Shown: positions 1-64,000 of the stretch, piece after piece
Numbering within the stretch: position 1 is the first letter of the stretch
Layout of the letters: the number at the start of each line of letters is the position of its first letter
NCBI GenBank assembly: GCA_902540805.1
Contig: CACBON010000001.1
Location: forward strand, 85,777-149,776
Length of the DNA: 64,000 nt
Direction: 5' to 3'
From: an uncultured Alphaproteobacteria bacterium
GTDB lineage: Bacteria; Pseudomonadota; Alphaproteobacteria; Methylaequorales; Methylaequoraceae
Notes under the pieces: generated by a model
Database searches by the model: none
Told to the model about the DNA's origin: nothing
What the model saw: only the letters and a program-made list of their open reading frames with translations
Translations under genes and position numbers: made by a program

Positions 1-146
1 ATCAGTTCAACTTGATTATCAACTCTCATTATTTTTGCTTCACTATTCTTAAAATCATATCGGCTTGTAATTTCTCTCATTGCTCCATTTAGTGCGTTAT
101 CTACTTCAGCTAAATCTACTTTTGATACTATGTCGAATGATGGCAT
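1..146 (-). CDS. yajQ: YajQ-family nucleotide-binding protein (UPF0234), N-terminal part; gene runs off the window start
   Basis: Reverse translation from ATG (146..144) gives [39 protein letters not shown]..., the conserved YajQ N-terminus. Absent from the ORF track because it is truncated. Confidence 0.8.
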
Positions 147-230
147 TTATTAATCCTGTTCAATATTTTGTTGTAATTAACAATGTCTATTATAAAATTA
201 AATTTTTCATAAAGTAAATAATAAATAACT

Positions 231-1610
231 ATGCTTGAAGTTAAATCTCCTTGGAACAATGAAACTGTTGGAACAGTTAAAACACATAACTCTTCAGAAA
301 TTGAGGGTATTGTTCAAGAAGTGTGCAGAATTTCTGCTCATAAGGGTGAGGATTTCCCACCGAAAGAACGAATTAATGTCTTAAAATCTTTTATTAAAAT
401 TATACAAGAAAATATCCAAAGTTTAGCAGAGCTTGCAACATCTGAGGGTGGTAAACCAATAACCGACTCAATAATTGAAATTAAAAGGGGTGCGGAGGGA
501 GTTGAATCATGCATAGAAGTTTTAAAATCAGAGAGTGGTTCCGTTATTCCAATGAATATAAACGAAGCTTCTTCAAATAGAATTGCATTTACACAAAAAG
601 AACCAATTGGCGTAGTGCTTGCGATAAGTGCATTTAACCATCCATTTAATTTAATTATTCATCAGGTAATTCCAGCAATAGCCGTGGGTTGTCCCGTAAT
701 TGTAAAACCAGCAGAGGATACACCATTATCTTGTCTTAGAATTGTTGAAATGCTCTATGAAGCTGGTGTACCAAAAAATAGATGTCACTTTGTAATGCCT
801 GAAAATTTAGATTTAGCTACTAAGTTAGTTTCAGATGAAAGAATCGATTTTTTTTCATTTATTGGTTCAAGTAAAGTTGGATGGTTCTTACGTTCAAAAT
901 TAGCACCCGGAACACGTTGTTCACTTGAGCATGGGGGAATGGCACCCACCTTTATTACTAAAAATAGCGATTTAGATTTGTGTGCAAAGAGTATAGCAAG
1001 AGGAGGTTTTTATCATGCTGGTCAAGTTTGCGTATCAGTTCAAAGAATATATTTAAGTAAGAACGTATCGGATAGTTTTATAGACAAATTCAAAGAAGAA
1101 GTTAAAAAAGTGAATTTAGGCGATCCTATGGATAAAAAAACAGTGGTGGGTCCATTAATAAGGAACTCTGAAATTAAACGAGTCGATCAGTGGGTTGGTG
1201 AATCTTTAGACAATGGATCAAAGTTAATTTTAGGAGGTAAGGTTTTATCAGAATGTACTTATGACAAAACAATAATTTTAAACCCAAAAAAGGAAGATAA
1301 AATTTCTCAATTTGAAATATTTGGTCCAGTTGTAACAATAAATGAATACGATGATTTAGGAAAAGCGATTGATGATGCAAATTCAGTAAATGTGTCATTT
1401 CAAACATCAATTTTTACAAATCAAATAAATGAACTTTTACAATTCTACGCAAAAATTAACGCATCTTCAGTTTTTCATAACGACCATACAGCATTTAGAG
1501 TGGATTGGATGCCATTCGCTGGTCTTAAAAACTCCGGACATGGAACCGGTGGTATAAAATATTCAATGCATGACATGCAAATAGATAAAATGTTAGTTTT
1601 AAGAAAATGA
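231..1610 (+). CDS. NAD(P)-dependent aldehyde dehydrogenase family protein
   Basis: 459 aa. ALDH hallmarks: catalytic Glu context LEHGGMAP, catalytic Cys context GQVCVSVQRIY, and EIFGPV near the C-terminus. Confidence 0.9.
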   Translation: MLEVKSPWNNETVGTVKTHNSSEIEGIVQEVCRISAHKGEDFPPKERINVLKSFIKIIQENIQSLAELATSEGGKPITDSIIEIKRGAEGVESCIEVLKSESGSVIPMNINEASSNRIAFTQKEPIGVVLAISAFNHPFNLIIHQVIPAIAVGCPVIVKPAEDTPLSCLRIVEMLYEAGVPKNRCHFVMPENLDLATKLVSDERIDFFSFIGSSKVGWFLRSKLAPGTRCSLEHGGMAPTFITKNSDLDLCAKSIARGGFYHAGQVCVSVQRIYLSKNVSDSFIDKFKEEVKKVNLGDPMDKKTVVGPLIRNSEIKRVDQWVGESLDNGSKLILGGKVLSECTYDKTIILNPKKEDKISQFEIFGPVVTINEYDDLGKAIDDANSVNVSFQTSIFTNQINELLQFYAKINASSVFHNDHTAFRVDWMPFAGLKNSGHGTGGIKYSMHDMQIDKMLVLRK

Positions 1611-1631
1611 GAATTGCAAAGGAGAAAAGAA

Positions 1632-3302
1632 ATGAAAGCATCAGATTTATTCGTTAAATGTCTTGAGGAGGAAGGGGTTACTCGAATATTTGGAGTTCCT
1701 GGAGAAGAAAATGCTGATTTTATGATTTCCTTAAAACAAAGTAAAAAAATAGAATTTATTTTATGTAGACACGAACAAGCAGCTGCTTTTATGGCTGACG
1801 CATACGGAAGGTTAACAGGCAAAGCAGGAGTTTGTTTGTCTACACTAGGTCCTGGCGTGACTAACCTTATGACGGGATTAGCGGATGCTAACATGGATAG
1901 ATCCCCAGTGGTAGCGATAATTGGACAAGGGTCTACAAATAGACTTCACAAAGAAAGTCACCAAATTATGGATTCAATAAGCATGGTTCATCCAATATCA
2001 AAATGGGCGCAAACACTTTTATCCCCAAAAAATATAACTGAAGTAGTAAGGAAAGCCTTTAAGGTTGCTGAAACTGAAAAGCCAGGTGTTACCGTTATTG
2101 AATTTCCAGAAGATATTGCAAAAGAAGAAATTAAAGATACACCAATCAAACCAACTTTGATAAGAAGACCAGCAGCTGATAATAGGGCAATCGAAATGGC
2201 ACTCAATCTAATTTTGGATGCAAAAAATCCAATTATCCTTGCAGGAAACGGAACCATAAGAAAAAGAGCTTCTAACAGACTTAGGGTGTTAGTAGAGAAT
2301 TTAGGAATCGGAGTAATTAATACTTTTATGGGCAAAGGATCAGTTTCTTTTAAAGATAAACATTCACTATTTACTATTGGACTTGGAAGTGGTGATTACA
2401 ACAATTTGGCAATTGATGAGTCAGATTTAGTAATTGCTATAGGTTATGATCTAGTTGAATATTCCCCATCAGCTTGGAATAGAATTGAAGGGAGAGAAAA
2501 GAAGATTATTCACATTGACTATACTCCTGCAGAAGTAGACAGAGACTATCTTCCTAACGTTGAAATTATAGCAGATTTAGCAGGTGCTCTCTATCAACTG
2601 AATTTAGCTTTAATAAATAAGGTTTCTAGAAGTCAATTACCATTGTTCAACATTGATTCAAGGAAAAAATTAAGATCAAAAATGTTAAATCATTTAGACA
2701 AAAATAATGAAGATAACTCATTCCCAATGAAACCACAAAGAGTCTTGGCAGACATAAAGAAAGTACTAAGCGAAGACGATATTATCCTTTCAGACGTTGG
2801 AGCGCATAAGATGTGGGTTGCAAGAGAATATAATTGTGTCAATCCAAATACGTGTCTTATCTCCAATGGATTTTGTACAATGGGTTTTGCTCTTCCCGGT
2901 TCAATCGGAGCAAAAATGGCATTTCCAAACAAAAAAGTCCTTTCAGTAAATGGTGATGCTGGATTCCTTATGAACGTACAAGATTTAGAAACTGCTGTAA
3001 GAAACAAAATAAATATTGTTGCTGTTGTTTGGTTAGACGGTGAATATGGTTTAATAAAATGGAAACAACAAGTTCAATTCAAAGGTGAACATTCTGATCT
3101 AAAATTTGACAATCCAAATTTTCTTGAATTAGCCAAATCTTTTGGTATGTGGGGAACACAAATAAACTCTTCAGATCAATTTATTCCAGCTCTCAATGAG
3201 GCTTTTCAACAGAATGGTCCAGCAATAATAGGTGTCCCTGTCGACTATGCAGAAAATATGAAACTAACAAAACATTTGGGTAAGGTTTCTGCAACAATCT
3301 AA
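1632..3302 (+). CDS. Thiamine-pyrophosphate enzyme, acetolactate synthase large-subunit (AlsS/IlvB-like) family
   Basis: N-terminal TPP-pyrimidine domain (GVPGEEN, HEQAAAFMADAYGRLTGK) and C-terminal TPP motif GDAGFLMNVQDLETAV. Start moved from the track start 1614 to the ATG at 1632, which follows GGAGA. Confidence 0.85.
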   Translation: MKASDLFVKCLEEEGVTRIFGVPGEENADFMISLKQSKKIEFILCRHEQAAAFMADAYGRLTGKAGVCLSTLGPGVTNLMTGLADANMDRSPVVAIIGQGSTNRLHKESHQIMDSISMVHPISKWAQTLLSPKNITEVVRKAFKVAETEKPGVTVIEFPEDIAKEEIKDTPIKPTLIRRPAADNRAIEMALNLILDAKNPIILAGNGTIRKRASNRLRVLVENLGIGVINTFMGKGSVSFKDKHSLFTIGLGSGDYNNLAIDESDLVIAIGYDLVEYSPSAWNRIEGREKKIIHIDYTPAEVDRDYLPNVEIIADLAGALYQLNLALINKVSRSQLPLFNIDSRKKLRSKMLNHLDKNNEDNSFPMKPQRVLADIKKVLSEDDIILSDVGAHKMWVAREYNCVNPNTCLISNGFCTMGFALPGSIGAKMAFPNKKVLSVNGDAGFLMNVQDLETAVRNKINIVAVVWLDGEYGLIKWKQQVQFKGEHSDLKFDNPNFLELAKSFGMWGTQINSSDQFIPALNEAFQQNGPAIIGVPVDYAENMKLTKHLGKVSATI

Positions 3303-3592
3303 TGCAAAAAATTTTTATCATTTCCTTTATTTTACTCACATCAAACTTGAGTATAGCAAAGAAGGTTTGCAAACCACCAATTATTAAATCAGAAAATGAA
3401 ATTCAGGAAAAATTAAAAATATGTAATAAGGGTGATAAATTACTTCTTTATTTTGACATAAAAGTAAGAGAAGAAGAGTTAATTGTAAAATTATGCAATC
3501 TTAAGCACACAATAATTACAAAAGATGAAGTTAAAATCATCCATAAACGTGGAAGCGGTCTGACTTTAATATGTATTTATGATCCAAACTAA
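3302..3592 (+). CDS. Small secreted hypothetical protein (signal peptide, several Cys)
   Basis: 96 aa with a hydrophobic N-terminus (MQKIFIISFILLTSNLSIA). The start overlaps the upstream stop (TAATG). No recognisable family. Confidence 0.5.
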   Translation: MQKIFIISFILLTSNLSIAKKVCKPPIIKSENEIQEKLKICNKGDKLLLYFDIKVREEELIVKLCNLKHTIITKDEVKIIHKRGSGLTLICIYDPN

Positions 3593-3597
3593 TATTA

Positions 3598-5415
3598 TTA
3601 GTTTATCTTATAATATGGTAATTCCTCTGTGTTAGTTACACCCATCGCAGCAATTCTTTCGATTACTTGTAAAGCTTTTTGAAACTTTCTTTCATTTTCG
3701 TCACTCGAATTTTTAGCAAAATTTTCACCACACAAAGCAATACCATAATTTGTTTGAACTGGTCTTATTACTCTACCTTTACTTAACCCATCTGCTAATG
3801 TGGTAAATATAAACTCTTCCTGCTGTGGGATAGTAATTTCTCTTTCAAATAAAAACTCTCGTATTTTTCTTTCAGCATCCAAAGTTAAGTTCCAGAATTC
3901 ATGTTCAGAATTAGTCATTTCACCTGATACAAAGTCGAAAGCCAAACAAAATGTTAGGAATAATTTTTCATAAATATTAGCATCTCGCCAAGCTGTAGAT
4001 TCCATATTTTGCCATATATTTTTATTCATATCCTCAAAAATTTTGGGTACTTTTTCAAAAAAGATTTTGTGAAGACTGTTATCATTTTTAGGTTTTTCAA
4101 TCTTATTATCTTTATAAAGATCTGTTGAAGCATAAGAACTACATACGGGACATGCCTCGTCTGAAAGCTGTTTTTTTTTGTATACCAGTGAACATCTTTT
4201 CCCAGTTTCACTTGGTCCTTCACAAAGTAAATAAGTGTAATCTCTGTCTTTTACAAATTGCTGTTTACTTACCCAATTAAATCTATTTTTGAATTCTAAG
4301 TATGATTTTCGATGATTCATTAGTTTCCACTTAAGTTGTTCAACAGGTCCAAAAGTTGTGAAATTTGAACTAACGTCTATAACCAAGCATTTTGTCTTAC
4401 CCTCAGCCGATCTCAAACCTCTCCCAACTGATTGTCCCCAAAATACTTTAGATAAAGTTGGTCTTAGATGAACAATAATATTACAATTTGGATTGTCCCA
4501 CCCCTCAGAAAGAACTCCTACAGAAATCAAACACTCAAGATCACCAACTTCATGTTTTTTCAGTATCTCTAATCTTTCTTTAATTGGGGTTTTAGCCGTT
4601 ATTAATTCAACGTTGAGATTTTTATCTGCCACCTGCTTTTTTGTTTCCTCAGCAACTAGAATATCTGGACAAAACCATGCAGAAATAGGTTTATCTTTCA
4701 TTTTTTTTTTTTCTCCAAGATATATATTTATTGCATACTCAATCATTGATGACTTAATAATGGCATTAGACAATTGTTCTATTGGAAAATCGCCTGTAGA
4801 AATATCCATGTTATCAAGTTCTAAATCATGGATAAAAAATGATCTATAATCAGCAGGAACAAGAACCCCTTCTTTGATTAACTCCTCAATGTCAGCACAA
4901 TCTATTATAGCATCAAATGCTAAACCTAATTGATCTTTTTGATCACCTGTTCTTCTTTCTGGAGAAGCAGTCAGACCAAGAAGTTTGGATTGTTCTGCAG
5001 ATTCTTTGTCAAATTGATCAAGTAATTCCTTGTAAGCTTGTCCGTTGGGTGAAACTCTATGTGCCTCGTCAATTATGAGTAGATCACAATGTTTAATTGC
5101 ATTAAGAAGAAAATCTCTGGATCTTAAATTAGTTGAAATTAAAACGTCATAATTCTCAAATGGAGTTCCCTCTTCAGATAGACCAAGTTTTTTAACTTTG
5201 TGATCAGCAGATAACCCTTTTTCAAGTTGTTCTAATAAAACTAATCTATGACAAAGAACAACTATTTTTTTATTTTTATAAAATCTATTTATTATCTCAC
5301 TTGCTAAAACAGTCTTACCAGCTCCAGTAGGAGCTTTTAAAATAAACTTCTTGTAATTTTTTGTAATTTCAGGAAATTCATCAATTACTTTTTGTTGCCA
5401 TCTTCTTAATTTCAT
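3598..5415 (-). CDS. Superfamily-2 DEAH helicase (ResIII/DEAD-like N-terminus) with a Cys-rich zinc-ribbon-like insert and an uncharacterised C-terminal domain
   Basis: 605 aa. Walker A APTGAGKT, motif II IIDEAHRV, motif VI-like GRGLRS. CX..C..CPVC cluster (CEGPSETGKRCS...ACPVCSS) after the helicase core. Confidence 0.8.
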   Translation of the reverse strand: MKLRRWQQKVIDEFPEITKNYKKFILKAPTGAGKTVLASEIINRFYKNKKIVVLCHRLVLLEQLEKGLSADHKVKKLGLSEEGTPFENYDVLISTNLRSRDFLLNAIKHCDLLIIDEAHRVSPNGQAYKELLDQFDKESAEQSKLLGLTASPERRTGDQKDQLGLAFDAIIDCADIEELIKEGVLVPADYRSFFIHDLELDNMDISTGDFPIEQLSNAIIKSSMIEYAINIYLGEKKKMKDKPISAWFCPDILVAEETKKQVADKNLNVELITAKTPIKERLEILKKHEVGDLECLISVGVLSEGWDNPNCNIIVHLRPTLSKVFWGQSVGRGLRSAEGKTKCLVIDVSSNFTTFGPVEQLKWKLMNHRKSYLEFKNRFNWVSKQQFVKDRDYTYLLCEGPSETGKRCSLVYKKKQLSDEACPVCSSYASTDLYKDNKIEKPKNDNSLHKIFFEKVPKIFEDMNKNIWQNMESTAWRDANIYEKLFLTFCLAFDFVSGEMTNSEHEFWNLTLDAERKIREFLFEREITIPQQEEFIFTTLADGLSKGRVIRPVQTNYGIALCGENFAKNSSDENERKFQKALQVIERIAAMGVTNTEELPYYKIN

Positions 5416-5479
5416 AAACAGTATATTATATTATATTTTTTGTTGATTATCCATCATCATTATGTTTTTAGTTACATTA

Positions 5480-5878
5480 ATGAAAATTAGTATTTTAAAA
5501 TCAAAACTTCACCGAGCAACAATTACAAACACCCACCTTGATTACGAAGGTTCATGTGCAATTGATAGTGAATTATTAGATGCCGCCGATATATCAGAAT
5601 ATGAGATGATTCATATTTATAATTTGGTAAATGGTGAGAGATTCACGACTTATGCAATCAAAGCTGAAAGTGGAAGTGGTATAATCACACTAAATGGAGC
5701 CGCCGCCTTTAAGGGCAACAAAAATGATAAAGTTATAATCTGTACATATGCAGAGATAAATAAAAAAGATATTAAAAAACACATTCCAAAACTTATTTAT
5801 TTCAAAAATGACTCTAACATCATTGATAAAATTAAATCTTCAATTCCTATCCAACGTAATAATGTGGTTTCAATATAA
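5480..5878 (+). CDS. panD: Aspartate 1-decarboxylase proenzyme
   Basis: MKISILKSKLHRATITNTHLDYEGSCAID contains the conserved Gly-Ser self-cleavage site (YEGSC). Start chosen at the second ATG; the track start is 5462. Confidence 0.9.
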   Translation: MKISILKSKLHRATITNTHLDYEGSCAIDSELLDAADISEYEMIHIYNLVNGERFTTYAIKAESGSGIITLNGAAAFKGNKNDKVIICTYAEINKKDIKKHIPKLIYFKNDSNIIDKIKSSIPIQRNNVVSI

Positions 5879-5880
5879 TT

Positions 5881-6120
5881 ATGTCTAAAAGTATGTGGAT
5901 TATCTCGGTTTTAATTTTAATTCTTATGATTAGTTCATTTTGGTTTGGAAGGAATAGAGAAGCACCACCATGGGTCAAATGTAAAGAATCTCTTTTTGCT
6001 CAAGTTGTTATGAAGCAGTGCACACCTAGTTCATTTGTCAACCCAAATAATATTGAAAATATGGAGACTAATGAGAACAATGTTGAAGACGGACTACCAT
6101 TTGAGCCTCCGCAAAATTAG
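5881..6120 (+). CDS. Small membrane-anchored hypothetical protein
   Basis: 79 aa with one N-terminal TM segment (MWIISVLILILMISSFWF). Sits 2 nt after the panD stop. Confidence 0.45.
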   Translation: MSKSMWIISVLILILMISSFWFGRNREAPPWVKCKESLFAQVVMKQCTPSSFVNPNNIENMETNENNVEDGLPFEPPQN

Positions 6121-6159
6121 GTTGAAAAAAAAATAATTTTATGTAATTTGATTTCTAAT

Positions 6160-6235
6160 GCCGCTTTAGCTCAGTTGGTAGAGCAACTGATTTGTAATCA
6201 GTGGGTCGGGAGTTCAAATCTCTCAAGCGGCACCA
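6160..6235 (+). tRNA. tRNA-Thr (anticodon UGU)
   Basis: Hand-folded cloverleaf: acceptor GCCGCTT/AAGCGGC, D-arm GCTC..GAGC, anticodon arm ACTGA-TTTGTAA-TCAGT, T-loop TTCAAAT, encoded CCA. Confidence 0.9.
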
Positions 6236-6348
6236 CTCTTTCCCCTACTCAGCTTGATATGCAACTAACAAATTTAGAGTGCCAAATTTGTTAATTAAAA
6301 TATTCATTCACACCACATGTAAATAAAAACTAAATAAGTCGTGAAAAC

Positions 6349-6912
6349 CTAGTATTTCATAACTCTACATGAACCATGTTTTATAACAAATGAGTCTTTG
6401 TATTTTTCAAACTTTCTTGGGTTTTTAGAGGCACTGGTTGGTGATACCAAAATCATTTGTTCTGGGTGAAAAACATATTGTCCCTTATTACATTCAACAC
6501 TTTTCAATTTTTTGTTTTTCCCATAAAACTCTTCACAATACTCAACACTATCAACATCCACACCTTCACGTTTTATTAAGTAACATCTATGAAGAGATGC
6601 AAAAGAATCATAAACTGCATCTTTTTTTCTGATAACTTTGGCACTACAAAGCATATTATTTACTGCTTTTAACACTTCTTGGTGTTCTACTTTTTCAAAC
6701 AAATAGGATTTTGATTTAAAATCTTTACTCACATATTTACCATTCTCCCAATCAAAACCAATACTATCTTCGATTTTACATTCAATTTTTTCACCCATTT
6801 CAATTTCAAAATCATCAAAGAAATTTTGTCCAGAAGAAAAAGTTTCAGAATATACAAAATTTTGGAAATTAACTGAAAAAAAGAATATTATTAAATATGA
6901 TAGATGTTTCAT
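6349..6912 (-). CDS. Secreted Cys-containing hypothetical protein
   Basis: Signal-peptide-like MKHLSYLIIFFFSVNFQNFVYS from an internal ATG (track start 6930). No family recognised. Confidence 0.5.
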   Translation of the reverse strand: MKHLSYLIIFFFSVNFQNFVYSETFSSGQNFFDDFEIEMGEKIECKIEDSIGFDWENGKYVSKDFKSKSYLFEKVEHQEVLKAVNNMLCSAKVIRKKDAVYDSFASLHRCYLIKREGVDVDSVEYCEEFYGKNKKLKSVECNKGQYVFHPEQMILVSPTSASKNPRKFEKYKDSFVIKHGSCRVMKY

Positions 6913-6981
6913 ATTGCCATTAAAGCACAAAAATTTATCTCATAAATTCTTTTTAATATTTTAAAAAGTATTAAAGAAACC

Positions 6982-7605
6982 TTACTTTACTATATTAAAA
7001 ATTGCATTCTCTGCAAAATTAGTTGATTTACAAGTTCTTGTGGGGATACTTCCTTTAATAGGGTTGATAACATCTATTGTTTGAAAGCCTCCTGATTCAA
7101 AACTATAAGTTTGGTTTAGCTTAGGGTCATAATACCCAAGTGCATGTTGTGTTGAGTATGTATAGGTTGTATTAATACTTATTTGGGTAGTTTCATTATC
7201 AATTTTTCGTATATTGATATTCATTTTTGCTTTAAGTACTGCCAGTAAGCCACTTTTTGCATAGTCTATATAAGAACCTTTAAATTCTTCACCAGTAAAA
7301 AAAAGAGTATATTCAAAATCACCACAATCTATAAACTTTTCTGCTTCTTTTGAACCAAATGATAACGTTAACATTCCAGAATCTTTCTCTAAGTTTTCTA
7401 TTTTGAATAAAGAATCATTTACAAAATCAATTACAGAGTTCCAAGTTTCGTCAAAATTTTTTTTAGTAATTACAGAATTTTTAAAATTAGTATCGTCGAT
7501 ATTTGGTGGAATATATTTACCAACATTTTCTGTAAGTTTTTCTTTTTCTAATGCGCATGACAAAAAAAGAATTGTCATAACTAGAGATGAAAGTAATTTT
7601 TTCAT
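6982..7605 (-). CDS. Hypothetical lipoprotein
   Basis: 207 aa. The N-terminus MKKLLSSLVMTILFLSC has a lipobox-like LSC. Confidence 0.55.
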   Translation of the reverse strand: MKKLLSSLVMTILFLSCALEKEKLTENVGKYIPPNIDDTNFKNSVITKKNFDETWNSVIDFVNDSLFKIENLEKDSGMLTLSFGSKEAEKFIDCGDFEYTLFFTGEEFKGSYIDYAKSGLLAVLKAKMNINIRKIDNETTQISINTTYTYSTQHALGYYDPKLNQTYSFESGGFQTIDVINPIKGSIPTRTCKSTNFAENAIFNIVK

Positions 7606-7690
7606 ATACAGTTATATGTCAATATAGATTATAAAACGCAAGCAGTGATAAGATATTTAACTAATGGATCATTTTTTTATTATCCTATTG

Positions 7691-7900
7691 CTACCTGTAG
7701 CCACCCTTTTTTTTTTCTTTTTTTGATTTTTTCTCATTGGACTGAATATTCTTAGAATCTTTAGTAACGGATTTCATTTTTACTGAATAAGACTTATCAG
7801 AATTACCAAATTTATCTCTAACATCATTTATAAAGTTCCCTTTTGTGTCAGAAAAAAATGTAACAAAACAAATAATTAAATAAAAGGAAAAAAGTTTCAT
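7691..7900 (-). CDS. Small secreted Lys-rich hypothetical protein
   Basis: 69 aa with a signal-like N-terminus and a KKSKKEKKKGG tail encoded by a T/A homopolymer-rich stretch. Confidence 0.35.
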   Translation of the reverse strand: MKLFSFYLIICFVTFFSDTKGNFINDVRDKFGNSDKSYSVKMKSVTKDSKNIQSNEKKSKKEKKKGGYR

Positions 7901-8063
7901 TAAGGAAAGATATTAATAAAAAAAAAAAGTTCAATAGTATAAAGTGTTTTTTAATTAAATTTATTTTATTCAAACACTTCTCTAGGGAAGTTACATAGGC
8001 CACCTTATGAAATTTAGCATAAAGTTCACATAGCTGCTAATTTTTGATTATTTGAAGTAGCTC

Positions 8064-8360
8064 TTATTTAAGTTTATTTAGACAATTTTCAAACTCAGAA
8101 GTGTTTTCTTCAAAGCCCAACTCTTCACATTTCTTTTTGACTTTGTCTACAGATAATTCATCTGCTATCTCACCACCAACTAAAGACCCTAAACCTGCAC
8201 CAATAGCTGTCATAAACAATTTGCCAGTTCCGGCTCCAAATTGAGCACCAATAACTCCACCTGCAGCGGCACCTAGAGTGTTGCCAATAGTTTTGTTATC
8301 AATACTTGAACAGGAAGCAAGAAATAGAAATAAAAATGAAATTAAAATTTTATTGTTCAT
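8064..8360 (-). CDS. Glycine-zipper outer-membrane lipoprotein (SlyB / 17-kDa antigen-like)
   Basis: Lipobox LASCSS, then Gly-zipper GAAAGGVIGAQFGAGTGKLFMTAIGAGLGSLVGG. Confidence 0.7.
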   Translation of the reverse strand: MNNKILISFLFLFLASCSSIDNKTIGNTLGAAAGGVIGAQFGAGTGKLFMTAIGAGLGSLVGGEIADELSVDKVKKKCEELGFEENTSEFENCLNKLK

Positions 8361-8422
8361 AATCTAATTTTAATAAATTAAATTATATTTTCAAATAATT
8401 TATTTAAGCATAAAATTAAATT

Positions 8423-8626
8423 ATGGTTCAAAAATTACTGATTATAATTGGGTTACTATTTATTTTTATAGGATTTTTATACCCATTTTTCAAAGATATT
8501 GGGTTTGGAAAATTGCCAGGTGATATTGTAATCAAAAAAGAAAACTCTTCTTTTTATTTTCCAATAGTTGCTTGTATTATAGTTAGTGTTGTCATTAGTT
8601 TGATATTATTTTTTTTAAAGAAATAA
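8423..8626 (+). CDS. DUF2905-like small membrane protein
   Basis: 67 aa with two TM segments flanking a GKLPGDIVIKKEN motif typical of DUF2905. Confidence 0.6.
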   Translation: MVQKLLIIIGLLFIFIGFLYPFFKDIGFGKLPGDIVIKKENSSFYFPIVACIIVSVVISLILFFLKK

Positions 8627-8708
8627 AATAAATAGTAACCCATTACTTAGTCTCGCTTAATCTTTATTGTAAATTATTTGTAAAGCAGTGAGTTTCTTTC
8701 AAGTGACT

Positions 8709-8993
8709 TCATTTTTGTAATTTTACGCCTTCACTTTTAAGAAGTCTTTTTTTTCTCTCTAATCCTTTTTTTCCTTTATATCCTCCCATTTTTCCGTCTT
8801 CTCTAATGACTCTGTGACATGGAATTATTTCTAACAATGGATTTTTAGCACATGCATTTGCAACAGCTCGATAAGCTTTGGGTTTCCCTATTTTCAACGC
8901 AAGTTCCTTATAAGTGATTGTTTTTCCTTTAGGAATTTTTGTTATCTCTAACCACACCATTTTTTGAAAATTAGTGCCCTTAATATTTTTCAT
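8709..8993 (-). CDS. MGMT-family protein (methylated-DNA-protein-cysteine methyltransferase DNA-binding domain only)
   Basis: 94 aa. GKTITYKELA...IPCHRVI retains the PCHR active-site motif. Overlaps the upstream gene by 4 nt. Confidence 0.8.
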   Translation of the reverse strand: MKNIKGTNFQKMVWLEITKIPKGKTITYKELALKIGKPKAYRAVANACAKNPLLEIIPCHRVIREDGKMGGYKGKKGLERKKRLLKSEGVKLQK

Positions 8994-9637
8994 CTATTTA
9001 GTTTTCTCCATTTTTTTGGATGAATAAATGTTCCCTTCCACATACCTAAATTGTTTTCTTGGGCGTATTCTTCATCAATAACATAGTCTTTGGAATAATC
9101 TCTGTAAGCAAGAGCCCATCCATTTCTTACAAGTTCTTTATTGAGGTTGGTTTGACCTACGAAACATTCAGCAACAATTCGTTTGTATCTATCTCTATCT
9201 TTGTGATTACATTTAACGGACTGATTGCCAATGAGAGAAGCTAAAAATTCTTTTGATTTGACCCCGCATTTGTAATTTTTTTCTTTCATGTTGCATAATT
9301 GCTTCATTTCAGGTGCATCAATACCGTGAAGTCTATATTTAATTTTATTAACATGGATAGTATCTCCATCAACAATTCTTATTTCTTGTTGAGTATTTAC
9401 ACTATTATTTTTTACGGCGGTAATATCTGAAACATAGCACAATGGCTCGTAACCACCAGGTTTTGAATATGCACTTCTTTTTCCACATTCTTTACCGTTA
9501 CTCATTATTGAATAAGGACATGGACATTTTCCAGGATAGTTTGCAATAGATTCTTTAATCATTTCTTCAGGAGATTTAGCTTCAGAAACACTTACAACTA
9601 AAAATAAAATAATAAAACCGTTTATGATTCTAATCAT
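8990..9637 (-). CDS. Secreted thermonuclease (SNase)-family nuclease with a Cys-rich N-terminal region
   Basis: VDGDTIHV...YRLHGIDAPE and RYKRIVAECF...GWALAY are SNase motifs. Signal peptide MIRIINGFIILFLVVSVSEA from the ATG at 9637 (track start 9682 would overlap recQ). Confidence 0.75.
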   Translation of the reverse strand: MIRIINGFIILFLVVSVSEAKSPEEMIKESIANYPGKCPCPYSIMSNGKECGKRSAYSKPGGYEPLCYVSDITAVKNNSVNTQQEIRIVDGDTIHVNKIKYRLHGIDAPEMKQLCNMKEKNYKCGVKSKEFLASLIGNQSVKCNHKDRDRYKRIVAECFVGQTNLNKELVRNGWALAYRDYSKDYVIDEEYAQENNLGMWKGTFIHPKKWRKLNR

Positions 9638-11444
9638 TAGAGTATTTTTCATTTGTAATAATAGATAAAAAAGCTTCGCCATATTTCTCTAACTTTTGTG
9701 GCCCTACTCCATTCAGCTTTCCCATCTCCCCAATTGTTTGAGGTTTATGAAGTAGCATTTGATGAAGAGTCGAATCTGGGAAAATTATGTAAGCAGGAAC
9801 TCGCCTTTTGCGTGCCAATTCCATACGTTTAGATTTTAATGCCGAAAATAATTCTTTTTCGTCATCAAGTGTTTCATTATCAATGGTTTCAGGTTTAATC
9901 TTTTTTGCTTTAATAGGCTGATTAAATTCGATCTTACGATAAAAATATTCGTCCTCTCCTTTAAGAACCATTTCACCCTTTGATGTAATTTGTAATGCAC
10001 CATAACGCTGAATATTAATAAGTAAGTAATTTGCTGACACCATCTGACGAATAAATGTTTTCCAAAAATCAGTCGAAGCTATTCGCCCTACTCCAAATGT
10101 TTTAATTTTGTCGTGTCCTTTTGCTTTGACTTTGTCACTTAAAAGCCCTCTCAGCACATCAACAATATGTCCCGAACCAAAGTATTGACCTGTTCGATAT
10201 ACAGCTGATAAAACCATTTGAGCATACTCTGTTCCTTCAATCATTTGAGGCGGATTAACACAATTATCACACTTACCACATGTTTCGCAGGTTTCTTTAA
10301 AATAAGATAGTAATGTTTGACGCCTACAAGTAGCCGAATCACAATACGCGATCAATGCATCTAATCGTTTATGCTCTTTAATTTTAAAGCTATCATGGGC
10401 ATCGCTCATATCAATAAAACGTTTGCGTTGGAATAAATCCTGTAAACCAAAAATTAGTAAAGTATCAGCCTCTATCCCATCTCGCCCAGCTCTTCCAATT
10501 TCCTGATAGAAAGATTCCATACTACTAGGCAAACTTATATGAGCTATATACCTAACATCAGCTTTATCAATTCCCATCCCAAACGCTATTGTTGCACAAA
10601 CTACAACATTGTCTTCTGTCATAAATTTATCTTGAGTATCAATTTTTACCTGAGTATCTAATCCAGCATGAAACGGATATGCGTTGAATCCCTCTGATCT
10701 CAAAAATACAGAGCATTGTTCAGTGAGTTTTTGAGACAAACAATAAACAATTCCTGATTGATTTTTTCTATTTTCTAAGAATTCAAGAAGTTGAGCTTTC
10801 CAGTTGTTGGTTTTTTGTTGCACAGCTAAAGAGAGGTTAGGACGATTAAAACCATGAAGAAATATTTTACCTTTGCCATTAGTTAATTTGTTATTAATGT
10901 CGCTACGTGTTTCTTCATCAGCTGTTGCAGTAAATGCTGAAATAACTGCTTCAGGAAAATGATTTTGAAGTTCTTTTAAGAGTTCATACTCTCGTCTAAA
11001 ATCACTCCCCCATTTAGAAATACAATGAGCTTCATCAACAACAAACATACTAATGTTCAATGGCTTTAATGCACATATCATTTCATTACGCATTAAAGAT
11101 TCAGGCGAGATGTATAAAATTTTAATGGTTTTATTTTTAAAATCCTCCCATACTTGTTCTCTCTCGGACTCAGCCATTCCAGAGTGAACTCGTTCAGCCT
11201 TAACACCCAAATCCTTCAAGCCAATAACTTGGTCATCCATAAGAGCTAAAAGTGGAGACACCACAATAGTCTGATTTTCAAAGAGCAAGGCTGGGAGTTG
11301 AAAGCATAAAGATTTTCCTGCCCCTGTAGGCATAACTGCTAATAGTTTTTTCTTCTGCATTAAATGATTAATAATTTCCTCTTGCCCTGGTCTAAAAGAG
11401 GAAAAACCAAATACATCTCCAAGAGTTTTAGTTAGTTCGTTCAT
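9630..11444 (-). CDS. recQ: ATP-dependent DNA helicase RecQ
   Basis: 604 aa. MPTGAGKSLCFQLPAL, DEAHCISKWG, the RecQ zinc-binding Cys cluster (CRRQ..C..CGKCDNC), and a C-terminal HRDC-like region. Confidence 0.95.
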   Translation of the reverse strand: MNELTKTLGDVFGFSSFRPGQEEIINHLMQKKKLLAVMPTGAGKSLCFQLPALLFENQTIVVSPLLALMDDQVIGLKDLGVKAERVHSGMAESEREQVWEDFKNKTIKILYISPESLMRNEMICALKPLNISMFVVDEAHCISKWGSDFRREYELLKELQNHFPEAVISAFTATADEETRSDINNKLTNGKGKIFLHGFNRPNLSLAVQQKTNNWKAQLLEFLENRKNQSGIVYCLSQKLTEQCSVFLRSEGFNAYPFHAGLDTQVKIDTQDKFMTEDNVVVCATIAFGMGIDKADVRYIAHISLPSSMESFYQEIGRAGRDGIEADTLLIFGLQDLFQRKRFIDMSDAHDSFKIKEHKRLDALIAYCDSATCRRQTLLSYFKETCETCGKCDNCVNPPQMIEGTEYAQMVLSAVYRTGQYFGSGHIVDVLRGLLSDKVKAKGHDKIKTFGVGRIASTDFWKTFIRQMVSANYLLINIQRYGALQITSKGEMVLKGEDEYFYRKIEFNQPIKAKKIKPETIDNETLDDEKELFSALKSKRMELARKRRVPAYIIFPDSTLHQMLLHKPQTIGEMGKLNGVGPQKLEKYGEAFLSIITNEKYSND

Positions 11445-11700
11445 AAATCTTTTTTATAATTTTTAGTTTATCTTTATGACATAATTGTTTAATACGATAC
11501 TCCTCTTTGGATGCATCACTTTTATTTTCATACGCTGAGCTTTTATAGACTAGTTTAAGTGGACGAAGTCTCGCGCAATACTTAGAAGCTTTTTTATTAT
11601 CGTTTTGGTGTTCATCCAGTCGTCGTTCGACATCGGTTGTAATACCTGTGTACAAACTTTTATTTCGGCATTGGATTATGTAGACCCACCAATTCTTCAT
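11428..11700 (-). CDS. GIY-YIG nuclease-family protein
   Basis: 90 aa. WVYIIQCRNKSLYTGITTDVERRLDEH matches the GIY-YIG (UPF0213) pattern. Its 3' end overlaps the recQ start by 17 nt. Confidence 0.8.
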   Translation of the reverse strand: MKNWWVYIIQCRNKSLYTGITTDVERRLDEHQNDNKKASKYCARLRPLKLVYKSSAYENKSDASKEEYRIKQLCHKDKLKIIKKIYERTN

Positions 11701-11803
11701 ATTAATATTATATATGATTTTCCTAAGGCTGCCCTCAAAAATTAAATAGCATAATTTAATAAAATCCTTTTTAAGTACTTGTTAGATTTATTTTTATGCA
11801 AAA

Positions 11804-12064
11804 TTAGCTATAATCAAGCCAATTAATTGTTGCTCTAATGCCAATCACAAAATACATCACTTCCATTAAAGTTCTTGGAATGTCTTTATCTTTTATTCCC
11901 ATAATAATCCATATAAGGCATGAGAAACTACATATAATCCAACCAATAGATTGAGACGATACTTTTGCATTTCCAAGGACATACGCTCCGATTACTGCTA
12001 AAAAAAAACCAAACCATCTCCAATAATCAACTTTTTTAAAGAGTGTATTTAATTTTTCATTCAT
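11804..12064 (-). CDS. Small membrane protein, hypothetical
   Basis: 86 aa with 2-3 predicted TM segments. No family recognised. Confidence 0.4.
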   Translation of the reverse strand: MNEKLNTLFKKVDYWRWFGFFLAVIGAYVLGNAKVSSQSIGWIICSFSCLIWIIMGIKDKDIPRTLMEVMYFVIGIRATINWLDYS

Positions 12065-12347
12065 TTTATAAAACTTTCAGTTATTCATTATTATTAAAAA
12101 TTTAAATTCGTATTGAAGTTAATAGAGAAATTATTAAGTGAATACAACGTAAATTTTAATATTTCTAACCTTAGTTCTGTTTTTTTTCTAATGGTTATTC
12201 TAATAATAACTTTTTTGATTCAGTTCGATCAAAATACGATAAGGAGAACAATTATAATCAATTTAAGTTAAACCTGGTGATTTGGAAAAAAGAATAAACA
12301 AGTAACTAAAAATAAGAAAAATTTAATAATTAAAAAATAATAATTAC

Positions 12348-13544
12348 TTAATTATAATTTGGTTTCGCGAGAATCCTTGTAGCTTTGTCAATTCCATCCA
12401 ATGTTAAAGGTACCATCCGATTCTTAAAAATATCTTTTATTATCATTGTAGATTCTGAATACTCCCAATATTTTTCGATAACTGGATTTATCCATATATA
12501 TGATGGCCATTGAGTAATAGCCCTTTCCAGCCAAATTCTTCCGGGTTCATCGTTAAAATGTTCATTGCCTCCCCCCGGAATTACAATTTCGTATGGACTC
12601 ATAGTTGCATCTCCAACAAAGATACATTTAAATTCTTTTCCATAAGTTCTTATAACATCATATGTTGATAACCTTTCATTCCATCTTCTGTTATTACTTT
12701 TCCAAATACCCTCGTATAAGCAGTTATGAAAATAAAAATAATGAAGATTTTTAAATACATTACTAGCTGCTGAAAAAAGTTGTTCAACTTGCTCGATATG
12801 ACTGTCCATGGAACCACCAACATCTAAAAACAATAAAACTTTGATCGAATTTTCTCTTTCTTTTTTAGTTTTGATGTTCAAAATTCCATTTTTTGCTGTA
12901 TCTGATATTGTTTCATCAATATCCAACTCGTGGTTTATTCCAGTTCTAGCCCATTGTCTTAATTTTTTTAAAGCTACTTTAAAACTTCTATTATTAAATT
13001 CCTTGGTATTATCAAAATCCTTAAAAATCCTTTTATCCCAAACTTTTATTGCCTTTCCATGACGTCTTTTATCCTGGCCAATTCTTATGCCCTCAGGATT
13101 ATATCCATATGCTCCGAATGGAGAGGTTCCAGAAGTTCCAATCCATTTATTTCCACCTTGATGTCTTTTTTTTTGATCTTTTAATCTTTGTTTAAAAGTT
13201 TTTAAAAGCTTTTCAATACCACCTTGGGATTTGATTTTGTTAATTTCGTCTTCTGTAAAATATCTGTTAAACATTTGTTTAATCCAATCATCGGGGATAT
13301 CCATAGATGACAGCACATCTTCTAACTCAATTCTTTCAATGGACTTGAAAAATTCGCCAAAAACTAAGTCAAACTTATCAAAAAGTTTCTCATCTTTTAT
13401 TAAACACGTTCTAGCCAAATAATAAAATGCATTAACATCGTATGAAATTACTTGATTATCTAAAGCATTGAGAAGATTTAAAAATTCATCCAGCGATACA
13501 GGTATTTTGGCATTTTTTAATTTAAAGAAAAAATCTAAAAACAT
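12348..13544 (-). CDS. VWA domain-containing CoxE-like protein
   Basis: 398 aa. VWA MIDAS-like LFLDVGGSMD. Sits immediately downstream of a MoxR/CoxD-like AAA ATPase, the canonical pairing. Confidence 0.75.
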   Translation of the reverse strand: MFLDFFFKLKNAKIPVSLDEFLNLLNALDNQVISYDVNAFYYLARTCLIKDEKLFDKFDLVFGEFFKSIERIELEDVLSSMDIPDDWIKQMFNRYFTEDEINKIKSQGGIEKLLKTFKQRLKDQKKRHQGGNKWIGTSGTSPFGAYGYNPEGIRIGQDKRRHGKAIKVWDKRIFKDFDNTKEFNNRSFKVALKKLRQWARTGINHELDIDETISDTAKNGILNIKTKKERENSIKVLLFLDVGGSMDSHIEQVEQLFSAASNVFKNLHYFYFHNCLYEGIWKSNNRRWNERLSTYDVIRTYGKEFKCIFVGDATMSPYEIVIPGGGNEHFNDEPGRIWLERAITQWPSYIWINPVIEKYWEYSESTMIIKDIFKNRMVPLTLDGIDKATRILAKPNYN

Positions 13545-13548
13545 AAAC

Positions 13549-14385
13549 TTAATCTTCTCTTCTTGACATAAACGCTAATTGTTCAAAAAGTTGAATATCT
13601 TGTTCATTTTTTAACAATGCTCCATGAAGCTTTGGTAGTATGTTCTTTCCATCTGATTTCAAATCTTTTGAGTCCAAATCCTCTACTAATAAAAGTTTTA
13701 TCCAATCAAGAGCTTCTGATGTAGATGGTTTTTTTTTTAATCCTGGAACTTCTCTTATCTGAAAAAATTTTTTTAGAGCAATTTCTAATAATGATTTTTT
13801 TATGTCTGGAAAATGAACTTCAACTATTTTTCTTAGTGTATCAATTTCAGGAAATTGAATGTAATGAAAGAAACATCTTCTTAAAAACGCCTCAGGAAGC
13901 TCTTTTTCATTATTGGAGGTTATTATTATTATTGGTCTATGATTAGCTTTAATAACTTTTCCTGTTTCGTATATGTAAAACTCCATTTTATCTAGTTCTT
14001 GAAGTAAATCATTGGGGAACTCAATATCAGCTTTATCGATTTCATCAATTAAAAGAACTGATTTTTTCTTTGTTTCAAAAGATTCCCATATTTTACCTTT
14101 TTTAATATACTTAGATATTTCTTTTATTTCTTCTCCAAGCTGACTATCTCTTAGTCTACTTACAGCGTCGTACTCATATAACCCTTGTTGTGCCTTTGTT
14201 GTCGACTTTATGCTCCATTCAATTATTTCTAGTTTTAAACTACTAGCAATCTGTCTTGCTAACTCTGTCTTGCCAGTACCTGGTTCTCCTTTAACCAATA
14301 ATGGTTTCTCCAGAGCAATTGACGCATTTACAGCAACAGTTAAGTCATTTGTCGAAATATAATTTTTGTTTCCAGAGAATTCCAT
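13549..14385 (-). CDS. MoxR/CoxD-like AAA+ ATPase
   Basis: 278 aa. Walker A GEPGTGKT, Walker B LLIDEIDKA, ITSNNEKELPEAFLRRC. Confidence 0.85.
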   Translation of the reverse strand: MEFSGNKNYISTNDLTVAVNASIALEKPLLVKGEPGTGKTELARQIASSLKLEIIEWSIKSTTKAQQGLYEYDAVSRLRDSQLGEEIKEISKYIKKGKIWESFETKKKSVLLIDEIDKADIEFPNDLLQELDKMEFYIYETGKVIKANHRPIIIITSNNEKELPEAFLRRCFFHYIQFPEIDTLRKIVEVHFPDIKKSLLEIALKKFFQIREVPGLKKKPSTSEALDWIKLLLVEDLDSKDLKSDGKNILPKLHGALLKNEQDIQLFEQLAFMSRRED

Positions 14386-14597
14386 TAAATTTATACCTTT
14401 TTTTTAATTTTTTAGATTTTTACTTATTTACAAAAAGAATTTTACAAAAAATAACGTTTTTAGATTATTAATGAGTAAAAGTAAAAAAAAAATCAATTTG
14501 CAAAATTAAACTTTACATTAAAATACAACTTAAAAAAAATAATAATAGAAAAAAAAATTTAATATATTATCTTTAAAGAATAACAAAAGGATAAACT

Positions 14598-14840
14598 ATG
14601 AAAAAAATTATTTTATGCCTAGCTGCTGCTTTCGTCATTTCAACAAGTGCTGAAGCTTGTCCTTATCAAAAAATGGCTGAAGTTGATTCAAAGTTATTTT
14701 CCAACAAAAGTTCAATCAATACAGAGACTTTTGCACAGATCTCTAATCTCAGATCTCAAGGAGCTGAAAAATTAGAAATCGGTGAGCTTGACAATGCTGA
14801 AGAAATTTTTGATAGAGCTCTGGCACTACTAAATAACTAA
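14598..14840 (+). CDS. Small secreted hypothetical protein
   Basis: 80 aa. SD AAAGGA upstream, signal peptide MKKIILCLAAAFVISTSAEA, followed by a hairpin. Confidence 0.55.
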   Translation: MKKIILCLAAAFVISTSAEACPYQKMAEVDSKLFSNKSSINTETFAQISNLRSQGAEKLEIGELDNAEEIFDRALALLNN

Positions 14841-14848
14841 TATTTTGT

Positions 14849-14880
14849 AATAAGGAGAATGAAGTTTCATTCTCCTTATT
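14849..14880 (+). terminator. Hairpin downstream of 14598..14840 (possible terminator)
   Basis: Inverted repeat AATAAGGAGAATGAA / TTCATTCTCCTTATT. No clean T-run, so weak as an intrinsic terminator. Confidence 0.35.
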
Positions 14881-15030
14881 ATCTCATTCATTCCTTAAAC
14901 CAAAAACTAACAAAAGCAATTTTTCAAGAATTCCCAACATTAACTCATTATGAACAAGCTTATCAGAGTTAATTAAGGTTCAACTAATATATTAAATTCA
15001 ATTATCAATATTAACATAAAGGAGAATACA

Positions 15031-15108
15031 ATGGCTTGGACAAAACCAACTATTTCTGAAATCTCAGTAGGACTTGAAATCAATTCTTACGCTTGCGCTG
15101 AAAAGTAA
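15031..15108 (+). CDS. pqqA: Coenzyme PQQ precursor peptide PqqA-like (25 aa)
   Basis: Not in the ORF track (too short). SD AAGGAGA lies 7 nt upstream. The peptide MAWTKPTISEISVGLEINSYACAEK matches the PqqA pattern (W-x-x-P...E-I/V-x-x-Y) and resembles Gluconobacter PqqA as I recall it. A strong terminator follows. Confidence 0.75.
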   Translation: MAWTKPTISEISVGLEINSYACAEK

Positions 15109-15136
15109 ATAAGTAGAGATTTTCATGTATTTAATG

Positions 15137-15169
15137 AGCCTGACTTAATTTAGTCAGGCTTTTTTTTTA
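15137..15169. terminator. Rho-independent (bidirectional) terminator
   Basis: 9-bp stem AGCCTGACT / AGTCAGGCT with a 6-nt loop, followed by a T9 run. Lies between convergent pqqA and 15167..15637. Confidence 0.75.
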
Positions 15170-15637
15170 TATTTTATTTGACTTTAAACCATCATCAAAT
15201 TTCAATTGGAAAAGATTCTTTAACTCTATCATTTCTGGCATAAACTCCCCATCTAGAATTTTGCACTTCAAAACTCTAATTTTATCATTTATTTCATGAT
15301 TTAGTTCAAGATCTTTTCTTCCTAGAGTAAATTCTTCAAAAGAAATATCACCATACCAAATAAACTTTATTTTAAATTTTACAGAATTCTCGGAAATTTT
15401 ATAAGGGGTAAGTTTTGAAATAATTTTAAGAGATTTATTTTTACTTTTGAAACTTACTACTCTAATTGAATTGTCTGATTCAAAATATAATCCACGAAAT
15501 GACTTATAATTATTATTGACAAAATCGTCTTCAGGAAAACACGATAGGCCTTTACCAACTGGTCTACTTTGAGGTTCAAAATGCACTAAAAAGTTTAAGA
15601 AAAACGTGATAAAAATTATTTTTATGATATTTGGCAT
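15167..15637 (-). CDS. Secreted hypothetical protein, paralog of 18748..19107
   Basis: 156 aa with a hydrophobic N-terminus. Shares GKG[IL]xC, FE[NS]D, ENS, RKDL, DG and a C-terminal NKI with the 119-aa ORF at 18748..19107. Confidence 0.55.
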   Translation of the reverse strand: MPNIIKIIFITFFLNFLVHFEPQSRPVGKGLSCFPEDDFVNNNYKSFRGLYFESDNSIRVVSFKSKNKSLKIISKLTPYKISENSVKFKIKFIWYGDISFEEFTLGRKDLELNHEINDKIRVLKCKILDGEFMPEMIELKNLFQLKFDDGLKSNKI

Positions 15638-15663
15638 AAGATATATATAATAAGCAATTGTTT

Positions 15664-16236
15664 TTATTGAGTTTTTTCTTCGATTTCAGTAATCAAATCG
15701 TTTGAGTTACACCATGTTTTATTTACTTCAGTCGAAACTTGATGAAAATTTACTATTTCATCGAAAGTTATATTACTTCTATCATTTTTTATCCACGAAT
15801 CAATTTGATTTTCTTTTAAAAATAATGGTTGCCTACTATGAATTTCTGAAAGATATTGAAAACTATCCATTGTGACAACAACACAACCTAAATTATTGCA
15901 AAGCCCAGCAAAATATAAAAATTTGTTAGGAACATAATGATAATATGGAATCTTTAATTTTCCACGTCTTCTCCATTCATAATAACCATCACTAACAAAA
16001 ACACATCTCTTTAAGCTGGCAAAAGATTTCTTTATTCCTATTGTTTCTAATCTTGCGTTAATTATTAGAGAATTTTTCCATTCTGGCTTTATGCCCCACT
16101 TCAATTTAACAACATTTTTGGCTTGATCAATTACAAACACGTTTTGATTAGGAGATATATTATAATTTTGACTTAAATTGATATTAAATTTTTTCTTAAA
16201 TTTCTCTTTTGAATAAAGTACATATCTACCACACAT
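15664..16236 (-). CDS. SOS response-associated peptidase (SRAP / YedK family, abasic-site processing)
   Basis: 190 aa starting MCGRY (catalytic Cys2), with WGIKPEW and INARLET motifs. Confidence 0.85.
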   Translation of the reverse strand: MCGRYVLYSKEKFKKKFNINLSQNYNISPNQNVFVIDQAKNVVKLKWGIKPEWKNSLIINARLETIGIKKSFASLKRCVFVSDGYYEWRRRGKLKIPYYHYVPNKFLYFAGLCNNLGCVVVTMDSFQYLSEIHSRQPLFLKENQIDSWIKNDRSNITFDEIVNFHQVSTEVNKTWCNSNDLITEIEEKTQ

Positions 16237-16242
16237 ATTTTT

Positions 16243-16422
16243 CTATCTTTTTTTTGATTTCCAGGTTCCCCCATATTGATAAAACAAGTTATTTAATTTG
16301 GATTGGTCTAAACAAGTTTTGCATAAAAAAATCCAATTACCTTTTTCGTCATATTTGCATCTAAATAACTCAGAAAACAGTTTATCACATTTAAAACATG
16401 ATCTTTCTTCTCTTATTCTCAT
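16243..16422 (-). CDS. Small Cys-rich (zinc-ribbon-like) hypothetical protein
   Basis: MRIREERSCFKCDK...FLCKTCL has two CxxC pairs. Start moved to the ATG at 16422, because the track start 16452 would overlap the upstream small ORF. Confidence 0.45.
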   Translation of the reverse strand: MRIREERSCFKCDKLFSELFRCKYDEKGNWIFLCKTCLDQSKLNNLFYQYGGTWKSKKR

Positions 16423-16423
16423 G

Positions 16424-16558
16424 CTATGACAACTCTTTAAAACAGTCATCACAAACGAAATGACTTAAATTAAAATAATTTAATCTTGAAGGATCGTTGG
16501 GCAAAGGAGCGTCACAATTTTTACAAACCTTTAACTCTATATCATCTTTATCGGTCAT
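16424..16558 (-). CDS. Small Cys-rich (zinc-ribbon-like) hypothetical protein, 44 aa
   Basis: Not in the track. MTDKDDIELKVCKNCDAPLPNDPSRLNYFNLSHFVCDDCFKELS has two CxxC pairs. Its ATG overlaps the TGA of the upstream gene (ATGA at 16555-16558). Confidence 0.4.
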   Translation of the reverse strand: MTDKDDIELKVCKNCDAPLPNDPSRLNYFNLSHFVCDDCFKELS

Positions 16559-16902
16559 GATTTAAATTTACACTTAATAATAACTTCATTCAGGTAATTA
16601 CCATACTTATTATTAAAATTTGTTATGGTTTTTATTTTTAAAGTTTTTTTATAACAATTTTTTCTTATAAAAGTTAAAATTTCAGGTTTATATCTCTGGG
16701 GTACATATTCATGAAATTCTTTGTTAAATTGAAACTTTAAATCTTTTTTTTTTGAATTGAATTTTAAATGACCAAATAATAATTTTTCATCGCTACAATT
16801 AATAATTTTTTTATTTTTCTCTAAAATATTGTCAACCACACAGAAATCTGCTGAAAACAAATTTAAACCAAAAAAATAGATAAAAATTGATAACTTTTGC
16901 AT
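16555..16902 (-). CDS. Secreted Cys-containing hypothetical protein
   Basis: 115 aa with a signal-like N-terminus MQKLSIFIYFFGLNLFSA. Confidence 0.45.
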   Translation of the reverse strand: MQKLSIFIYFFGLNLFSADFCVVDNILEKNKKIINCSDEKLLFGHLKFNSKKKDLKFQFNKEFHEYVPQRYKPEILTFIRKNCYKKTLKIKTITNFNNKYGNYLNEVIIKCKFKS

Positions 16903-17175
16903 TTAAAATTTAGAATTCTACATTATTTGTTAAATACCACCTTGTAATAGTAAATGTAATGTTGAAGCAAAAGCAAGGTGGTTCCACATTAAATATAAAG
17001 ATTGCTTTTTTAAATATTAAAACTATCTAATTAAAAGAACATGGTTATAATAAGAAAATAAACGATTTTGACTCATAATTAATTTTTAATATTATAAGAA
17101 ATGATTTAGGCTCAATTGATTTATTTAGTTCTTAGATAGTTTAATGTCTAAGTTAGCTTATTTGTAAGGAGAAAA

Positions 17176-17376
17176 ATGATAAAAGGTAAAGTTAAATGGT
17201 TTAATTTTAAAAAAGGGTATGGATTTATACAACCTGAAGATGGGTCTAAGGACGTTTTCGTTCACAAAACCGCTTTAAAAAGTTCAGGCATTGACAATTT
17301 GGAAGAAGGCCAGGATATAACATTCGAGATTGCTGAGGAAAACGGTAAAAATTCAGCCGTTAATCTTAAAGTTTGA
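17176..17376 (+). CDS. cspA: Cold-shock protein (CspA family)
   Basis: 66 aa. [16 protein letters not shown] (RNP1) and DVFVH (RNP2). SD AAGGAGA. About 270 nt of non-coding sequence lies upstream. Confidence 0.95.
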
Positions 17377-17649
17377 TTCAAAGTATAACCTATTAAACAT
17401 TATTTTTCTTCTAATTCGTGAAGATCATATTCCAAATGATCCAGCTTGGAATTGATTACTTCAAACCTATCATTTATCGATATAAAATTTCTATTCATTT
17501 TTATGAATAAAGACATAATCATAACAATGACTATAATTAAAAAAAGTAAACCGAGATTAATTTTTGACACCTTGAAATCTTCGCCTTTAATTATAAAATA
17601 AAACTCATTTTAACTACAAGTTACCTTATTCTACCACAATTCTACTATA

Positions 17650-18270
17650 CTAATTTGAAAGAAGTTCAATGTTATTGGTAAAAAGACTTGGGTTTTTCTC
17701 TCTATAAGCGAAATCTTTTTTTACATATTCATTCTGATTAACAAAAATATCTATCAGTTTTTTTTTAGCAAAATTTGAAGATTCGATTTTTTCACAACTG
17801 TAAAAATCAGTTATCCAATGTTTTACCCCTATTTTTAACGTTTTATTATCAAAATATACTTTATAGTTTGAATTTGTTTTAGATTTTAGATTTATATCAG
17901 AACTACTTAAATCATCTAGATAGTCTGAATTTAGCAACTCATATTCATCATTTTTATTTTTTTTCCATAATTGATACTTTCTTACACCTCTTTCTAGCGA
18001 TATTTCTCCAATATTTGGCCACAATGTTCCTACAATATTTCTGTTGCTAAAAACTAATATATTTTTGAATGCACTGCTATTTAAAACCATACCATAGGGA
18101 AATTGTTCAAATCCAGTGCTCCAAGATTTATTTACATAATCGCATTTATGAATTTCATTTTTATAAAAACCTTTTAAAAGTTTATTAAATACCTCTCTAG
18201 TACTAAATTCAGAGGCTTTTAAACTTCCTGATAATAACAGTAACAAAATTGAAAACCTTACGAAAAACAT
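17650..18270 (-). CDS. Secreted hypothetical protein
   Basis: 206 aa with signal peptide MFFVRFSILLLLLSGSLKA. Confidence 0.5.
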   Translation of the reverse strand: MFFVRFSILLLLLSGSLKASEFSTREVFNKLLKGFYKNEIHKCDYVNKSWSTGFEQFPYGMVLNSSAFKNILVFSNRNIVGTLWPNIGEISLERGVRKYQLWKKNKNDEYELLNSDYLDDLSSSDINLKSKTNSNYKVYFDNKTLKIGVKHWITDFYSCEKIESSNFAKKKLIDIFVNQNEYVKKDFAYREKNPSLFTNNIELLSN

Positions 18271-18330
18271 ATTAGTTTTTTAATTAAAAAAAAAAAAAAC
18301 ACAAGGTAAATCTTTCAAGCATATTAAATA

Positions 18331-18747
18331 TTAATTCTTTTTATCTTCGAAATCTTCAAGATGAGTTTTTAGGGCATGGCTACTTAGATTGATTTCAATA
18401 AGAAAAATAACCAACGCAGTTGCAAAAATTATTAATGCTAAAGCAAAAAAATAAGGGGTTACTATGCTTCCAATCATTCCTAATAGAATTGTCAGAAGAT
18501 TAATAATAAAAGCTAATCCTGAAAATAATTGCATATATTTGACATATTTAAGTCTTAAACTCAGAATTTTAATTTGAACTAAGTATTTAGGCGCTGATCT
18601 ACTTTGTTGCTTTCGTTTGTCTACAAAATCCCTATGCATTTGCCTTATGAGCTTGCTAATAGCAATCCATCTATTACCAAATGTAAGCATCATCAATGGA
18701 ATAGCAGGAAAAAGAAATGCAGCATATGTTAAATTGAAATTTTTCAT
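18331..18747 (-). CDS. Membrane protein, possibly DUF2721 family
   Basis: 138 aa with 3 TM segments and a basic loop between TM1 and TM2. The family call is tentative. Confidence 0.45.
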   Translation of the reverse strand: MKNFNLTYAAFLFPAIPLMMLTFGNRWIAISKLIRQMHRDFVDKRKQQSRSAPKYLVQIKILSLRLKYVKYMQLFSGLAFIINLLTILLGMIGSIVTPYFFALALIIFATALVIFLIEINLSSHALKTHLEDFEDKKN

Positions 18748-19107
18748 TTAAATTTTGTTATCTTCAATAAGTTTTTCTATATTAAAACCATCCTTAAAGG
18801 AACTGAAATTGTCAAAAGCCTCGCATTCACCCCTAAAAGAAGAGAATTTTTGATATTTTAAATCTTTTCTGTTAATTTTAATTTCATTTATGAAAATAGA
18901 ATTTTCATTTGTATAATATTTTCCCACATCTTTCTTAACAAACTCTAAACCTTTATCCCCTCCAGCTATTTTATATTCAAAAGCTCTGTCATTTTCAAAA
19001 AAATATCCAACAGTATCTCCATATACCTTACAAACTATTCCCTTACCGTCAATTTCACCTGAGTAAGCTGACATAGATACAAATAAAAATAAGAAAAATA
19101 AAATCAT
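18748..19107 (-). CDS. Secreted hypothetical protein, paralog of 15167..15637
   Basis: 119 aa with a signal peptide. Motifs shared with 15167..15637 are listed there. Its stop abuts the start of the next gene. Confidence 0.55.
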   Translation of the reverse strand: MILFFLFLFVSMSAYSGEIDGKGIVCKVYGDTVGYFFENDRAFEYKIAGGDKGLEFVKKDVGKYYTNENSIFINEIKINRKDLKYQKFSSFRGECEAFDNFSSFKDGFNIEKLIEDNKI

Positions 19108-19359
19108 GATTTATAGAATATAGTTCTCCTATGGATATTCAACATCTCTATAAACTCTTTTAAAATAAATTACTTCAATATAAATATTACAGATTGAAAT
19201 ATATCTGAAATAAATAAGATAATTATTTATAAGTTATTGTAATTTGTTTAAAAATTAGTTATATAAAAATACCATCCACATGGTCTAAAAGTGGCGCATA
19301 GTACATGCGTCAAAAGTACATGCTTGATAACTTTAATTAACCTTAATGGAGTGAAGAGT

Positions 19360-19479
19360 ATGTTATTAACTAATAATCTTATAAAGTTTAACAACTTCTT
19401 TGTTAAAATCCCTGAGCAAACTAATAGAGTTTGGGATACGTCTGAAAATAGATGGGGATTCAAACATCTAAAGAAGTAG
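19360..19479 (+). CDS. Possible 39-aa small protein (alternatively part of a small RNA)
   Basis: GGAG lies 8 nt upstream of the ATG. Peptide MLLTNNLIKFNNFFVKIPEQTNRVWDTSENRWGFKHLKK. Followed by a 17-bp-stem terminator. Confidence 0.3.
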   Translation: MLLTNNLIKFNNFFVKIPEQTNRVWDTSENRWGFKHLKK

Positions 19480-19490
19480 AAAACTCAATT

Positions 19491-19535
19491 TATACACGTA
19501 GGAATTTTTTTAAATTCCTACGTGTATAATTTTTC
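19491..19535 (+). terminator. Rho-independent terminator
   Basis: Perfect 17-bp stem TATACACGTAGGAATTT / AAATTCCTACGTGTATA with loop TTTT, followed by AATTTTT. Confidence 0.75.
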
Positions 19536-19573
19536 GTTTAAATTAAATGTAAAATTATTATAATCAAAACATT

Positions 19574-20170
19574 GTGAAACAGATTCTTCTTATATTCGTA
19601 TTTTCTTTTGTTTTGGGTTGCGCTAAAAATTTTGATAAATCAAAAATCCTTCAAGTTTCTCCTCCTGCTACAGCAAAAATTGAAGGGAAACATGCAATTT
19701 TTATTTCCCAGAAAAATTTTAATCAAATAAATCAAATAAAATCTGAAAACTGTGAATCATGGGCACTAAAATTAAACTTTGATGAACCTATCAAAAAATC
19801 AATTGAGAGTTTAGTCAATAAAATGTTTAAAGATTTTGAAATAGTAGATCAAAAATTAGAAAAAGAAAAAATAGAGGAAAATGGTTTTGTTTCTCAAGTT
19901 TCTTTCTACGATTTCAAAGGTAACTCTCAATTTGAAACAGTTAGAAATACTGGTATATACAAAATTTCTTTAGATGCCAAAATTGAAGTATCAAATTCTT
20001 CCAAAAGTATTACAAATGACATTTCTTCAAATATGAATTGGGAGAAGAATATTTTTATTAACTGTAATTTACAGGAAGGTGCAGTTAAGTCTGGACAAAA
20101 AGCTTTAAAAAATCTAATTGAAAGAGTCTACGAAACAACCTACGAATCAATATTTAAAATAAAGAGATAA
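19574..20170 (+). CDS. Hypothetical lipoprotein
   Basis: 198 aa with a GTG start. The N-terminus MKQILLIFVFSFVLGCAK has the lipobox LGC. Confidence 0.55.
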   Translation: MKQILLIFVFSFVLGCAKNFDKSKILQVSPPATAKIEGKHAIFISQKNFNQINQIKSENCESWALKLNFDEPIKKSIESLVNKMFKDFEIVDQKLEKEKIEENGFVSQVSFYDFKGNSQFETVRNTGIYKISLDAKIEVSNSSKSITNDISSNMNWEKNIFINCNLQEGAVKSGQKALKNLIERVYETTYESIFKIKR

Positions 20171-20176
20171 TTTCAT

Positions 20177-21193
20177 ATGAAAAAAAAAAGAAAATTTTTG
20201 CTTTTTTCTTTTTACACCATTTTTATTTTCTTTTTTAAAATAAAGTTTTCTAATAATTTATTTGCAAATTTTTATAAAAAGAATCAAACCGTTGTTTTAA
20301 CTCATAAGATCGTTTTAAGACATCTAATTTCAAAAAACCATCCGGAGAAATCAGAGAGAATTCTAGAATTAATAAATTTACTCAAAAAAAAAAATCTAGG
20401 TATTCTAATCCGTGAAATCAATCTTAAAACAAATGGAAAAAATTGGATAAAAACCATTCATTCGAATTTTCACATTAATTCTTTAAAAATCAAATATTCA
20501 GTTGGTGAAGAATCTTCACTAACCGCAGTAAAAGGTTGTATCCATGGTATTGACAAAATAATGAAAAATGAATGCAAAAATGTTTTTTGTGCCGTGCGTC
20601 CTCCTGGACATCACGCATTAAACACAGGAAAGCATGAAGGATTTTGTTATTATAATCATATTGCTATATCAGCTAAATATATCCAAAAAAAATATAAATT
20701 AAAAAAAATTCTAATTATTGATTGGGACTATCACCATGGAAATTCCACTGAATTATTCTTTTATAATGATCCTTCGGTTCTTTTCTTTTCAACTCATGAC
20801 GAAAATGCCTATCCACGAACCGGTTCACCTGATAGAACCGGAGCTGGAAAGGGCAAAGGGTATAACGTAAACATTCACCTTCCGTGCGGTACGAATGATA
20901 ATGAAATAATTGATATATATAAAAAAAAACTAGTAAAAAAAGCAAATCTTTTTGGACCTGAATTTATTTTAATTTCAGCTGGATTTGATAGTAGAAAAGA
21001 TGATCCTCTAGGTTGTTTTAAAGTTTCAGACAAGGGATTTAAAAAACTTACAACAATAGCACTGGAAATAGCTGAGAAACACTGTAGTGGTAGACTTCTG
21101 TCTATTTTAGAGGGTGGATATAATATTGAAGGAAATGCAAAGGCAGCTGTAAAACATATAGAGACTTTAAATAATTTTAACAAAATCATTTAA
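20177..21193 (+). CDS. Histone deacetylase-family enzyme (acetoin utilisation / acetylpolyamine amidohydrolase-like) with a hydrophobic N-terminal extension
   Basis: RPPGHHA, IIDWDYHHGN, ISAGFDS and EGGY motifs of Zn-dependent deacetylases. The first ~30 aa are a basic plus hydrophobic segment. Confidence 0.85.
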   Translation: MKKKRKFLLFSFYTIFIFFFKIKFSNNLFANFYKKNQTVVLTHKIVLRHLISKNHPEKSERILELINLLKKKNLGILIREINLKTNGKNWIKTIHSNFHINSLKIKYSVGEESSLTAVKGCIHGIDKIMKNECKNVFCAVRPPGHHALNTGKHEGFCYYNHIAISAKYIQKKYKLKKILIIDWDYHHGNSTELFFYNDPSVLFFSTHDENAYPRTGSPDRTGAGKGKGYNVNIHLPCGTNDNEIIDIYKKKLVKKANLFGPEFILISAGFDSRKDDPLGCFKVSDKGFKKLTTIALEIAEKHCSGRLLSILEGGYNIEGNAKAAVKHIETLNNFNKII

Positions 21194-21242
21194 AAAAATT
21201 TCCAATACTGATATTAATCTTTTTTAACTTTAAATAATAACA

Positions 21243-21833
21243 ATGGGAAAAAAATTAGACTTAATTCAATATAAACGAGCATTGGACTTTTCGTACAACT
21301 ATTACAGGCAGAAATATAGGAAAGGAATAAAGTTTCCATATTTTAATTACCTTTCATCGGTAAGTAATTTGATAATAGAAAATAATGGAAATACTGATGA
21401 AGCAATTGCAGCTTTAATTCACGATTATTTTGAACTGGAAGATATAACTAAAAAGTCAAATATTATAAAAAAGAAATTCGGAGTAAAAGTTTTTAATATA
21501 GTTAAACAATGCTCTGATTCCCAAGATCTTAATAGCAAAAACGATCAATGGATTGAAAAAAAAAAAGAATACCTAGACACAATTCAAAAAAAATCTCAAT
21601 CTTCCCTTTTTGTGATTATGTGTGATAAACTTCACAGTGTTAGTTGTATGATAAATGATCATAATAAAATTGGAAAAAAATTATGGAGTAATCATTTTCA
21701 ATCAACTAATGATATTTTGTGGTACTACAAAACACTTTGTAATAAATTAAAAAAATTCCTAAAAAATCATAAAACACTCAAAGACAGATTCCAAAGAAAC
21801 GTTAATGAATTAGAATATAAGATAAAAAATTAA
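21243..21833 (+). CDS. HD-domain-like protein (SpoT/Mesh1-type hydrolase fold, possibly degenerate)
   Basis: AIAALIHDYFELEDI resembles the HD motif region (LLHDvvED). The upstream His positions appear replaced by Tyr. Tentative. Confidence 0.35.
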   Translation: MGKKLDLIQYKRALDFSYNYYRQKYRKGIKFPYFNYLSSVSNLIIENNGNTDEAIAALIHDYFELEDITKKSNIIKKKFGVKVFNIVKQCSDSQDLNSKNDQWIEKKKEYLDTIQKKSQSSLFVIMCDKLHSVSCMINDHNKIGKKLWSNHFQSTNDILWYYKTLCNKLKKFLKNHKTLKDRFQRNVNELEYKIKN

Positions 21834-21858
21834 AAAAATATATTAATATTCCCTTAAG

Positions 21859-22176
21859 ATGATTTTTTTCCTTCTGAGACTCTCACTTTTCGTTATCGGA
21901 ATTACTTTTCTTATGGTTTTTATCGTTTCTTTTGTTATCTTAATTAAAACAATTTATTTATCAGATACACAATTAATTGCTCACTTATTTAATAATTATG
22001 AAAAATGTGGCAAAAGTTTCGTTATAGCTAACAAGGAATTATGCGAGAGAATTGCTACCTCTTATTGGATGATATTCATTTTAATTGCTTCACTTGTAAT
22101 TTCCTTTATAACATTGTTCCCATTTTTTATAATGAGAAAAAAAAATGACAAAAACTCCTCTGAATCAAAAAAATAA
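21859..22176 (+). CDS. Small membrane protein, hypothetical
   Basis: 105 aa with two TM segments. Confidence 0.4.
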   Translation: MIFFLLRLSLFVIGITFLMVFIVSFVILIKTIYLSDTQLIAHLFNNYEKCGKSFVIANKELCERIATSYWMIFILIASLVISFITLFPFFIMRKKNDKNSSESKK

Positions 22177-23059
22177 GTTTTTCAAATTACATAAAGAACA
22201 AGCTTTAAAAGATATACAAATTTCAATTGAAAAATGGAGTGATTTTAAAGAAAAAAATTTTTTATACCAGATTTTTTCCCAAAATAAGAAGCCCAAGCAT
22301 TGGGAAGTCTCAAATTTAATGTTAGATCTTTTCGATGTCCATCTTATATGGTCAAAAAATGTAATAAGATCTCAAACAAATATAAAAAAAAGCGAGGTTT
22401 TAAGTGTATTATTAGCAATGAAGGATTTTTACTCAAAAATTTCAATTGTGAAACCTGACCTAACACACCCAGATATAATCGATTGCTTCAATTTGACTGC
22501 TAAAGAAAATAACTTAAAACAAAAAACAATAAAATTTAAAGATAAGATTGAAATAAATTTTTATGATCCCTTTAATAATATTCTGGGAAAAGAAATGAAA
22601 AATATTGAACAGAAATATTATCGTGAAAAAAAAATTGCCTTAAAAAACATTCAAAATGCTTTTGATTTCTTAGATCAAATTGATAACAAAATGACCAAGT
22701 TTGATCTAAACGAATTGGAAAAGCCTGAAATTTTAATTTGCAATAAAGCTAACTCACTTTATGAACTTAAATTCTTATGGTGTGGTCAGCAATTAGAATC
22801 TTATAAAAATTTAAAAAAAAAAGACATAATAGAAAAGTTAAATGAATTAAAAAATACAATAAATTATTTTAATATTTTACGTCCAAACCTCTCTGATATT
22901 TTAATTGGTAGGATGTACAAATGTTTGGTGGATGATAATAAGAGTTTTCTTCATTTTCAAAGATTAAAAATCAAAATTGATTTGATCAAAATAAATTTTA
23001 AAAAATTAATAACATTTTTAAAATGTAAACTTAAAAAAAAGAAATATTTCAATCTATAG
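22145..23059 (+). CDS. Hypothetical protein (Lys/Asn-rich)
   Basis: A 304-aa ORF that fills the gap up to tRNA-Arg. No recognisable motifs. Confidence 0.45.
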   Translation: MTKTPLNQKNKFFKLHKEQALKDIQISIEKWSDFKEKNFLYQIFSQNKKPKHWEVSNLMLDLFDVHLIWSKNVIRSQTNIKKSEVLSVLLAMKDFYSKISIVKPDLTHPDIIDCFNLTAKENNLKQKTIKFKDKIEINFYDPFNNILGKEMKNIEQKYYREKKIALKNIQNAFDFLDQIDNKMTKFDLNELEKPEILICNKANSLYELKFLWCGQQLESYKNLKKKDIIEKLNELKNTINYFNILRPNLSDILIGRMYKCLVDDNKSFLHFQRLKIKIDLIKINFKKLITFLKCKLKKKKYFNL

Positions 23060-23085
23060 TTTCTTTATGTATAAATAGATTTATT

Positions 23086-23162
23086 GGCCCCGTAGCTCAG
23101 CTGGATAGAGCAACTGCCTTCTAAGCAGTAGGTCGTACGTTCGAATCGTACCGGGGTCGCCA
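23086..23162 (+). tRNA. tRNA-Arg (anticodon UCU)
   Basis: Cloverleaf: GGCCCCG/CGGGGTC acceptor, anticodon arm ACTGC-CTTCTAA-GCAGT, T-arm GTACG-TTCGAAT-CGTAC, encoded CCA. Confidence 0.9.
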
Positions 23163-23174
23163 GAGTGTTTAAAT

Positions 23175-23513
23175 ATGATTAAAATTTTAATTTTTATAAT
23201 TTTTTTTGTTAACAAGTCTGCAATATCAAAAGACTTCAAATTAGTGTGTTCAGAAATAAATTCTTCCCTAGATATTGGATTAAGCAGTGACTTTGCTAAA
23301 ATTGTAAATTTTAAAGATCGAACCATAGTAAATTATTCGGGTGGATTTTTTGATGATGTAGTTTTATTTGGAAGAAATGAAATTGTCTTTAATAATAAGG
23401 TATTTAATACAAGGAGCACCTTTAACATTGCCACAAACAAATGGATAACATACAAAGAGCAATATATAAAGAGTTATAACTGTAACAAAGATGAAGTTAA
23501 AAGGCGCTTTTAA
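23175..23513 (+). CDS. Small secreted two-Cys hypothetical protein
   Basis: 112 aa with a signal-like N-terminus. Followed by the hairpin AAAGGCG...CGCCTTT. Confidence 0.45.
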   Translation: MIKILIFIIFFVNKSAISKDFKLVCSEINSSLDIGLSSDFAKIVNFKDRTIVNYSGGFFDDVVLFGRNEIVFNNKVFNTRSTFNIATNKWITYKEQYIKSYNCNKDEVKRRF

Positions 23514-23768
23514 AAAAAACGCCTTTTATAATTAACATGGGGAGGAAGTATGTTTATAATATCAAATTTTAATAATTATAGAAATTTATTTTCATAATAC
23601 AGTTTATTCATTTTGTGAATATATATCTTTTAGCATTGATACTTGCAATCATTGATACCTACCTATCTTACATATATTTCTTTAGGTTAAAAAAAAAAAA
23701 GTTTTCGATAATTTTTCTATGCTTCCTTGTCTCATTTTACTTGATACTGTTATTGCTGAGATATCTTT

Positions 23769-24377
23769 TTAATTTATAGACGGTAAAACAATCTTTTTTT
23801 CTATCAACGATTCAAACTCTTTATTAAGTAAACTTAACTCTTCAGGTTTTAAAGAAATTGCAATTTGTTCAATAAAATATTCACTTTCTTGTATCCCATG
23901 CATCTTTGATTTTAAAAATAATTTATAAGCTTTCTTTAAATCTTTAACGGTACCTGTTCCAGTAAAATGCATATTAGCTAGATTATACATTGCTCTTGGA
24001 TGACCAAAGTCTGATGCCATTTGGTATAATTCATATGCTTTGAAAACATCTTTATTTACGTTTTCTCCGTTATAATACATCCAACCCAAATTGAATAAAG
24101 CATACTTATTTGATAATTGTGAAGCAGACTCGTAATAATAAAGTGCTCTTGTTTTATCGGTTTGTATTCCGAAACCGTTGTCATAAATTAAAGCAATATT
24201 AAACATTGCATCACTTCTTTTTTCATGATTCTCGTCTTCAGCTACCTTTTTAAAGTGAATTATTGCTTGTTCTATCATTTTTTTATTATAAAGCTCTAGA
24301 GCTTTAAAATAGTCGTTAGCTGTAGCAGAAAATCCAATTCCAATAATAAAAATTGCAATAAAATATTTTTTAAACAT
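23769..24377 (-). CDS. Sel1-repeat (TPR-like) secreted protein
   Basis: 202 aa with a signal peptide, then repeated Sel1 units (A..YYE.A...G...A.FNLG.MY..G.GV..D...A...Y). Confidence 0.8.
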   Translation of the reverse strand: MFKKYFIAIFIIGIGFSATANDYFKALELYNKKMIEQAIIHFKKVAEDENHEKRSDAMFNIALIYDNGFGIQTDKTRALYYYESASQLSNKYALFNLGWMYYNGENVNKDVFKAYELYQMASDFGHPRAMYNLANMHFTGTGTVKDLKKAYKLFLKSKMHGIQESEYFIEQIAISLKPEELSLLNKEFESLIEKKIVLPSIN

Positions 24378-24423
24378 AATTTTCTCCTATAAATATCAAT
24401 AACAAAGCTTTCCAAAAACTGAA

Positions 24424-24500
<77 letters not shown>

Positions 24501-24626
24501 TTTATCTGCTTATAATATATGAATTTGTTAATTAAAAGTGAAAAATATAAATTTTTCTTTTAAATGTTGTTGTTATTTTTAGATTACATTAATATTAATT
24601 AAATTAGAGGAAATGGAAATTAAGAG

Positions 24627-25952
24627 GTGAAATTCAAATTACATCTGGCTATCTTAGCATTATTATCCTATCCCCTTATTTCAACCTCTGAAGAACTTTC
24701 CGATGTTCTGAAAGATGCATATAGTTTTTATCCTGACATTAAAAAAAGTAAAACAGAACTAAAAATTTCAGAAAAAGATTTAAAAATTTCAAAAACTGAT
24801 TTTCTACCATCCCTTGATTTTTCAGCTTCACAAGGAAGGAAAATTTCGAAAAGCAATCCTGATACATCTCGAATTAATGATAGCGCAATCAACCCAACTA
24901 CTTTCGACATAGATTTATCTCAACCACTAGGTTACACAAAAGCAATAAATTTCAAGCAAGCTAAAAATAATTTGAACATTGCAAAATTAAGCTTTTACGC
25001 TACAGTTCAAGATGTTTTATTTAAAGCTAGTAGAGCTTATTATACTGTCTTAAAAGATCATTTTCTTTTAGATGTTTCAAAGAGGAATGAAGAAACTCTT
25101 GAAAAAAAACTCGAAGCTACAGAAAAAAGGTTCGAATTTAAAGACGTAACTAAAACCGACGTGTTTCAGGCCAAAGCAAGGTTAGCAGGTGCCACGTCAA
25201 AAAGAATAGAAGCTGAAAATAATTTAGAAATTTCAATTTCTGACTTTAAAACAATTGTTGGTAGAGCTCCAAATATTAGATGGCTTGATTCTAATAATGC
25301 CCAAATTGTCGACGCTAATCCAAAAGATTGGTCAAAATTTGGAGAAATTCCAAAACTTCCAAAATCTTTGGATGATTCAATAAAAACGGGTTTAGAAAAG
25401 AACCCAGATTACAGAAAATTAAAATTACAACTTATGAACTCAAAATTGGATGTAAGAAAAAATAATTTAAATTTTGCACCCGAATTATCTTTGTCTGGAT
25501 CAGTAGGAAAATCACTCGATTCCTCTAGAACAATTGAAAGAACAGATTCATACTCAGTAACTGCTAATGTTACAGTTCCATTATTTAACAAAGGGCATAA
25601 TTTATTGAATTTAGAAAAATCCAAAGATTCTGCTCTTACAGTGATTAGATCAATTGAGACAAAAAAACTTGATTTGCAATTTCAAATTAATTCGGCATGG
25701 AAGAAAATAGAAAGTTCAAAATCAAGTATTGAATCTCTTGAAGTTTCTGTTGAATCAAATTTAATGGCAGTTGAGGGTGTAACTAAAGAAGCAAGTGTTG
25801 GTACCAGAACAACGTTAGAAATTCTAGATGCACAAAAAGATCTAACAGATTCTGAATCAAATTTAGTAAACGCTCAATATCAACTTATTATTTCATCCTT
25901 CGAATTATTGAAATTATGCGGAATTCTAAATTTCGAAACAATTGAAAAATAA
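24627..25952 (+). CDS. tolC: TolC-family outer-membrane efflux/secretion protein (T1SS locus A)
   Basis: 441 aa with a GTG start and signal peptide. Two-repeat TolC architecture with typical LP(S/E)L(D/S).S and coiled-coil segments. Confidence 0.85.
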   Translation: MKFKLHLAILALLSYPLISTSEELSDVLKDAYSFYPDIKKSKTELKISEKDLKISKTDFLPSLDFSASQGRKISKSNPDTSRINDSAINPTTFDIDLSQPLGYTKAINFKQAKNNLNIAKLSFYATVQDVLFKASRAYYTVLKDHFLLDVSKRNEETLEKKLEATEKRFEFKDVTKTDVFQAKARLAGATSKRIEAENNLEISISDFKTIVGRAPNIRWLDSNNAQIVDANPKDWSKFGEIPKLPKSLDDSIKTGLEKNPDYRKLKLQLMNSKLDVRKNNLNFAPELSLSGSVGKSLDSSRTIERTDSYSVTANVTVPLFNKGHNLLNLEKSKDSALTVIRSIETKKLDLQFQINSAWKKIESSKSSIESLEVSVESNLMAVEGVTKEASVGTRTTLEILDAQKDLTDSESNLVNAQYQLIISSFELLKLCGILNFETIEK

Positions 25953-26065
25953 AATTAATTAAAGCTTGCTTAAAATTTAAAAATAAAATAATGTTAAAAT
26001 AGACTGTATCGACTTTTTAAAGTATTAACACAATTTAATTTTTCAACTTAATAAAGGAATTTATT

Positions 26066-27157
26066 ATGGCAGACTTTACTACACTGCCTCCTGACCTTAT
26101 GGATCTCGGCGATGCTGCAGGTACTGCTGCATTCGATGCGATGCAGGGCGGAGGTAGTTTTGACGAATGTATGACTGCAGCAATGGACGTTATGACGGAA
26201 GGTGGAATGCCACCTGAAATCATGGCAAACATGGCTGATACCGCTCAAGGTGCATACAACGATTTTATGGCTGAAAACCCTGGTGCAAGTGCAACAGAGG
26301 CCTTTGACGCTGTAACTGAGGTTATGGATACTCATTTAGACGGATGTCCTGACGGACCATGCACAGATTTTGGAGGTGACATGCCTCCAGTTCCGGACAT
26401 GGGACCAGGTGCTGATGCTCCCCCACCTCCGCCTCCGGGTGATTTACCAGGCGCTCCAGGTGATATGGCAGGCGGTCCCGCTATCGATCCAGCCACTGGA
26501 ATGGCGCCACAACCTCCTGAAGGCCCAGGTGAAGGTGGACCTCCTCCAGGGGATATGGCAGGACCAGACGGACCTCCTCCAGGCGACATGGCAGCAGGTG
26601 GACCAGAATTCGGACCAGCAACCCCTCCTCCTGATATGGGACCAGAGACAATGGGACCTGATGGACCTCCTCCAGGCATGGATATGGATGGAGACGGAAT
26701 GCCCCCTCCACCTCCAGGTGATATGGCAGGCGGTCCCGCTATCGATCCAGCCACTGGAATGGCGCCACAACCTCCTGAAGGCCCAGGTGAAGGTGGTTAC
26801 GATGACGGACCAGCACCAATGGACTATCCTCCAGACGGACCTCCTCCAGGTGAACCAGGAGGACCGGATCCATTATTTGGTGAAGGTGGACCAGCTGGTG
26901 GACCGCCACCACTTGACATGCCTCCAGGAGATCCAATGGGTGAACCAGGACCAATGGATGGCGGACCTGGTGCTCCAGGTGATATGCCTCCTGATGGAAT
27001 GGGCGATATGCATACTCATATGGACGATGCTGGAGCACATCATACACCAACAGACGGGCCTCCAATAGATCCTGCTGCTGGAATGGATCCAGGTGATATG
27101 CCTGCAGATATGCCTCCACCTCCTGACGATCCAAATGATGGTGGTGAGGTAGTCTAA
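26066..27157 (+). CDS. Acidic Pro/Gly/Met/Asp-rich low-complexity protein (candidate T1SS-A cargo); no signal peptide and no RTX repeats
   Basis: 363 aa with SD AAAGGA upstream. Ala/Met/Asp helical-looking N-terminal ~100 aa, then PPPGDMAG-type repeats, and a C-terminal Met/His cluster GDMHTHMDDAGAHH. Own terminator downstream. This frame is chosen over 6 overlapping ORFs because of the SD, the ATG and its consistent repeat sense. Confidence 0.7.
   Translation: MADFTTLPPDLMDLGDAAGTAAFDAMQGGGSFDECMTAAMDVMTEGGMPPEIMANMADTAQGAYNDFMAENPGASATEAFDAVTEVMDTHLDGCPDGPCTDFGGDMPPVPDMGPGADAPPPPPPGDLPGAPGDMAGGPAIDPATGMAPQPPEGPGEGGPPPGDMAGPDGPPPGDMAAGGPEFGPATPPPDMGPETMGPDGPPPGMDMDGDGMPPPPPGDMAGGPAIDPATGMAPQPPEGPGEGGYDDGPAPMDYPPDGPPPGEPGGPDPLFGEGGPAGGPPPLDMPPGDPMGEPGPMDGGPGAPGDMPPDGMGDMHTHMDDAGAHHTPTDGPPIDPAAGMDPGDMPADMPPPPDDPNDGGEVV
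26454..26538 (+). repeat. 85-bp exact direct repeat, copy 1 (copy 2 at 26712..26796)
   Basis: CTCCAGGTGATATGGCAGGCGGTCCCGCTATCGATCCAGCCACTGGAATGGCGCCACAACCTCCTGAAGGCCCAGGTGAAGGTGG occurs twice, 258 bp (86 codons) apart and in frame. It encodes PGDMAGGPAIDPATGMAPQPPEGPGEGG. Confidence 0.9.
26712..26796 (+). repeat. 85-bp exact direct repeat, copy 2
   Basis: Identical to 26454..26538 by direct reading. Confidence 0.9.
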
Positions 27158-27181
27158 AGCTATACTTCTTTAAGTAAAAAA

Positions 27182-27214
27182 CCCTCTCACAGTTTCTGAG
27201 AGGGTTTTTTTTTT
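27182..27214 (+). terminator. Rho-independent terminator between the cargo gene and the ABC gene
   Basis: 8-bp GC-rich stem CCCTCTCA / TGAGAGGG with a 7-nt loop, followed by T10. Confidence 0.8.
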
Positions 27215-27246
27215 GATTAAATCAAAAATTAATATATTATGTTCAC

Positions 27247-29418
27247 ATGGAAGCCATGCGTGGATCTCAAAAATCAATTATTCTAGTTGCAAGACAACTT
27301 GGGGTTCATATTGGTCCAAACGATATTCCAGAAAGATTTCAAATTGAAGATAGAGAGCTAAGAATTTCTGAAATGTGTGACTTAGCTCATTCATTTGATT
27401 TAAAAGCAAAAGCAACCAAAATTAGCGAAAAGGAATTAGTAAAGCTCTTATCTAAAAAACAACAAATCTTAAGACTTAAAAATGGCAGATACATAATAGC
27501 GTTAAGAGTTATTCAAGGTGAAAAAGATGACGATAAGTCAGTTTTATGCCTTGATACTGGTGTAACAAGTCCTAAACCTCAACAAATTAATTTAAAAGAA
27601 TTAAAAAAAGGGTGGGATGGAGAAGTTATTCTATTAAAAGCTAAACTTAAAAAATTTGAAGAGGATAGCGAATTAAAAATTGGATGGTTAATTGGCGAAT
27701 CATTTAGAAATAAATCTGTTATGATTCAGGTTATAATAGTAGCTTTGATTTTGAACATTTTTGCAGTTATACCTGCTGTTTTCATGATGTTGGTGTTGGA
27801 TAAAGTTGTGAACTATGAAGCTTATTCAACTTTATATGTCATAACTTCAGGTGTTATTGTTGCGTATGTATTTAATGGAATACTTGGGTATTTAAAATCA
27901 TATCTTCTTGATTTTTTCTCACAAAAAGTTGAAGCAAAACTTTCAGTTAAAGTTTTTGAAAAATTAATTGCTTTACCAATGCAAAGGTTTCACAAAGAAT
28001 CCGCCACTTTTTTGAGATTCACAGGACAAATATCTCAGATAAAAAGCCTTTTGACTCAAAAAGTTTTCTCAACAGCACTAGACTCAATCAGTTTACTTGT
28101 TTTTGTTCCCATTCTATTTTTTTATAGTCCTTTACTATTTATTGTTGTGTTTTCATTCAGTATATTAGGAGCTTTAGCATCAATGTTTTACTCAAAAAAA
28201 CAAAGAGATTCTCTTGCTGGTTTAAGTAAGGCTGAATCAAAGAGACAAGAATTTATTTCTGTTGCTGTAAACGGAATCGAGAATGTGAAGGGACTTGCTC
28301 TTGAACCTAATTTGAAAGATCAGTGGAGAGATTTGGAAGCAAATTATATTATTGCAAATGAAGAAATGCAAAAAAAGTCAGCAGTTTTAAACAACATTTC
28401 ATCAACCATAAATCAACTTATGACTGCAATGGTTATTTTTGTCGGAGTGCATCTTGTATTTTCTGGATCTCTTTCAGCCGGAATTTTAGTAGGTTTTAAT
28501 ATGCTTGCTGGCAGAGTTTCAAAGCCAATAATTGATCTAGTTACGCTAAAAACAGAAATAACAAAATTAGTTCAATCCCTTCAGATCATATCAGGAATAG
28601 TGGATGCTAACACCGAAACAACTGTTAGAGGCCAAAAACCTCAACTCATGGGACAAGTTAGTTTTAAAAATGTTGAGTTTGGGTACGACGATAACACAAA
28701 AGTATTAAATGATATTGACATTGAAATTAACCCAAGACAGATAATTGGTATAACTGGTAAAAGTGGTTGTGGGAAAAGTACCATTGCAAAACTAATTCAA
28801 GGTTTATATAGACCGCAAGCTGGCATCGTAGCCCTTGATAATATAGATCTACGTCTATTGGACCTGAGTCACGTAAGATCACAGGTTTCATTAGTTGGAA
28901 CAGATAGTTATTTTTTTCCTGGAACAATAAGAGAAACAATAGCAAGTGCAATGCCAAATTCTTCAATGGACAGAATAACTTGGGCTGCAAAAAAAGTTTT
29001 CGCACATGAAGAAATTGAGTCTTATCCTGATGGATATGAAACATTCTTAGAAGAAAATGCTACAAATCTTGCAACTGGCTTAAGACAAAAACTAGCAATT
29101 GCCAGAGCACTTATTAGAAACCCTCGTATCATGATACTTGATGACGCTTTCACAGGTTTTGACGTTGACAGTGAAATAAAATTATACGATGCACTATCAG
29201 ATATTGCTCTTGGCAGAACGATAATTATCGTATCAAACAGGGTTTGGCACCTTCGACTTTGTAATAAAATCTTTGTACTTGAAAAGGGGAAAATATCTCA
29301 ACAGGGTTCTTTTGAAGAATTAAGACAAATTTCAGGTTATTTTGGTCAAACGTATAATAAGCAAATGTCTATTTTGGGAGTTGATAACAAAATTAAATCT
29401 ATAAAGAGGGCCGGGTAA
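27247..29418 (+). CDS. HlyB-type T1SS ABC protein with an N-terminal C39-like (non-catalytic) domain and degenerate ATPase motifs
   Basis: 723 aa: a ~160-aa N-terminal cytoplasmic domain ending KGWDGEVILLK, six-TM region, and an NBD with Walker A GKSGCGKST. Signature is LATGL (not LSGGQ), Walker B is ILDDA (Asp for the catalytic Glu), H-loop position is SNR, and the Q-loop is VGTD. Confidence 0.85.
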   Translation: MEAMRGSQKSIILVARQLGVHIGPNDIPERFQIEDRELRISEMCDLAHSFDLKAKATKISEKELVKLLSKKQQILRLKNGRYIIALRVIQGEKDDDKSVLCLDTGVTSPKPQQINLKELKKGWDGEVILLKAKLKKFEEDSELKIGWLIGESFRNKSVMIQVIIVALILNIFAVIPAVFMMLVLDKVVNYEAYSTLYVITSGVIVAYVFNGILGYLKSYLLDFFSQKVEAKLSVKVFEKLIALPMQRFHKESATFLRFTGQISQIKSLLTQKVFSTALDSISLLVFVPILFFYSPLLFIVVFSFSILGALASMFYSKKQRDSLAGLSKAESKRQEFISVAVNGIENVKGLALEPNLKDQWRDLEANYIIANEEMQKKSAVLNNISSTINQLMTAMVIFVGVHLVFSGSLSAGILVGFNMLAGRVSKPIIDLVTLKTEITKLVQSLQIISGIVDANTETTVRGQKPQLMGQVSFKNVEFGYDDNTKVLNDIDIEINPRQIIGITGKSGCGKSTIAKLIQGLYRPQAGIVALDNIDLRLLDLSHVRSQVSLVGTDSYFFPGTIRETIASAMPNSSMDRITWAAKKVFAHEEIESYPDGYETFLEENATNLATGLRQKLAIARALIRNPRIMILDDAFTGFDVDSEIKLYDALSDIALGRTIIIVSNRVWHLRLCNKIFVLEKGKISQQGSFEELRQISGYFGQTYNKQMSILGVDNKIKSIKRAG

Positions 29419-29424
29419 CTAAAT

Positions 29425-31149
29425 ATGGCTGAAAAAAAAAATATACAACCGGCTGTTAGAAATTTAGCTGCTGGTGATGTGCTTTTTAGAGAAGGTGAAG
29501 TTGGTGACTATGCCTATCAAATAGTAAAAGGAAAAATAGAGGTATGTAAATTCAACGGTGACGAATACGTCACTTTATCAATACTTGAAAAAGGCGCGTT
29601 GTTTGGAGAAATGGCATTAATTGACAAACAACCAAGAAGTGCAATGGCTAGAGCAACTGTTGAGACAACGGTAAAAGAAATTGATCAAAATGCTTTATTA
29701 GGCTATCTCAAAAACTCTCCTCAAACAGCTTTTAATATGATGCAGCAACTTGCAAGCTACGCTAGAAATGCAAACGAAAAATTGTCTGTGGATGCTTTTG
29801 AATCTGGAAATGAAAATGAAAATAACAAAGATCAAGAAGAAGTTTTAACTGAGGAGGAAAAAGAAAATAGATCAAAGAAAAAAATGATGAGTGAATTGTT
29901 GGATGAGTTTGATGACGATATTGATAGAATTAAAACAAAACAGGTACCTCGTTCAGTAAAAATGTCAGTTTATTCATTTGGTTTCCTAATTTTATTTTTA
30001 ATTACTTGGGGCACTATTTCCGAAATTGATACTACAATTTCTGCTTCTGGTAAAATTACCACCGTTGTTCCAAATGTAGAGGTGCAATCAAACTATAATT
30101 CTGTTGTCAAAGAAATACTTGTAAAAAAAGGCGAGAGTGTCAATCAAGGAGACCCACTCGTAACTTTCGATGCTACACTTCAAAGAGCGGATAAAATGAA
30201 ACTTGATTATCAGCTTTCAGTTGTAAATTCAAAAATTGACAGACTAAAAAAGCAATCATTGTTAAGGAATAATGTTTCGGTTGCAAACCCAAATGACGAA
30301 AGACAAAGCAGAATCTTCAAAGATAAAAAAGACCAATATTTAGCAAAGATTGCTTCATTAGATCAACAAATAGGTTCTACAGAAGACGATTTAAAGTTTA
30401 TCAAGGAACAACTTGATATACAAAAGCAGCTAGAAGATTCAAAGTTGGAGTTATTTGAACTTGATCTTGTAGCAGAGTCACAAGTTTTAGCTGAAAAAAA
30501 CAAAAGGTTATCTTTAGAAAAAGAATTCACAAAAACTAGCAATAAACTAAGCGAATTAAAATCTAATAGAAAAGAATATAATAGCCAATTTTTTGGAGGA
30601 ATAAACGATGAGCTTGTTGCATTAGAGGATCAAAGAATGTCGCTACAAGAAGATGTAAAAAAACTTGAAAGACAACAAACTGATGTAGTGGTGAGAGCGC
30701 CGTCTGACGGTATGATTCTAGACCTTCATTCTTTATATCCTGGAGCAGTAATAACACAAGGTAAAAGTGTTGTTACATTGGTACCAACAGGTGTGGAATT
30801 ATTAACTGTTTTTGATGTTGATCCCTCTGATATTAGCAAACTAATTCCGGATACGTCTGTTAAAATTCAACTTAATGCCCTTCCAGCACAAAAACACGGT
30901 GAGTTAAAAGGAAAGCTTATTTATGTTTCTGCTGACACAATTGATAAAGACGTCGATGGAAAACCAGGAAATTTTTATAGGGCTAGGGCTCAAATAACAG
31001 AAAATGAGTTAAAAGATATTCCTCCAGGATTTAATTTAATGCCAGGAATGAAAGTTTCAGGAAAGTTTAGAGTTGGGCAAAGAAGATTAATTACGTATTT
31101 TATTTATCCACTTATAAGAACTCTTGGTAATAGTTTTGCAGAACCATGA
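29425..31149 (+). CDS. HlyD-family T1SS membrane-fusion protein with an N-terminal cyclic-nucleotide-binding domain
   Basis: 574 aa. CNB domain with phosphate-binding cassette FGEMALIDKQPRSAMARA, an acidic linker, one TM (VYSFGFLILFLITWGTI), then HlyD lipoyl/coiled-coil/beta-barrel regions (GKITTVVPN...GDPLVTFD ... VRAPSDGMI). Confidence 0.85.
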   Translation: MAEKKNIQPAVRNLAAGDVLFREGEVGDYAYQIVKGKIEVCKFNGDEYVTLSILEKGALFGEMALIDKQPRSAMARATVETTVKEIDQNALLGYLKNSPQTAFNMMQQLASYARNANEKLSVDAFESGNENENNKDQEEVLTEEEKENRSKKKMMSELLDEFDDDIDRIKTKQVPRSVKMSVYSFGFLILFLITWGTISEIDTTISASGKITTVVPNVEVQSNYNSVVKEILVKKGESVNQGDPLVTFDATLQRADKMKLDYQLSVVNSKIDRLKKQSLLRNNVSVANPNDERQSRIFKDKKDQYLAKIASLDQQIGSTEDDLKFIKEQLDIQKQLEDSKLELFELDLVAESQVLAEKNKRLSLEKEFTKTSNKLSELKSNRKEYNSQFFGGINDELVALEDQRMSLQEDVKKLERQQTDVVVRAPSDGMILDLHSLYPGAVITQGKSVVTLVPTGVELLTVFDVDPSDISKLIPDTSVKIQLNALPAQKHGELKGKLIYVSADTIDKDVDGKPGNFYRARAQITENELKDIPPGFNLMPGMKVSGKFRVGQRRLITYFIYPLIRTLGNSFAEP

Positions 31150-33521
31150 TCAAATTAAAGCTAAGTTTTAGACTAATTGTTACTATTGCTTCATTAGTAA
31201 TGGCTATTCTTTTTGGTTTGATTCGTATAGCTGATCCTGAAATAGTAGAAGTTCTAAGACTAAAGTATTTTGATGTTCTTCAAAAAAAATTCCCAAGGTC
31301 TACGGATGGTCAAACTTATTCCGTAATAGTAGATATTGATGAAAAATCTCTCAGAGAAATTGGTCAATGGCCGTGGCCAAGAACTGTACTTGCTGATCTT
31401 TTTAAAAAATCTAAGGAATCAGGTATGCTTGTTTTAGGCCTAGATGTTCTATTTGCAGAAAAAGACAGAACTTCACCTGATTTAATTTCTCAAGATTTAG
31501 AAAAAAGAAACCCAACTATCGCCAAGTTATTAAGTGAACTTCCTTCTAATGAGTTTTTAGCCACAGAAGCTATGAATGACTTTCCTGTAGTAATCGGTCA
31601 CTCTGGTTTAGATGTTGAAGGTGATGCAAACAGAAATGATATAAACGATTCGTCTGTAAAAGTTTTTGTTGGTAAAGGTAAAAATCCGAAGGAATGGTTG
31701 ATATCTTATCCTGGATTGCTAGCTAATGTGACAGAGTTTGAAAAAGCTGCTTCTGGCTCCGGAACAGTGTCAGTTGCACAGGAACCTGATGGAATTATTA
31801 GAAGAGTACCCTTAATATCAAATGTTGCAGGTGAAATCAGACCAACTCTTGGGCTCGATATGATACGGGTTGCGTTTCAAGGAAATAGTATTGCCACAAG
31901 GACAGGTTTGACGGGAATTCAAGAAATAATAATTCAAACCAAGGCCATTGGAAATGCTGCCATTCCGACTGATGAGAATGGTAGAGTGTGGATTTATTAC
32001 GGTGATTCAGATGCTGGTAAAGTTAAAGAAGATACATCAAGATATTATGTAAGTGCAGTTGATATAATTAAAGGAAGAGTTGGGAAAGATAGATTACAAG
32101 GAAAACTTGGAATACTTGGCACATCGGCCACTGGATTAAAGGATATTAGACCCACGCCAGTCGATGAAAGAATGCCAGGTGTTGAAATTCATGCAAACCT
32201 TATTGATACCGTCATTTCAGCAATTCTTTATTATACATCTACAAAAAATTCTGAAAAAGTTTTTAAAGACGCATTAAAAAAAGGCTTAAGTGAAGAAGAA
32301 GCAATAATTGAAAAAAATAAAGTTAAAATTTCAGGATCTCCTTTTTTGAAATCCGGTGCAAATATGAAATTTTATGAATCACTATTTACAATTTTTCTAG
32401 CATTATTTATCACAATATCTGCATTAAAGTTTGGTCCAATTGTTAATATTTCATTACTTGTAACTATCATAAGTTCTGCTTTTTATATAAGTGTAAGGTT
32501 ATTTCTTGACCATAAAACTTTATTTGACCCAACCTTTGCAGGTGTAACAACTTTTGTAATTTATTTTGGTAACACCTTTGCAAACTACTTGCGAGATGCC
32601 AATGAGAAGAAACAGATAAGAGGTGCATTTTCACAATATCTATCCCCTGCTTTAGTAGAGCAATTAGCTGAAGATCCTGATAAATTAGTTTTGGGTGGAG
32701 AAACAAAAAAAATGACATTTCTTTTTTGTGATGTAAGAGGATTTACAACTATTTCAGAAGCTTTTAAGTCTGATCCTCAAGGCTTAACAAAACTTATTAA
32801 TAGGTTTTTAACTCCTCTTACTAATGAAATCATAAATAAAAACGGAACAATCGATAAATATATGGGAGATTGTATCATGGCTTTTTGGAATGCACCTATT
32901 GACGTCGAAAATCATGAGCAAGTTTCATGTGAAGCAGCATTAAGTATGCATAAAGCACTTAAAGAACTTAACGATATCAGAGAGCAAGAAGCAAAGTCAG
33001 ATAATAAAGATTTTTTAGAGTTAAAAATTGGAATTGGACTAAATACAGGAGGTTGTGTTGTTGGAAATATGGGGTCAGATCAAAGGTTTGATTATTCTGT
33101 GTTAGGAGACGCTGTCAATTTAGCTTCACGTCTTGAAGGTCAATCAAAAGGTTATGGCGTTAAAACAGTTATTGGACAAGAAACAAACGATGCTATTAAA
33201 GATACTTTTGCTACACTCCAACTTGATATGTTAGCAGTTAAAGGTAAAAAAGAAGCTGTTTCAATTTTTTGTTTACTTGGTGACCCCAGTTTTAAAAAAA
33301 GCCAGGATTTCAAAACCCTTGAAATAAAGCACAAAAACATATTAAATAACTATTTCAATCAAAATTGGGGAGAAGCTATGGAGGAAATGACTCAGGCAAA
33401 AACACTTTGTAAAAACTTGATGAAAGATTATTATGAAATGATGACAGATAGAATTAATGAATATAAAAAGTCTCCTCCGCCAAAAGATTGGGATGGTGTT
33501 TTTGTTGCAACCTCAAAATAA
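31146..33521 (+). CDS. CHASE2-sensor class III adenylate/guanylate cyclase (adenylate-type specificity residues)
   Basis: 791 aa. N-terminal TM, CHASE2 hallmark DIDEKSLREIGQWPWPR, three TMs, then a cyclase domain FLFCDVRGFTTISE...DKYMGDCIMAFWNAP...RFDYSVLGDAVNLASRLEG. ATGA overlap with the upstream gene. Confidence 0.9.
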   Translation: MIKLKLSFRLIVTIASLVMAILFGLIRIADPEIVEVLRLKYFDVLQKKFPRSTDGQTYSVIVDIDEKSLREIGQWPWPRTVLADLFKKSKESGMLVLGLDVLFAEKDRTSPDLISQDLEKRNPTIAKLLSELPSNEFLATEAMNDFPVVIGHSGLDVEGDANRNDINDSSVKVFVGKGKNPKEWLISYPGLLANVTEFEKAASGSGTVSVAQEPDGIIRRVPLISNVAGEIRPTLGLDMIRVAFQGNSIATRTGLTGIQEIIIQTKAIGNAAIPTDENGRVWIYYGDSDAGKVKEDTSRYYVSAVDIIKGRVGKDRLQGKLGILGTSATGLKDIRPTPVDERMPGVEIHANLIDTVISAILYYTSTKNSEKVFKDALKKGLSEEEAIIEKNKVKISGSPFLKSGANMKFYESLFTIFLALFITISALKFGPIVNISLLVTIISSAFYISVRLFLDHKTLFDPTFAGVTTFVIYFGNTFANYLRDANEKKQIRGAFSQYLSPALVEQLAEDPDKLVLGGETKKMTFLFCDVRGFTTISEAFKSDPQGLTKLINRFLTPLTNEIINKNGTIDKYMGDCIMAFWNAPIDVENHEQVSCEAALSMHKALKELNDIREQEAKSDNKDFLELKIGIGLNTGGCVVGNMGSDQRFDYSVLGDAVNLASRLEGQSKGYGVKTVIGQETNDAIKDTFATLQLDMLAVKGKKEAVSIFCLLGDPSFKKSQDFKTLEIKHKNILNNYFNQNWGEAMEEMTQAKTLCKNLMKDYYEMMTDRINEYKKSPPPKDWDGVFVATSK

Positions 33522-33534
33522 AAACTAGGTTAAA

Positions 33535-33975
33535 ATGAGTTTAAAAAAGATTAGAGTTCTTCCAGATCAATATATCGTTCGAGAGGGTGAAGTTGGGGAA
33601 ACTGCTTTCTTAGTTATCTCAGGTGGATTAATCGCAGAAATTAAAGGAAAAAAAATAGGTAAAATTGAAACAGGTGAAATCTTTGGAGAACTTTCCTTAA
33701 TTCTTGGCGAAAACAGAACTGCAAGCGTAAAAGCAGTTGTCCCAAGTGAAGTTGTTGAAATAAAAAGAAAGGCATTAGAGGCTATTTTGTTATCGTCAAA
33801 TATAGATTTGCATAAAATTATTAACGAAATGTCAAAGGAATTAGGAAAGTCTGACGACCAAAAACTTCCTATTACCAAAGCTGATCTTTTAAAACTTACC
33901 AAAGACTCTCCTAACGTAATAAGAGCTCTAGCATTACAGATTCATTATAGATTATCTCAAAGGATATTCTCTTGA
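33535..33975 (+). CDS. Stand-alone cyclic-nucleotide-binding domain protein (no HTH)
   Basis: 146 aa with PBC FGELSLILGENRTASVKA. Too short for a CRP-type DNA-binding domain. Confidence 0.8.
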   Translation: MSLKKIRVLPDQYIVREGEVGETAFLVISGGLIAEIKGKKIGKIETGEIFGELSLILGENRTASVKAVVPSEVVEIKRKALEAILLSSNIDLHKIINEMSKELGKSDDQKLPITKADLLKLTKDSPNVIRALALQIHYRLSQRIFS

Positions 33976-34439
33976 AAGAAGTTAGTCACGGAAAAACAAC
34001 AAAAGTTTTAATGCTAGAAGGAGAAACACTTTTTAATCAAGGTGATAAGGGTAATAAAGCTTACATGATAGTTCAAGGAGCTCTTGATGTAGTAGTTGAT
34101 GGAAAAAAAGTCGGTTCTATGAGAGATGGAGAGGTTTTTGGTGAAATGGCTTTAATTTTAAAACAAAACAGAAGCGCAACAATTACATCAAGTCAATCCA
34201 CAGAGTTGATATCCATTAGTAAAGAAAATCTTGATGAGCTTATTAATTCTGGTTCAAAAGCTGCTCAGAGGATAATTAGAGATTTATGTGAAGAACTCGC
34301 CAAAAGGACTGAATTTCAAAAAGTACTTTATTCACATAAGGAAATAGATGAGATAATAGCGTCAGAGAATCAAATAATACAAAAAATCACAAAACAAATT
34401 CTTTATAGATTAGAGCGGTCAACAAGTCATGTTGAATAA
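33972..34439 (+). CDS. Stand-alone cyclic-nucleotide-binding domain protein (no HTH)
   Basis: 155 aa with PBC FGEMALILKQNRSATITS. TTG start overlapping the upstream TGA (TTGA). Confidence 0.75.
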   Translation: MKEVSHGKTTKVLMLEGETLFNQGDKGNKAYMIVQGALDVVVDGKKVGSMRDGEVFGEMALILKQNRSATITSSQSTELISISKENLDELINSGSKAAQRIIRDLCEELAKRTEFQKVLYSHKEIDEIIASENQIIQKITKQILYRLERSTSHVE

Positions 34440-34476
34440 AGATTTTATTAATTTCTACAATATGTTATTATAAGAT

Positions 34477-36174
34477 ATGAAATATTCAGATTATATTCAT
34501 GAATCAGAGATTAATCATAAATCTTTAAGTTATAATCTTCTCACTCCGAAGGCAACCAAAGGAAAACCCCTAAAGCCTCAAAAAATTAAAGTATCTCCTG
34601 CCAAGGCATTGACTCTGTTAGCCCCATACACAATTTCCAGAGTTATGGAGCAAATCAAAGCAGTTGTTCCACTTGCAGCATATTTATTTCTATTTCAACT
34701 TTTAATTCTAAGACAACCAATCTCTTCAGCGACCACAATTTGTCTAGGATTGATTGCAGTAATAATAGGCCTAGCAATTTTTATGGAGGGTCTTAAAACC
34801 GGTTTAATGCCATTTGGCAATGTAATTGGAGATACATTACCAAAAAAAGCACCTATGGTTCTTGTTTTAATTATTATTGGAATACTAGGAGTTGGGGTAA
34901 CTTATGCGGAACCAGCTATCGGAGCACTCAAAGCTTTTGGTTCGTCAATAAATCCACAGGACGCACCATATCTCTATGAGATACTCAACAATAGAAGTGA
35001 AACCTTAGTTGTAATGGTCGGTGCTGGCGTTGGACTAGCTGCTATCATTGGAACAATAAGGTTTGTAAAAGGTTGGTCTCTTAAACCTATGATTTATGCG
35101 GCTCTTGCACCAACAATAATTCTTACTGCATATGTATGGAGTAACCCTGATTTAAGAACTATTCTTGGATTAGCTTGGGATTGCGGAGCTGTTACTACTG
35201 GACCAGTTACTGTACCTCTTGTGCTATCACTAGGTATTGGAATTGCAGCATCAGCTGGCAAAGGAGATTCATCTCTTTCTGGTTTTGGCGTTGTTACAAT
35301 GGCTTCATTATTTCCAATTATCGCTGTTCTGATTCTTGCCATACACGTTTCTCAAACAATCTCAGTTGAGGAAATAATTGCTTCGACTGATATGGCTTCA
35401 GATATGGCCATAGGAGAGGTTTCTAAGTGGTCACAAACCCCGTTTGTTGAGATTATTGGAGGAGTCAGAGCAATACTTCCACTTGTAATATTTTTAATGA
35501 TTGTGCTTTTTGTAATCCTTAAATCTAAACTTCCTAATAATATGATAACAACTTATGGGCTAACTTTGTCCATTGTTGGAATGTGTGTCTTCAATATAGG
35601 TCTTACATATGGTTTAGGAGCAATAGGTGGCCAAGCTGGAACTAATCTTCCTGCTGCCTTTATGGAAGTTCCTGTAAGTGAAGTATCACCAATTTATAAC
35701 GAATTATTAGGTTTAACTATAGTAATCCTTTTCGCTTGGCTTTTAGGATTTGGCGCAACTCTTGCTGAGCCTGCACTTAATGCTCTTGGTTTAACAGTTC
35801 AAGAGCTCACAAATGGTGCCTTCAAAAAGTCAATGTTAATGTATAGTGTTGCCGGGGGCGTTGCATTTGGGATAGCCTTAGGTGTAGGAAAAATTGTCTT
35901 TGCTTTTGACTTAGCAACAGTTTTAATACCACTTTATCTTCTTGCAATTGTTTTAACTTACTTTTCAACTGAAGAATTTGTTAATGTCGCCTGGGATAGC
36001 GCTGGAGTCACAACCGGTCCTGTAACTGTACCACTTGTTTTGGCAATGGGTCTTGGTTTAGGAAATGCTGTATCCGCCACTGAGGGTTTTGGCATTCTAT
36101 CTATGGCAAGTATTTGTCCAATTCTTGCTGTACTCTTAATGGGACTATATATACAATTTAAACAAAAAAAATAA
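34477..36174 (+). CDS. Polytopic membrane protein with two DUF1538 domains
   Basis: 565 aa, about 12+ TMs. Duplicated signature AWDCGAVTTGPVTVPLVLSLGIG / AWDSAGVTTGPVTVPLVLAMGLG. Confidence 0.8.
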   Translation: MKYSDYIHESEINHKSLSYNLLTPKATKGKPLKPQKIKVSPAKALTLLAPYTISRVMEQIKAVVPLAAYLFLFQLLILRQPISSATTICLGLIAVIIGLAIFMEGLKTGLMPFGNVIGDTLPKKAPMVLVLIIIGILGVGVTYAEPAIGALKAFGSSINPQDAPYLYEILNNRSETLVVMVGAGVGLAAIIGTIRFVKGWSLKPMIYAALAPTIILTAYVWSNPDLRTILGLAWDCGAVTTGPVTVPLVLSLGIGIAASAGKGDSSLSGFGVVTMASLFPIIAVLILAIHVSQTISVEEIIASTDMASDMAIGEVSKWSQTPFVEIIGGVRAILPLVIFLMIVLFVILKSKLPNNMITTYGLTLSIVGMCVFNIGLTYGLGAIGGQAGTNLPAAFMEVPVSEVSPIYNELLGLTIVILFAWLLGFGATLAEPALNALGLTVQELTNGAFKKSMLMYSVAGGVAFGIALGVGKIVFAFDLATVLIPLYLLAIVLTYFSTEEFVNVAWDSAGVTTGPVTVPLVLAMGLGLGNAVSATEGFGILSMASICPILAVLLMGLYIQFKQKK

Positions 36175-36189
36175 TTAAAGGAAACAATT

Positions 36190-36546
36190 ATGGCCAGAGA
36201 TATCACTTATTTAACAGACGTTTTTTTAATCACTTGTGTTGTTGAAAGTGGTCTTGCCGACAAAATCATTGATGCAGCCACAAATGTTGGAGCACAAGGT
36301 GCAACAATTAACTATGCCAGGGGTACTGGCATTAGAAATAGAATGGGACTTCTTGGTGTAACTATAGACGAGCAAAAGGAAATAATAAGAATTATTGTTT
36401 CTAAAGAACAATCGAATAGAGTTTTTGAATCAATGTACTTAGCTGGAAATCTCGATACACCTGGGAAAGGAATAATGTGGATGGTTAAACTTGACAGAGT
36501 TGCGACTCATATACCTAAAGATGTCATTAAACGAGCCGGAGGGTAA
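36190..36546 (+). CDS. PII-like signal-transduction protein
   Basis: 118 aa. PII-like beta-alpha-beta pattern with a T-loop-like ARGTGIRNRMGLLG. Canonical neighbour of DUF1538 genes. Confidence 0.7.
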   Translation: MARDITYLTDVFLITCVVESGLADKIIDAATNVGAQGATINYARGTGIRNRMGLLGVTIDEQKEIIRIIVSKEQSNRVFESMYLAGNLDTPGKGIMWMVKLDRVATHIPKDVIKRAGG

Positions 36547-36548
36547 GT

Positions 36549-36848
36549 ATGTCAAAATTCGTTGAAATTGGTGGCTTAATAAAAAAAGGTTTAGGACAAA
36601 AAGTTGTTAAAAAGTTTTCTGAAAACTCAGACGTTATTTCAGTGGGTTATGCTAATGGAAGAGCCACAGACATGTTTGACATACAGCAATTTGGTGACGC
36701 TAGTGAAGCAGATATTCTTACTCTCATCGTCAAAGAAAGAAAAGGAAATGTTATCTTTGATGAGCTTTACAAGCATTTAAAACTCAATTCTCAAAAAAAC
36801 GGCGTGATTTTCAAATCTGAAACAATTGCAAAATCTTCTGTAAAATAA
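36549..36848 (+). CDS. Second, divergent PII-like protein
   Basis: 99 aa, 2 nt after the previous gene, with an ANGRATDMF loop. The family call is tentative. Confidence 0.5.
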   Translation: MSKFVEIGGLIKKGLGQKVVKKFSENSDVISVGYANGRATDMFDIQQFGDASEADILTLIVKERKGNVIFDELYKHLKLNSQKNGVIFKSETIAKSSVK

Positions 36849-36849
36849 T

Positions 36850-38121
36850 TTATCTTTCGGATAATGCAAAGCTAGCACCAGTTATAAAAGGAGTTAGGAA
36901 ATAATCCATAAAACTTCTTTTACCAGTTATAATTCCAACCATAACTGGAACACCAGACAAAAGTCTATATTCCTCGTTTTTTCGTGCAAAAGAGTTTTCA
37001 GAAGTTTCCACCTTAACTAAATAAAAACCCTCTTCATCTTTATTAGAAATTCTGTCAGCACCTACAAAAACAACCTTCCCTTTTATTGATCTAAACCTAG
37101 AGCCTTCAGGAGTATTTAGTCTAATTTTTGCTTCAAGGTTTTTTTTTACGTAACCAATTTCTGATAAAGGTAATTTTGCCTCAATGATTAGTTTTTCGTT
37201 TTCAGGTACAATTTCAACAACAGTTACGCCAGGAGCGACTATAGCTCCTTTAGAATTTACTGACACAAGTTTTATTGTTCCAGACACAGGGCTTTTTAAA
37301 ACAGTTCTATTTAAACTATCTGAATATTTCTGAATTCTTTTATTAAGTTCTTCTTTTTCTTTTCGGTACTGTGACAACTCGATATTTAAATCTTCTATGT
37401 AATTGTTTTGCACTTTTTCTAAGTCATTCTTGCTCAAATCAATAATAGATTGTTGTTCGTCGATACTCCCTTCAACCTCCTGCCTTTCTCTTAAAATTTC
37501 TAAATGCTTTAACCTATTTGTTGCTTCAACTTCTAACAATTTTTGACTAATATCTTCTTGTTCTTTAACGATTTTTAATCTTTTTTTTAAATTTTTGAGA
37601 TTTTTATTAGCTTTATCAATACTTGCTTTCTTGGACTTTATTTCAGAGTTGATTGCTTTTCTTCTACTTTGAAAAAGTTCATTTTCAGATTTTACTAATT
37701 CCTTGTCAAATAAATTATTTATATTTTCAGGAATTTCTATTGAATTATCAGAATTTATTTCAGAATTAACTCTAAGTATTGACAGATCAATTGATTTAAG
37801 TCTTGAATTAATTTCCTCAAATTCAGAGCTTGCTTTTTCTTTTGATAAAACTACTAAAGGCTGATTTATTTCAACTTTTTCACCTTCACTAATTAGTATT
37901 TCTTCAACTATTCCACCCTCTAAATGTTGCACATACTTCATTCTTCCTTGGGGTATTATTTTTCCATCAGCTAAGCTTAATACCTCAATAATTTTTAAAT
38001 TCACTAGTAGCAAAAAAATAAGTGAAAAAAGAATTAATGATACTTTTAGTCTTTTACTAATAACGTTTTTTGGTTTTTCATCGTTTTTAAATAAATTCCA
38101 TTTTACCCATTTCTCTGTCAT
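36850..38121 (-). CDS. HlyD-family T1SS membrane-fusion protein (locus B)
   Basis: 423 aa. N-terminal TM, GKIIPQGRMKYVQHLEGGIVEEILISEGEKVEINQPLV, a long coiled coil, and a C-terminal barrel (SPVSGTI...). Confidence 0.9.
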   Translation of the reverse strand: MTEKWVKWNLFKNDEKPKNVISKRLKVSLILFSLIFLLLVNLKIIEVLSLADGKIIPQGRMKYVQHLEGGIVEEILISEGEKVEINQPLVVLSKEKASSEFEEINSRLKSIDLSILRVNSEINSDNSIEIPENINNLFDKELVKSENELFQSRRKAINSEIKSKKASIDKANKNLKNLKKRLKIVKEQEDISQKLLEVEATNRLKHLEILRERQEVEGSIDEQQSIIDLSKNDLEKVQNNYIEDLNIELSQYRKEKEELNKRIQKYSDSLNRTVLKSPVSGTIKLVSVNSKGAIVAPGVTVVEIVPENEKLIIEAKLPLSEIGYVKKNLEAKIRLNTPEGSRFRSIKGKVVFVGADRISNKDEEGFYLVKVETSENSFARKNEEYRLLSGVPVMVGIITGKRSFMDYFLTPFITGASFALSER

Positions 38122-38125
38122 TTTT

Positions 38126-39715
38126 TCACCCTAAATTAGTTTGTTTATCACTTAATTTAATAATTTCAGAATCTTCTGAAAAACAAATTACGGTTTTTCC
38201 AGCTCTTTTTAATGAGGCTATCAATTTGAGTATCATATTTTTACCTAATTTATCTAGATATAATAACGGATCATCAAAAATATAAACTTGATAAGTTTTT
38301 GAAATCGACCGTGCAATATGTATTTTTTTTAAAATCCCTTTTGAATAATTTTTATTTATAGAATCAGTTATAGTTAAATCTGATTTTTTTAACTCTTTAT
38401 CTAATCCAACATTTTGAAGCAGTCTACTTACCTCTTGTTCATTCAGATCAGGGTTGGATATTAAAATATTATTTAAAATTGATGAATTTAACACTTCAAC
38501 ATCTTCTGGTATATAAGCTACTTGATTCTTATACCATTGCAATGATAGTTTCTCCAAATTAGTTTCATCTAATAAAATATCACCAGATTCTGGATTAATT
38601 AGTCCCATAAGTAATTTTGCAATTGTGGTCTTTCCCGAGCCATTCGATCCGCTAATAACTGAAATTTCTGATGAATTAAAATTAGCAGAGAAATTTTTAA
38701 TTATATACTTATTATCATTATCAAAAGAGTAGTTTACATTTTTAAGTTTATAATTCCCTATAATTTTACTTAGTTGCATACCCTCAACTCTATTTTTAGA
38801 GTTTTTGAAAAAATCTTGGCAATCATTAAGATACATATTTGTTCTCTCAATAATAGAATATGAATTTTGTGCTGATGAAATTGAACCCAATGCTCGAGTA
38901 GCAAATATATTAAATCCTATGAGGCTTCCAATAGTAAGATTTCCGTTTACGACAAAGATACTCCCAAATCCAATAGTAATGATTGATGATAATAAAACAA
39001 AAAAACTCGTTGTGGAGATTTGTTGAGCATCAAAATTTGCGGTTGAAGAGTCAATTTTTAATTTTTTATTTAAGTAATTTTCTAGATAATATCCAGAATA
39101 TTTAAATGCTAAAGTAGATTTTAAAAGCTCTTGATTAGTTCCAATCTCTTTAATTATTAATTTATCATTCTTAGATAAATTTAATTTTTCCAGGTTTAGA
39201 TTTTTATTTTTTATTAATCTTTGTTGCAATAACAAGAAAATAATAACAAGAATTAAAAAAATTGTTGCCAATAATAGGTCCAGAAAAAAAAGAATAATAA
39301 TAATCAAAGTTGCAAAAATTGAGTCGAGAAGATTTGACTGAACTTTGGGTGATAAGAATTGAAAAAAATTATTATTGAAATCAATTATTTCAACAAAATT
39401 TCTTTTTGAGGTTTTATTTTCTCTCTCAAAAAATGTTTTGATTAGGTCTAATTTAAAAAATTTTATTGGATTTATGAGAAGTTCACATAAGATTTTACTC
39501 CTTATATTCCTAAATATATACTCGAATACTGCAACTAAAAGAGCACCTGATAATAGAAAAAACAATGTTCCCTGAAGGCCGAATGCAATATATCTATTAA
39601 AAATGTGAATAATAAAGATTGGGCTTAATAAACCCATTATAGTGATAAAAAAAGTCAATAAAAGAATAGTATTTAGGGATTTACTTTCTTTTAATATGTG
39701 AAACCAAAACTTCAT
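38126..39715 (-). CDS. T1SS-type ABC protein (TMD+NBD, no N-terminal peptidase domain) with degenerate ATPase motifs
   Basis: 529 aa. Walker A GSNGSGKTT is intact. Signature is YSKGI, Walker B is IFDDP, the Q-loop is IPED, and the H-loop position is FSED. Confidence 0.8.
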   Translation of the reverse strand: MKFWFHILKESKSLNTILLLTFFITIMGLLSPIFIIHIFNRYIAFGLQGTLFFLLSGALLVAVFEYIFRNIRSKILCELLINPIKFFKLDLIKTFFERENKTSKRNFVEIIDFNNNFFQFLSPKVQSNLLDSIFATLIIIILFFLDLLLATIFLILVIIFLLLQQRLIKNKNLNLEKLNLSKNDKLIIKEIGTNQELLKSTLAFKYSGYYLENYLNKKLKIDSSTANFDAQQISTTSFFVLLSSIITIGFGSIFVVNGNLTIGSLIGFNIFATRALGSISSAQNSYSIIERTNMYLNDCQDFFKNSKNRVEGMQLSKIIGNYKLKNVNYSFDNDNKYIIKNFSANFNSSEISVISGSNGSGKTTIAKLLMGLINPESGDILLDETNLEKLSLQWYKNQVAYIPEDVEVLNSSILNNILISNPDLNEQEVSRLLQNVGLDKELKKSDLTITDSINKNYSKGILKKIHIARSISKTYQVYIFDDPLLYLDKLGKNMILKLIASLKRAGKTVICFSEDSEIIKLSDKQTNLG

Positions 39716-39767
39716 AATGTTATTTTATAATATCACTCTCTTACCTTCAAAATAACCATATAACAAC

Positions 39768-42434
39768 TTAAACTCCAGAAATTGTTTGGAATACAAATTC
39801 GTTACCAGTTAAATTATCATTATCATAATTACTTAGTTTAGCTAATGGTTCAAGTTCGCTATCAGCTATCATCCCATGATGATTATTGGTGTCTGTCCAA
39901 AACCAAATATAAGTACTTGTTCCATCACCTACGCTTATATACATTGATTCATTTTCAAAATCATTAGTTCCACTACCACTTACACTTATTGAAAAACCAG
40001 TGAAATGATTAGCAAGAGCAGAAGAACTCTCAGCAACGGCTGTTGTTAAATCATTAGTAAAATTGAATACATAGGGTAACTCATTGGAGTTACTAGTAAT
40101 ATCATAGTTACTACCAAACTGAGACGAGTCTGTGTGTATTAAACTTCGATTATAAGCTGACGAGGGAGCTTGAGAACCTACAATCAAATCATTACCGCTA
40201 GCTCTAAAGTCAATTATTTCATCTTTTGAAGTTCCGTCTATGTGACCTGGTTCATAATAAAATTTGTCATCACCATCATTTCCATAAAGGGTATCACTAC
40301 CCAGGCCCCCAACAATTATATCATCTTGGTCCCCACCGTTAAGTTCATCATCGCCCAAACCTCCAATCAATTTGTCATTTCCATCACCTCCAAAAATAAA
40401 ATCATTACCATCATCACCTCTTAAAACATCATCACCTTGATTACCAACTAGTTTGTCAATCCCATCACCTCCATTAATTGTGTCATTATTTATCCCTCCT
40501 TCAAGTGTATCCGCTCCATCTAATCCATTTATTACAATACTTGCGGTTTCAGAGGATTTATCAATAGTGTCGTTTGAATTTGTACCATCAAAAGTATTTG
40601 TTGTTTGAGAACTTGAGATTTCTGTTGATTGATCAAAATCTTGTTTCCTGTAATCATCATAAAGTGATGGATCGTCAAAAAAATAACTTTCAAAAGACTC
40701 TGTATCAGAAAAACTATAAGGATTTTCATCCAGAACTCCAAAAATTTCGTCTCCAAAACCAGAAGCACCTTGAAGAAAGTTTTCAAATCTCCCGCTTAAC
40801 TGACTTCCAAATACATCCATTGTTGCAGATCCAAAGGCTGGTCCCATTCCAAAAACAGGTATCATTACAGAATATTGACTAGCATTGATTGGTTCAGGTC
40901 CAAGTTGTGAACCTAATATTGGCCCCCCAACTCCAGGAGAAAATGTTTGTGCAAGTGGAGGGCCTCCTAATGGCCCACTATCTAGTGCTGATTCTCGAGC
41001 CGCAGATTCATCAAAACCACCTGCCACCGCCGCTTCAGCCATTGCTTGTTCAGGAGATGCTCCAGCTGAAAGTGCCGTATCAAAGGCTTCTCGAGCAGCT
41101 TGTTCATCACCTCCAGGTTGAGCTTCTTCAGGAGGGAGAGCTACCTCTTCTTCCGCTACAACCTCCTCTTCTGCAAGTGCTTGGTTCTCTTGGCCACCCT
41201 CCTCGAACAAATCTTCTTCAGCTCTTGCTATTTCCTCCTCTGTTGATTCCTCCTCCTCCTCAGCTAATTGCTCTTCTCCTTCTAAAGAACCTTCTTCTTC
41301 CAATACTTCTTCCGAAGTTTCTTCCACCTCTTCATCAGATTCTTCTTCTGAAGCTTCTTCTTGAGATTCCTCTTGCTGTTGATCTTGTTGTGGTGAAACC
41401 TCTTGCGGTGTAGGTGCTACAGTTGGTGTAGGTGGCAAAACGTTTAAAGCTGTTCCATAATTAGCTTGAATCTGTGCAGCGCTTAAAATAATTGGTGGAG
41501 GTGGTGGCGCATTAAAACTTACTACACTTGTGGTTGCACCAATTTGTTCTAGTATTTGTGTACCGCCAGCATTACTAATAGATATTTGTCCTACTCCCCC
41601 ATCGGCATCCTGAAGTAAAGTAAATGAGTTTTCGTTTCCTTCTACCGCAGCTTTACCGGCAACTGTAGTTCCTCTAATTCCGATGGTTGCAACAGGCGTT
41701 TTTATGGTCATGGCATCTTCTCCAGTTTTTGCTATCTCTCCACTTATAAAACTGAATGCACCCTCAACCATGTCTATAGTCATATTCCCATCCCCAGTTT
41801 CAGGATTATAAACCAACTCATCTAAAAGCATCTTTCCACCTTCAGATAAAGATAACGTGGTTTTATCCAAAAATGTAAGGCCAATCGCACCAGAATTTGA
41901 AACTGTAATTGTATCTCCTTGAAATACAGGGTCACCATTTGACAAGTTAAATTCGTTGCCGTCAACTCGTTTTGCTTTGGCTACACCCGTTAAACTCGAC
42001 ACTTCTCCTATCGATAATTCACCATCAAGAGACGCTTGAACATACTGACCTTTTGCAAATAAACCAGCCAACCTATCTACTAAACCTCCATGAAAGTTTA
42101 AACCATTTTCTGTTTGGATAGATGGGAGTCGATGATTTGTAAAATAATCAAAAAAAATGAATTCTTCGCCATCAACTGATGTTGCTATTAAATCCGTTTG
42201 CGTTTTTGATAAGTTAGCTTTCGGAAACCAAGAGGGAGCTTCTTTAATTGTTGGGATTTTTAAATGATTATTGCTTTTATCTAATTCAACATTTGTATCT
42301 ATGAATTCTTGAAGATCTTTTTTAAGATCATTGATAAAAAGCTTGTCTTTTAGACCTTCAATAGATGATCGTATTGAGTCTACTTTGTCTTTTTTAATGA
42401 CATTTATTTGATTTTCATTATACACATTCCACAA
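39768..42434 (-). CDS. FecR-domain / acidic spacer / RTX-repeat large secreted protein (T1SS-B cargo 1)
   Basis: 888 aa. N-terminal FecR-like beta region (GDPVFQGDTI...LSLSEGGKM), PPPPP hinge, Glu-rich spacer, about nine GGxGxD nonapeptides (GGINNDTINGGDGIDKLVGNQGDDVLRGDDGNDFIFGG...), and a C-terminal domain shared with the neighbouring gene. Confidence 0.85.
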   Translation of the reverse strand: MWNVYNENQINVIKKDKVDSIRSSIEGLKDKLFINDLKKDLQEFIDTNVELDKSNNHLKIPTIKEAPSWFPKANLSKTQTDLIATSVDGEEFIFFDYFTNHRLPSIQTENGLNFHGGLVDRLAGLFAKGQYVQASLDGELSIGEVSSLTGVAKAKRVDGNEFNLSNGDPVFQGDTITVSNSGAIGLTFLDKTTLSLSEGGKMLLDELVYNPETGDGNMTIDMVEGAFSFISGEIAKTGEDAMTIKTPVATIGIRGTTVAGKAAVEGNENSFTLLQDADGGVGQISISNAGGTQILEQIGATTSVVSFNAPPPPPIILSAAQIQANYGTALNVLPPTPTVAPTPQEVSPQQDQQQEESQEEASEEESDEEVEETSEEVLEEEGSLEGEEQLAEEEEESTEEEIARAEEDLFEEGGQENQALAEEEVVAEEEVALPPEEAQPGGDEQAAREAFDTALSAGASPEQAMAEAAVAGGFDESAARESALDSGPLGGPPLAQTFSPGVGGPILGSQLGPEPINASQYSVMIPVFGMGPAFGSATMDVFGSQLSGRFENFLQGASGFGDEIFGVLDENPYSFSDTESFESYFFDDPSLYDDYRKQDFDQSTEISSSQTTNTFDGTNSNDTIDKSSETASIVINGLDGADTLEGGINNDTINGGDGIDKLVGNQGDDVLRGDDGNDFIFGGDGNDKLIGGLGDDELNGGDQDDIIVGGLGSDTLYGNDGDDKFYYEPGHIDGTSKDEIIDFRASGNDLIVGSQAPSSAYNRSLIHTDSSQFGSNYDITSNSNELPYVFNFTNDLTTAVAESSSALANHFTGFSISVSGSGTNDFENESMYISVGDGTSTYIWFWTDTNNHHGMIADSELEPLAKLSNYDNDNLTGNEFVFQTISGV
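40260..40530 (-). repeat. RTX (hemolysin-type Ca-binding) nonapeptide repeat block
   Basis: Encodes GLDGADTLEGGINNDTINGGDGIDKLVGNQGDDVLRGDDGNDFIFGGDGNDKLIGGLGDDELNGGDQDDIIVGGLGSDTLYGNDGDDKF. Confidence 0.85.
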
Positions 42435-42505
42435 ACCACTGTTAATGCTATGTTTACGACATAAAAGGAAATTTATTTAGTTGAAAGCTCTATTATTCAG
42501 GAACT

Positions 42506-45500
42506 TTATATTGGACCAAAAGTGAAATTTGTTGCTCCAATGTTATCATTGTCAACACCAGTTAAGGTTGCTAAACCAAAAAGTTCTCCATTGTCAATAA
42601 CACCATTTCCACCGTCTGACCATCCATAGACATGACCATTAGTACTTGTATCTCCTGTTACAAGAATAAAATCAGTTGGACTTGAAATTGCAGTTGAACC
42701 ATCCGTTGTAACTTTGAAACTTGTGAGCTGATTTTTTACCCCTGTTGTTGTATTTGCTGATGAAAATTGTGATGTAAAATTGAAAACTGATGGAAGAACA
42801 TTTGAATTTGATCCCATATTATAAGTTGTACCGTGGAGTTGTACCATATTCACAACCGAAGCATCTCTTGCGTACGCACTTGTTTGAACTGAGGTAGAGA
42901 ACTGTAAAATATCACCTCCAGCTCCAACTGTGAAGTCCGTTATTGTGTCATTTCCTTCGGTCAAATCACCAAAATAAAAAGTATCTTGCCCAGCATTACC
43001 AGTTAAAGAATCACCGCCAAGTGCTCCCCAGAAAACGTCATTACCTGATCCACCTTTAAAAATATCTGCCCCACTGTAACCCTCAAAGCGCCATGCGGAA
43101 GATTCCGCAGATTTATCAACGTTATCAACATTACTTGATCCTATAAATGTAGTCCCACTACTTCCACCTCCACTTCCAGATTCAGCAGCTTCTTCCTCTT
43201 CAACATTCTCAAAAACACTTGGATCTTCATAATAAAAACCTTCAACAGGTTCTCCACCAAAGGGATCAGGACCATATGGATCAAAGCCTGCGGGACCAAA
43301 ACCTCCAGGAACAAAGCCTGAAGGACCAAAACCTCCAGGACCAAAGCCTCCAGGACCAAAGCCTGCAGGACCAAATCCTCCAGGACCAAAACCTCCAGGA
43401 CCAAAACCATCAGGACCAAATCCACCAGTGCCTCCTGGACCAAAGCCATCAGGACCAAATCCACCAGGGCCTCCTGGACCAAAGTCTCCTGGTCCACCCG
43501 GACCAAAATCACCGGGACCACCAGGACCAAAGTCTCCGGGACCTCCACCTGGATCAAAACCTAAAGGTCCACCAGGACCTCCATGAAAACCACCTCCATC
43601 ATTACCTGAAAAACCCGAGCCAATTACGGGAGCAGTTGTAACCGGTGCAATTGGAGCAAAACCTACTTGAGCTGGGATATAAGCACCTGGCTGTTGAACA
43701 GTACCAGGTGGTTGAAAAGAACCTGGTGGAAGAAAAGTTCCAAAGGAGCCTTGATCACCGCCCGAGCCAGGATCAAAATTTCCAGGTCCTACATCTGGAC
43801 TAAAGTCTCCTGGACCACCTGGACCAAAGTCTCCTGGACCACCAGGACCAAAATCTCCTGGGGCATCAAATCCACCCGGACCACCAGGACCAAAGTCTCC
43901 TGGACCACCGGGACCAAAGTCTCCTGGACCACCAAATCCAACTGGACCACCCGGGCCAAAGTCCCCTGGACCACCAGGACCAAAGTCTCCTGGACCACCT
44001 AGACCAAAGTCTCCTGGACCACCAGGACCAAAATCTCCTGGACCACCAGGACCAAAATCTCCAGGACCGCCAGGACCAAAATCTCCAGGACCTCCAAAAC
44101 CAAAATCATCAGGGCCACCGGGACCAAAATCTCCAGGACCACCGGGACCAAAATCTCCAGGACCTCCCGGACCAAAGTCTCCTGGGCCTCCAGGACCAAG
44201 AGGACCCCCTGCGAATTCATCACCTCCAACTGTTGCTGACAAAGGATCTCCTCCGAAACCACCTGGTGGTGGTGGAATTCCAGCAGCTGCTGCTGCCTCT
44301 GCCATTGCTTCTTCAGGAGATAAACCGGCTGCCAATGCAGTTTCAAAAGCCTCTCTTGCTGCTGCGTCTTGTTCAGGTGTAGGACCATCAGGACCGAAAT
44401 CTCCAGGTGGTAAAGGTTCTCCATCAGGTCCAATCGGTGGACCATCAGCAAGTGGTTCTCCATCAGGTCCTATTGGTGGGCCTCCAGGACCAAAATCTCC
44501 AGGGGGTAAGGGTTCTCCATCAGGTCCAATCGGTGGACCGCCTTCTCCCGGTGGTAAGGGTTCTCCGTCCGGTCCAATCGGTGGGCCGTCTCCTTCGGGA
44601 GGTCCTTCTTCTGCTAGTGGTTCTCCATCAGGTCCAATTGGCGGGCCCTCTTCTCCTTCTGGAGGACCTTCTGCTTCTAGTGGATCCTCTCCTTCTTCAC
44701 CCTCTGGAAGACCTTCTCCTTCCTCTCCCTCTGGAGGACCTTCTCCCTCCTCTTGCAGTTCCTCGTCAATAGCCTCCTCTTCTACTGCCTCTTCTTCCCC
44801 TTGAGACTCCTCTTCTTGAACTTGCTCCTGCTGTTGTTCTTGAGGCGGTGGAGGTGGTTGTGGTGTTGGAGCAACCACAGGAGTTGGTGGTAAAACATTT
44901 AAAGCTGTACCATAATTTGCTTGAATTTGTGCTGCACTTAAAATAATTGGTGGTGGAGGTGGGGCTGTAAAACTCGTTATACTCGTGGTCGCACCGACTT
45001 GTGCTAGAACTTGAGTTCCCCCAGCATTACTCACAGATATTTGTCCTACTCCTCCATCAGCATCTTGAAGAAGTGTAAAGGAGTTTTCATTGCCTTCAAC
45101 TGCAGCTTTACCTGCAACCGTAGTTCCTCTTATCCCAATAGTTGCGACAGGTGTCGAAACTTTCATGGCATCAGGTCCAGTTTTAGCAATTTCGCCACTC
45201 ACAAAGCTAAAAGCTCCTTCAACCATATCAACGGCCATACTTCCAGTTCCAGTTGCAGGGTCATAAACAAGTTCATCTAAAACCATTTTTCCACCCTCTG
45301 ATAATGAGAGAGTTGTTTTATCAAGAAATACTAATCCAATCGCTCCTGACCCAGTAGTTTCTACAGTATCACCCTGAAAAACTGGATCTCCGGTTGCAAG
45401 ATTTACAGTTGTTCCGTCCAAACGAGTTGCTTTAGCCTCTCCTGTAACACTGGAAACTTCTCCAATCGAAAGTGCGTTTGCATTATTGGCTTGCACGTAT

Positions 45501-45781
45501 TGTCCAGGTGTTAATGATCCAGATAAAGTATCAATTAAAGTGCCTTTGAGTAATAAACCGTTTTCAGTTTTGAGTGAAGGAAGTTCAAAGTTCGTAAAAA
45601 AATCTACTAATAATATTTCATCGCCAGCAGGTGAAGTTATTAGAAGGTCTGTTTGCGTTTTCGCAAAATTGGCCTTCGGTAACCAGCCTGGTAATCCATT
45701 AATGTCAATAGTGCTGCCAGCGTAGATCTTAGTTAAAGAACCACTGTCGTTCAGATTTATTTGTTGACTATTTCCTATCAT
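42506..45781 (-). CDS. FecR-domain / Pro-Gly elastomer-like repeat / RTX large secreted protein (T1SS-B cargo 2), tandem paralog of 39768..42434
   Basis: 1091 aa. The N-terminal ~310 aa are near-identical in long runs to the 888-aa protein. Spacer made of GPPIGPDGEPL, GPGGPGDF and GFGPG repeats. Short RTX block GGSGNDVFWGALGGDSLTGNAGQDTFYF. Shared C-terminal domain (SNSNxLPxVFNFT ... DNDN). Confidence 0.85.
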   Translation of the reverse strand: MIGNSQQINLNDSGSLTKIYAGSTIDINGLPGWLPKANFAKTQTDLLITSPAGDEILLVDFFTNFELPSLKTENGLLLKGTLIDTLSGSLTPGQYVQANNANALSIGEVSSVTGEAKATRLDGTTVNLATGDPVFQGDTVETTGSGAIGLVFLDKTTLSLSEGGKMVLDELVYDPATGTGSMAVDMVEGAFSFVSGEIAKTGPDAMKVSTPVATIGIRGTTVAGKAAVEGNENSFTLLQDADGGVGQISVSNAGGTQVLAQVGATTSITSFTAPPPPPIILSAAQIQANYGTALNVLPPTPVVAPTPQPPPPPQEQQQEQVQEEESQGEEEAVEEEAIDEELQEEGEGPPEGEEGEGLPEGEEGEDPLEAEGPPEGEEGPPIGPDGEPLAEEGPPEGDGPPIGPDGEPLPPGEGGPPIGPDGEPLPPGDFGPGGPPIGPDGEPLADGPPIGPDGEPLPPGDFGPDGPTPEQDAAAREAFETALAAGLSPEEAMAEAAAAAGIPPPPGGFGGDPLSATVGGDEFAGGPLGPGGPGDFGPGGPGDFGPGGPGDFGPGGPDDFGFGGPGDFGPGGPGDFGPGGPGDFGPGGPGDFGLGGPGDFGPGGPGDFGPGGPVGFGGPGDFGPGGPGDFGPGGPGGFDAPGDFGPGGPGDFGPGGPGDFSPDVGPGNFDPGSGGDQGSFGTFLPPGSFQPPGTVQQPGAYIPAQVGFAPIAPVTTAPVIGSGFSGNDGGGFHGGPGGPLGFDPGGGPGDFGPGGPGDFGPGGPGDFGPGGPGGFGPDGFGPGGTGGFGPDGFGPGGFGPGGFGPAGFGPGGFGPGGFGPSGFVPGGFGPAGFDPYGPDPFGGEPVEGFYYEDPSVFENVEEEEAAESGSGGGSSGTTFIGSSNVDNVDKSAESSAWRFEGYSGADIFKGGSGNDVFWGALGGDSLTGNAGQDTFYFGDLTEGNDTITDFTVGAGGDILQFSTSVQTSAYARDASVVNMVQLHGTTYNMGSNSNVLPSVFNFTSQFSSANTTTGVKNQLTSFKVTTDGSTAISSPTDFILVTGDTSTNGHVYGWSDGGNGVIDNGELFGLATLTGVDNDNIGATNFTFGPI
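43280..43560 (-). repeat. Coding tandem repeats, 15-bp period (GFGPG units) merging into 24-bp GPGGPGDF units
   Basis: Reiterated CCAGGACCAAA(R)CC units on the + strand. Protein: GFGPGGFGPGGFGPAGFGPGGFGPGGFGPSGF... Confidence 0.8.
43795..44205 (-). repeat. Coding tandem repeats, 24-bp period (GPGGPGDF octapeptide, about 15+ units)
   Basis: Reiterated CCAAAGTCTCCTGGACCACCAGGA-type units. Protein: GPGGPGDFGPGGPGDFGPGGPGDF... Confidence 0.85.
44395..44650 (-). repeat. Coding repeats encoding GPPIGPDGEPL (five copies with variable linkers)
   Basis: GGTTCTCCATCAGGTCCAATCGGTGG recurs. Protein: GPPIGPDGEPLAEE / ...LPPGE / ...LPPGDFGPG / ...LADG / ...LPPGDF. Confidence 0.8.
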
Positions 45782-45836
45782 ATCCAGTTTAACTATAGGC
45801 TAAATACTACTATTTTAAAAGTTAAAAAGGCCTAAT

Positions 45837-47153
45837 TTATTCAACAAATTCAATTGATTCAATTGAAAGTCCTCCCATTAAACTCAAGAGAGTGTAACTA
45901 TTTATGAGAACCTCAATCTTAGCTGCAATCGCATCTGCTTGAGCATTAATTAGAGCAGTTTCACCCCCTAAAACATCAAGTAGAGTACGGTTTCCTGCCT
46001 GTCTTTCTTGTCTTGCAAGCTCTAAAAATTCACCAGAGATTCTTGCCTGATTTGTAAGAAATTGAGCATTTTGTTGAGCTGTTTTTAATCCGTCCCATGT
46101 AGTTCTTAACATTTGTTTAATCATATCTTCTTGATCTCTTATTCTTGTAGATGTTGCTAGATAAGATTCAATCGCAGCATCTTTACCAGCGTATTCCGAT
46201 AAACTTAGATTTAATGGATATGCAAAATCTAACTTTGCAGAGGTTTCTCTTTTGAATCCTACTACACCACCAAAATCTTGTTTTTCTGAATGACTCACTA
46301 TCCCTTTTACAGTTGGAAAAAGAGAAGATTTAGCTGTGTTTATTGCCTCTTTACCAATATCCTCTGTAATTCTTGCTGCAATCAGTGAGGGATTATTTTT
46401 CATTGTTATTTCCTCTGCCTCTTCCAGCGATTTAGGTAATTTGTCAAAAACAGATTTAAGGAGTACCAAAGAATTTAAATTATCTGGAAATGAATTATAA
46501 ACATATTCAAATTCATGTTTGGAAGTGGCTAATACACCTTCAAACTGAATTAAACGTGCCTGAGCACCAGCTAATTGAGTTTTTGCTTGGAGAACATCCG
46601 AAGTCAGTCCACCTCCTGCAGTTACTGCTGCATCTTCGAGTTCAGTTTGTTTTTTTATGTTTGCAACAGATTGTCTTGCGAACCGAACACTTTCCCTTGA
46701 TTGAATAATTCTCAAATATGCTGAAATTGCTCTTAATAAAATGTCATTTTTAATTTGTGTTTCAGTTGCCCGTGTTTGTTTTAATGATAATCTTGAAGTT
46801 TCTACTGTTGATTTAGTCAAACCAAAATCTGTAATTGTTTGAGTAATTTTTGCTGTTGCGTCCCTTGCCATCAATTGCGTGTTGTTTCCCGGTCCATATT
46901 TTATAATATTTTCATGTCCGTAGTTAGCTGTAACGTCTAACGAAGGAAAATAACCGCCCCTGGATTGTTTTAGTCTTAACTTAGCAGCCTCTATATCACT
47001 CTTAGTTGCTAATATTGTCTTATGATTGTTCAAAACTGACTTAAGTGCGGCTTTTAGATTATAGGGTATAACCTCAGCATTTTGGTCTTGCGCGACTAAC
47101 AATGATCCTGAACCGATCGCCAAAATAAAACATGCTATTAAAAATTTTCCCAT
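45837..47153 (-). CDS. tolC: TolC-family outer-membrane protein (T1SS locus B)
   Basis: About 438 aa from the ATG at 47153 (MGKFLIACFILAIGSGSLLVA signal peptide); the track start 47171 is a TTG. TolC two-repeat architecture, paralogous to 24627..25952. Confidence 0.85.
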   Translation of the reverse strand: MGKFLIACFILAIGSGSLLVAQDQNAEVIPYNLKAALKSVLNNHKTILATKSDIEAAKLRLKQSRGGYFPSLDVTANYGHENIIKYGPGNNTQLMARDATAKITQTITDFGLTKSTVETSRLSLKQTRATETQIKNDILLRAISAYLRIIQSRESVRFARQSVANIKKQTELEDAAVTAGGGLTSDVLQAKTQLAGAQARLIQFEGVLATSKHEFEYVYNSFPDNLNSLVLLKSVFDKLPKSLEEAEEITMKNNPSLIAARITEDIGKEAINTAKSSLFPTVKGIVSHSEKQDFGGVVGFKRETSAKLDFAYPLNLSLSEYAGKDAAIESYLATSTRIRDQEDMIKQMLRTTWDGLKTAQQNAQFLTNQARISGEFLELARQERQAGNRTLLDVLGGETALINAQADAIAAKIEVLINSYTLLSLMGGLSIESIEFVE

Positions 47154-47222
47154 ACTACAATTTATCCACAACTTATTGACTGTGAATAACTTAAAACGAC
47201 AATTTCTTACATTAGTTTATTT

Positions 47223-47945
47223 TTAACATGATTTTTTTGAATAATCTAGATATAAACTTTTTCCCTCTAAAAGTTTTAGGAAATTTGAAAAAAGTAGTTC
47301 TGAGTTATCATTATACCTTATTTCCTGTTTCAGCCTTCCAGCGAGTTGCAATCCAACTTGAGGACCAAACATTAAAGATGATAAGATATCAGCGTCTAAA
47401 ATTATTTTTTCAAGATCATCTTTTACATTTTCAGGTTTTACTGGGAAAAAGGTACTCTCAAATATTCTCTTGATCCTCTTCAATTCTTTAAAATTAAAGA
47501 CTTTCTTGAATAAAATTTTTTCTAATCCGTCATAACTTTTTAATTCTTGATAGTAGGGCTTGCTCATGAGTATCCTCCTACCCTGATGATTCATATCATG
47601 AGTGAGGGCTATTATGACTAATAAAAGCCTATCTTTATATTTTAAATTTATCTGTTTTCCTAATATGCATGAAATTACCAAAACTGACTTAAAGTGATGG
47701 GAATCATGGTATGTATTGAAACAGGTATTTCTTAAACATAATTTTGATAATTTTCTAATAATAGATTTATAGTCTTTTAACTTAAAAACTTTTAGCTCTT
47801 TTAAACATATAATTGCTATCGAGTATAAATCTGGTTGTTTATGATTTGACAAAACATATTTTTTTAAAATACATTTTGTTCTAGGCCAATTCTTAACTAT
47901 GTAATTTAAACTTGGTAAACCTTTATCTAACGGAAGATTCCTCAT
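47223..47945 (-). CDS. HD-superfamily phosphohydrolase with class-I cyclic-nucleotide-phosphodiesterase-like motifs
   Basis: About 240 aa from the ATG at 47945, which forms an ATGA overlap with the cyclase stop. NTYHDSHHFKSV then, ~35 aa later, ALTHDMNHQG (compare PDE YHNxxHAxDV ... HDxxHxG), and a later DADILSS. Confidence 0.5.
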   Translation of the reverse strand: MRNLPLDKGLPSLNYIVKNWPRTKCILKKYVLSNHKQPDLYSIAIICLKELKVFKLKDYKSIIRKLSKLCLRNTCFNTYHDSHHFKSVLVISCILGKQINLKYKDRLLLVIIALTHDMNHQGRRILMSKPYYQELKSYDGLEKILFKKVFNFKELKRIKRIFESTFFPVKPENVKDDLEKIILDADILSSLMFGPQVGLQLAGRLKQEIRYNDNSELLFSNFLKLLEGKSLYLDYSKKSC

Positions 47946-50248
47946 TTGCTTTTCATTACCCAAACACCATTCCAATCGGTTGGTTTTTCCTCAATTAACA
48001 AATTGCACCTCTCAATGTATGTTTTTGATAAGTTATCTTGAGGATTTGATTTTAGACATTCTTTAAAAGATGAGATAGCTTGTTCAAAACCTCCACTTTT
48101 ATAATGTTTTCTACCTTCATTAAAATGATTAACAACATCCATTAAATTTGGAAAAGTTTTATCATTGTGATAATCTAAAACTTCGTGAACACCAATCGGT
48201 TCGTTTTTTCCTTTAACAACTACATCATCTATATATCTTATGCGATAAGTACCTTTAAGTTTTTTAAATGTATAGTCACTAATTAATATTCTTGCACTGT
48301 ATTGTTTGCATGCACTCTCTAAACGTGCAGCTAAGTTCACACCGTCACCAATCATCGTATAATCCATTCTTTTTTGTGATCCGATATTTCCTGCCACAAT
48401 TTTGTCGGTATTTAATCCTAATCCCATATCAACAGCTGGTTTTCCATCTTTTTCTCTGTGCTCGTTCCACTCCCATAATCTTTTGATCATATTGATACCA
48501 GCTTTAACGCCCCTATCTTCATCATCTTCATGTGATATTGGAAGACCGAATGCAGCCATTATTGCATCCCCAATAAATTTATCTAACATCCCGCCCTGTT
48601 CAGATATACATTCAACCATTATTTCAAAATACTCATTCAATAATTTGACAGTACCTTGAGCACCTAAAGACTCTGTAATTGTTGTAAAGCTTCTCAGATC
48701 AGAAAACAATAAAGTTGCAGTTGTTTCTAGCCCTCCCATTATTTCAGATCCATCCTCTAATAATTGATCTGCTATTCCAGGATCCATATATCTAGACATT
48801 GTTGATTTCATTCTTTTTTCTGAAGAAATATCTTCAAACATTAATAGTGTACCCAGAAAATTATCTGATTGGTCTGTTCTACCGTCACTATCCTCATTTA
48901 TAAGTGGAAGTATTGTCAAGTTTACTGATATTTTTTCTTCTTTTTCTGTTTCATAATCGAAAACCTCTATTTCTGCGTCAACAATAATTTCAGGTTCTTT
49001 TGATTCACCAACACACTTGATTTTCTCGTATATCCATTTTTTATTTCCTGAAAAAAAATCTTTAGATTGTTTTTTTATTATTTCTAAATCTTTAGTTCGC
49101 AATATTTTTAAGCCAGATTTGTTACAAGTAACAATTTCTTCTTCACTGTTAATTGTAATAACTCCGTTAGACATACTAGAAAGCATACTTTCGTTATACT
49201 TTCTAGATTTAGATACATCTTCGAAAAGTTTGGCATTTTCAAGCGCAATTGCAACTTGTTGAGTAAATGCCTTTAATCTAGATTCATCTTCATCTGTAAA
49301 TTTTCCACCAATCTTATTTAAAACTTGTGTACAACCGATAACCTTTCCTTCTTTATTTACAACAGGTACACATAAAATCGAACGAGTAAAATATCCTGTT
49401 TGTTTATCGAATGAAGGGTTGAATCGTAAATCAGCGTAAGCGTAAGGAATATTCATTGATTTGCCAGAGGAAAAGACAGACCCTGCTATTCCTGCTGTGT
49501 TTGGAAGTCTTATCTCTCCAATGCCTTCACCCATAGCTACCCGTGAAAATAATTCATTTGTTTTTTCGTCATTTAAAAACAAAGTAGCTCTGTCAGCATT
49601 AAGCATTCGTGTTGCCTCTTCCATTACTCTTTGCAGTAAGGCTCCTAGATCAATTTCAGCTGTCACATCAGAAACTATACTTATAAACTCCATTTCTTTG
49701 GCTCTTTTTTTTTCAAAATATTCTGTATTTTGTGCATTTTGTATTGATACAGCAGCTTGGGTGGCAATTGCCTCTGTAAAGACAAGATTATCTTTTGAAA
49801 ATCTACCTTTTTTTTTATTTAAAACTTGAATAACCCCTATTGTTTGTCCGTCGACGGTTTTAACTGGACAGCAAATCATATTTTTTGTCTTATAACCAGT
49901 TTCCTGATCAACTTCTTTATTAAAACGAGAATCGGCATAAACGTCATGAATCACCTCTCCAGATTGGTTTTGAAAAATTGCGCCAGCTATTCCAACATTG
50001 TTTAAAATTCTAATTTCGCGAGTCAAATCACCTTGGGCAACTCTTGAATAAAGTTCATTAGTTTCGTTATCATTTAAAAATAATGTTCCTCTATCTGCAT
50101 CTAACTCATTAGTAACGAATTCTATAAGTGTCCATAAAATCTCCTCCAAAGATTTAAGTCCAGCAATTTTTCGTGAAATCTGAAGTAAAAGTTCAGTTCT
50201 TCTTAGTTTCTCCAAGGTTTGGACTATGTTTTCATTAGCATTTTTCAT
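47942..50248 (-). CDS. CyaB1-like adenylate cyclase: GAF-GAF-PAS-class III cyclase with a C-terminal TPR-like tail
   Basis: 768 aa. Two PDE/CyaB-type GAFs (ADSRFNKEVDQETGYKTKNMICCPV; ADLRFNPSFDKQTGYFTRSILCVPV), a PAS-like region (NGVITINSEEEIVTCNKSG), and a cyclase domain LFSDLRSFTTITE...DKFIGDAIMAAFGLP...RMDYTMIGDGVNLAARLES. Confidence 0.9.
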   Translation of the reverse strand: MKNANENIVQTLEKLRRTELLLQISRKIAGLKSLEEILWTLIEFVTNELDADRGTLFLNDNETNELYSRVAQGDLTREIRILNNVGIAGAIFQNQSGEVIHDVYADSRFNKEVDQETGYKTKNMICCPVKTVDGQTIGVIQVLNKKKGRFSKDNLVFTEAIATQAAVSIQNAQNTEYFEKKRAKEMEFISIVSDVTAEIDLGALLQRVMEEATRMLNADRATLFLNDEKTNELFSRVAMGEGIGEIRLPNTAGIAGSVFSSGKSMNIPYAYADLRFNPSFDKQTGYFTRSILCVPVVNKEGKVIGCTQVLNKIGGKFTDEDESRLKAFTQQVAIALENAKLFEDVSKSRKYNESMLSSMSNGVITINSEEEIVTCNKSGLKILRTKDLEIIKKQSKDFFSGNKKWIYEKIKCVGESKEPEIIVDAEIEVFDYETEKEEKISVNLTILPLINEDSDGRTDQSDNFLGTLLMFEDISSEKRMKSTMSRYMDPGIADQLLEDGSEIMGGLETTATLLFSDLRSFTTITESLGAQGTVKLLNEYFEIMVECISEQGGMLDKFIGDAIMAAFGLPISHEDDEDRGVKAGINMIKRLWEWNEHREKDGKPAVDMGLGLNTDKIVAGNIGSQKRMDYTMIGDGVNLAARLESACKQYSARILISDYTFKKLKGTYRIRYIDDVVVKGKNEPIGVHEVLDYHNDKTFPNLMDVVNHFNEGRKHYKSGGFEQAISSFKECLKSNPQDNLSKTYIERCNLLIEEKPTDWNGVWVMKSK

Positions 50249-50262
50249 ATTTTAACTTATTG

Positions 50263-50880
50263 TTATTTTTGGATTTTTTTTTCATAATTTTTTATTACTT
50301 TTTCTAATTCGTCTCTAAGTGACTGCGTTGAATTTTTAAGCTGTTTAATTTCATCACTGGAGTTTAAAACCGCTTTTTGAATTGCTTGTTTTTTTGAAAA
50401 CTTTGATTCAACTAATTCGTCTCTTAAAGCAGATGTTGCATCTTTTAATTCGTTAATTTCGAGTGAAGATTTTTTTATCGCATTTTGTATAGCTTCTTGT
50501 TTTTCGAACCTTAAATTTTCAAGCTCTTCTCTTAATGCGGAGCAAGACAACTTTAGTTGTTTTATTTCATTAGCTGAAGCCTGAATTTGAATTTGAATTG
50601 CTTTTCTTTTTTCAAATCTTAGCTTTTCCATTTGATTTCTAAGTTCTTTTACAGAAGATTTTAACTGGTTTATTTCATCATTTTTTAATGAAATAGCTTT
50701 TTGTACTGCAGTATTTTTTTCAAAAATAGATTGATCTAATTTTTCTCTAAGTGAATTAATTGTAGAAAACAAATCTTCTGTTTCTTGATTATTCTCAGAC
50801 TTAATTTTTTGAATAAGTTCATTTAACTCAAAGCTAAAGCTAGGATTTTCTAATTTATATTTTTCAATAAATTTTCCCAA
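50263..50880 (-). CDS. Coiled-coil protein made of four tandem 36-aa repeats
   Basis: 205 aa. Repeat unit A[IV]Q.A......EI[KN][QE]LK.S...LR[DEN][EQ][LM]E..[RK]F[ES]K... Sits 14 nt upstream of the cyclase gene. Confidence 0.6.
   Translation of the reverse strand: MGKFIEKYKLENPSFSFELNELIQKIKSENNQETEDLFSTINSLREKLDQSIFEKNTAVQKAISLKNDEINQLKSSVKELRNQMEKLRFEKRKAIQIQIQASANEIKQLKLSCSALREELENLRFEKQEAIQNAIKKSSLEINELKDATSALRDELVESKFSKKQAIQKAVLNSSDEIKQLKNSTQSLRDELEKVIKNYEKKIQK
50278..50709 (-). repeat. Four tandem 108-bp (36-codon) coding repeats
   Basis: Protein residues ~58-201: AVQKAISLKNDEINQLKSSVKELRNQMEKLRFEKRK / AIQIQIQASANEIKQLKLSCSALREELENLRFEKQE / AIQNAIKKSSLEINELKDATSALRDELVESKFSKKQ / AIQKAVLNSSDEIKQLKNSTQSLRDELEKV... 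Confidence 0.75.
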
Positions 50881-50900
50881 AACAATTTCCCCATTTTATT

Positions 50901-51383
50901 CTATTTTTCTTTTAAATTTAAACAATGAAAATATCTAATATTTTTAATTTCACCCGATTTTTTTGTTATCCAAGAAACAATTTGACCTTTCTTAATTTTT
51001 AATTTTTTTGCACAACCTTTCGGTATTTCTAATACAGCAGAAATTTTAATTTCAGATGAAATTATTTTTTTTTTCATTGGAACACCCTTTTTTATAGAGC
51101 TTATAATGTTTCTATCGTCAATAAATATTATATCTAATGGTATGAAAGTATTGTGCATCCAGAACTTGACTATTTGCGGTGCATCGTAAATAAAAAGCAT
51201 CCCATTATGAGTGTCTAACTGTTTTATATTCATAAGACCTTTTTGCTTTGTATTATCGTCAACAGCTATTTTTACTAACAAATTAGAAAAATTTTTTGAA
51301 TGAATGAGTGCGAACTCGTTTGATCGCAACTCTGTAAATCCAAAAATAACAAAAAAGAGAATTTTATAACTTAAAATTCTCAC
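50901..51383 (-). CDS. DUF192-family secreted protein
   Basis: 160 aa with a signal peptide. MLFIYD...FWMHNTFIPLDIIFID matches the DUF192 core. Confidence 0.75.
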   Translation of the reverse strand: MRILSYKILFFVIFGFTELRSNEFALIHSKNFSNLLVKIAVDDNTKQKGLMNIKQLDTHNGMLFIYDAPQIVKFWMHNTFIPLDIIFIDDRNIISSIKKGVPMKKKIISSEIKISAVLEIPKGCAKKLKIKKGQIVSWITKKSGEIKNIRYFHCLNLKEK

Positions 51384-51618
51384 CTTTTTTTATTCTTTCT
51401 AGAGTCATCTGTGCGCCCAAACTCAAATTTTGTTCCTTATCATTTTCATTATTAAATTTTTCGTTATTTATTGTTAATGATAAGTCATATTTCTCAGACA
51501 AGTTTCTAAATATTTTTACATTATAAGCACTCAAAGCTTTTGAATCAGATTTTTCTTTATCAGAAATTTTTTTCTCTTTTTTTAATCTTTGAATAGATTT
51601 TGAAAGTCTATTTTTCAT
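51364..51618 (-). CDS. Small Lys-rich hypothetical protein
   Basis: 84 aa. Overlaps the DUF192 start by 20 nt. Confidence 0.35.
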   Translation of the reverse strand: MKNRLSKSIQRLKKEKKISDKEKSDSKALSAYNVKIFRNLSEKYDLSLTINNEKFNNENDKEQNLSLGAQMTLERIKKGENFKL

Positions 51619-51797
51619 TTTATAATGTTTACTAAATATAATACTATATTATTATCAAATTATGAAAAATACAGAAGAAAAATTGATAGCAATAAAAAAT
51701 GAAATGGAAAATGTTAGAGAACTTTATATAAAAGGATTTATTAATAAAGAAGTTTATCAAAAAGAAACAAGATTTTTATTCGAAATGGCAACTGAGT

Positions 51798-52025
51798 ATG
51801 GTGCATGACGACGAAGTAAGTAATTTGAAAGAGTCTATTAAAAATTTAAACAATTTATCATCAATTGAAAAAAAAAATTTAATTGAATCAATTGAAATGT
51901 TGTGGCTAAACGCCAGCGTAAAAAAAAAAAAAAAGGATATTAATATCAAAACTCAAGATAATGAAAATATTGTGAGAATCAGACAACTATTGGCGGCTGC
52001 TTGGTCAGAAGATTTAAAAGAATAA
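51798..52025 (+). CDS. Doubtful small ORF (contains an A15 homopolymer)
   Basis: 75 aa. A possible 48-aa ORF (51662..51808) overlaps its start. Low complexity. Confidence 0.2.
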   Translation: MVHDDEVSNLKESIKNLNNLSSIEKKNLIESIEMLWLNASVKKKKKDINIKTQDNENIVRIRQLLAAAWSEDLKE

Positions 52026-52048
52026 ATTCTCTGATTACCGCACAGAAT

Positions 52049-52369
52049 TTATTTATCTCTTTTAATTATATGAAAACCAAACTCAGTTTCAATTGGTTCA
52101 CAAATCTCACCAACTTTCAGAGAAAAGGCACTTTCTTCAAAAGGCTTAACCATCATTCCTTTACCAAACTCTCCTAAACTTCCTCCATATGCAGATGATG
52201 AGCATTCAGAGTGCTTACTAGCAAGATCTTTGAAAGAGGATTTGTTATTAGTCAGGTCATTGTGTATTTCATTGATAAGTTTCATAGCTTCATCTTTAGA
52301 TAAACTTGATCTAGAATCTTTGGAGTCTTTATGCATTATCAAAATGTGTGAGGCTGAAATTTTATCCAT
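52049..52369 (-). CDS. ppiC: Parvulin-type peptidyl-prolyl cis-trans isomerase (PpiC family)
   Basis: 106 aa. ASHILI...GGSLGEFGKGMMVKPFE...TEFGFHIIK. Confidence 0.9.
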   Translation of the reverse strand: MDKISASHILIMHKDSKDSRSSLSKDEAMKLINEIHNDLTNNKSSFKDLASKHSECSSSAYGGSLGEFGKGMMVKPFEESAFSLKVGEICEPIETEFGFHIIKRDK

Positions 52370-53543
52370 CTTTTTTAAAAACGAGTCTTATATGATTTAT
52401 AAAATAAACTATTGATAAAAATATGTAAATAACAGAATAATTTATTGAATAATTGACTGAAAAAAAAATAAATGGTGAAGCAAATATAGCTGCAGTAAGA
52501 AAAGAAAGGTTTAAGCTTGAAATGCATGAATTTTCTGTTGTTCTATTTATTTGTTGTTGAAGGATAAAGCAACAAATTGTGAAACTTGACACCAAAGATA
52601 AAAAAAATTTTAGAAAATCGATGCTATAACTTGATGAATGATTTACAAATGAACAAATTGAAGAAATTATTAGAACTGATATATTGAAAAATATTACAGA
52701 TTTTCTTCTACCTACAATATTGGCGAGCGGTGTTATAAAAAACAAAATTAGGTTAGTTAAAAATAAATATAAAAATCCATAACTCAAAAAATATAAGTTG
52801 TCAGGATTACTGAATTTAGGTAGCCAATTAGAAAAAGAAAAAAGTAAAAAACATAAAATAGGTATAAATAAAATAAAACTATTTATATAGTTAGTAACAA
52901 AAGAATTATTTTTTATATTATTGGAATCTAGCATTATATTTACATTTTTTTTTAAATGGAATTTGGAAAATACAAATATAACTAAAAGTAGAGTTATAAC
53001 TATTAGATAAAGTATTTTCCAACCACCATTATTTATAAAATCATTTGAAAAAATTTCATTTATTAAATTATAAAATAGTGAACCGCAGGCAATACCAAGA
53101 AAAATCGATATCCAATATTTTAATTGTAAAATATTTGTAACAAATTTTTGTTCGTTTATTAAAACATTTCTATAACTTAATGAAATTATAATACCCACGA
53201 AAACCCGAAAAATTACGAAAATTCCAATTGACAAAAAAATTGGAAATTCCTTTTGAATTATAACAGGTATAAAGTAAAGAAAGCATAAAATTAAGAATAG
53301 ATTTATTTTATTGATTTTTAATTTTTCTAATAACTTAGAAATTTTTAAGTCAAATATTCTGAAAATTAAAGATAATGAAGTAACAAAACATAAGATAACA
53401 ACACTTATTCTTGTATCTAATGACTCTAAAAGAAAAGAAGATAAAAAAATAACTAGAGAAAAGTTTATTGCAATATCCAAACCGTCTATTAAAGGAAGAA
53501 AATCATTCAAATTGAAATTAATCTGTTTCTTTGAAGTATTCAT
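52362..53543 (-). CDS. Polytopic membrane protein, hypothetical (transporter-like)
   Basis: 393 aa with about 10-12 TM segments. Overlaps mfd (4 nt) and ppiC (8 nt), so it is probably co-transcribed. Confidence 0.5.
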   Translation of the reverse strand: MNTSKKQINFNLNDFLPLIDGLDIAINFSLVIFLSSFLLESLDTRISVVILCFVTSLSLIFRIFDLKISKLLEKLKINKINLFLILCFLYFIPVIIQKEFPIFLSIGIFVIFRVFVGIIISLSYRNVLINEQKFVTNILQLKYWISIFLGIACGSLFYNLINEIFSNDFINNGGWKILYLIVITLLLVIFVFSKFHLKKNVNIMLDSNNIKNNSFVTNYINSFILFIPILCFLLFSFSNWLPKFSNPDNLYFLSYGFLYLFLTNLILFFITPLANIVGRRKSVIFFNISVLIISSICSFVNHSSSYSIDFLKFFLSLVSSFTICCFILQQQINRTTENSCISSLNLSFLTAAIFASPFIFFSVNYSINYSVIYIFLSIVYFINHIRLVFKKDG

Positions 53544-56500
53544 ATTTGTTTAGAGAGTATTTGTAAAAAATTTTTTAAACTCATGACTTTCTCTTCATCT
53601 TTAATTTTAACATTCTTAAAAAATAACTTTGAACTTGGCATCAATTTTAAAATTTTAGCGTTTTTTTCAACTAATTTTATAAGTTTTTCAACATTCATCA
53701 TATTATCATCTTTGAATTCCAGTACAAAACCTTTATTGGTTTTCTCAATTTTTTTTATATTCATCTTTTTGGCTTTTATTTTAATCTCAATTATATGAAA
53801 TAAATTTTTGAGAGAGTTAGGAATGTTTCCGAACCTATCAGTCAAGTTAGATAACATTTCTTTTAATTCGTCAATATTAACTATATTCGATATTTTTCGA
53901 TAAAACCTTAATCTCATATCCAAATCTTTAATGTAATTTTTTGGAATACTAATTTCGAATCCAAGTTTAATTACTGGTGACCAATCTCTATCAGGTGTTT
54001 TAATATTTTTAAGTTCGTCAATAGTTTCTTTTAGCATTTTATAATATAATTCAATACCAACCTCTTTAATATGACCCGACTGTTCTGATCCAACAATATT
54101 CCCTCCCCCTCTAAGATCAAGGTCACTAGAAGCAATAGACAAACCTGCACCAAGATTTTGAATTTTAGAAATAATTTTAAGTTTTTGAATCGAATTTTCG
54201 CTTATATTTTTAAAATCATCAAGAAGCAAATATGCATATGCTTGTCTACTTGATCTGCCTACTCTTCCTCTTAACTGATATAACTGAGAAAGACCAAATA
54301 ATTGTGGCTTTTCAATTATTATTGTATTCACATTAGAAATATCTAATCCAGATTCGATCATAGCTGTTGAGACCAATATTTTTGACTTTTTTAAAAAGAA
54401 TCTATTATAAGATTCTTCAATATTTTTATTGGACAATCTACCATGAATTACTTCTATTTTTTCATTAGGAATGAGATTATTTAAATTTTTTTGGATATTA
54501 TTTAAATCAGAAATTCTCGGTGCAACATAAAAAATCTGTCCATCACGATTAATTTCTTTTTGAATAATTTTTTTTAATTGTTTTTTTTCCTTCAACATAA
54601 GATAGGTTTTTATATTCAATCTACTAAGTGGTGGAGTTTTAATTAAAGAAATATTTTTTAATTGAAATATGGACGATTGTAATGTTCTTGGAATTGGTGT
54701 TGCAGTTAAAGTAAGGATATGACAATTTGGCTTAAATTTTTTTAGTATTTCTTTTTGTTCAACACCAAAACTCTGCTCCTCATCAATGATTATTAAACCT
54801 AACTTTTTAAACACAAGTTCACTTGATAATATTGCATGAGTTCCAATTAGAATATCAATATTTCCGTTTTCAATTTCTTCTTTAAGATTTTTTTTTTCAG
54901 TATCTGATTCTATTCTTGAAATTTTTTGTATTACATAATCAAAATTTTTAAATCTTTCTTTAAAATTTTTTATATGTTGATTCACTAAAAGTAATTTAGG
55001 GCATATCAATGCAACTTGGAATCCAGCTGAAACAGAAATAAATGAAGCTCTCATTGCTATTTCTGTTTTGCCAAAACCTACATCTCCGCAGATTAAACGG
55101 TCCATTGGCATACCTGAGGCCAAATCATTTTCAATTTGTTGTATTGATTTTAACTGATCTGATGTTTCAGTAAATTCAAATTCTGATGAGAATTTCTCAT
55201 ACTCAAAAGATTTAGGAATGAGAACATCACCTTTTTCTAATTTTCTCTTTGCTGCAGTTTTTAATAAATTCTCTGCAATGTCTTTTATACGATTCTTTAC
55301 TCTAGCTCTTCTTTGCTGCCAACTCTGTATACCTAACTTATCTAAGCTCACCTTAATTTCACTTTGACCATATTTTGAAATCTGATCTAGGTTTTCTACT
55401 GGAATTAACAATTTATCATTACCATGATATAGCAACTCCAAAAACTCTTGAACAATGTTATTAAACGTTCTTGTTATAAGTCCATTATATTTTCCAATAC
55501 CGTGGTCATTATGGACTATATAATCTCCGATTTTAAGATTTGAATAATCATCTATCAAATTTTCTTCTTTTATTGATTTAGAAATATATTTTTTCGAAGT
55601 TTTTCCATAAATTTCTTCATCGGCAATAAAATATAGTGAGTGAGTATTATTAAGATTTAAAACAAAACTATTATTTATTCTGAATTTATAGACTAAGAAG
55701 TTAAAGTTTATTCTAGTTAAATCGAAAAAATCTTGTTTAAAATTGTCTATATAGTTAATATTTTGTGAATTTAAAAAATTTAGAATTTTTTTTTTATTTA
55801 CATTTGAGGAATAGCAAAAAATTATAATTTCTCTTTTTTTTATTAAAGTTATTAACTTTTTTTGATTTAGTATTTTATTTTTATTAAAATTATATCTTGA
55901 TGAAAAATAATTTATTCCATCTTCTTTTGAATTTAACGGATTAAATGAAAGAGTATGTAATCTATTTTCAATTTTAGAATTTAATTCTTTTGAATTATAA
56001 AAATAATTACAATTTATTTTTTTTAAATCTTTATATTCATGAATATTGTCAAATGAATCGCATGTTACTTGTTTGAAATCCTTTTCAAAATTTGCGTCCA
56101 AAAAGATTTTATAACCATCTAAATATTCTAAAAAAGAATTAAAATTATTATTTAAGATTGGAAAAAACTGTTCTGAACCTGGTAAGACTATTTTTTGAGA
56201 AAGTGATTTATAATAATCGTCTTTATCCTTTAGTTTCAGTTGCCTAAATAAGCTTCTAAAACATTCTATATTCTCTGAATTGAACTGAAACTCAGAGGAT
56301 AAGCATAAATAATAATCATTAACAACACTTGTTGAAAGCTGGTCTTGTGTAGAAAACAAATTAAGTTTGTCTATTTTTTGAAAGTCAAATAAAATTCTAA
56401 GGGGTTGTTTATGAATTGGAGAGAAAATATCCATAATTTCTCCTCTAATTGCAAATTCGCCTTTATTATGCACAAAATCCACCCTTTCATACCCACCTTC

Positions 56501-56920
56501 AACTAAAAAATTAAGAATTTTGTCGTAGGTTAAAGAGCTTCTATTACTTATTACTAATTGAAATTTTTTTACTATTTCAATGTTAATTGTATTAGTTGCT
56601 ATGGCTTTAATAGAGCTTATAATTATATTATCTGATAAATCTGAGAAAACTAAATTATGAAGGCAATTTATTCGATCAGACTTATTTTTATTAGTAGGTG
56701 AAAGATTTGAAAAAAAAAAACAATCAAAACTTGGAAATTCAATTACATTCAATTTAGGGTTGATTTTAAGTAATTTATTTTTGATGTCATCGAAGTCGTA
56801 ATCAATACTGGAAAAATAGGCAATTTTTTTATATTTAGTGCACTGAGCAGCTAAAAAGAACTCTAATGAAGATTTATCTAATGCAAATTTATTTGATATT
56901 TCATTCACTTGATTTATCAT
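53540..56920 (-). CDS. mfd: Transcription-repair coupling factor
   Basis: 1126 aa. Central RNAP-interaction region (DYIVHNDHGIGKY), SF2 motifs GDVGFGKTE, IIDEEQSFG, LTATPIPRT, QLRGRVGRS, and a C-terminal TRCF domain. Confidence 0.95.
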   Translation of the reverse strand: MINQVNEISNKFALDKSSLEFFLAAQCTKYKKIAYFSSIDYDFDDIKNKLLKINPKLNVIEFPSFDCFFFSNLSPTNKNKSDRINCLHNLVFSDLSDNIIISSIKAIATNTINIEIVKKFQLVISNRSSLTYDKILNFLVEGGYERVDFVHNKGEFAIRGEIMDIFSPIHKQPLRILFDFQKIDKLNLFSTQDQLSTSVVNDYYLCLSSEFQFNSENIECFRSLFRQLKLKDKDDYYKSLSQKIVLPGSEQFFPILNNNFNSFLEYLDGYKIFLDANFEKDFKQVTCDSFDNIHEYKDLKKINCNYFYNSKELNSKIENRLHTLSFNPLNSKEDGINYFSSRYNFNKNKILNQKKLITLIKKREIIIFCYSSNVNKKKILNFLNSQNINYIDNFKQDFFDLTRINFNFLVYKFRINNSFVLNLNNTHSLYFIADEEIYGKTSKKYISKSIKEENLIDDYSNLKIGDYIVHNDHGIGKYNGLITRTFNNIVQEFLELLYHGNDKLLIPVENLDQISKYGQSEIKVSLDKLGIQSWQQRRARVKNRIKDIAENLLKTAAKRKLEKGDVLIPKSFEYEKFSSEFEFTETSDQLKSIQQIENDLASGMPMDRLICGDVGFGKTEIAMRASFISVSAGFQVALICPKLLLVNQHIKNFKERFKNFDYVIQKISRIESDTEKKNLKEEIENGNIDILIGTHAILSSELVFKKLGLIIIDEEQSFGVEQKEILKKFKPNCHILTLTATPIPRTLQSSIFQLKNISLIKTPPLSRLNIKTYLMLKEKKQLKKIIQKEINRDGQIFYVAPRISDLNNIQKNLNNLIPNEKIEVIHGRLSNKNIEESYNRFFLKKSKILVSTAMIESGLDISNVNTIIIEKPQLFGLSQLYQLRGRVGRSSRQAYAYLLLDDFKNISENSIQKLKIISKIQNLGAGLSIASSDLDLRGGGNIVGSEQSGHIKEVGIELYYKMLKETIDELKNIKTPDRDWSPVIKLGFEISIPKNYIKDLDMRLRFYRKISNIVNIDELKEMLSNLTDRFGNIPNSLKNLFHIIEIKIKAKKMNIKKIEKTNKGFVLEFKDDNMMNVEKLIKLVEKNAKILKLMPSSKLFFKNVKIKDEEKVMSLKNFLQILSKQI

Positions 56921-57185
56921 TACAAGTTTTAAAAATTTTTTTCATTACAGGATTGTCATAATTAGCAGGTATCTTTTCTTTTTTTAAAATAATATCCAAA
57001 AGAAGATTATCTGGTAGATTTAAAATTTCTTCAAGTTCTTTGAATTCTTGGTCATTTAATTTATATTTATATGTGTTGACGAATTTTTCAAATATAATAT
57101 CTAATTCTTTAATTCCTCTGTACTTAGCTCTATGTAGAATTTTTTTTTTAGAAGATGTATTCATAATAAAAACTTTTTGGAGCAT
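56901..57185 (-). CDS. sdhE: Succinate dehydrogenase assembly factor 2 / SdhE (DUF339) family protein
   Basis: 94 aa. LHRAKYRGIKELDIIFEKF...EFKELEEIL matches the SdhE pattern (RGxxExD). The start could be the internal ATG at 57164. Confidence 0.7.
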   Translation of the reverse strand: MLQKVFIMNTSSKKKILHRAKYRGIKELDIIFEKFVNTYKYKLNDQEFKELEEILNLPDNLLLDIILKKEKIPANYDNPVMKKIFKTCNDKSSE

Positions 57186-57190
57186 TTTAA

Positions 57191-59257
57191 ATGAACAATT
57201 TGAAAAATAAAAATATTTTTAATAATTTCAATTTTTTACGAACAAATTTAACAATAAAAAACATCATCAGCCATTTCGGAAAAAGAATTATTGATCTTTT
57301 TACTCATATGCCACTCAGTATTAATGAGAATATTTTAGTTGAGGAAATCAAACCGATTCATTTCGAAAAAATTATCTCATGTGACTTGTTAGTGAATAAA
57401 TATGAAAAAAAGTACAGTAAAAACGCTCCATTTAAGATTCTATGCGAAAATAAAAAAAAACAAAAAATTGAACTTCTTTTTTTTAATATGAATGAATTTC
57501 AAGTCAAAAATTATATTAAACTAGAAAATATATACAGAATCTCGGGTAAATTAGTTTATGTAAAGAATAAGCTTCAAATTATCCATCCATCAGGAGTTTT
57601 AAATGAGAAAGATTTCTTTTATTTCGACAAATTTGAACCCCAATATGATTTATCAAGAAAAAAGATTAACAAAAAAATTTTCAGAAAGTTTGTTAAAAAT
57701 TATATAGATATCATTGAATCTTATAATTTTCCAGAAGAATGGATCCTAAAAAAGTTTAGAAAAAAAAATTGGAACTCTTTTAAAGATTCTCTTTTACACC
57801 TTCACAACCCCAATGCTATTGGTGAAATAAAATTACTAGAAAAAAATCGTCAAAGACTTGCATATGATGAGCTTCTCGCAAGTTATATAATTTTTTATGA
57901 ACTAAAAAAAAAAATTAATTTAAAAAATAATATTCCACCAATTTTAAATTATGAATTGTCAAATGAAATTCAAAGCAAACTTTCATTCAAACTTACAAAA
58001 GATCAATTAACAACTTTGCAGGACATAAAATATGACTTATCATTAAAGAAACAAATGTATAGACTAATACAGGGTGATGTTGGTTCTGGGAAGACAATAG
58101 TTGCACTGTTAATTGTTGCCGATGTAATTAAAAGCGGATTTCAAGTAGTCTTAATGGCTCCAACAGAAATATTAGCCAATCAGCATTTTGATTATTTCAA
58201 TAAACTACTTTCTCCGTTAAATATTAAAACTGAAATACTCACTGGTAAAACCAAAAATAAAAAAGATATTTACGCTCGTTTAGCAAAGAAAAATATCGAT
58301 ATTTTAATTGGAACTCACAGCGTTTACAATTCCTCTATCGAGTTCTATAAATTGGGTCTTATAGTCATAGACGAACAACACAAGTTTGGTGTAAGACAAA
58401 GAATTAATCTTTTAGAAAAATCAGCTGGATGTCATACTTTAATAATGTCTGCAACACCAATTCCAAGAAGTCTTTCTTTTGTAATGTATGGCGAAATATC
58501 TATTTCGAATATTAAGTCTAAACCCCAAGGAAGAAAAGAAGTAATTACGTCTTTAATAAATAAAAATCAGATTGAAACACTAATAGAAGGTATTGAGAGA
58601 AAACTTATTAAGAATGAACAAATATTTTGGATTTTACCCACTATAGGAACATTAGATTCTGAAGAGCAAACTTTAATCACAAGATATGAATACCTAAGGA
58701 AACGATTTAAAAAGAAAGTTGGTTTTATTCACGGTAAAGTGAAAAAAGAAGATGCTGACAGAGTAATGCAGGACTTTAAAGATCAAAAAATTATGATTCT
58801 TGTATCTACAACCGTTATTGAGGTTGGAATTAATATTCCTAATGCAACATTAATGATAATCGAAAATGTTGAAAGATTTGGACTTGCACAACTTCATCAA
58901 CTTAGAGGAAGAGTAACTAGAGGTAATCTTCAATCAAATTGCGTTTTAATTTATAATCAAAATTTATCAGAGTTATCAAAACAACGACTTTTGATTCTAA
59001 AAAAAAGCAGTGATGGCTTTGAAATCGCTGAAAAGGATCTCTATTTGAGGGGAGCTGGTGATTTTTTTGGAACAAACCAAACTGGGCTGCCATCATGGAA
59101 ATTTTTCAGACCTCATGAAGATCACACACTTCTTAATTCTGTTAAAGAAAATTCAGAATATTTAATAAAAAATTATGTGGAGAACATAGATAAAATTGAG
59201 TTTCTACAGAAAATTTTTTACCAAGAGAAAAATTTTAAGAATTTTTATTCCGTTTAG
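57191..59257 (+). CDS. recG: ATP-dependent DNA helicase RecG
   Basis: 688 aa. GGAG SD, wedge/OB N-terminus, FKLTKDQ, GDVGSGKT, VIDEQHKFG, MSATPIPRS, QLRGRVTRG. Confidence 0.95.
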   Translation: MNNLKNKNIFNNFNFLRTNLTIKNIISHFGKRIIDLFTHMPLSINENILVEEIKPIHFEKIISCDLLVNKYEKKYSKNAPFKILCENKKKQKIELLFFNMNEFQVKNYIKLENIYRISGKLVYVKNKLQIIHPSGVLNEKDFFYFDKFEPQYDLSRKKINKKIFRKFVKNYIDIIESYNFPEEWILKKFRKKNWNSFKDSLLHLHNPNAIGEIKLLEKNRQRLAYDELLASYIIFYELKKKINLKNNIPPILNYELSNEIQSKLSFKLTKDQLTTLQDIKYDLSLKKQMYRLIQGDVGSGKTIVALLIVADVIKSGFQVVLMAPTEILANQHFDYFNKLLSPLNIKTEILTGKTKNKKDIYARLAKKNIDILIGTHSVYNSSIEFYKLGLIVIDEQHKFGVRQRINLLEKSAGCHTLIMSATPIPRSLSFVMYGEISISNIKSKPQGRKEVITSLINKNQIETLIEGIERKLIKNEQIFWILPTIGTLDSEEQTLITRYEYLRKRFKKKVGFIHGKVKKEDADRVMQDFKDQKIMILVSTTVIEVGINIPNATLMIIENVERFGLAQLHQLRGRVTRGNLQSNCVLIYNQNLSELSKQRLLILKKSSDGFEIAEKDLYLRGAGDFFGTNQTGLPSWKFFRPHEDHTLLNSVKENSEYLIKNYVENIDKIEFLQKIFYQEKNFKNFYSV

Positions 59258-59858
59258 ATTCTAATTTAATTATACCTGCTGATACAATTGTTTTAATTGC
59301 GTCATCAACACTAACATTTAATTTTTTTAATTCGGTATTAGGAACCATTAAAAGAAAACCAGATGTTGGGTTGGGTGTTGTTGGGATAAAAACATTGGTA
59401 AGTTTTTTTTTCAATCTGTTTTTAACCTCACCCTCAACATCGCCTGTTGTAAAACCTATAACCCACACTCCTTTTCTGGGATATTCAACCAGAACTGCTT
59501 CTCTGAAGGCGTCAGAATTTGTTTTGAGAATCGTTTCCAAAATTTGTTTTATTGTTTTATAAAAAACTTTTATCAATGGAATTCTTTGTATTATCAAATC
59601 AGTTTTCTTAAGAAGCCATGAACCGAAGAAATTGGCTGTCAATGAACCAATTACAACCATAAATAAAATGAGTACTATGAGACCTAACCCTGGAACATCT
59701 CTTGGTAGATAAAAATTAGGATTTAAATAATATGGTATGACAGGTGTGATAAGCCTGTCAAATAAGTTAATAAGTGAGATCACAATCCAAAAAGTAATGA
59801 CAACTGGTGCAGTTACTAGGATTCCAGTAAAAAAATAGTTTTTTAATCTAGCCCACAT
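59235..59858 (-). CDS. DUF502-family membrane protein
   Basis: 207 aa with two N-terminal TMs and a conserved PxxGxG...YPRKG.W..GF core. Its 3' end overlaps the recG 3' end by 23 nt (convergent). Confidence 0.7.
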   Translation of the reverse strand: MWARLKNYFFTGILVTAPVVITFWIVISLINLFDRLITPVIPYYLNPNFYLPRDVPGLGLIVLILFMVVIGSLTANFFGSWLLKKTDLIIQRIPLIKVFYKTIKQILETILKTNSDAFREAVLVEYPRKGVWVIGFTTGDVEGEVKNRLKKKLTNVFIPTTPNPTSGFLLMVPNTELKKLNVSVDDAIKTIVSAGIIKLESKRNKNS

Positions 59859-59875
59859 TTAGCGCTCAAGTCTTT

Positions 59876-59951
59876 TGGTACGCCCGATGAGGCTCGAACT
59901 CATGACAACTCCCTTAAAAGGGGAGTGCTCTACCAACTGAGCTACGGGCGC
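59876..59951 (-). tRNA. tRNA-Lys (anticodon UUU)
   Basis: The reverse complement folds with anticodon arm CTCCC-CTTTTAA-GGGAG, T-arm ATGAG-TTCGAGC-CTCAT, acceptor GCGCCCG/CGGGCGT (G1-U72 wobble), and encoded CCA. Confidence 0.85.
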
Positions 59952-60004
59952 ATTGTTAGTTAGGATATAGTAAAATTAGATGATTTTCACAACAAAAATT
60001 TATT

Positions 60005-60532
60005 TTATTTTAATCTCATTGTAATAATTTTGGTCGGGTTTCTGAGAACTTGTCCGTTTTGGCCTTTTCCCTCTGGAATTCTGTCAATTAAGTTCATCCC
60101 TTCAATAACTTTACCCCAGACTGTGTATTTGCCGTCCAAAAATGGATGAATGTCATAACAAATAAAAAATTGACTGTCAGCTGAATCTGGGTCGTTTGCT
60201 CTTGCCATTGATACAATTCCTCTTTCATGTTTAATATCATTAAATTCAGCTTTTATGTTTTTACCGCTGCCGCCAGTTCCATCGCCTTTTGGATCCCCAC
60301 CTTGAGCCATAAAACCTGATATAACTCTATGAAAAGTCAAACCGTCGTAAAATCCAGATTCCGACAATTCTATTATCCTTTTAACTGTATTGGGTGCTTT
60401 TTCTGGGAAAGTTTTAATTTTTACTATTCCCTTCTCTAAAACCATGTGGAGTACGGGACTCTCTGTTGCAACAGAATTAGTAAATATAAAAAAAATACAA
60501 GTTTTTACAAAATATCTTAAAAATTTAAACAT
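60005..60532 (-). CDS. Cyclophilin-type peptidyl-prolyl cis-trans isomerase, periplasmic
   Basis: 175 aa with a signal peptide. FHRVISGFMAQGGDP...GTGG...SMAR...DSQFFI cyclophilin motifs. Confidence 0.9.
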   Translation of the reverse strand: MFKFLRYFVKTCIFFIFTNSVATESPVLHMVLEKGIVKIKTFPEKAPNTVKRIIELSESGFYDGLTFHRVISGFMAQGGDPKGDGTGGSGKNIKAEFNDIKHERGIVSMARANDPDSADSQFFICYDIHPFLDGKYTVWGKVIEGMNLIDRIPEGKGQNGQVLRNPTKIITMRLK

Positions 60533-61038
60533 TATTTTTCCTTTCTTTTTATTTCAAACATTTTGAGAACGTTCTCTGGAACGAAATTCTTAATCTCACC
60601 ATCGTAAAATGCAATTTCTTTCACAAATCTTGCAGAGGTTAATTGAAGATTTTCAGATGCCATCAAAAAAATAGTTTCTATTTCAGGACCTAACTTAGAG
60701 TTCATACCAGCCATCTGAAACTCGTATTCAAAATCTGCTACAGCTCTTAAGCCTCTGATGATAACTTTTGCTTTACATTTTTTTGCATGTTCGACTAACA
60801 AATTATCAAAACCTACAACGTCTATATCACAACTTTTTATATCAATAATGTTTAACGACTCTTTAATCATATTAATTCTTTCGTCTATTTGAAAAAAAGG
60901 CTTTTTATGTTTATTTTCTGCAACACTTATAATCAATTTATTAACTATGTGAGATGCTCGGTGAATGATATCCAGGTGTCCGAAAGTCACAGGGTCAAAT
61001 GTTCCAGGATAAATTCCTGTAATTAGATTGTCAGTCAT
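60532..61038 (-). CDS. coaD: Phosphopantetheine adenylyltransferase
   Basis: 168 aa. [18 protein letters not shown] (T/HxGH nucleotidyltransferase motif), [12 protein letters not shown]. Confidence 0.95.
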
Positions 61039-63667
61039 TTTCCTCTAATTTAGCAACGGAAACAACTTTTTCTTCATCGGATACATTAAAGAGTGTTACA
61101 CCCTGAGTTTGCCTTCCTCCAATTCTAACGTCATTTACAGGACATCTAATTAACTTCCCCTTGTCTGTAACTAGAACTAGCTGATCACTGTTATTAATTG
61201 GAAAAGACGCTACCACCTGACTTCCATTTCTATTGCTTAGCTGCATATTTGCAATTCCAAGTCCGCCTCTTTTTGTTTTTCTGTATTCAAACGCAGAACT
61301 TCTTTTACCGAAACCCTTATCTGTAACACTTAAAATAAATTCCTCATTTTCTTGCAAATTTTTAAACTTTTCATCATTTAAATTATTATTTTCTATCTTT
61401 TCATTTTTTCTCATTAAATTGCTTATTCTCAGATATTCGTCTCTTTCAGTAACATCAAAGTCAATACCATTAAGAATTGCTAATGAAATAACTGTATCAC
61501 CTTTTGAAAGTTTTATGCCTCTTACCCCTATAGACGATCTACCTGAGAAAATTCTGAGATCACTGCATGAAAATCGAATACATTTTCCTAGTTTAGTTGA
61601 TAAAAAGATATTTGAATCCTCTGAGCATGTTAATACATTTACCAACTTGTCGTCATCATTTAATTTCATGGCAATTTTTCCATTTGAATTGATATTGTGA
61701 AAATCAGTAAGTTTATTTCTCCTAATGTTTCCTGAAGATGTAGCAAAAATTATATTATTTTCCGATACATCATATGGCATTGTTGCTGTTATTTTTTCTC
61801 CACTTCTTAAAGGAAGTAAATTTACCAGAGCTTTTCCTTTAGAGGTCGGGCTTCCAATCGGTAATTTGTATGTTTTCAGTTTATACACAATTCCTCTTGA
61901 TGAAAAAAATAGTAGTGGAGCAAGTGTATTCACTGCAAAAACCTCACTAACAAAATCTTCTTGTTTAGTTGTCATTCCTGCTCTACCTTTTCCACCTCGT
62001 TTTTGTGCTCTGTAAGAATTTAGTGGAACTCTTTTTATATATCCTGTATGCGTCAATGTAACTACAACGTCCTCGGACTTAATAAGTGATTCGTCATCAA
62101 TGATTTCTTCATTCTCAGATATCTCAGTTTGTCGTGAAGATCCTATTTTTTCTTTTATTTGATGTAACTCTTCAATGATTACTTCGTTAAGTTTATCTGT
62201 CGAAGATAAAATTTTTAAATAATAATTTATTAAATTTACACATTCCTTCAAATCATTAATTAATTTGGACCTCTCCAACCCTGTCAGTCTACTCAACTTT
62301 ATCTCTAAAATTGCTTTAGCTTGGGTATCAGTGATCTTAAAATTACCAGTTTTAATTAAACTTTCATTATCTGCATTAATAAAGTCTTTAATAAAATTGT
62401 CAGATGGGATTTTCCAACTTTGAGAGGTCAATTTGTTTTTTGCATCACTTGAGTCTTTTGAGGATTTAATAAGTTCAATTATTAAATCAATATTTTCCAG
62501 AGCTACAGAAAGTCCTAGTAGTATGTGTGCCTTTTCTCTTGTTTTCTTTAAATGATATTTGGTTCTTTTATAAACGACATCTTTTCTAAAATTTGTGAAA
62601 AGTTCTAAATATCTTCTTAAATTTAATAATTCTGGAACCCCATTGTTTAATGCCAACATATTTATTCCAAATGAAGTCTGCAATGACGTAAATTTGTATA
62701 ATTGGTTCATCACTACGTCAGCTTGAACATCTCTTTTTAAATCAATTACAACTCTCACCCCTTCTCTATTGGATTCATCTCTCAGTTCAGAAATTCCATC
62801 TATAATTTTTTCTTTTGCTACTTTTGCAATGTTTTCAATCAATTGAGACTTCTTTATAGAATAAGGAATCTCTGAAATAATTATAGATTCTCTCCCTTTT
62901 TTCGAATTTTCTACAGATGTTTTAGCTCTTATTATTATTGAACCTTTACCTCTTGAGTAAGCATCTTTAATACCAGTTTTCCCAACAATTATTCCTCCAG
63001 TAGGGAAATCTGGTCCTTTTACCAAGTCAAGTAAATCGTCATCTGAGACGTTAGGTTCTAAAATAATTTTACAACAAGCATCAATAATTTCATTTGGACA
63101 ATGTGGAGGAATTTTAGTTGCCATACCTACTGCAATTCCCTCTGAACCATTTATTAATAAGTTGGGAAACTCAGCAGGGAGCAGTTCTGGTTCAAAAGCT
63201 GTTCCATCATAATTTTCTTTAAAATTAACGGTTTCGTTGTCAATGTCATTCACAAGAAATGAAGCTATTGGAGATAGTTTAGCTTCTGTATATCTCATAG
63301 CAGCTGCGGAATCGCCATCCATTGAACCAAAGTTTCCTTGGCCATCAATTAGCGGAACCCTCATACTGAAATCCTGGGCTAATCGAACCATTGCATCATA
63401 TATAGCAGAATCACCATGAGGATGGTATTTACCCATTACATCACCAACGATTCTTGCAGATTTCCTAGAGGGTTTTCCTGCAGTATATCCAGCCTCATTC
63501 ATTGCATAAATAATTCTTCTGTGAACTGGTTTTAATCCATCACATACATCTGGCAAAGCTCTAGAAACTATGACACTCATGGCATAGTCTAAGAAAGAGT
63601 TCTCCATTTCTCTTTCTATAAAAATACTTCCTTTTTCTATATTTTCTGGCTTACTGTCGTCAATCAT
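61031..63667 (-). CDS. gyrA: DNA gyrase subunit A
   Basis: 878 aa. [43 protein letters not shown] active-site Tyr region, and C-terminal beta-pinwheel repeats. Confidence 0.97.
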
Positions 63668-63679
63668 AAACTTTTTTTT

Positions 63680-64000
63680 TTAAAAAGGTACTTCATCCTC
63701 AATATCAAAATCTTGTGTAGATTCATTTAATTTTTTTTCGACAGAAGAGTTTTCAATGTTAGGAGAATTCAATTTTTGAAAATCGTCAGATTTATTATCT
63801 AGCATTGTTAATTGACAATTATAACCTTGGAGTATTATTTCAGTTGTTGTCTTCTCAATACCGGCTTGGTCATTGAATTTTCTAGATCTAATTTGACCTT
63901 CCAAGTATACTAATGAACCCTTTTTCAGAAATTTCTCGACTATCTCAGATAGCCCAGGTGAAAAAATTACAATTTTATGCCAATCGGTTTTCTCTTTTTT
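63680..64000 (-). CDS. ssb: Single-stranded DNA-binding protein (C-terminal part; gene runs off the window end)
   Basis: The frame stays open to the window edge (...KKGSLVYLEGQIRSRKFNDQAGIEKTTTEII...). Acidic C-terminal tip DFDIEDEVPF is typical of SSB. The track 'M' at 63904 is not the real start. Confidence 0.85.
   Translation of the reverse strand, partial: KKEKTDWHKIVIFSPGLSEIVEKFLKKGSLVYLEGQIRSRKFNDQAGIEKTTTEIILQGYNCQLTMLDNKSDDFQKLNSPNIENSSVEKKLNESTQDFDIEDEVPF

Follow-up and report, generated by a model that had tools for sequence, protein, structure and literature searches.

The window, i. e. the whole stretch of 64,000 nucleotides analysed here, comes from an uncultured low-GC marine alphaproteobacterium and contains a 26-kb island with two type I secretion system (T1SS) gene sets, flanked on both sides by housekeeping genes. 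ORF boundaries in the island (24627-50880) agreed with those of the first-pass annotation. Pfam and NCBIfam profile searches of the plus-block and minus-block ORFs recovered all the genes and domains claimed there, including two complete T1SS gene sets:

24627..25952, plus strand: TolC1, outer-membrane channel of T1SS-1 (OEP, 190.7 bits, Pfam)
26066..27157, plus strand: putative T1SS-1 cargo, 363 aa, acidic, Pro/Gly/Met/Asp-rich and of low complexity, C-terminus ...GGEVV
27176..27210, plus strand: intrinsic terminator/attenuator hairpin between cargo gene and ABC gene, 14-bp stem and T run
27247..29418, plus strand: ABC1, HlyB-type exporter with N-terminal C39-like domain (ABC_membrane, ABC_tran, Peptidase_C39)
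29425..31149, plus strand: CNB-HlyD, with cytoplasmic cNMP-binding (CNB) domain, linker, amphipathic helix, one TM helix and periplasmic HlyD adaptor
31146..33521, plus strand: CHASE2-sensor class III adenylate cyclase (CHASE2 159 bits, Guanylate_cyc 71 bits)
33535..33975, plus strand: CNBa, stand-alone cNMP-binding protein, 146 aa (cNMP_binding, 54.6 bits)
33972..34439, plus strand: CNBb, stand-alone cNMP-binding protein, 155 aa (cNMP_binding, 63.6 bits)
34477..36174, plus strand: double DUF1538 membrane protein of the UmpA/UmpB-like cation/proton antiporter family (DUF1538, 358.6 bits)
36190..36546, plus strand: PII-like protein a, PIIa (P-II, 31.5 bits; PDB matches are PII-like proteins)
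36549..36848, plus strand: 99-aa, probably divergent PII-like paralogue
36850..38121, minus strand: HlyD adaptor of T1SS-2 without sensor domain (TIGR01843, 289.7 bits, above cut-off)
38126..39715, minus strand: ABC2, short PrtD/LssB-like exporter, 529 aa (ABC_tran; no N-terminal C39-like domain)
39768..42434, minus strand: RTX adhesin-like protein, 888 aa (FecR 27.6 bits, HemolysinCabind 62.4 bits)
42506..45781, minus strand: RTX adhesin-like paralogue, 1091 aa (FecR and RTX; GPGGPGDF and GFGPG tandem repeats)
45837..47171, minus strand: TolC2, channel of T1SS-2 (OEP, 179.7 bits)
47223..47945, minus strand: HD-superfamily class-I-PDE-like protein, 240 aa (240/250), putative cAMP phosphodiesterase
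47942..50248, minus strand: GAF-GAF-PAS class III adenylate cyclase of CyaB1-like architecture with C-terminal TPR
50263..50880, minus strand: coiled-coil protein, 205 aa, four ~36-aa repeats, conserved partner gene of the GAF cyclase

The short spacing described earlier was also found, as were the overlaps at 31146, 33972 and 47942, with intergenic distances between -4 and 113 nt across the island. This is weak evidence for the operons that had been deduced from it, because the genome is compact, which lowers the weight of adjacency and small gaps, and because a strong, conserved terminator lies between the genes for cargo and ABC protein. Conservation is more telling. The gene order of the whole island is kept in 34 species-representative genomes, all of one clade, and persists among the clade loci compared down to 64-74% adaptor identity. 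The minus-side order, with GAF cyclase, PDE-like gene, TolC2 and RTX genes in succession, is also conserved on metagenome contigs. More distant relatives also have the GAF cyclase beside T1SS genes and a CHASE2 cyclase, but arranged differently. Streamlined genomes crowd unrelated genes and synteny within one clade can reflect mere inheritance, so that a chance juxtaposition of unrelated signaling genes with two unrelated T1SS loci had to be considered. Yet the order survives at the divergence given above, the distant relatives retain the association in another arrangement, unrelated lineages again have cyclases close to the fusion, and sensor and adaptor are joined in a single protein. An accidental arrangement is thus already disfavoured and, in our judgment, very improbable.

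In T1SS-1, TolC1 keeps its position in every clade locus extending that far; its TIGR01844 score (224.0) lies just under the cut-off of 225.15. ABC1 matched TIGR01846 with E = 3e-146, yet under the cut-off. Its Peptidase_C39 match is weak (E = 1.1e-5, from profile position 20), and no Cys is present in residues 1-40, which suggests a non-catalytic C39-like domain. The 363-aa protein had no family match in Pfam or NCBIfam. Gene neighbourhood and C-terminal motif, rather than a recognised secretion-signal model, make it the likely cargo: its C-terminus is conserved within the clade, and similar proteins with EGDMPPP-type repeats adjoin the ABC and CNB-HlyD genes in six of 11 other lineages, with C-termini DVV, PIV, EVI, EIA or EMA (a D/E-hydrophobic end). 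The elastomer-like RTX proteins had been proposed as the cargo of the sensor-bearing system; comparative genomics points instead to this Pro/Gly/Met-rich protein, and the RTX proteins sit with T1SS-2. The hairpin 3' of the cargo gene is the strongest terminator site in the island. Among 29 related loci inspected, most have a hairpin and T run at the equivalent place with different stem sequences, indicating compensatory change. Such a conserved terminator is the classic T1SS substrate/transporter layout, and the E. coli haemolysin locus likewise has its cargo gene 5' of the ABC gene with a terminator between them. The three-part architecture of HlyB-HlyD-TolC and the non-catalytic C39-like domain of HlyB are further common traits. 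Unlike the haemolysin system, T1SS-1 has a dedicated, locus-linked TolC, and its cargo candidate carries acidic Pro/Gly/Met-rich repeats and no RTX repeats.

The adaptor of T1SS-1 does carry a cNMP receptor, as had been claimed. Within one ORF, cNMP_binding was matched at residues 12-97 (70.5 bits, Pfam) and the T1SS adaptor model TIGR01843 with 218.9 bits (cut-off 208.65, NCBIfam). Our literature search found no publication on a fusion of cNMP-binding and HlyD domains, in line with the earlier statement. In the AF2 model (mean pLDDT 80) a beta-barrel (11-86) is followed by helices (88-123), disorder (117-142), a helix (144-170), the TM helix (176-198) and the HlyD fold; the phosphate-cassette loop (64-70) is of low confidence. 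E. coli HlyD is built alike, with its N-terminus in the cytoplasm, a single TM helix and a long helical hairpin in the periplasm, but its cytoplasmic tail is roughly 60 aa long, compared with ~175 aa for CNB domain, linker and helix here. The fusion is not unique to the window clade: sequence searches placed it in ~35 clusters at 50% identity from Alphaproteobacteria, Gammaproteobacteria and Magnetococcales, including the cultured Terasakiella sp. A23, where the cargo gene accompanies the ABC and CNB-HlyD genes. An HlyB-like ABC gene always precedes it (10/10 sampled neighbourhoods where the contig allows).

A genetic coupling of cNMP-binding domains to ABC/HlyD export is also found in TIGR03896 and in cyanobacterial annotations as [quoted passage not shown], which amounts to earlier, annotation-level evidence of possibly cNMP-regulated exporters. 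TIGR03896 denotes a "bacteriocin-type transport-associated protein", and the systems of this type are cyanobacterial exporters of leader-cleaved peptides, in which the CNB either forms a two-domain protein of its own or is part of the ABC protein. In the island, by contrast, the CNB is on the adaptor and the N-domain of ABC1 has no catalytic Cys; island matches to TIGR03896 reached 29-39 bits against a cut-off of 161.

Does the adaptor CNB sense a nucleotide? CNB domains may bind other ligands, or none, and their fold also serves elsewhere to bind other ligands or to contact proteins. The domain could therefore have a part in adaptor structure, oligomerisation or cargo docking, having replaced the usual short cytoplasmic tail of HlyD; the long, disordered linker of the AF2 model would suit this, and the weak TIGR03896 similarity is uninformative on the ligand. 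However, degenerate CNB domains usually lose the phosphate-cassette residues Gly, Glu, Arg and Ala. Inspection of the sequences bore out canonical G-E...R-[ST]-A cassettes in all three receivers of the island (CNB-HlyD, FGEMALIDKQPRSA; CNBa, GELSLILGENRTA; CNBb, GEMALILKQNRSA). In a comparison that took in fusions only 26-39% identical to CNB-HlyD, these four ligand-contacting residues showed no variation in family alignment A6; in A2 they were either invariant or conserved to 90% or more. Their retention across such divergent fusions argues for selection on ligand binding, and we regard a non-sensing role as improbable.

Both cyclases are adenylate-type by their specificity residues (Lys in IDK[FY][IM]GD and Thr/Ser in DY[TS]), which upholds the earlier prediction of two cAMP-making enzymes: the CHASE2 cyclase has the Lys in IDKYMGD and DYS (alignment to CyaB and Cya2), the GAF-GAF-PAS cyclase has it in LDKFIGD and DYT. 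The latter shares domain order and adenylate-type catalytic residues with Anabaena CyaB1, from which it differs by the C-terminal TPR and by its paired coiled-coil and PDE-like genes. The coiled-coil gene is found upstream even where cyclase identity drops to 70-74%. For the plausible degrading enzyme of the first-pass annotation, the window copy had no Pfam match, and PF01966 (HD) was found in some homologues. H80, H84, H116, D117, H120 and D186 are invariant; the family profile matched only class I cNMP phosphodiesterases in PDB (best E = 4.4e-5), and Foldseek aligned the structure model with PDEs and YpgQ-like HD hydrolases at TM 0.5-0.6. It is a remote class-I-PDE-like HD protein that probably breaks cAMP. 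CNBa has no output domain, and no HTH-CNB protein was found in the window; some relatives (L019-L023 and L028) have just one stand-alone CNB gene. In Sinorhizobium meliloti, the CHASE2 adenylate cyclases CyaD1/CyaD2 share a signaling system with the FecR-domain protein SMc02177 and Clr (PMC5498481), and in Burkholderia a CHASE2 kinase is paired with a LysM-FecR protein (PMC5192318); adjacency of FecR and CHASE2 is on record in both cases. The island likewise combines an alphaproteobacterial CHASE2 cyclase with extracytoplasmic FecR-domain proteins, but the output in S.meliloti is a CRP-type transcription factor, as opposed to an adaptor fusion and two stand-alone CNBs.

The fusion had been thought to travel with dedicated cyclases. 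Generally this does not hold: outside the clade a class III cyclase lies within ~5 kb of it in only two of 11 sampled lineages, and with none in the other nine, dedicated cyclases are the exception. The two cases are unrelated. In the Paracoccaceae MAG L116 the order is cyclase, ABC, CNB-HlyD, DUF1538, PII and PII-like; the L121 neighbourhood includes genes for a CHASE2 cyclase, for a FecR protein and for a CNB-GGDEF protein. The DUF1538 protein of the window, whose UmpA and UmpB matches are under the equivalog cut-offs, is 71% identical to the gene 3' of CNB-HlyD in L116. Of the two PII-like genes reported earlier, the first stands. The second, without a Pfam match, is PII-like by profile-profile comparison only, which matched it to PIIa (hhalign probability 87%, E = 3.7e-6, 39 columns), and has a homologue at the equivalent position in L116.

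These data could also mean that signaling and secretion are neighbours rather than one machine. The cyclases, PDE-like protein, stand-alone CNBs and PII-like proteins would then mainly control other targets, for example the DUF1538 transporter, and CNB-HlyD would merely sample a cell-wide cAMP pool. PII-like regulators of transporters offer an analogy for such control of a cation transporter. Apart from the compact genome and the many CNB-HlyD loci without a nearby cyclase, the tight DUF1538-PII-PII-like group fits this reading, being much better conserved towards L116 (71% and 66% identity) than the T1SS genes (29%). Nevertheless, two strongly diverged contexts both have DUF1538-PII after CNB-HlyD, in itself a hint that it is linked to the module, cyclases are independently adjacent again in L116 and L121, and the start codon of the CHASE2 cyclase overlaps the stop codon of CNB-HlyD (ATGA). 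We therefore consider a separation of signaling from secretion unlikely.

T1SS-2 presents a different picture, as none of its parts bears a cNMP sensor. LssB, PrtD and HlyB models match ABC2 over TMD and NBD, all under their cut-offs. In the 888-aa protein an acidic Pro-rich spacer connects the N-terminal FecR/retention-module domain to the RTX repeats, after which comes a C-terminal domain; the gene for the 1091-aa paralogue contains 17 tandem copies of a 24-nt unit and 10 of a 15-nt unit. The N-domain profile of both proteins matched the N-domain of MpIBP (5ix9, E = 2.5e-7), a structure that serves as template for modelling the LapA retention module. Retention_LapA matched all 14 N-domains, sub-threshold (up to about 26 bits in the matches shown, cut-off 50). 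The two proteins have an N-terminal retention module of the LapA/MpIBP type, by which they are probably held in TolC2.

Accordingly, T1SS-2 resembles the two-step T1SS adhesin systems LapA/LapBCE of Pseudomonas fluorescens and MpIBP of Marinomonas primoryensis, which also combine RTX repeats and an N-terminal retention module with an extender made of repeats, and have their own TolC as well as second-messenger genes nearby. It is possible, though we hold this reading only tentatively, that T1SS-2 is a Lap-like surface-adhesin system in which cAMP instead of c-di-GMP decides on display or release of the anchored RTX proteins, through the stand-alone CNBs or some periplasmic factor. Besides the likenesses just named, the conserved succession from GAF cyclase to RTX genes speaks for it. 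Against it, no LapG-type protease or LapD-type receptor was found in the window, the RTX proteins have only SAAQ and no TAAG-type cleavage motif, ABC2 is without the N-domain that LapB-type transporters typically have, and the retention_LapA scores are sub-threshold. T1SS-2 also differs from LapA/MpIBP in that the retention domain, which scores as FecR, starts only after about 100 residues, and in that adenylate cyclases and a PDE-like protein take the place of GGDEF/EAL proteins as messenger enzymes. Such a role of T1SS-2 can be compatible with cAMP gating of T1SS-1.

For the island core we favour, with a probability of about one half, a three-gene T1SS module in which the adaptor is a cAMP sensor. 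It would consist of the disordered acidic Pro/Gly/Met-rich cargo, the HlyB-like ABC protein with non-catalytic C39-like domain, and CNB-HlyD. The adjacent CHASE2 receptor cyclase would make cAMP in response to periplasmic or extracellular input, the GAF-GAF-PAS cyclase in response to cytoplasmic input, and the PDE-like HD protein would remove it. In E. coli, the cytoplasmic segment of HlyD is needed for substrate-triggered TolC recruitment. By taking up cAMP, the CNB domain could alter how the corresponding segment of the adaptor engages cargo, ABC protein, or both, whereby export would be licensed or blocked post-translationally; here we infer cAMP as the ligand, the direction of its effect and all protein-protein contacts. 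The second, convergent T1SS would export the two LapA/MpIBP-like RTX adhesins, and its link to cAMP would be indirect, through neighbourhood, the two stand-alone CNBs and a possible contact of FecR domain and CHASE2. Hence, of the original proposal that cAMP directly gates secretion of surface proteins, the part concerning T1SS-1 and its Pro-rich cargo is plausible, whereas for the RTX adhesins, with their sensorless HlyD, the case is only circumstantial. An adaptor-borne cAMP sensor would be an undescribed candidate on/off switch for protein secretion.

The first-pass annotation had described two convergent type I secretion (T1SS) loci embedded in a set of cAMP-signalling genes, and this observation as a whole was confirmed. 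The ORF map reproduced its coordinates, Pfam and NCBIfam supported its domain calls in both blocks, and the three gene overlaps it named are present (intergenic gaps -4 to 113 nt). The genes, at their window positions, are:

24627-25952 (+), TolC1, outer-membrane protein of the first system (T1SS-1)
26066-27157 (+), 363-aa Pro/Gly/Met/Asp-rich ORF, cargo candidate of T1SS-1
27247-29418 (+), ABC1
29425-31149 (+), CNB-HlyD, adaptor fused to a cNMP-binding (CNB) domain
31146-33521 (+), CHASE2 cyclase
33535-34439 (+), CNBa and CNBb, two single-domain cNMP-binding proteins
34477-36174 (+), double DUF1538 protein
36190-36848 (+), P-II protein, then a 99-aa PII-like protein
50263-50880 (-), coiled-coil protein, first gene of the minus block
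47942-50248 (-), GAF-GAF-PAS cyclase
47223-47945 (-), 240-aa PDE-like protein
45837-47171 (-), TolC2, outer-membrane protein of the second system (T1SS-2)
42506-45781 (-), RTX1091, FecR+RTX protein of 1091 aa
39768-42434 (-), RTX888, FecR+RTX protein of 888 aa
38126-39715 (-), ABC2, short ABC protein
36850-38121 (-), HlyD2, adaptor of T1SS-2

Both gene sets comprise an adaptor, an ABC exporter with TMD and NBD, and a TolC-family outer-membrane protein, as expected of a T1SS. CNB-HlyD and HlyD2 pass as T1SS adaptors with 218.9 and 289.7 bits in TIGR01843 (cut-off 208.65). ABC1 consists of ABC_membrane and ABC_tran; its best NCBIfam match is type_I_sec_HlyB (E = 3e-146, under the subfamily cut-off), and it is HlyB-type with a weak C39-like N-domain, residues 1-40 being devoid of Cys. 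In ABC2, which matches ABC_tran, the LssB and PrtD models align across TMD and NBD with scores under their cut-offs. TolC1 and TolC2 reached 190.7 and 179.7 bits in Pfam OEP, and 224.0 and 190.6 bits in TIGR01844, both under its cut-off of 225.15. The low-complexity cargo and RTX genes (window 26000-28000 and 40000-46000) have a GC content of 41-47% versus 25-33% elsewhere; this follows from the demand for Pro, Gly and Ala codons and does not necessarily imply foreign origin. A sigma-70 scan for promoters gave no enrichment above shuffled sequence.

In the CNB-HlyD adaptor, a cNMP_binding domain at residues 12-97 precedes a complete T1SS HlyD adaptor. In the AF2 model (mean pLDDT 80) the CNB beta-barrel (11-86) and its helices (88-123) are joined by a disordered acidic linker (117-142) to a helix (144-170), which is followed by a single TM helix (176-198) and then by the HlyD lipoyl, long-hairpin and beta-barrel domains. 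This domain order places the sensor in the cytoplasm. In the model it occupies the place where HlyD has its short N-terminal tail, which in E. coli HlyD is needed for substrate-dependent TolC recruitment. CNB-HlyD, CNBa and CNBb scored 70.5, 54.6 and 63.6 bits against PF00027 (cut-off 27.5), and all three CNB domains carry an intact phosphate-binding cassette, G-E-x...R-[ST]-A, which is conserved across the fusion family. Membership in TIGR03896 cyc_nuc_ocin (two CNB domains, >161 bits) was ruled out, since the window proteins have single CNB domains scoring 29-39 bits.

The two cyclases matched PF00211 with 71.4 bits (CHASE2) and 81.4 bits (GAF-GAF-PAS). An alignment of their catalytic domains with CyaB of P. 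aeruginosa (3r5g) and Cya2 of Synechocystis (2w01) showed the two metal-binding Asp residues in each, with the motifs FSDLRSFT/FIGDA in one and FCDVRGFT/YMGDC in the other. Both have Lys at the position of Glu in the guanylate cyclase Cya2, and the second specificity position is DYT/DYS. Because of these residues and the established class III specificity rules we predict that both are adenylate cyclases.

The 240-aa protein had been called HD/PDE-like. It has 127 homologues, all confined to this clade, some of which carry PF01966 HD. Among 30 homologues H80, H84, H116, D117, H120, G122 and D186 are invariant, forming an H...H...HD...D metal site within YH[ND]xxH and HDxxHxG motifs. Against the PDB the family profile matched exclusively 3',5'-cNMP phosphodiesterases, RhoPDE 5vyd best (E = 4.4e-5), then PDE5, PDE9 and PDE10, with alignments that extend over roughly the N-terminal half to two-thirds of its length. 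Structural comparison of its AF2 model (pLDDT 81) gave matches at TM 0.5-0.6, though weak in E-value, to YpgQ-type HD hydrolases and to the catalytic domains of PDEs. The window protein had no Pfam match, including PF00233 (class I PDE), and it is 240 aa long versus about 270-330 aa for the full domain. Thus profile, motifs and fold uphold the PDE-like part of the call, but membership in PF00233 is not demonstrable.

The arrangement is not a chance juxtaposition. In a scan with one genome per species, 34 loci encode the adaptor at 64-100% identity, all from uncultured Alphaproteobacteria of marine origin that are labelled Pelagibacteraceae, Rickettsiales or Alphaproteobacteria. Where the contig permits, the order is kept: Sel1, TolC1, cargo, ABC1, CNB-HlyD, CHASE2 cyclase, CNB (1-2 genes), DUF1538, PII, PII-like, HlyD2, ABC2, RTX. 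Metagenome contigs with a GAF cyclase at least 80% identical read DUF192 > coiled-coil > GAF cyclase > PDE-like > TolC2 > RTX... > ABC2 > HlyD2. In three contigs with a GAF cyclase of 70-74% identity (L090, L083, L079) the coiled-coil/GAF-cyclase pair is convergent with a CHASE2 cyclase, and ordinary T1SS ABC/HlyD or TolC genes lie near that pair in L090 and L083. Hence cyclases and T1SS genes stay together in a second arrangement, too. In L090 (344-8599) the cyclases are followed by an ordinary T1SS ABC and HlyD (without CNB), then by MotA/MotB-like genes. The coiled-coil protein, which has four repeats of about 36 aa, is the constant upstream partner of the GAF cyclase in all relatives, and in closer relatives its gene is preceded by that of a DUF192 protein with a hydrophobic N-terminal segment (window 50901-51383).

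The flanks of the island are housekeeping genes, among which a Pfam scan within the window detected no CRP-type HTH protein. On the plus-block side (20177-24377) lie genes for an HDAC-family deacetylase, an HD_4 protein, a 304-aa protein without family match and a Sel1-repeat protein; Sel1, HDAC and the 304-aa protein hold the same position in relatives. Further out, a 398-aa protein without Pfam match adjoins an AAA+ ATPase (12348-14385), and an AT-rich stretch (25-28% GC) holds this pair and several small uncharacterised ORFs (15167-19107).

Close relatives saturated a word-indexed search for homologues of the adaptor; distant fusions came from an exhaustive search of 1.84 billion representatives. 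In this search about 35 further clusters matched across both the CNB and the HlyD part at 26-39% identity, with the cassette intact in most of them. Its G, E, R and A do not vary in one alignment (A6); in another (A2) each of them is either invariant or conserved in at least 90%. Carriers include the cultured Terasakiella sp. A23, a Paracoccaceae MAG, TMED87, a Gammaproteobacteria MAG and Magnetococcales HHB-1, and database annotation of the named fusions goes no further than 'HlyD family T1SS adaptor' or 'cNMP-binding domain protein'. In Terasakiella sp. A23 the genes lie at 129-134 kb of contig JAWLVJ010000008 (GCA_033100395.1) and include one for a 412-aa PPPEGDM protein. Eleven neighbourhoods from lineages outside the clade of the window were sampled, and in all ten that could be judged an HlyB-like ABC gene lies directly upstream of the fusion. 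A class III cyclase is near in two of the eleven. One is the Paracoccaceae MAG (L116), with cyclase > ABC > CNB-HlyD > DUF1538 > PII > PII-like > 1027-aa Met-rich protein. The other (L121) reads ABC > CNB-HlyD ... CNB-GGDEF, with a CHASE2 cyclase and a small FecR protein following on the opposite strand; its CNB-GGDEF fusion (10237-14250) is a possible cAMP to c-di-GMP relay. The claim that the fusion travels with dedicated cyclases therefore holds in the clade of the window but not as a general rule: the dedicated cyclases are clade-specific.

As cargo of the putative gated channel the first-pass annotation had proposed the 'elastomer-like' RTX proteins, yet the sensor-bearing system probably pairs with the Pro-rich protein instead. 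The 363-aa window ORF has no family match. The ORFs adjoining ABC/CNB-HlyD form one recognisable kind: they are acidic, consist to 68-86% of P/G/D/E/M/A, commonly contain EGDMPPP-like repeats, and at the extreme C-terminus have two or three hydrophobic residues after an acidic one. The ends are GGEVV in the window, DTDVV in Terasakiella (L115), DVDVV in L120, VDPIV in L116, PNEVI in L122, DEIA in L117 and DEMA in L123. Protease/lipase-type T1SS substrates have an extreme C-terminal motif that resembles these endings. The Pro-rich protein offers only this conserved acidic-then-hydrophobic end (EVV/DVV/PIV) as a candidate secretion signal.

Between the cargo gene and ABC1 a 14-bp hairpin followed by a T-run (27176-27210, plus strand) constitutes a strong intrinsic terminator. 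Of 29 related loci examined, most have a hairpin at this position, and its stem differs in sequence from locus to locus by compensating changes. This conservation suggests attenuation, by which the cargo transcript would far exceed that of the transporter; in hlyA/hlyB, likewise, a substrate gene is followed by an attenuator and then by transporter genes. From this layout and the recurrence of a cargo-type ORF beside ABC/CNB-HlyD we conclude that the probable cargo of T1SS-1 is the Pro-rich protein and not the RTX proteins. In some cargo relatives (L116 11653-14736 and L122 3-632) the Met content is extreme (24%), and MxxHM/MGGM-type repeats occur. Such repeats resemble the copper-binding Met motifs of CopA/PcoA-type proteins, a likeness that hints at an extracellular metal-binding role of these relatives.

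Over their first ~285 residues the RTX proteins are highly conserved, with a mean column identity of 76% across paralogues and orthologues. Their middle regions consist of repeats (PPIGPDGEPL, GPGGPGDF x17, GFGPG x10, and acidic stretches), and RTX repeats plus C-terminal domains are present as well. Pfam assigns the N-terminal region to FecR. [quoted passage not shown] The NCBIfam model retention_LapA (NF033682) matched 14 of 14 RTX N-domains under its cut-off (window copy 26 bits versus 50). Because of these two matches the RTX proteins are candidate LapA/MpIBP-like adhesins, which may be held in TolC2. There are differences from the LapA system: the TAAG site is absent from the window RTX proteins, and ABC2 (529 aa, upstream gene 52 nt away) begins at the TMD, unlike LapB-type ABC proteins with their degenerate N-terminal C39-like domain. 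LapD and LapG were not found by Pfam among the window ORFs; they could be encoded elsewhere in the genome.

CHASE2 sensors repeatedly have FecR-domain proteins as neighbours or partners (PMC5498481, PMC5192318), and L121 likewise pairs a FecR protein with a CHASE2 cyclase. By this analogy it is a reasonable idea that the RTX N-domain may contact the CHASE2 cyclase. A short helical motif, AAREAF[DE]TAL.AG.SPE[EQ]AMAEAA, lies inside RTX888 (~444-475) and RTX1091 (~472-503). In Smith-Waterman comparisons with shuffled sequences it was also found in the Pro-rich cargo proteins of L115, L116, L117 and L120 (z = 3.6-5.4) and was not significant in the window's own cargo (z = 0); the strict regex AF..AL..G.SPEEA was too narrow for the shared motif. 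It may be a common recognition or chaperone-like element of both cargo classes.

The order DUF1538 > PII > PII-like follows CNB-HlyD both in the window (34477-36848) and in L116 (8985-11377). Identity between the two loci is 71% and 66% for this module but only 29% for the ABC and adaptor genes. It may be a transporter under PII-like nucleotide-sensor control that is tied to the same signalling, or else a mobile module. Only DUF1538 family membership is supported for the first protein, which scored 203 and 175 bits against the equivalogs of the UmpAB Na,Li,K/H+ antiporter (cut-offs 490 and 500). The 99-aa protein is PII-like by hhalign only (probability 87%) and had no significant PDB match; an SbtB-like (cAMP-binding) identity of the PII-like proteins is no more than an idea, as the PDB search gave generic PII/PII-like matches only.

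For T1SS-1 and its probable Pro-rich cargo, the most economical interpretation is an adaptor that responds to cAMP, since a conserved and apparently ligand-competent CNB domain is fused to HlyD beside predicted adenylate cyclases and a PDE-like enzyme. The proposed cAMP gating is supported in this part, but the RTX adhesins are connected to the cAMP system by gene neighbourhood only. A further-reaching interpretation, to which we give a chance of about one in five, is that CNB-HlyD fusions define a widespread, undescribed T1SS class, in which cAMP would act directly on the adaptor as a post-translational export checkpoint for a new family of acidic Pro/Met-rich disordered proteins. In the marine clade this checkpoint would be part of a self-contained surface circuit: FecR-domain RTX adhesins, secreted or retained, would signal to the cyclase encoded by the gene that overlaps the adaptor gene, by way of its periplasmic CHASE2 domain.

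T1SS are commonly regarded as constitutive once their parts are made. To our knowledge c-di-GMP/LapD-LapG is their sole well-studied post-translational control, and it acts on an adhesin already exported. This control of T1SS adhesins is one of the two nearest precedents; the other is the annotation-level link of CNB proteins to cyanobacterial bacteriocin exporters in TIGR03896. The fusion itself seems to be undescribed: in agreement with the first-pass annotation, which knew of no T1SS with a cNMP receptor on its adaptor, literature searches on cNMP/cAMP-binding HlyD or cAMP-controlled T1SS gave no publication on it and nothing relevant.

The fusion is widespread and suggests a mechanism, and one carrier, Terasakiella sp. 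A23, is in culture, where the idea could be addressed immediately. How adaptors transmit signals through the inner membrane is an open mechanistic question, to which the fusion gives direct access. If the adaptor is a cAMP receptor, the switch would belong to the translocon and lie in the very cytoplasmic part by which HlyD links the binding of substrate to the recruitment of TolC. What seems to be exported is a protein family that had gone unnoticed, whose acidic, disordered members may be extracellular metal-binding or matrix proteins. Among the carriers are very abundant, streamlined marine bacteria that devote about 26 kb to the module, and if the surface circuit exists, it would provide feedback between the surface content of the cell and export.

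Follow-up and report, generated by a model that had tools for sequence, protein, structure and literature searches.

A Lys/Arg-free acidic protein is the probable cargo of a type I secretion system whose membrane fusion protein carries a cyclic-nucleotide-binding domain

The window, that is, the whole stretch of 64,000 nucleotides analysed here, contains a type I secretion system (T1SS) locus with an additional gene for a hyper-acidic protein of 363 aa. We consider it reasonably probable that this protein is the dedicated cargo of the surrounding T1SS, a three-module protein whose export would be gated by a cyclic nucleotide (cNMP) and which would serve as a cation-binding polyanion outside the cell. 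The gene is linked to a single type of transporter, a dead-C39-like ABC with a cNMP-HlyD, beside a CHASE2 cyclase. The locus is composed as follows.

24627-25952, + strand: gene for a TolC-family outer-membrane channel (Pfam OEP, E=2.8e-56; TIGR01844 type_I_sec_TolC, E=3.4e-66)
26000-26028, + strand: putative promoter-like element TAGACT-17 nt-TATTAA, conserved upstream of the cargo gene
26066-27157, + strand: gene for the K/R-free, hyper-acidic Pro/Gly/Asp/Met protein of 363 aa, the putative T1SS cargo
about 27176-27216, + strand: intrinsic terminator (14-bp stem, 7-nt loop, T-run)
27213-27240, + strand: promoter-like element TTGATT-N16-TATTAT ahead of the ABC gene
27247-29418, + strand: HlyB-type ABC exporter (TIGR01846, E=3.3e-146; Pfam Peptidase_C39, E=1.1e-5)
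29425-31149, + strand: HlyD-type membrane fusion protein, MFP (TIGR01843, E=1.2e-64; N-terminal PF00027, E=1.2e-19)
31146-33521, + strand: CHASE2-sensor adenylate/guanylate cyclase (Pfam CHASE2, E=2e-46; Guanylate_cyc, E=9.7e-20)
33972-34439, + strand: stand-alone cNMP-binding protein; a second one (~146 aa) lies at ~33535-33975

The open reading frame at 26066-27157, with AAAGGAA before its ATG, is a true protein gene. The first-pass annotation had described an acidic, Pro/Gly/Met/Asp-rich protein of 363 aa; its composition and coordinates were confirmed, and the repeat units and C-terminal string quoted there were both found in the translation. Pro makes up 24.0% of the protein, Gly 19.6%, Asp 14.0%, Ala 11.0% and Met 9.6% (2.0% in neighbouring genes). 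There are 87 Pro, 35 Met, 67 Asp and Glu, 5 His and neither Lys nor Arg, giving a pI of ~4. With the Lys and Arg content of the neighbouring genes (13%), a protein of this length would have about 47 basic residues; 31 of the 32 intact family members have none. The GC content of the gene is 54%, compared to ~29% for the window. This is explained by amino-acid choice, since GC1 (0.78) and GC2 (0.60) are high while GC3 (0.29) is near that of the neighbours (0.18-0.21).

About 47 homologues were detected. The reading frame is kept by all intact homologues, and the dN/dS of the head (0.04-0.07) indicates purifying selection. That the stretch is no protein gene, or that another frame or strand of this GC-rich region with few stops is the one translated, has a negligible probability. 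Other frames and the opposite strand do contain long open reading frames, but only the frame of 26066-27157 is conserved across loci, with length changes in-frame; dN/dS lies far under 1, base composition is specific to codon position, and the homologues found in other frames are frameshifted copies from long-read assemblies. The non-gene or wrong-frame reading is thus effectively refuted.

Gene order is the same in about 12 related loci (L001-L004, L006-L013, L016), and the linkage holds even where the flanking proteins are just 60-74% identical. The TolC and CHASE2 cyclase genes are syntenic in the related loci, the former in all of them, and both stand-alone cNMP-binding genes were found in L008, L010 and L013. 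In a distant lineage of 55% GC (L020), the genes of a 721-aa ABC and a cNMP-HlyD directly follow those of two tandem proteins built from the same helical module. The homologue in L005, which does not adjoin a T1SS, is an exception. The earlier proposal of a T1SS substrate, located between tolC and the ABC gene, is correct as to location and, with this position kept in 12 related loci, plausible as to function.

The region around the gene suggests a transcription unit of its own. Upstream, the block GACTGTATCGACTT...AAAGTATTAACACAA is kept in 8 of 9 aligned regions. The promoter-like element within this region matches the consensus at 8 of 12 positions, under the scan threshold, and is a weak candidate for a promoter. 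Downstream, a strong terminator separates cargo and ABC genes, a few bases off the 27182-27214 given previously; 8 related T1SS loci have kept it, with compensatory changes in the stem. The layout had been compared to hlyA-hlyB attenuation. Indeed, the order of gene, terminator and transporter is conserved; dependence on read-through is a different matter, as the transporter genes may have their own promoter because of the conserved TTGATT-N16-TATTAT element after the terminator (TTGATTAAATCAAAAATTAATATATTAT is conserved in L001, L004, L006 and L007).

The N-terminal domain of the ABC exporter is C39-like, with the HlyB C39-like domain (3ZUA) as best PDB match. It contains no Cys in residues 1-43, and GRYII aligns with GRHFI of HlyB, replacing the catalytic His by Tyr; judged from these positions, the domain is catalytically dead. 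A double-glycine leader of the cargo ending in QGG (residues 27-29) was considered and ruled out, since neither the catalytic Cys nor the catalytic His is present in the ABC; the 363 aa of the cargo also do not fit such a leader peptide. The MFP carries a cNMP-binding domain at residues 12-97, in which the phosphate-binding cassette FGEMALIDKQPRSA (pattern FGE-x-AL...PR[ST]A) is intact at residues 60-73. The adjacent CHASE2 cyclase is the likely source of the nucleotide signal. In the related exporter HetC of Nostoc, a cNMP domain is needed (PMC10986499).

The cargo protein consists of a folded head, a long tail and a conserved C-terminus, with the following features.

26090-26341, + strand: four-helix bundle head, residues 9-92 (AlphaFold2 pLDDT 87-96)
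26454-26538, + strand: 85-bp repeat, copy 1, encoding the truncated cassette PGDMAGGPAIDPATGMAPQPPEGPGEGG
26681-26698, + strand: DMDGDG, a DxDxDG-type candidate Ca2+ loop inside the conserved GMDMDGDGMPPPPP motif
26712-26796, + strand: 85-bp repeat, copy 2, running on into the full cassette ...YDDGPAPMDYPP
26867-26902, + strand: linear motif DPLFGEGGPAGG in the disordered tail
26999-27043, + strand: Met/His cluster MGDMHTHMDDAGAHH, residues 312-326, proposed amphipathic element of a C-terminal secretion signal
27095-27154, + strand: extreme C-terminus DMPADMPPPPDDPNDGGEVV, an acidic end closing in hydrophobic residues, conserved family-wide

AlphaFold2 predicted the head as two helix-hairpin modules (helices 9-27, 32-45, 50-70 and 76-92) with a Met/Phe-rich core, followed by a disordered tail. 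The first-pass annotation had stated that signal peptide, RTX repeats and almost any hydrophobic core are missing. The last point does not apply to the first ~95 residues, which are not core-less because a four-helix bundle is predicted with pLDDT >90; the other two held. The N-terminus is acidic (MADFTTLPPDLMDLGD), and no segment resembles a signal peptide or transmembrane helix (maximal 19-residue Kyte-Doolittle mean 0.44). A Pfam search of the protein gave no PF00353 match at E<=0.01, while two large FecR/RTX proteins of a second T1SS locus, serving as positive control, did match; GGxGxD motifs number 0 in the protein and 0-3 in homologues. These two large proteins carry a look-alike AAREAFxxALxxGxSPExAM motif. 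Homology to them was rejected as not significant (BLASTP E>0.5, hmmsearch 1-2 bits).

The family is undescribed. Neither the protein nor two divergent homologues matched anything in Pfam, NCBIfam, PHROGs or PADLOC, and tblastn against plasmids gave no match. With a profile of the head, a PDB sequence search returned only a designed helical repeat (E=0.03), and a Foldseek comparison of the AlphaFold model with PDB structures returned nothing below E=1.8. Remote relatives were reached through the head only (76 representatives among 1.84 billion). Literature searches on the operon type or the protein yielded no description.

Both head and tail vary between strains. Head alleles are swapped in near-identical backgrounds, with a dS of 2.4 in the head and 0.35-0.41 in the flanks, while the dS of the extreme C-terminus resembles that of the flanking genes. 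L008 has two paralogues in tandem, with different heads and a common C-terminal ~60 aa. In the tail, the 85-bp direct repeats are exact, in-frame and spaced by 258 bp (86 codons). The exact in-frame duplication reported earlier is therefore real, but it is the second copy of an allele-shuffled cassette rather than a simple tandem expansion. The cassette is ~94% identical at the nucleotide level in L009, compared to 67-73% for the flanking genes of L009. No signal of an RNA structure behind this conservation was obtained (z-scores +0.26, +1.14 and +0.47). A mobile cassette outside the gene was also considered and discarded: an exact-pattern metagenome scan gave only 2 matches, both in homologous genes in the same operon context. 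The comparison of repeat number between strains, proposed with the first annotation, revealed 3-17 PPPG units and lengths of 279-411 aa among intact genes. Within the tail, D268, P269, L270, F271 and G272 of DPLFGEGGPAGG are nearly invariant, and the DxDxDG motif occurs in 26 of 32 intact family members, which makes Ca2+ binding by the protein possible.

The C-terminal ~60 aa are conserved, Pro-rich and end in Val-Val. The Met/His cluster lies 41-52 residues from the end, with Met at positions i, i+3 and i+7 (-52 to -45), and the element keeps a fixed distance from the C-terminus (-49 to -52) across subfamilies. In distant relatives it aligns, at equal distance, with the motif Leu/Ile/Met-x3-Leu/Met/Ile-Asp, (D/N)ALGxA(L/M/I)D. 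Since this motif contains no His, the cluster is more likely to be part of a secretion signal than a copper site. The amphipathic helix of HlyA is located at residues 975-987 of 1024 (PMC8870123), and the matching position of the signal-like motif supports a cargo status of the protein, although the AlphaFold model shows no helix at residues 312-323. Arg and Lys are the most depleted residues in the C-termini of T1SS RTX substrates, and Pro is depleted in their last 20 residues (PMC8861453). The cargo ends in VV, not in [FLI][VAI].

As in RTX/HlyA systems, the cargo gene stands beside genes for TolC, HlyD and an HlyB-type ABC whose C39-like domain is inactive, with a terminator between cargo and transporter genes. 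The protein itself resembles RTX substrates in being acidic, Gly/Asp-rich and largely disordered without an N-terminal signal peptide, and in the conservation of its last ~55 aa, which contain a hydrophobic-periodic element at the site of the HlyA amphipathic helix. In contrast to RTX substrates, it has no GGxGxDxUx nonapeptides, is rich in Pro up to its C-terminus (24% overall), has no Lys or Arg and is just 363 aa long; in contrast to HlyA systems, the MFP carries a cNMP-binding domain. Two of these points speak against the cargo model: ABCs with a C39-like domain classically partner RTX substrates, and the Pro-rich, VV-ending C-terminus is unlike that of RTX substrates. HasA and other small non-RTX substrates offer a parallel in size, acidity and a presumed C-terminal signal of an acidic residue followed by hydrophobic ones. 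However, HasA has a compact alpha/beta fold, unlike the helical head and long disordered tail predicted here, and shares neither sequence nor fold similarity, and HasA-type ABCs have no N-terminal appendix. A cNMP domain attached to or beside a T1SS-like exporter is known from HetC exporters (Nostoc; PMC10986499) and from NHLP cNMP-domain proteins (TIGR03896), but here it is the MFP and not the ABC that bears the domain, the peptidase domain of the ABC is dead and the cargo has no double-glycine leader open to processing.

Taken together, the neighbouring genes for a cognate ABC, MFP and outer-membrane protein and the lack of a Sec/Tat signal or transmembrane segment are what is expected of a T1SS substrate, with the L005 homologue as exception. 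According to the model we favour, module 1 would be the folded four-helix head of ~90 aa, the conserved functional part, existing as divergent alleles. Module 2 would be a disordered polyanionic spacer of ~220 aa without Lys or Arg, with cassettes that differ between strains through gain, loss and shuffling. Module 3 would be a C-terminal signal of ~55 aa, made up of hydrophobic-x3-hydrophobic-Asp at ~45-52 residues from the end (here MGDMHTHMDD), the acidic Pro-rich end and Val-Val. The gene would be transcribed as a separate unit between the promoter-like element 5' and the strong terminator 3', and the cargo would pass through the ABC/MFP/TolC conduit with its C-terminus leading. Export would probably be gated by cAMP or cGMP, which the adjacent CHASE2 cyclase would supply and the MFP would sense with its cytoplasmic cNMP domain. 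Once exported, the protein, either free or surface-associated, would form a strongly hydrated polyanion and bind divalent cations such as Ca2+ or Mg2+. The analysis thus shows that the gene is real, how the protein is built, that its linkage to this transporter type is conserved and that alleles and cassettes form mosaics; secretion, cNMP gating and cation binding are inferred, the last from composition and the DxDxDG motif.

Among the alternatives, an unlikely but not far-fetched one is a surface-retained polyanionic brush similar to the LapA/MpIBP adhesins, in which the head folds early and plugs the TolC channel and the tail is displayed. The acidic Pro/Gly tail would then be a hydrated, protease-resistant coat, and the head alleles would diversify under phage or grazer pressure. 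As in LapA-type systems, of which LapB and LapE are the transport components, a C39-like-domain ABC and a dedicated TolC-like gene are found in the operon, a stably predicted N-terminal domain is directly followed by a flexible linker, and a nucleotide second messenger would regulate the system. The swapping of old head alleles is also typical of exposed proteins. However, a head held in the periplasm would be unexposed and fits these diversifying alleles poorly, and the reading presupposes that the head folds before export. Among the window ORFs scanned there was neither a LapG-like protease nor a LapD-like receptor; RTX repeats and adhesion domains or repeats are absent, the cargo is ~10- to 40-fold smaller, and the presumed messenger is a cNMP with the MFP as sensor, where LapA systems use c-di-GMP and LapD. 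We regard as less probable still that the protein is a polymorphic, bacteriocin-like effector, with a conserved C-terminal signal that would direct exchangeable "warhead" alleles of the N-terminus at competitors or grazers. Export of bacteriocins by T1SS is well known, and both the mosaic of a conserved C-terminus with divergent heads and the tandem paralogues differing only in their heads among these two parts would suit such a role. Yet no immunity candidate tracks the head allele, as the neighbours are 91-99% identical whatever allele is present; the small acidic helical bundle lacks the basic or strongly hydrophobic surfaces of known pore-formers or nucleases, and toxin-domain or significant structural matches were not obtained.

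Similarly improbable is an extracellular or periplasmic ligand for copper or another trace metal, acting through the Met/His cluster and the D-M repeats. Disordered Met/His-rich metal sponges such as PcoE and SilE exist, and like these and CopA/PcoC/CusF the protein has a local Met/His/Asp cluster in a disordered region and is enriched in Met compared to its neighbours. MGDMHTHMDDAGAHH is conserved in most subfamilies, and some alleles contain a CPPC motif. The copper reading of the CopA/PcoC/CusF type, put forward in the first-pass annotation, nevertheless found no support. No copper-protein profile in Pfam or NCBIfam matched (CopC, CusF, multicopper oxidase or PcoE/SilE), a Sec signal peptide is missing, and the operon contains no copper-homeostasis genes. 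His is absent from the P0015/P0030/P0032 subfamily (0 each) and sparse in others, and distant relatives have the His-free Leu/Ile motif at the same C-terminal distance. In P0003, P0005 and P0044, some repeat units and C-terminal motifs have Val or Ile where others have Met, and Cys motifs are not conserved. Relatives have Leu, Ile or Ala at the putative Met/His ligand positions.

If the protein is indeed exported by its neighbours, a C39-like-domain (HlyB-type) T1SS can handle a non-RTX, Pro-rich cargo without basic residues, and hydrophobic-x3-hydrophobic-Asp at ~45-50 residues from the end would be a new cross-lineage signal motif. The system would also be a natural example of cyclic-nucleotide-gated secretion via a membrane fusion protein. 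Since the protein contains no Lys or Arg, it yields no tryptic peptides and would be missed by standard proteomics and metaproteomics; this invisibility may explain why such a product has not been annotated. The host seems to be an oligotrophic marine alphaproteobacterium with a streamlined genome, where keeping any gene is costly, so that a protein with this many Met and Pro discarded from the cell must pay its way. Allele swapping and cassette shuffling point to an interaction with the outside world. There is a small chance that the gene represents the first member of a class not yet described from abundant, streamlined marine bacteria, namely Lys/Arg-free polyanionic T1SS cargos with a helix-hairpin module and cNMP-gated export that serve as cation or metal ligands or as a coat, their output being set by an extracellular signal perceived via CHASE2. 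In that case the released or displayed cargo could be a significant source of organic ligands for cations and trace metals, or a polyelectrolyte coat of the cell surface.

The open reading frame at 26066-27157 on the plus strand, here called the cargo gene after its proposed role, encodes an acidic Pro/Gly/Asp/Met protein of 363 aa and is preceded by a ribosome-binding site (AAAGGAA) 7 nt 5' of its ATG. Both this frame and its position between tolC and a terminator ahead of an ABC gene were seen in the window as described in the first-pass annotation. The neighbouring genes encode a type I secretion system (T1SS) and cyclic nucleotide (cNMP) proteins:

Upstream of the locus, minus strand: Sel1-repeat protein
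Between the Sel1-repeat gene and TolC: tRNA
24627-25952: TolC, followed by the cargo gene and the terminator
26066-27157, plus strand: cargo gene, 363 aa
27176-27210, plus strand: intrinsic terminator, 14-bp stem, then a T-run
27247-29418, plus strand: HlyB-type ABC
29425-31149, plus strand: HlyD-type MFP with an N-terminal cNMP-binding domain
31146-33521, plus strand: CHASE2 adenylate/guanylate cyclase
3' of the cyclase, up to 34439, plus strand: two small stand-alone cNMP-binding proteins
3' of the small cNMP-binding genes: DUF1538

The Sel1-repeat gene is flanked by tRNA genes (23086-23159, plus strand; 24427-24500, minus strand), the first overlapped by a probably spurious 81-aa ORF (23081-23326, minus strand). 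The other end (34477-36174 and beyond) encodes a DUF1538 membrane protein and a P-II-like protein, syntenic in the homologous loci L008-L013.

GC content of the cargo-gene kilobase is 54%, compared to ~29% for the window. The excess is confined to codon positions 1 and 2 (0.78 and 0.60; position 3, 0.29, with 0.18-0.21 in the neighbours), so that composition is set by amino-acid choice; the gene is native and not foreign DNA. The protein consists of 24.0% P, 19.6% G, 14.0% D, 11.0% A and 9.6% M, and has 67 acidic residues but no Lys or Arg, where the four neighbouring genes (9.1% K, 3.9% R) would predict ~47 basic residues. Hydrophobicity of every 19-residue segment was too low for a transmembrane helix or a signal peptide, the latter having already been described as absent. 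Pfam and NCBIfam profiles gave zero matches, in line with the reported lack of RTX repeats.

A search of 5.8 billion proteins recovered 47 relatives (199-400 aa), the sole named record being 'hypothetical protein [Rickettsiales bacterium]'. They share a conserved N-terminal part of ~110 aa, a variable Pro/Gly/Asp/Met middle, the motifs DPLFGEGGPAGGPPPGD and (G/A)(M/D)MDGDGMPPPPP, a Met/His block (MGDMHTHMDDAGAHH or variants) and a conserved end (PPPPDDPNDGGEVV, ...DDPTDDVV or ...DDDTSGMA). Codon-based comparison with close relatives yielded a dN/dS of ~0.04-0.07 over the first 100 codons, a low value indicating that the annotated frame of a real gene is translated and that its N-terminal part, the head, is under purifying selection. 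Lys and Arg are absent from 31 of the 32 intact family members, the remaining one having a single Arg, and intact cargo genes recovered from other loci follow the same pattern. The W/Q/R-rich sequence starting midway in several database members corresponds to frameshifted cargo genes in long-read assemblies. Frameshifts in the repeat region split or truncate the gene calls of many long-read or MAG copies (proteins P0023, P0025, P0028, P0029, P0031, P0038, P0039, P0042, P0043, P0045 and P0047; loci L003, L010 and L011), and are probably assembly or polishing errors in GC-rich repeats.

An AlphaFold2 model was calculated from a 32-sequence alignment. Residues 9-92 are predicted to form a four-helix bundle (helices 9-27, 32-45, 50-70 and 76-92; pLDDT 87-96) with a core of Met, Phe, Leu and Val, so the description of the protein as having almost no hydrophobic core does not apply to the head. 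Everything beyond residue ~100, comprising the disordered, K/R-free, polyanionic spacer and then the conserved C-terminal block, is modelled as coil (pLDDT 36-72). Foldseek found no significant match in the PDB (best E=1.8), and the head profile matched only a designed helical repeat among PDB sequences (E=0.03). A helix-hairpin module (A-x-x-A-F/Y-x-x-A-L/M-x-x-G-x-S/P-P-x-E...) occurs twice in the head. When 1.84 billion representatives were searched exhaustively with the head HMM, only 76 proteins were recovered, some with 2-5 module copies spaced by Gly/Pro/Asp repeats (P0211, P0213, P0249, P0250 and P0242); most multi-copy proteins are nearly or completely K/R-free.

The cargo gene has evolved as a mosaic. 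Intact genes (279-411 aa) vary from 3 to 17 PPPG units, which answers the proposed comparison of repeat copy number between strains. Besides numerous shorter PPPGDM-type repeats, the window gene contains the reported exact, in-frame direct repeat of 85 bp, with copies at 26454-26538 and at 26712-26796 and a spacing of 258 bp. Its attribution to recent repeat expansion fits less well: the two copies of the repeat cassette are separated by a segment resembling the L002 allele, and are better described by cassette shuffling than by simple tandem expansion. The cassette, GPAIDPATGMAPQPPEGPGEGGYDDGPAPMDYPP, was found only inside cargo-family genes. It shows ~94% nucleotide identity between the window and L009, with flanking genes 67-73% identical; over ~96 nt (AIDPATGMAPQPPEGPGEGGYDDGPAPMDYPP; window 26712-26830, L009 10526-10649) all differences are synonymous, and no RNA-structure signal was detected in it. 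Together, these data suggest recent exchange between lineages. The head occurs in two classes in nearly identical genomic backgrounds. Comparison of 26066-26365 with L004, L006 and L007 showed that the old alleles fall into two or more classes (52% aa identity, dS ~2.4). Between L006 and the window, the head has a dS of 2.4 and a dN of 0.37, compared to a dS of 0.35 for the ABC and 0.41 for TolC; the last 60 codons (dS 0.58) diverge at about the flanking-gene rate. These values point to old head alleles swapped by recombination, the C-terminus staying with the transporter.

The terminator hairpin 3' of the cargo gene, claimed earlier as strong, was found at each of the eight related T1SS loci inspected, with a variable loop and compensatory stem changes (CCCTCTCA/TGAGAGGG, CCCCCTTAG/CTAAGGGGG, CCCTCTGTA/TACAGGGGG, CCCTCTAAA/TTTAGAGGG). 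A conserved block 5' of the gene (GACTGTATCGACTT...AAAGTATTAACACAA) can be read as a promoter-like TAGACT-17-TATTAA, and TTGATT-N16-TATTAT is conserved 3' of the terminator in close relatives. Due to this terminator and the flanking promoter-like blocks, the cargo gene appears to be transcribed as a separate unit. The proposed analogy to hlyA-hlyB attenuation is thus reasonable in layout, but the transporter genes may have a promoter of their own.

The N-terminal domain of the ABC is closest to the C39-like domain of HlyB (3ZUA). Cys is absent from residues 1-43 and Tyr replaces the His of C39 peptidases and HlyB (GRYII vs GRHFI), which indicates a non-proteolytic C39-like domain; a double-glycine-leader mechanism was thereby ruled out. 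In the MFP the phosphate-binding cassette of the cNMP domain, FGEMALIDKQPRSA, is intact. Marine metagenomes commonly contain this cNMP-HlyD fusion (593 homologues at E<=1e-20), and no paper describing it was found in the literature searched.

Identical gene order was observed at L001-L004, L006, L007, L008, L009, L010-L013 and L016, including lineages whose flanking proteins are just 60-74% identical to those of the window. L008 carries tandem paralogues (8616-9770 and 10001-10957) with different heads and identical C-termini, one having a long array of PPPGDMGPGPDGPMG units. In L020 (4020-11242), from a 55%-GC organism, two tandem acidic proteins of 478 and 454 aa with 3-5 module copies, the shorter without any K or R, are encoded directly 5' of a 721-aa ABC and a cNMP-binding HlyD; no TolC or cyclase adjoins. 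The family is thus tightly linked, across very different genomes, to a transporter type with a C39-like-domain ABC and a cNMP-domain MFP, and this linkage is the strongest argument for cargo identity. One member, carried by a SAG (L005, 10001-10840), lies away from any T1SS, with a methyltransferase-like gene on one side and a CBS-domain gene and an ABC-2 transporter on the other; a transporter for it may be encoded at another genomic site.

The window contains a second, separate T1SS locus (36850-50248, minus strand):

47942-50248, minus strand: GAF-GAF-PAS adenylate/guanylate cyclase
45837-47171, minus strand: TolC
42506-45781, minus strand: FecR-domain and RTX protein, 1091 aa
39768-42434, minus strand: FecR-domain and RTX protein, 888 aa
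38126-39715, minus strand: ABC without N-terminal appendix
36850-38121, minus strand: HlyD

Each T1SS locus in the window thus has a nucleotide cyclase. The FecR/RTX proteins (51-54% GC) contain arrays of PPIGPDGEPL and GPGGPGDF repeats and a motif (AAAREAFETALAAGLSPEEAMAEAA / AAREAFDTALSAGASPEQAMAEAA) resembling one helix-hairpin module; its homology to the cargo head was not significant (BLASTP E>0.5, hmmsearch 1-2 bits).

The Met/His cluster had been likened to Cu-binding motifs of the CopA/PcoC/CusF type. A copper ligand is not supported: no copper-protein profile in Pfam or NCBIfam matched, Val or Ile replaces Met in some repeats and end motifs, Cys motifs are not conserved (CPPC in some alleles, C-x5-C in the window protein), and the P0015/P0030/P0032 subfamily has no His, its block reading MDEASSYMDQSS. 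When near and distant members were aligned over their last 75 residues, MGDMHTHMDD stood over DALGAAMDAA, DALSSALDGA, NALGEALDNV and AALGEAIDSV; a hydrophobic-x3-hydrophobic-Asp pattern is kept, rather than His or Met in themselves. The M-x-x-M-x-x-x-M-D block begins at a distance of 49-52 residues from the C-terminus in all subfamilies, and in HlyA an essential amphipathic helix (975-987 of 1024) lies 38-50 residues from the end (PMC8870123). More economically, the block may be read as part of a C-terminal secretion signal, with the caveat that AlphaFold shows no helix there. A second caveat concerns the extreme C-terminus: it shares D enrichment and R/K depletion with RTX substrates, but is Pro-rich and ends in VV, where theirs is Pro-depleted and ends in [FLI][VAI] (PMC8861453).

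We infer that the protein is cargo of the adjoining T1SS, with the C-terminal block as its secretion signal. Alternatively it could be retained at the surface, the head acting as a plug, but a scan of the window ORFs found no LapG/LapD partners. A polymorphic effector would be a further rival; however, there is no immunity candidate and the head fold is not toxin-like. For an exported cargo, the CHASE2 cyclase would make cAMP or cGMP that gates export, a precedent being the exporter HetC, which needs its cNMP domain to function (PMC10986499). Outside the cell the protein would act as a cation-binding polyelectrolyte, and the DxDxDG motif (DMDGDG, residues 206-211; 26 of 32 members) would be compatible with Ca2+ binding. 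The lack of Lys and Arg and the dominance of residues without side-chain nitrogen would fit a protein lost from the cells of this marine alphaproteobacterium in nitrogen-poor water. Such a protein is invisible to trypsin-based proteomics, and neither it nor its operon type is described among the curated families, solved structures and literature searched. It represents a new family of putative cargo for an already known mode of secretion, a family that does not follow the RTX rule of C39-like-domain ABCs.

Follow-up and report, generated by a model that had tools for sequence, protein, structure and literature searches.

The gene at positions 27247-29418 (+) of the window, meaning the whole stretch of 64,000 nucleotides that was analysed, encodes an HlyB-like ABC protein in which the residues needed for ATP hydrolysis are replaced and the Walker A motif is intact. 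These replacements are a conserved trait of its family, and going by the motifs a homodimer of the protein cannot form any canonical ATP site. The best explanation is that it is the inner-membrane part of a type I secretion system (T1SS) that is conserved and transcribed, with the gene order TolC, cargo, ABC, HlyD.

Type I secretion is taught as being powered by ATP, through its ABC component. What drives the polypeptide has been debated since HlyA secretion was found to rely on proton motive force as well (PMC3034196), the options being ATP hydrolysis, the membrane potential and folding on the outside. The degenerate family looks like a natural experiment on this question: the ABC scaffold is under selection, the hydrolytic residues (and in some lineages the ATP pocket) are gone, and the cargo has lost its positive charges.

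The reading proposed here is that the NBD may be a latch and not a motor. The membrane potential would drive a polyanionic cargo out, and a cyclic nucleotide (cAMP or cGMP) would gate the system. This is offered tentatively, at slightly under an even chance. If export is independent of hydrolysis, the conduit role of ABC exporters would be separated from their motor role. It would also explain mechanistically why T1SS substrates are acidic, and mean that cAMP- or cGMP-gated protein secretion exists in abundant marine bacteria.

Gene and domain layout

The open frame is 723 aa long and starts with the ATG at 27247. Pfam finds Peptidase_C39 (PF03412) at residues 13-132 (25.7 bits, cut-off 22, E 1.1e-5), ABC_membrane (PF00664) at residues 161-422 (E 4.6e-33) and ABC_tran (PF00005) at residues 487-635 (E 1.3e-26). 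The domains are as follows.

27247..27666, + strand: C39-like domain (CLD), residues 1-140 (Pfam Peptidase_C39; AF2 pLDDT 76-87)
27694..28626, + strand: six-helix type I exporter TMD, residues 150-460 (Pfam ABC_membrane; AF2 long helices from 156 to 452)
28654..29346, + strand: NBD, residues 470-700, fold intact, catalytic motifs replaced (Pfam ABC_tran; AF2 pLDDT ~90)

HlyB of E. coli (PDB 7SGR, 8DCK; CLD 3ZUA) has the same Cys-less C39-like domain, six-helix TMD and NBD, and is both the best sequence match and the best fold match. With phmmer, residues 13-693 align to HlyB (7sgr) residues 16-691 at E 1e-100, and the alignment has no gaps in the NBD motifs. The AF2 model has a mean pLDDT of 83. 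Its top Foldseek matches are the HlyB entries 7sgr and 8dck, with PCAT1 as the second-best structure, and for the NBD the match to 8dck_B has a TM-score of 0.89 (target-normalised) and an rmsd of 3.4. Unlike HlyB, the protein scores under the cut-off of NCBIfam TIGR01846, at 488.4 bits against 725.55.

The original prediction held that the N-terminal domain is C39-like, and that the region of the catalytic Cys is absent since the frame cannot extend upstream. The domain is indeed Cys-less, and there is an in-frame TGA at 27214-27216, 5' of the ATG. Residues 1-12 (MEAMRGSQKSII) contain no Cys, the Pfam C39 match begins at profile position 20, and Tyr82 occupies the position of the C39 His. The Cys region is however not simply missing. 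There are 12 residues N-terminal to the block aligned with HlyB, and by offset the position of HlyB's non-catalytic Tyr9 falls near Gly6. The catalytic-Cys position is probably present as Gly6, and not cut off.

A Cys-less C39-like domain is in itself ordinary. Such a domain at the N-terminus is what defines HlyB-type exporters, and it is HlyB's own normal state. Searched alone against the PDB, the CLD matches HlyB weakly (E 0.18), so its assignment relies on Pfam, the full-length alignment, which is contiguous over the HlyB CLD, and the AF2 model.

The PCAT type of exporter (PCAT1, ComA, LahT) also consists of an N-terminal C39 fold, an exporter core and an NBD. It differs in having the peptidase Cys and His, both absent here, in having canonical NBDs, and in having cargo with a double-Gly leader, of which there is no sign here.

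NBD motifs

The alignment to HlyB places the motifs at these positions.

28756..28782, + strand: Walker A GKSGCGKST, residues 504-512, intact
28900..28902, + strand: Q-loop Gln replaced by Thr552
29068..29082, + strand: ABC signature LATGL in place of LSGGQ, residues 608-612
29128..29145, + strand: Walker B IMILDD (ILIFDE in HlyB), residues 628-633
29236..29238, + strand: H-loop His (HlyB His662) replaced by Asn664

The motifs had earlier been assigned by eye, and all five (Walker A, Q-loop, signature, Walker B and H-loop) hold in the gap-free alignment. HlyB Glu631 is Asp633 here, which means the catalytic Glu is lost. The Mg-coordinating Asp632 is retained, as is the A-loop Tyr (Y480). The D-loop reads TGFD in place of the SALD of HlyB.

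In HlyB, E631 and H662 make up a catalytic dyad that is required, Y477 stacks on the adenine and D630 holds Mg (PMC8277102). An absent Walker B Glu is described in PMC7544095 as the hallmark of a degenerate site. Asp can serve as a weak general base, and a slow ATPase is possible, which runs counter to the latch reading.

The ABC protein has 121 orthologous clusters, with identities of 77-98%. In all of these, G504, S506, G507, C508, G509, K510, S511 and T512 of Walker A are invariant, and position 505 has K in 117 of them and R in the other 4. D632 and D633 are both invariant as well (121 of 121). The H-loop position is N throughout, against H in 45 of 45 canonical relatives. At the Q-loop position there is S, A or T and in no case Q, and the same 45 relatives all have the Gln.

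The signature in the orthologs is x-S-T-G-L, the Ala of the window's LATGL being rare (2 of 121). Most orthologs retain the signature Ser and the second Gly (LSTGL), and an ATP sandwich dimer may form and turn over. This, too, is a point counter to a latch.

The MsbA-like exporter of the same genome is canonical, with GYSGAGKTT, SQD, LSGGQ, LLDEA and AHRL. The motif changes are therefore specific to the ABC protein, and not an effect of composition.

As the motif reading is correct, the earlier claim that both ATP sites of a homodimer are degenerate is upheld. Judged by sequence, it holds that no canonical ATP site can form in such a homodimer. It had also been suggested that the protein binds ATP, hydrolyses it poorly and acts as a gated conduit; it may do so, and all the findings are compatible with this.

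Exporters with one degenerate site are not new. In heterodimers like TM287/288, TmrAB, TAP1/2, BmrCD and LmrCD, the non-hydrolytic site has a Walker B Asp, an H-loop without His and a deviant signature (PMC7756269), as in the window protein. These exporters always have one consensus site however, from a second, different chain. In the window, Walker B, H-loop, Q-loop and signature are all degenerate in a single chain, so that both sites of a homodimer would be degenerate, and no canonical partner was found.

Conservation and transcription

A decaying pseudogene, or an artefact of assembly, is an explanation favoured by nothing but the loss of motifs, and it is almost certainly wrong. The frame is intact in 22 of the 25 genomes of the family, across 10 genera. 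The gene has a dN/dS of 0.02-0.05, and for the NBD it is 0.021 at a dS of 0.44, equal to that of the TMD. Contigs from marine metatranscriptomes (four runs, four studies) cover the gene, with lengths of 151-693 nt and identities of 93-100%. The RNA depth on the ABC gene is low, and part of it could be DNA carry-over. Together with the 121 orthologous clusters and the confident AF2 model, these data refute the pseudogene or artefact reading: the gene is not decaying.

Whether orthologs share the substitutions had been raised as a sign of a family trait, and they do: D633 and N664 are invariant in the 121, under strong purifying selection. Tests for shifted motifs and for a decaying pseudogene were run, and neither refutes the earlier reading.

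In the window's clade Asp633, Asn664 and Walker A are strictly invariant, which shows that the nucleotide site still matters there. This fits residual catalysis equally, and counts against a latch.

The protein could then still be a motor. It would be a slow, non-canonical ATPase with Asp633 as the base, and with Asn664 and Ser/Thr552 replacing His and Gln. A low turnover would be enough in an oligotroph that grows slowly, and ATP would drive export, as it does in HlyB. This alternative is rather unlikely. In its favour, the A-loop Tyr is invariant in the 121 orthologs along with Walker A, Asp632, Asp633 and Asn664, selection on the NBD is as strong as on the TMD, and the signature Ser and second Gly mostly remain. 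Also, P0124, a member of the same clade, retains both the Glu and the His.

Conversely, Glu, His and Gln are replaced together, and the signature partly, where HlyB needs its Glu/His dyad (PMC8277102). Natural sites with a Walker B Asp are the non-hydrolytic sites of heterodimeric exporters (PMC7756269, PMC7544095). Sister lineages that share the operon and the type of cargo lack Walker A altogether, and clade-wide the constraint on the NBD is relaxed relative to the TMD; both are described below.

The secretion locus

The ABC gene is surrounded by the following features, all on the + strand.

24627..25952, + strand: TolC-family outer-membrane channel, first gene of the cluster (Pfam OEP, E 2.8e-56)
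26066..27157, + strand: candidate cargo, 363 aa, acidic, Pro/Gly/Asp/Met-rich, ending in ...GGEVV (by composition)
27176..27210, + strand: intrinsic-terminator-like hairpin with T-run, between the cargo and ABC genes (14-bp stem, 5 GC pairs)
29425..31149, + strand: HlyD-type membrane-fusion protein with an N-terminal cyclic-nucleotide-binding domain (Pfam cNMP_binding and HlyD_3)
31146..33521, + strand: fusion of a CHASE2 sensor and a class III nucleotide cyclase (Pfam CHASE2, E 2e-46; Guanylate_cyc, E 9.7e-20)
33535..34439, + strand: two small stand-alone cNMP-binding proteins of 146 and 155 aa (cNMP_binding, E 1.1e-14 and 1.7e-17)

The TolC-family protein scores 224 bits against TIGR01844 (type_I_sec_TolC), just below the cut-off of 225.15. 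The cNMP_binding domain of the HlyD adaptor spans residues 12-97 (E 1.2e-19), and the adaptor scores 218.9 bits against TIGR01843, above the cut-off of 208.65. The start of the cyclase gene overlaps the HlyD stop.

The 363-aa protein upstream of the ABC gene is the candidate cargo, on the basis of gene order and composition. It has 0 Lys, 0 Arg, 51 Asp and 16 Glu, no RTX repeats and no Pfam match. Its K+R fraction of 0 is the lowest in the window, where the median is 14%, and among 41 ORFs the three lowest K+R fractions belong to the three cargo candidates of the window. Elsewhere, the upstream ORF is free or almost free of Lys and Arg in 9 of 10 degenerate genome loci where it could be called, and in 0 canonical loci.

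In four metatranscriptomes, the summed contig depth over the cargo gene is around 40-300 across its body, and lower in the first bin. At the hairpin, the depth drops from 114-301 to 0-12. Ocean metatranscriptomes are rich in the cargo transcript, so the system probably plays an active part ecologically. If the abundance of this mRNA also stands for a high export flux, which is an assumption, a very slow motor fits poorly.

In the hly operon, a terminator likewise lies between the cargo gene and the ABC gene. The HlyB system also resembles the window's in that an HlyD adaptor and TolC are co-encoded. It differs in that the window's HlyD has a cNMP-binding domain, and in that the adjacent cargo is a Pro/Gly/Asp-rich polyanion without Lys or Arg, and not an RTX protein.

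It could be argued that the ABC protein exports nothing, and serves as a scaffold, a receptor or a regulator, such as a platform for signalling by the cNMP module. The acidic upstream protein would then take another route, or stay in the cell. The identity of the cargo comes from gene order, the terminator divides the cargo and ABC genes, and the cargo is expressed far more strongly, all of which suits this explanation. It is nonetheless improbable. TolC is co-encoded, as is a complete HlyD (judged by its TIGR01843 score), the TMD is the best-conserved domain, and distant lineages repeat the cargo-ABC-HlyD order, with a protein free of Lys and Arg upstream. The placement of the terminator matches that of the hly operon.

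The cNMP-HlyD is the next gene in 16 of 16 degenerate loci (5 metagenome representatives and 11 genome loci). In the genome scan, it is downstream in 0 of some 17 canonical loci with a readable downstream gene. It is also absent from the other basal members examined, the canonical P0133 and P0199 and the near-canonical P0170. A strict tie between the fusion and NBD degeneracy is ruled out by P0127, which is basal, has a fully canonical NBD and also has a cNMP-HlyD. This means that the adaptor fusion does not require a dead NBD.

The second T1SS pair

A second system lies further along the window, on the opposite strand.

36850..39715, - strand: second T1SS pair, being an MFP (36850-38121) and a 529-aa ABC protein without CLD (38126-39715), also degenerate
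39768..45781, - strand: two FecR-domain/RTX proteins of 888 and 1091 aa, further candidate T1SS cargo (Pfam HemolysinCabind and FecR)

The 529-aa ABC protein has YSKGI (xSKGI) and FDDP and no H-loop His, and these motifs are conserved in 10 orthologs from several genera. The two RTX proteins have K+R fractions of 4.5% and 1.8%, against the window median given above. They adjoin the second ABC/MFP pair, 10-16 kb downstream of the first system.

The first protein might work only in a hetero-oligomer, with the 529-aa protein, or another ATPase, supplying or complementing the catalytic site. The two ABC genes are syntenic, some 9-10 kb apart, in most genomes of the family, and the assembly is only around 75% complete, so a partner could be unseen. 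Still, this explanation is very unlikely. The 529-aa protein, the one other exporter-type T1SS ABC protein of the genome, is degenerate too, and no composite site with it would be canonical. It also has its own MFP and sits on the opposite strand. The operon of the first protein contains just one ABC gene. Among B-type exporters of the assembly the MsbA-like protein alone is canonical, and it is on a different contig. Degenerate relatives elsewhere show no second ABC gene within 8 kb on either side (P0124, P0125), or in the available sequence around P0126, which reaches some 0.6 kb upstream on its contig.

The degenerate clade

The tree places the ABC protein in a clade of 13 representatives, all degenerate, with an SH-aLRT of 99; this comes from a quick search that included the motif columns, and several rows have atypical composition. 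Members are spread over several alpha- and gammaproteobacterial lineages. Walker A is also lost in P0125 and P0126, and in the SAR116 loci L028 and L032. Because some members lack it, ATP cannot be required for the common function of the family.

In every pair of canonical relatives (100%), conservation is higher in the NBD than in the TMD (0.505 versus 0.338). In the degenerate clade this is the case in only 23% of pairs (0.331 versus 0.362), and the TMD is the best-conserved domain. By this pairwise measure, constraint has shifted from the NBD to the TMD across the clade. The coupling positions G253 and E339, invariant in canonical relatives, are also lost.

The TM helices were searched for clade-specific conserved acidic or His residues, which would be a sign of proton coupling, and none were found. 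A proton-relay mechanism is therefore not proposed. The lack of a new conserved acidic residue there, and the cNMP-HlyD of canonical P0127, both run counter to the latch and electrophoretic view.

The sequences from a profile search with a six-sequence alignment against a set of 5.8 billion proteins nearly all belonged to the clade of the window protein, and brought no further diversity. No published description of the family was found in the open-access literature on cNMP with HlyD, degenerate T1SS, ATP-independent T1SS and doubly degenerate homodimers.

Proposed mechanism

The protein keeps its fold and the elements that bind nucleotide: A-loop Tyr480, Walker A Lys510 and Mg-coordinating Asp632. 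The residues for hydrolysis and for signalling from NBD to TMD are gone, these being the Q-loop Gln, the catalytic Glu, the 'linchpin' His of the H-loop and part of the signature. In the latch reading, it would form a homodimer that may bind ATP with extremely slow hydrolysis, or none. The NBD pair would act as a nucleotide-dependent latch, or as an assembly module.

The cargo would be a disordered polyanion without Lys or Arg. Once threaded into the ABC-HlyD-TolC conduit, it could be pulled outward by the inside-negative membrane potential. Cationic stretches are known to block export via HlyBD-TolC, PrtDEF, AprDEF and TliDEF, which the authors of that work credit to the same potential (PMC9223453). 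The dependence of HlyA secretion on proton motive force (PMC3034196) likewise supports an electrical contribution.

Opening or assembly of the conduit may be under the control of cAMP or cGMP. The signal would be made by the co-transcribed CHASE2 cyclase, and sensed by the cyclic-nucleotide-binding domain at the cytoplasmic end of HlyD.

Extended to the whole clade, this would describe a widespread class of T1SS that does not hydrolyse ATP. The ABC protein would be a conduit or latch (in some lineages without nucleotide), Lys/Arg-free polyanions would be exported electrophoretically, and the cNMP-HlyD would be a second-messenger switch. That extension is speculative, and seems doubtful at present.

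A genetic tie between cyclic-nucleotide-binding proteins and ABC/HlyD exporters has a precedent in the cyanobacterial TIGR03896 proteins, cNMP-binding 'bacteriocin-type transport-associated' proteins that are found beside peptide exporters. In the window, HlyD itself carries the domain as a fusion, the ABC protein is degenerate, and the matches to TIGR03896 are weak, far below the cut-off.

The ABC protein and its motifs

The open reading frame at 27247-29418 (+) translates into 723 residues without a stop. Its start is the ATG at 27247, and a TGA lies in frame at 27214-27216. The gene is part of a cluster:

24627-25952, TolC, at the head of the cluster
26066-27157 (+), 363-aa cargo candidate, followed by a terminator and then the ABC gene
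27247-29418 (+), HlyB-like ABC protein
29425-31149, HlyD adaptor with an N-terminal cyclic-nucleotide-binding domain (cNMP-HlyD)
31146-33521, CHASE2-cyclase, its start overlapping the HlyD stop
after the cyclase, two small cNMP-binding proteins

Three domains of the ABC protein are found by Pfam:

residues 13-132, Peptidase_C39 (25.7 bits against a cut-off of 22, weak but over threshold)
residues 161-422, ABC_membrane
residues 487-635, ABC_tran

The top NCBIfam model is type_I_sec_HlyB (TIGR01846), at 488 bits far below its curated cut-off of 725.55. Searched with phmmer against all PDB chains, the protein finds E. coli HlyB first (7sgr, E 1e-100). The alignment spans residues 13-693 and has no gaps over the motifs of the nucleotide-binding domain (NBD), and it bears out each of the motif assignments first made by eye.

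NBD motifs in HlyB and in the window protein
Motif; HlyB; window protein
Walker A; GRSGSGKST; GKSGCGKST (504-512)
Q-loop; Gln; Thr552
Signature; LSGGQ; LATGL (608-612)
Walker B; ILIFDE; IMILDD (Glu631 to Asp633)
D-loop; SALD; TGFD
H-loop; His662; Asn664

Also retained are the A-loop Tyr (Y480; Y477 in HlyB) and the Asp that coordinates Mg (D632; D630 in HlyB). The catalytic dyad of HlyB is E631 plus H662, the latter known as the 'linchpin' (PMC8277102). NBDs with replaced catalytic motifs are called degenerate here, and those with motifs as in HlyB canonical. An MsbA-like exporter (592 aa) on another contig of the same genome is fully canonical, so low-GC composition is not the cause of the substitutions.

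The AF2 model has a mean pLDDT of 83, and of about 90 in the NBD. The top Foldseek structure is again HlyB; against chain 8dck_B the target-normalised TM-score is 0.89, with an rmsd of 3.4 Å over 575 columns.

The lack of a Cys in the C39-like domain (CLD) is ordinary. In HlyB, the Cys is replaced by Tyr. HlyB itself has a C39-like domain described as free of Cys (PMC11026475). The original prediction took the catalytic-Cys region to be absent. The window protein matches the HlyB CLD from residue 13 on, and because 12 residues precede the aligned part, the equivalent position is probably present, by offset near Gly6, rather than cut off. Tyr82 occupies the position of the C39 His, and AF2 models the domain at pLDDT 76-87.

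Conservation and selection

A search of 5.8 billion proteins gave 442 matches. The best 120 of these are all 716-724 aa long and 80-98% identical; they stem from marine metagenomes and from MAGs with an Alphaproteobacteria or Rickettsiales label. When the window protein is aligned with these best 120 of 442, Asp633, Asn664, Asp632 and the Walker A Gly, Lys, Ser and Thr are invariant. No sequence in the same alignment has Gln at the Q-loop position, which is Ser, Ala or Thr instead; the signature is x-S-T-G-L, with Ala609 of the window protein the rare state. The orthologs thus share the substitutions, as the original prediction proposed to check.

Of the 25 genomes that a species-representative collection has for the window's family, 22, spanning 10 genera, carry the gene uninterrupted by stops; 3 of the 22 copies are partial, cut by contig ends. 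The 3 genomes without it are 60-86% complete. Compared with single-cell genome (SAG) locus L023 (98% identical, dS 0.30-0.44, unsaturated), the CLD has a dN/dS of 0.056, the transmembrane domain (TMD) one of 0.019 and the NBD one of 0.021. Motif replacement is a family trait and not decay; the unbroken reading frames and the NBD value speak against a pseudogene.

An NBD pair of this kind may keep ATP bound and serve to latch the system or help assemble it, resembling a naturally occurring E→Q or H→A trap. The main rival is a residual, slow ATPase with Asp633 as a weak base. It agrees equally well with the window's clade, where Asp633, Asn664 and Walker A are strictly invariant.

The wider degenerate clade

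When 1.84 billion cluster representatives are scanned in full with HMMER, a single one stands for the whole of the window's clade. The next relatives, given by P-numbers for representatives of the HlyB-like family, are P0124 (40% identity), P0125 (37%), P0126 (33%) and P0131 (29%). P0124 retains Glu and His with signature LSTGM; P0131 has Asp and Ser with ISSGQ. In P0125 (GSSGTEKAA, LDNNL, DN, N) and P0126 (ADNPKTASA, WDEDF, DG, K) Walker A is lost too.

Walker A is also lost at two loci from SAR116 SAGs, L028:1328-3496 (ATTQDTANA) and L032:650-2818 (SPNAETAST). All four Walker-A-less relatives share the cargo-ABC-cNMP-HlyD order, and their genes are still intact. Going by their motifs, nucleotide binding would be impossible in L028, L032, P0125 and P0126.

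A maximum likelihood tree built from 72 representatives groups the window protein into a 13-member clade, all of it degenerate (SH-aLRT 99), which is nested inside a clade of 18 (SH-aLRT 99); this was a quick search that included the motif columns, with several rows atypical in composition. The 5 basal members of the 18 are canonical (P0127, P0133, P0199) or near-canonical (P0208, P0170). The grouping is supported independently by shared gene order and by TMD identity, which for representative P0001 is 0.355 to degenerate members versus 0.28 to canonical ones.

Among canonical HlyB-like representatives the NBD is conserved above the TMD in 100% of pairs (0.505 vs 0.338), against only 23% of pairs in the degenerate clade (0.331 vs 0.362). 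Besides the catalytic motifs, the clade has lost G253 and E339 in the intracellular loops, and G497, F589, A634, T635 and R665, all invariant or nearly so in 45 canonical relatives. This reversal and these losses mean that clade-wide the NBD has been freed from much of its usual constraint, and the conduit has not. Inside the window's own clade, constraint on the remodelled NBD is tight once more. The membrane helices of the degenerate clade show no newly conserved acidic or His position.

Adaptor and cargo candidate

The gene next after the ABC gene encodes a cNMP-HlyD in 5/5 degenerate metagenome representatives (P0124, P0125, P0126, P0131, P0138). Genomes, one per species, were scanned with a script for ORFs, motifs and HMMs. 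This gave 11 degenerate loci: 4 SAGs of the window's clade, 4 SAR116, and one each from Rhodobacterales, Piscirickettsiaceae and Magnetococcales. All 11 have a cNMP-HlyD downstream (E ≤ 2e-41), compared with none of about 17 canonical loci with a readable downstream gene.

Of the fully canonical HlyB-like proteins found, just one, the metagenome protein P0127 (L019:992-3910), has a cNMP-HlyD downstream, and the roughly 1 kb upstream of it holds no acidic Lys/Arg-free ORF. This locus may show the family in its ancestral state. A plain HlyD accompanies canonical P0133 and P0199 and near-canonical P0170, so the adaptor fusion seems to have preceded or accompanied NBD decay without requiring it. 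Giant upstream proteins occur at P0199 and P0170.

The ORF upstream of the ABC gene is acidic, rich in Pro and Gly and free of Lys/Arg (K 0-1, R 0) at 9 of the 10 degenerate genome loci where one could be called, the exception being Magnetococcales locus L027. Such an ORF was found at none of the canonical loci in the genome scan. The window's 363-aa protein has K 0, R 0, D 51 and E 16. Across 41 window ORFs the median K+R is 14%; the three lowest values belong to the cargo candidates, at 0% for the 363-aa protein (26066-27157) and, for two RTX proteins further downstream, 1.8% (42506-45781) and 4.5% (39768-42434), with net charges of -67, -129 and -122.

The C-terminus of these upstream ORFs is usually an acidic residue, then Val, Ile or Ala. 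The proteins compared (L011:7228-7866, L013:6029-7927, L015:3-518, L017:3-611 and the upstream ORFs of L020-L040) vary greatly in sequence and repeat unit (GDVPPP, DGPPPG, PPPPEGQ, others). Nearly all end in an acidic residue plus two small hydrophobics (..DVV, ..DIV, ..EVV, ..VEV, ..GMV), which may be an export tag.

The cyclase and cNMP-binding genes are followed immediately, on their strand, by the stretch 34477-36848, which encodes a double-DUF1538 membrane protein, then a PII-like protein and a 99-aa ORF. NCBIfam weakly relates the DUF1538 halves to the cation/proton antiporter subunits UmpA/UmpB.

A possible partner

The assembly is 75% complete, and the only other exporter-type type I secretion (T1SS) ABC in it is a 529-aa protein without a CLD, at 38126-39715 (-). 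It comes with its own membrane-fusion protein, 36850-38121 (-), and two RTX proteins. It is degenerate as well (signature YSKGI, Walker B FDDP, no H-loop His), which means that a composite site of the two would never be canonical. Its states (xSKGI, FDDP, no H-loop His) are stable in 10 orthologs, which come from several genera and reach down to 41% identity. At the Q-loop, other genera have Gln and the window's genus has Glu. Most genomes of the family carry both ABC genes in synteny, some 10 kb from each other. In the 75% complete assembly, no T1SS ABC protein is canonical. For P0124 and P0125, 8 kb to either side holds no second ABC gene; nor does the available flank of P0126, about 0.6 kb upstream to the contig end. 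Parsimony favours a homodimer whose two sites are both degenerate.

Proposed mechanism and related systems

The window's clade conserves the elements of the nucleotide pocket but neither the hydrolytic residues nor that of the Q-loop. Related lineages do without the pocket. The conduit is conserved. The adaptor bears a cNMP sensor, and the cargo candidate has no cationic residues. Besides an NBD pair acting as an ATP-bound latch, we propose that a disordered, polyanionic cargo could be pulled outward through an ABC-HlyD-TolC duct by the inside-negative membrane potential. Gating might come from cAMP or cGMP made by the CHASE2 cyclase, acting through the HlyD N-terminus.

Cationic stretches block export via HlyBD-TolC, PrtDEF, AprDEF and TliDEF, and negative supercharging restores it, which the authors explain by membrane potential (PMC9223453). 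HlyA secretion needs proton motive force besides ATP (PMC3034196).

In architecture, fold and operon the window protein resembles HlyB-type exporters, works like them and descends from them, but it lacks their catalytic motifs and falls short of their curated score. Its substitutions are of the types seen at the degenerate site of TM287/288 or TAP, whereas the consensus site that defines those exporters is missing. A review of degenerate sites covers them solely in heterodimers or full-length transporters that still have one consensus site (PMC7756269). Searches of an open-access literature library found no account of a T1SS ABC without a canonical site, nor of cNMP-HlyD fusions. With this ABC family, the energetics of type I secretion become directly testable.

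Transcription

Twenty marine metatranscriptome runs, from at least 16 studies, each contain 10-18% of the ABC gene's sampled 31-mers. Four of these were compared with positions 24500-34500. In the four, contigs 151-693 nt long and 93-100% identical cover the ABC gene to a summed depth of about 1-9; the cargo gene directly upstream reaches about 40-300 over its body. Depth steps down at about 27172. A strong terminator-like hairpin with a 14-bp stem and T-run lies at this gene boundary (27176-27210), coinciding with the 20- to 100-fold fall. The cargo transcript, very abundant in all four independent metatranscriptomes, is real, since DNA contamination cannot give such a step between neighbouring genes. 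The low ABC-gene signal could partly be DNA. The hly operon is arranged alike, with an internal terminator, high cargo expression and low transporter expression.

Within the Pro/Gly/Asp repeats of the cargo gene (26472-27089), the metatranscriptome contigs show many in-frame-looking length variants, skipping 58-532 nt. This suggests wide repeat-number polymorphism among strains, or repeats collapsed in assembly.
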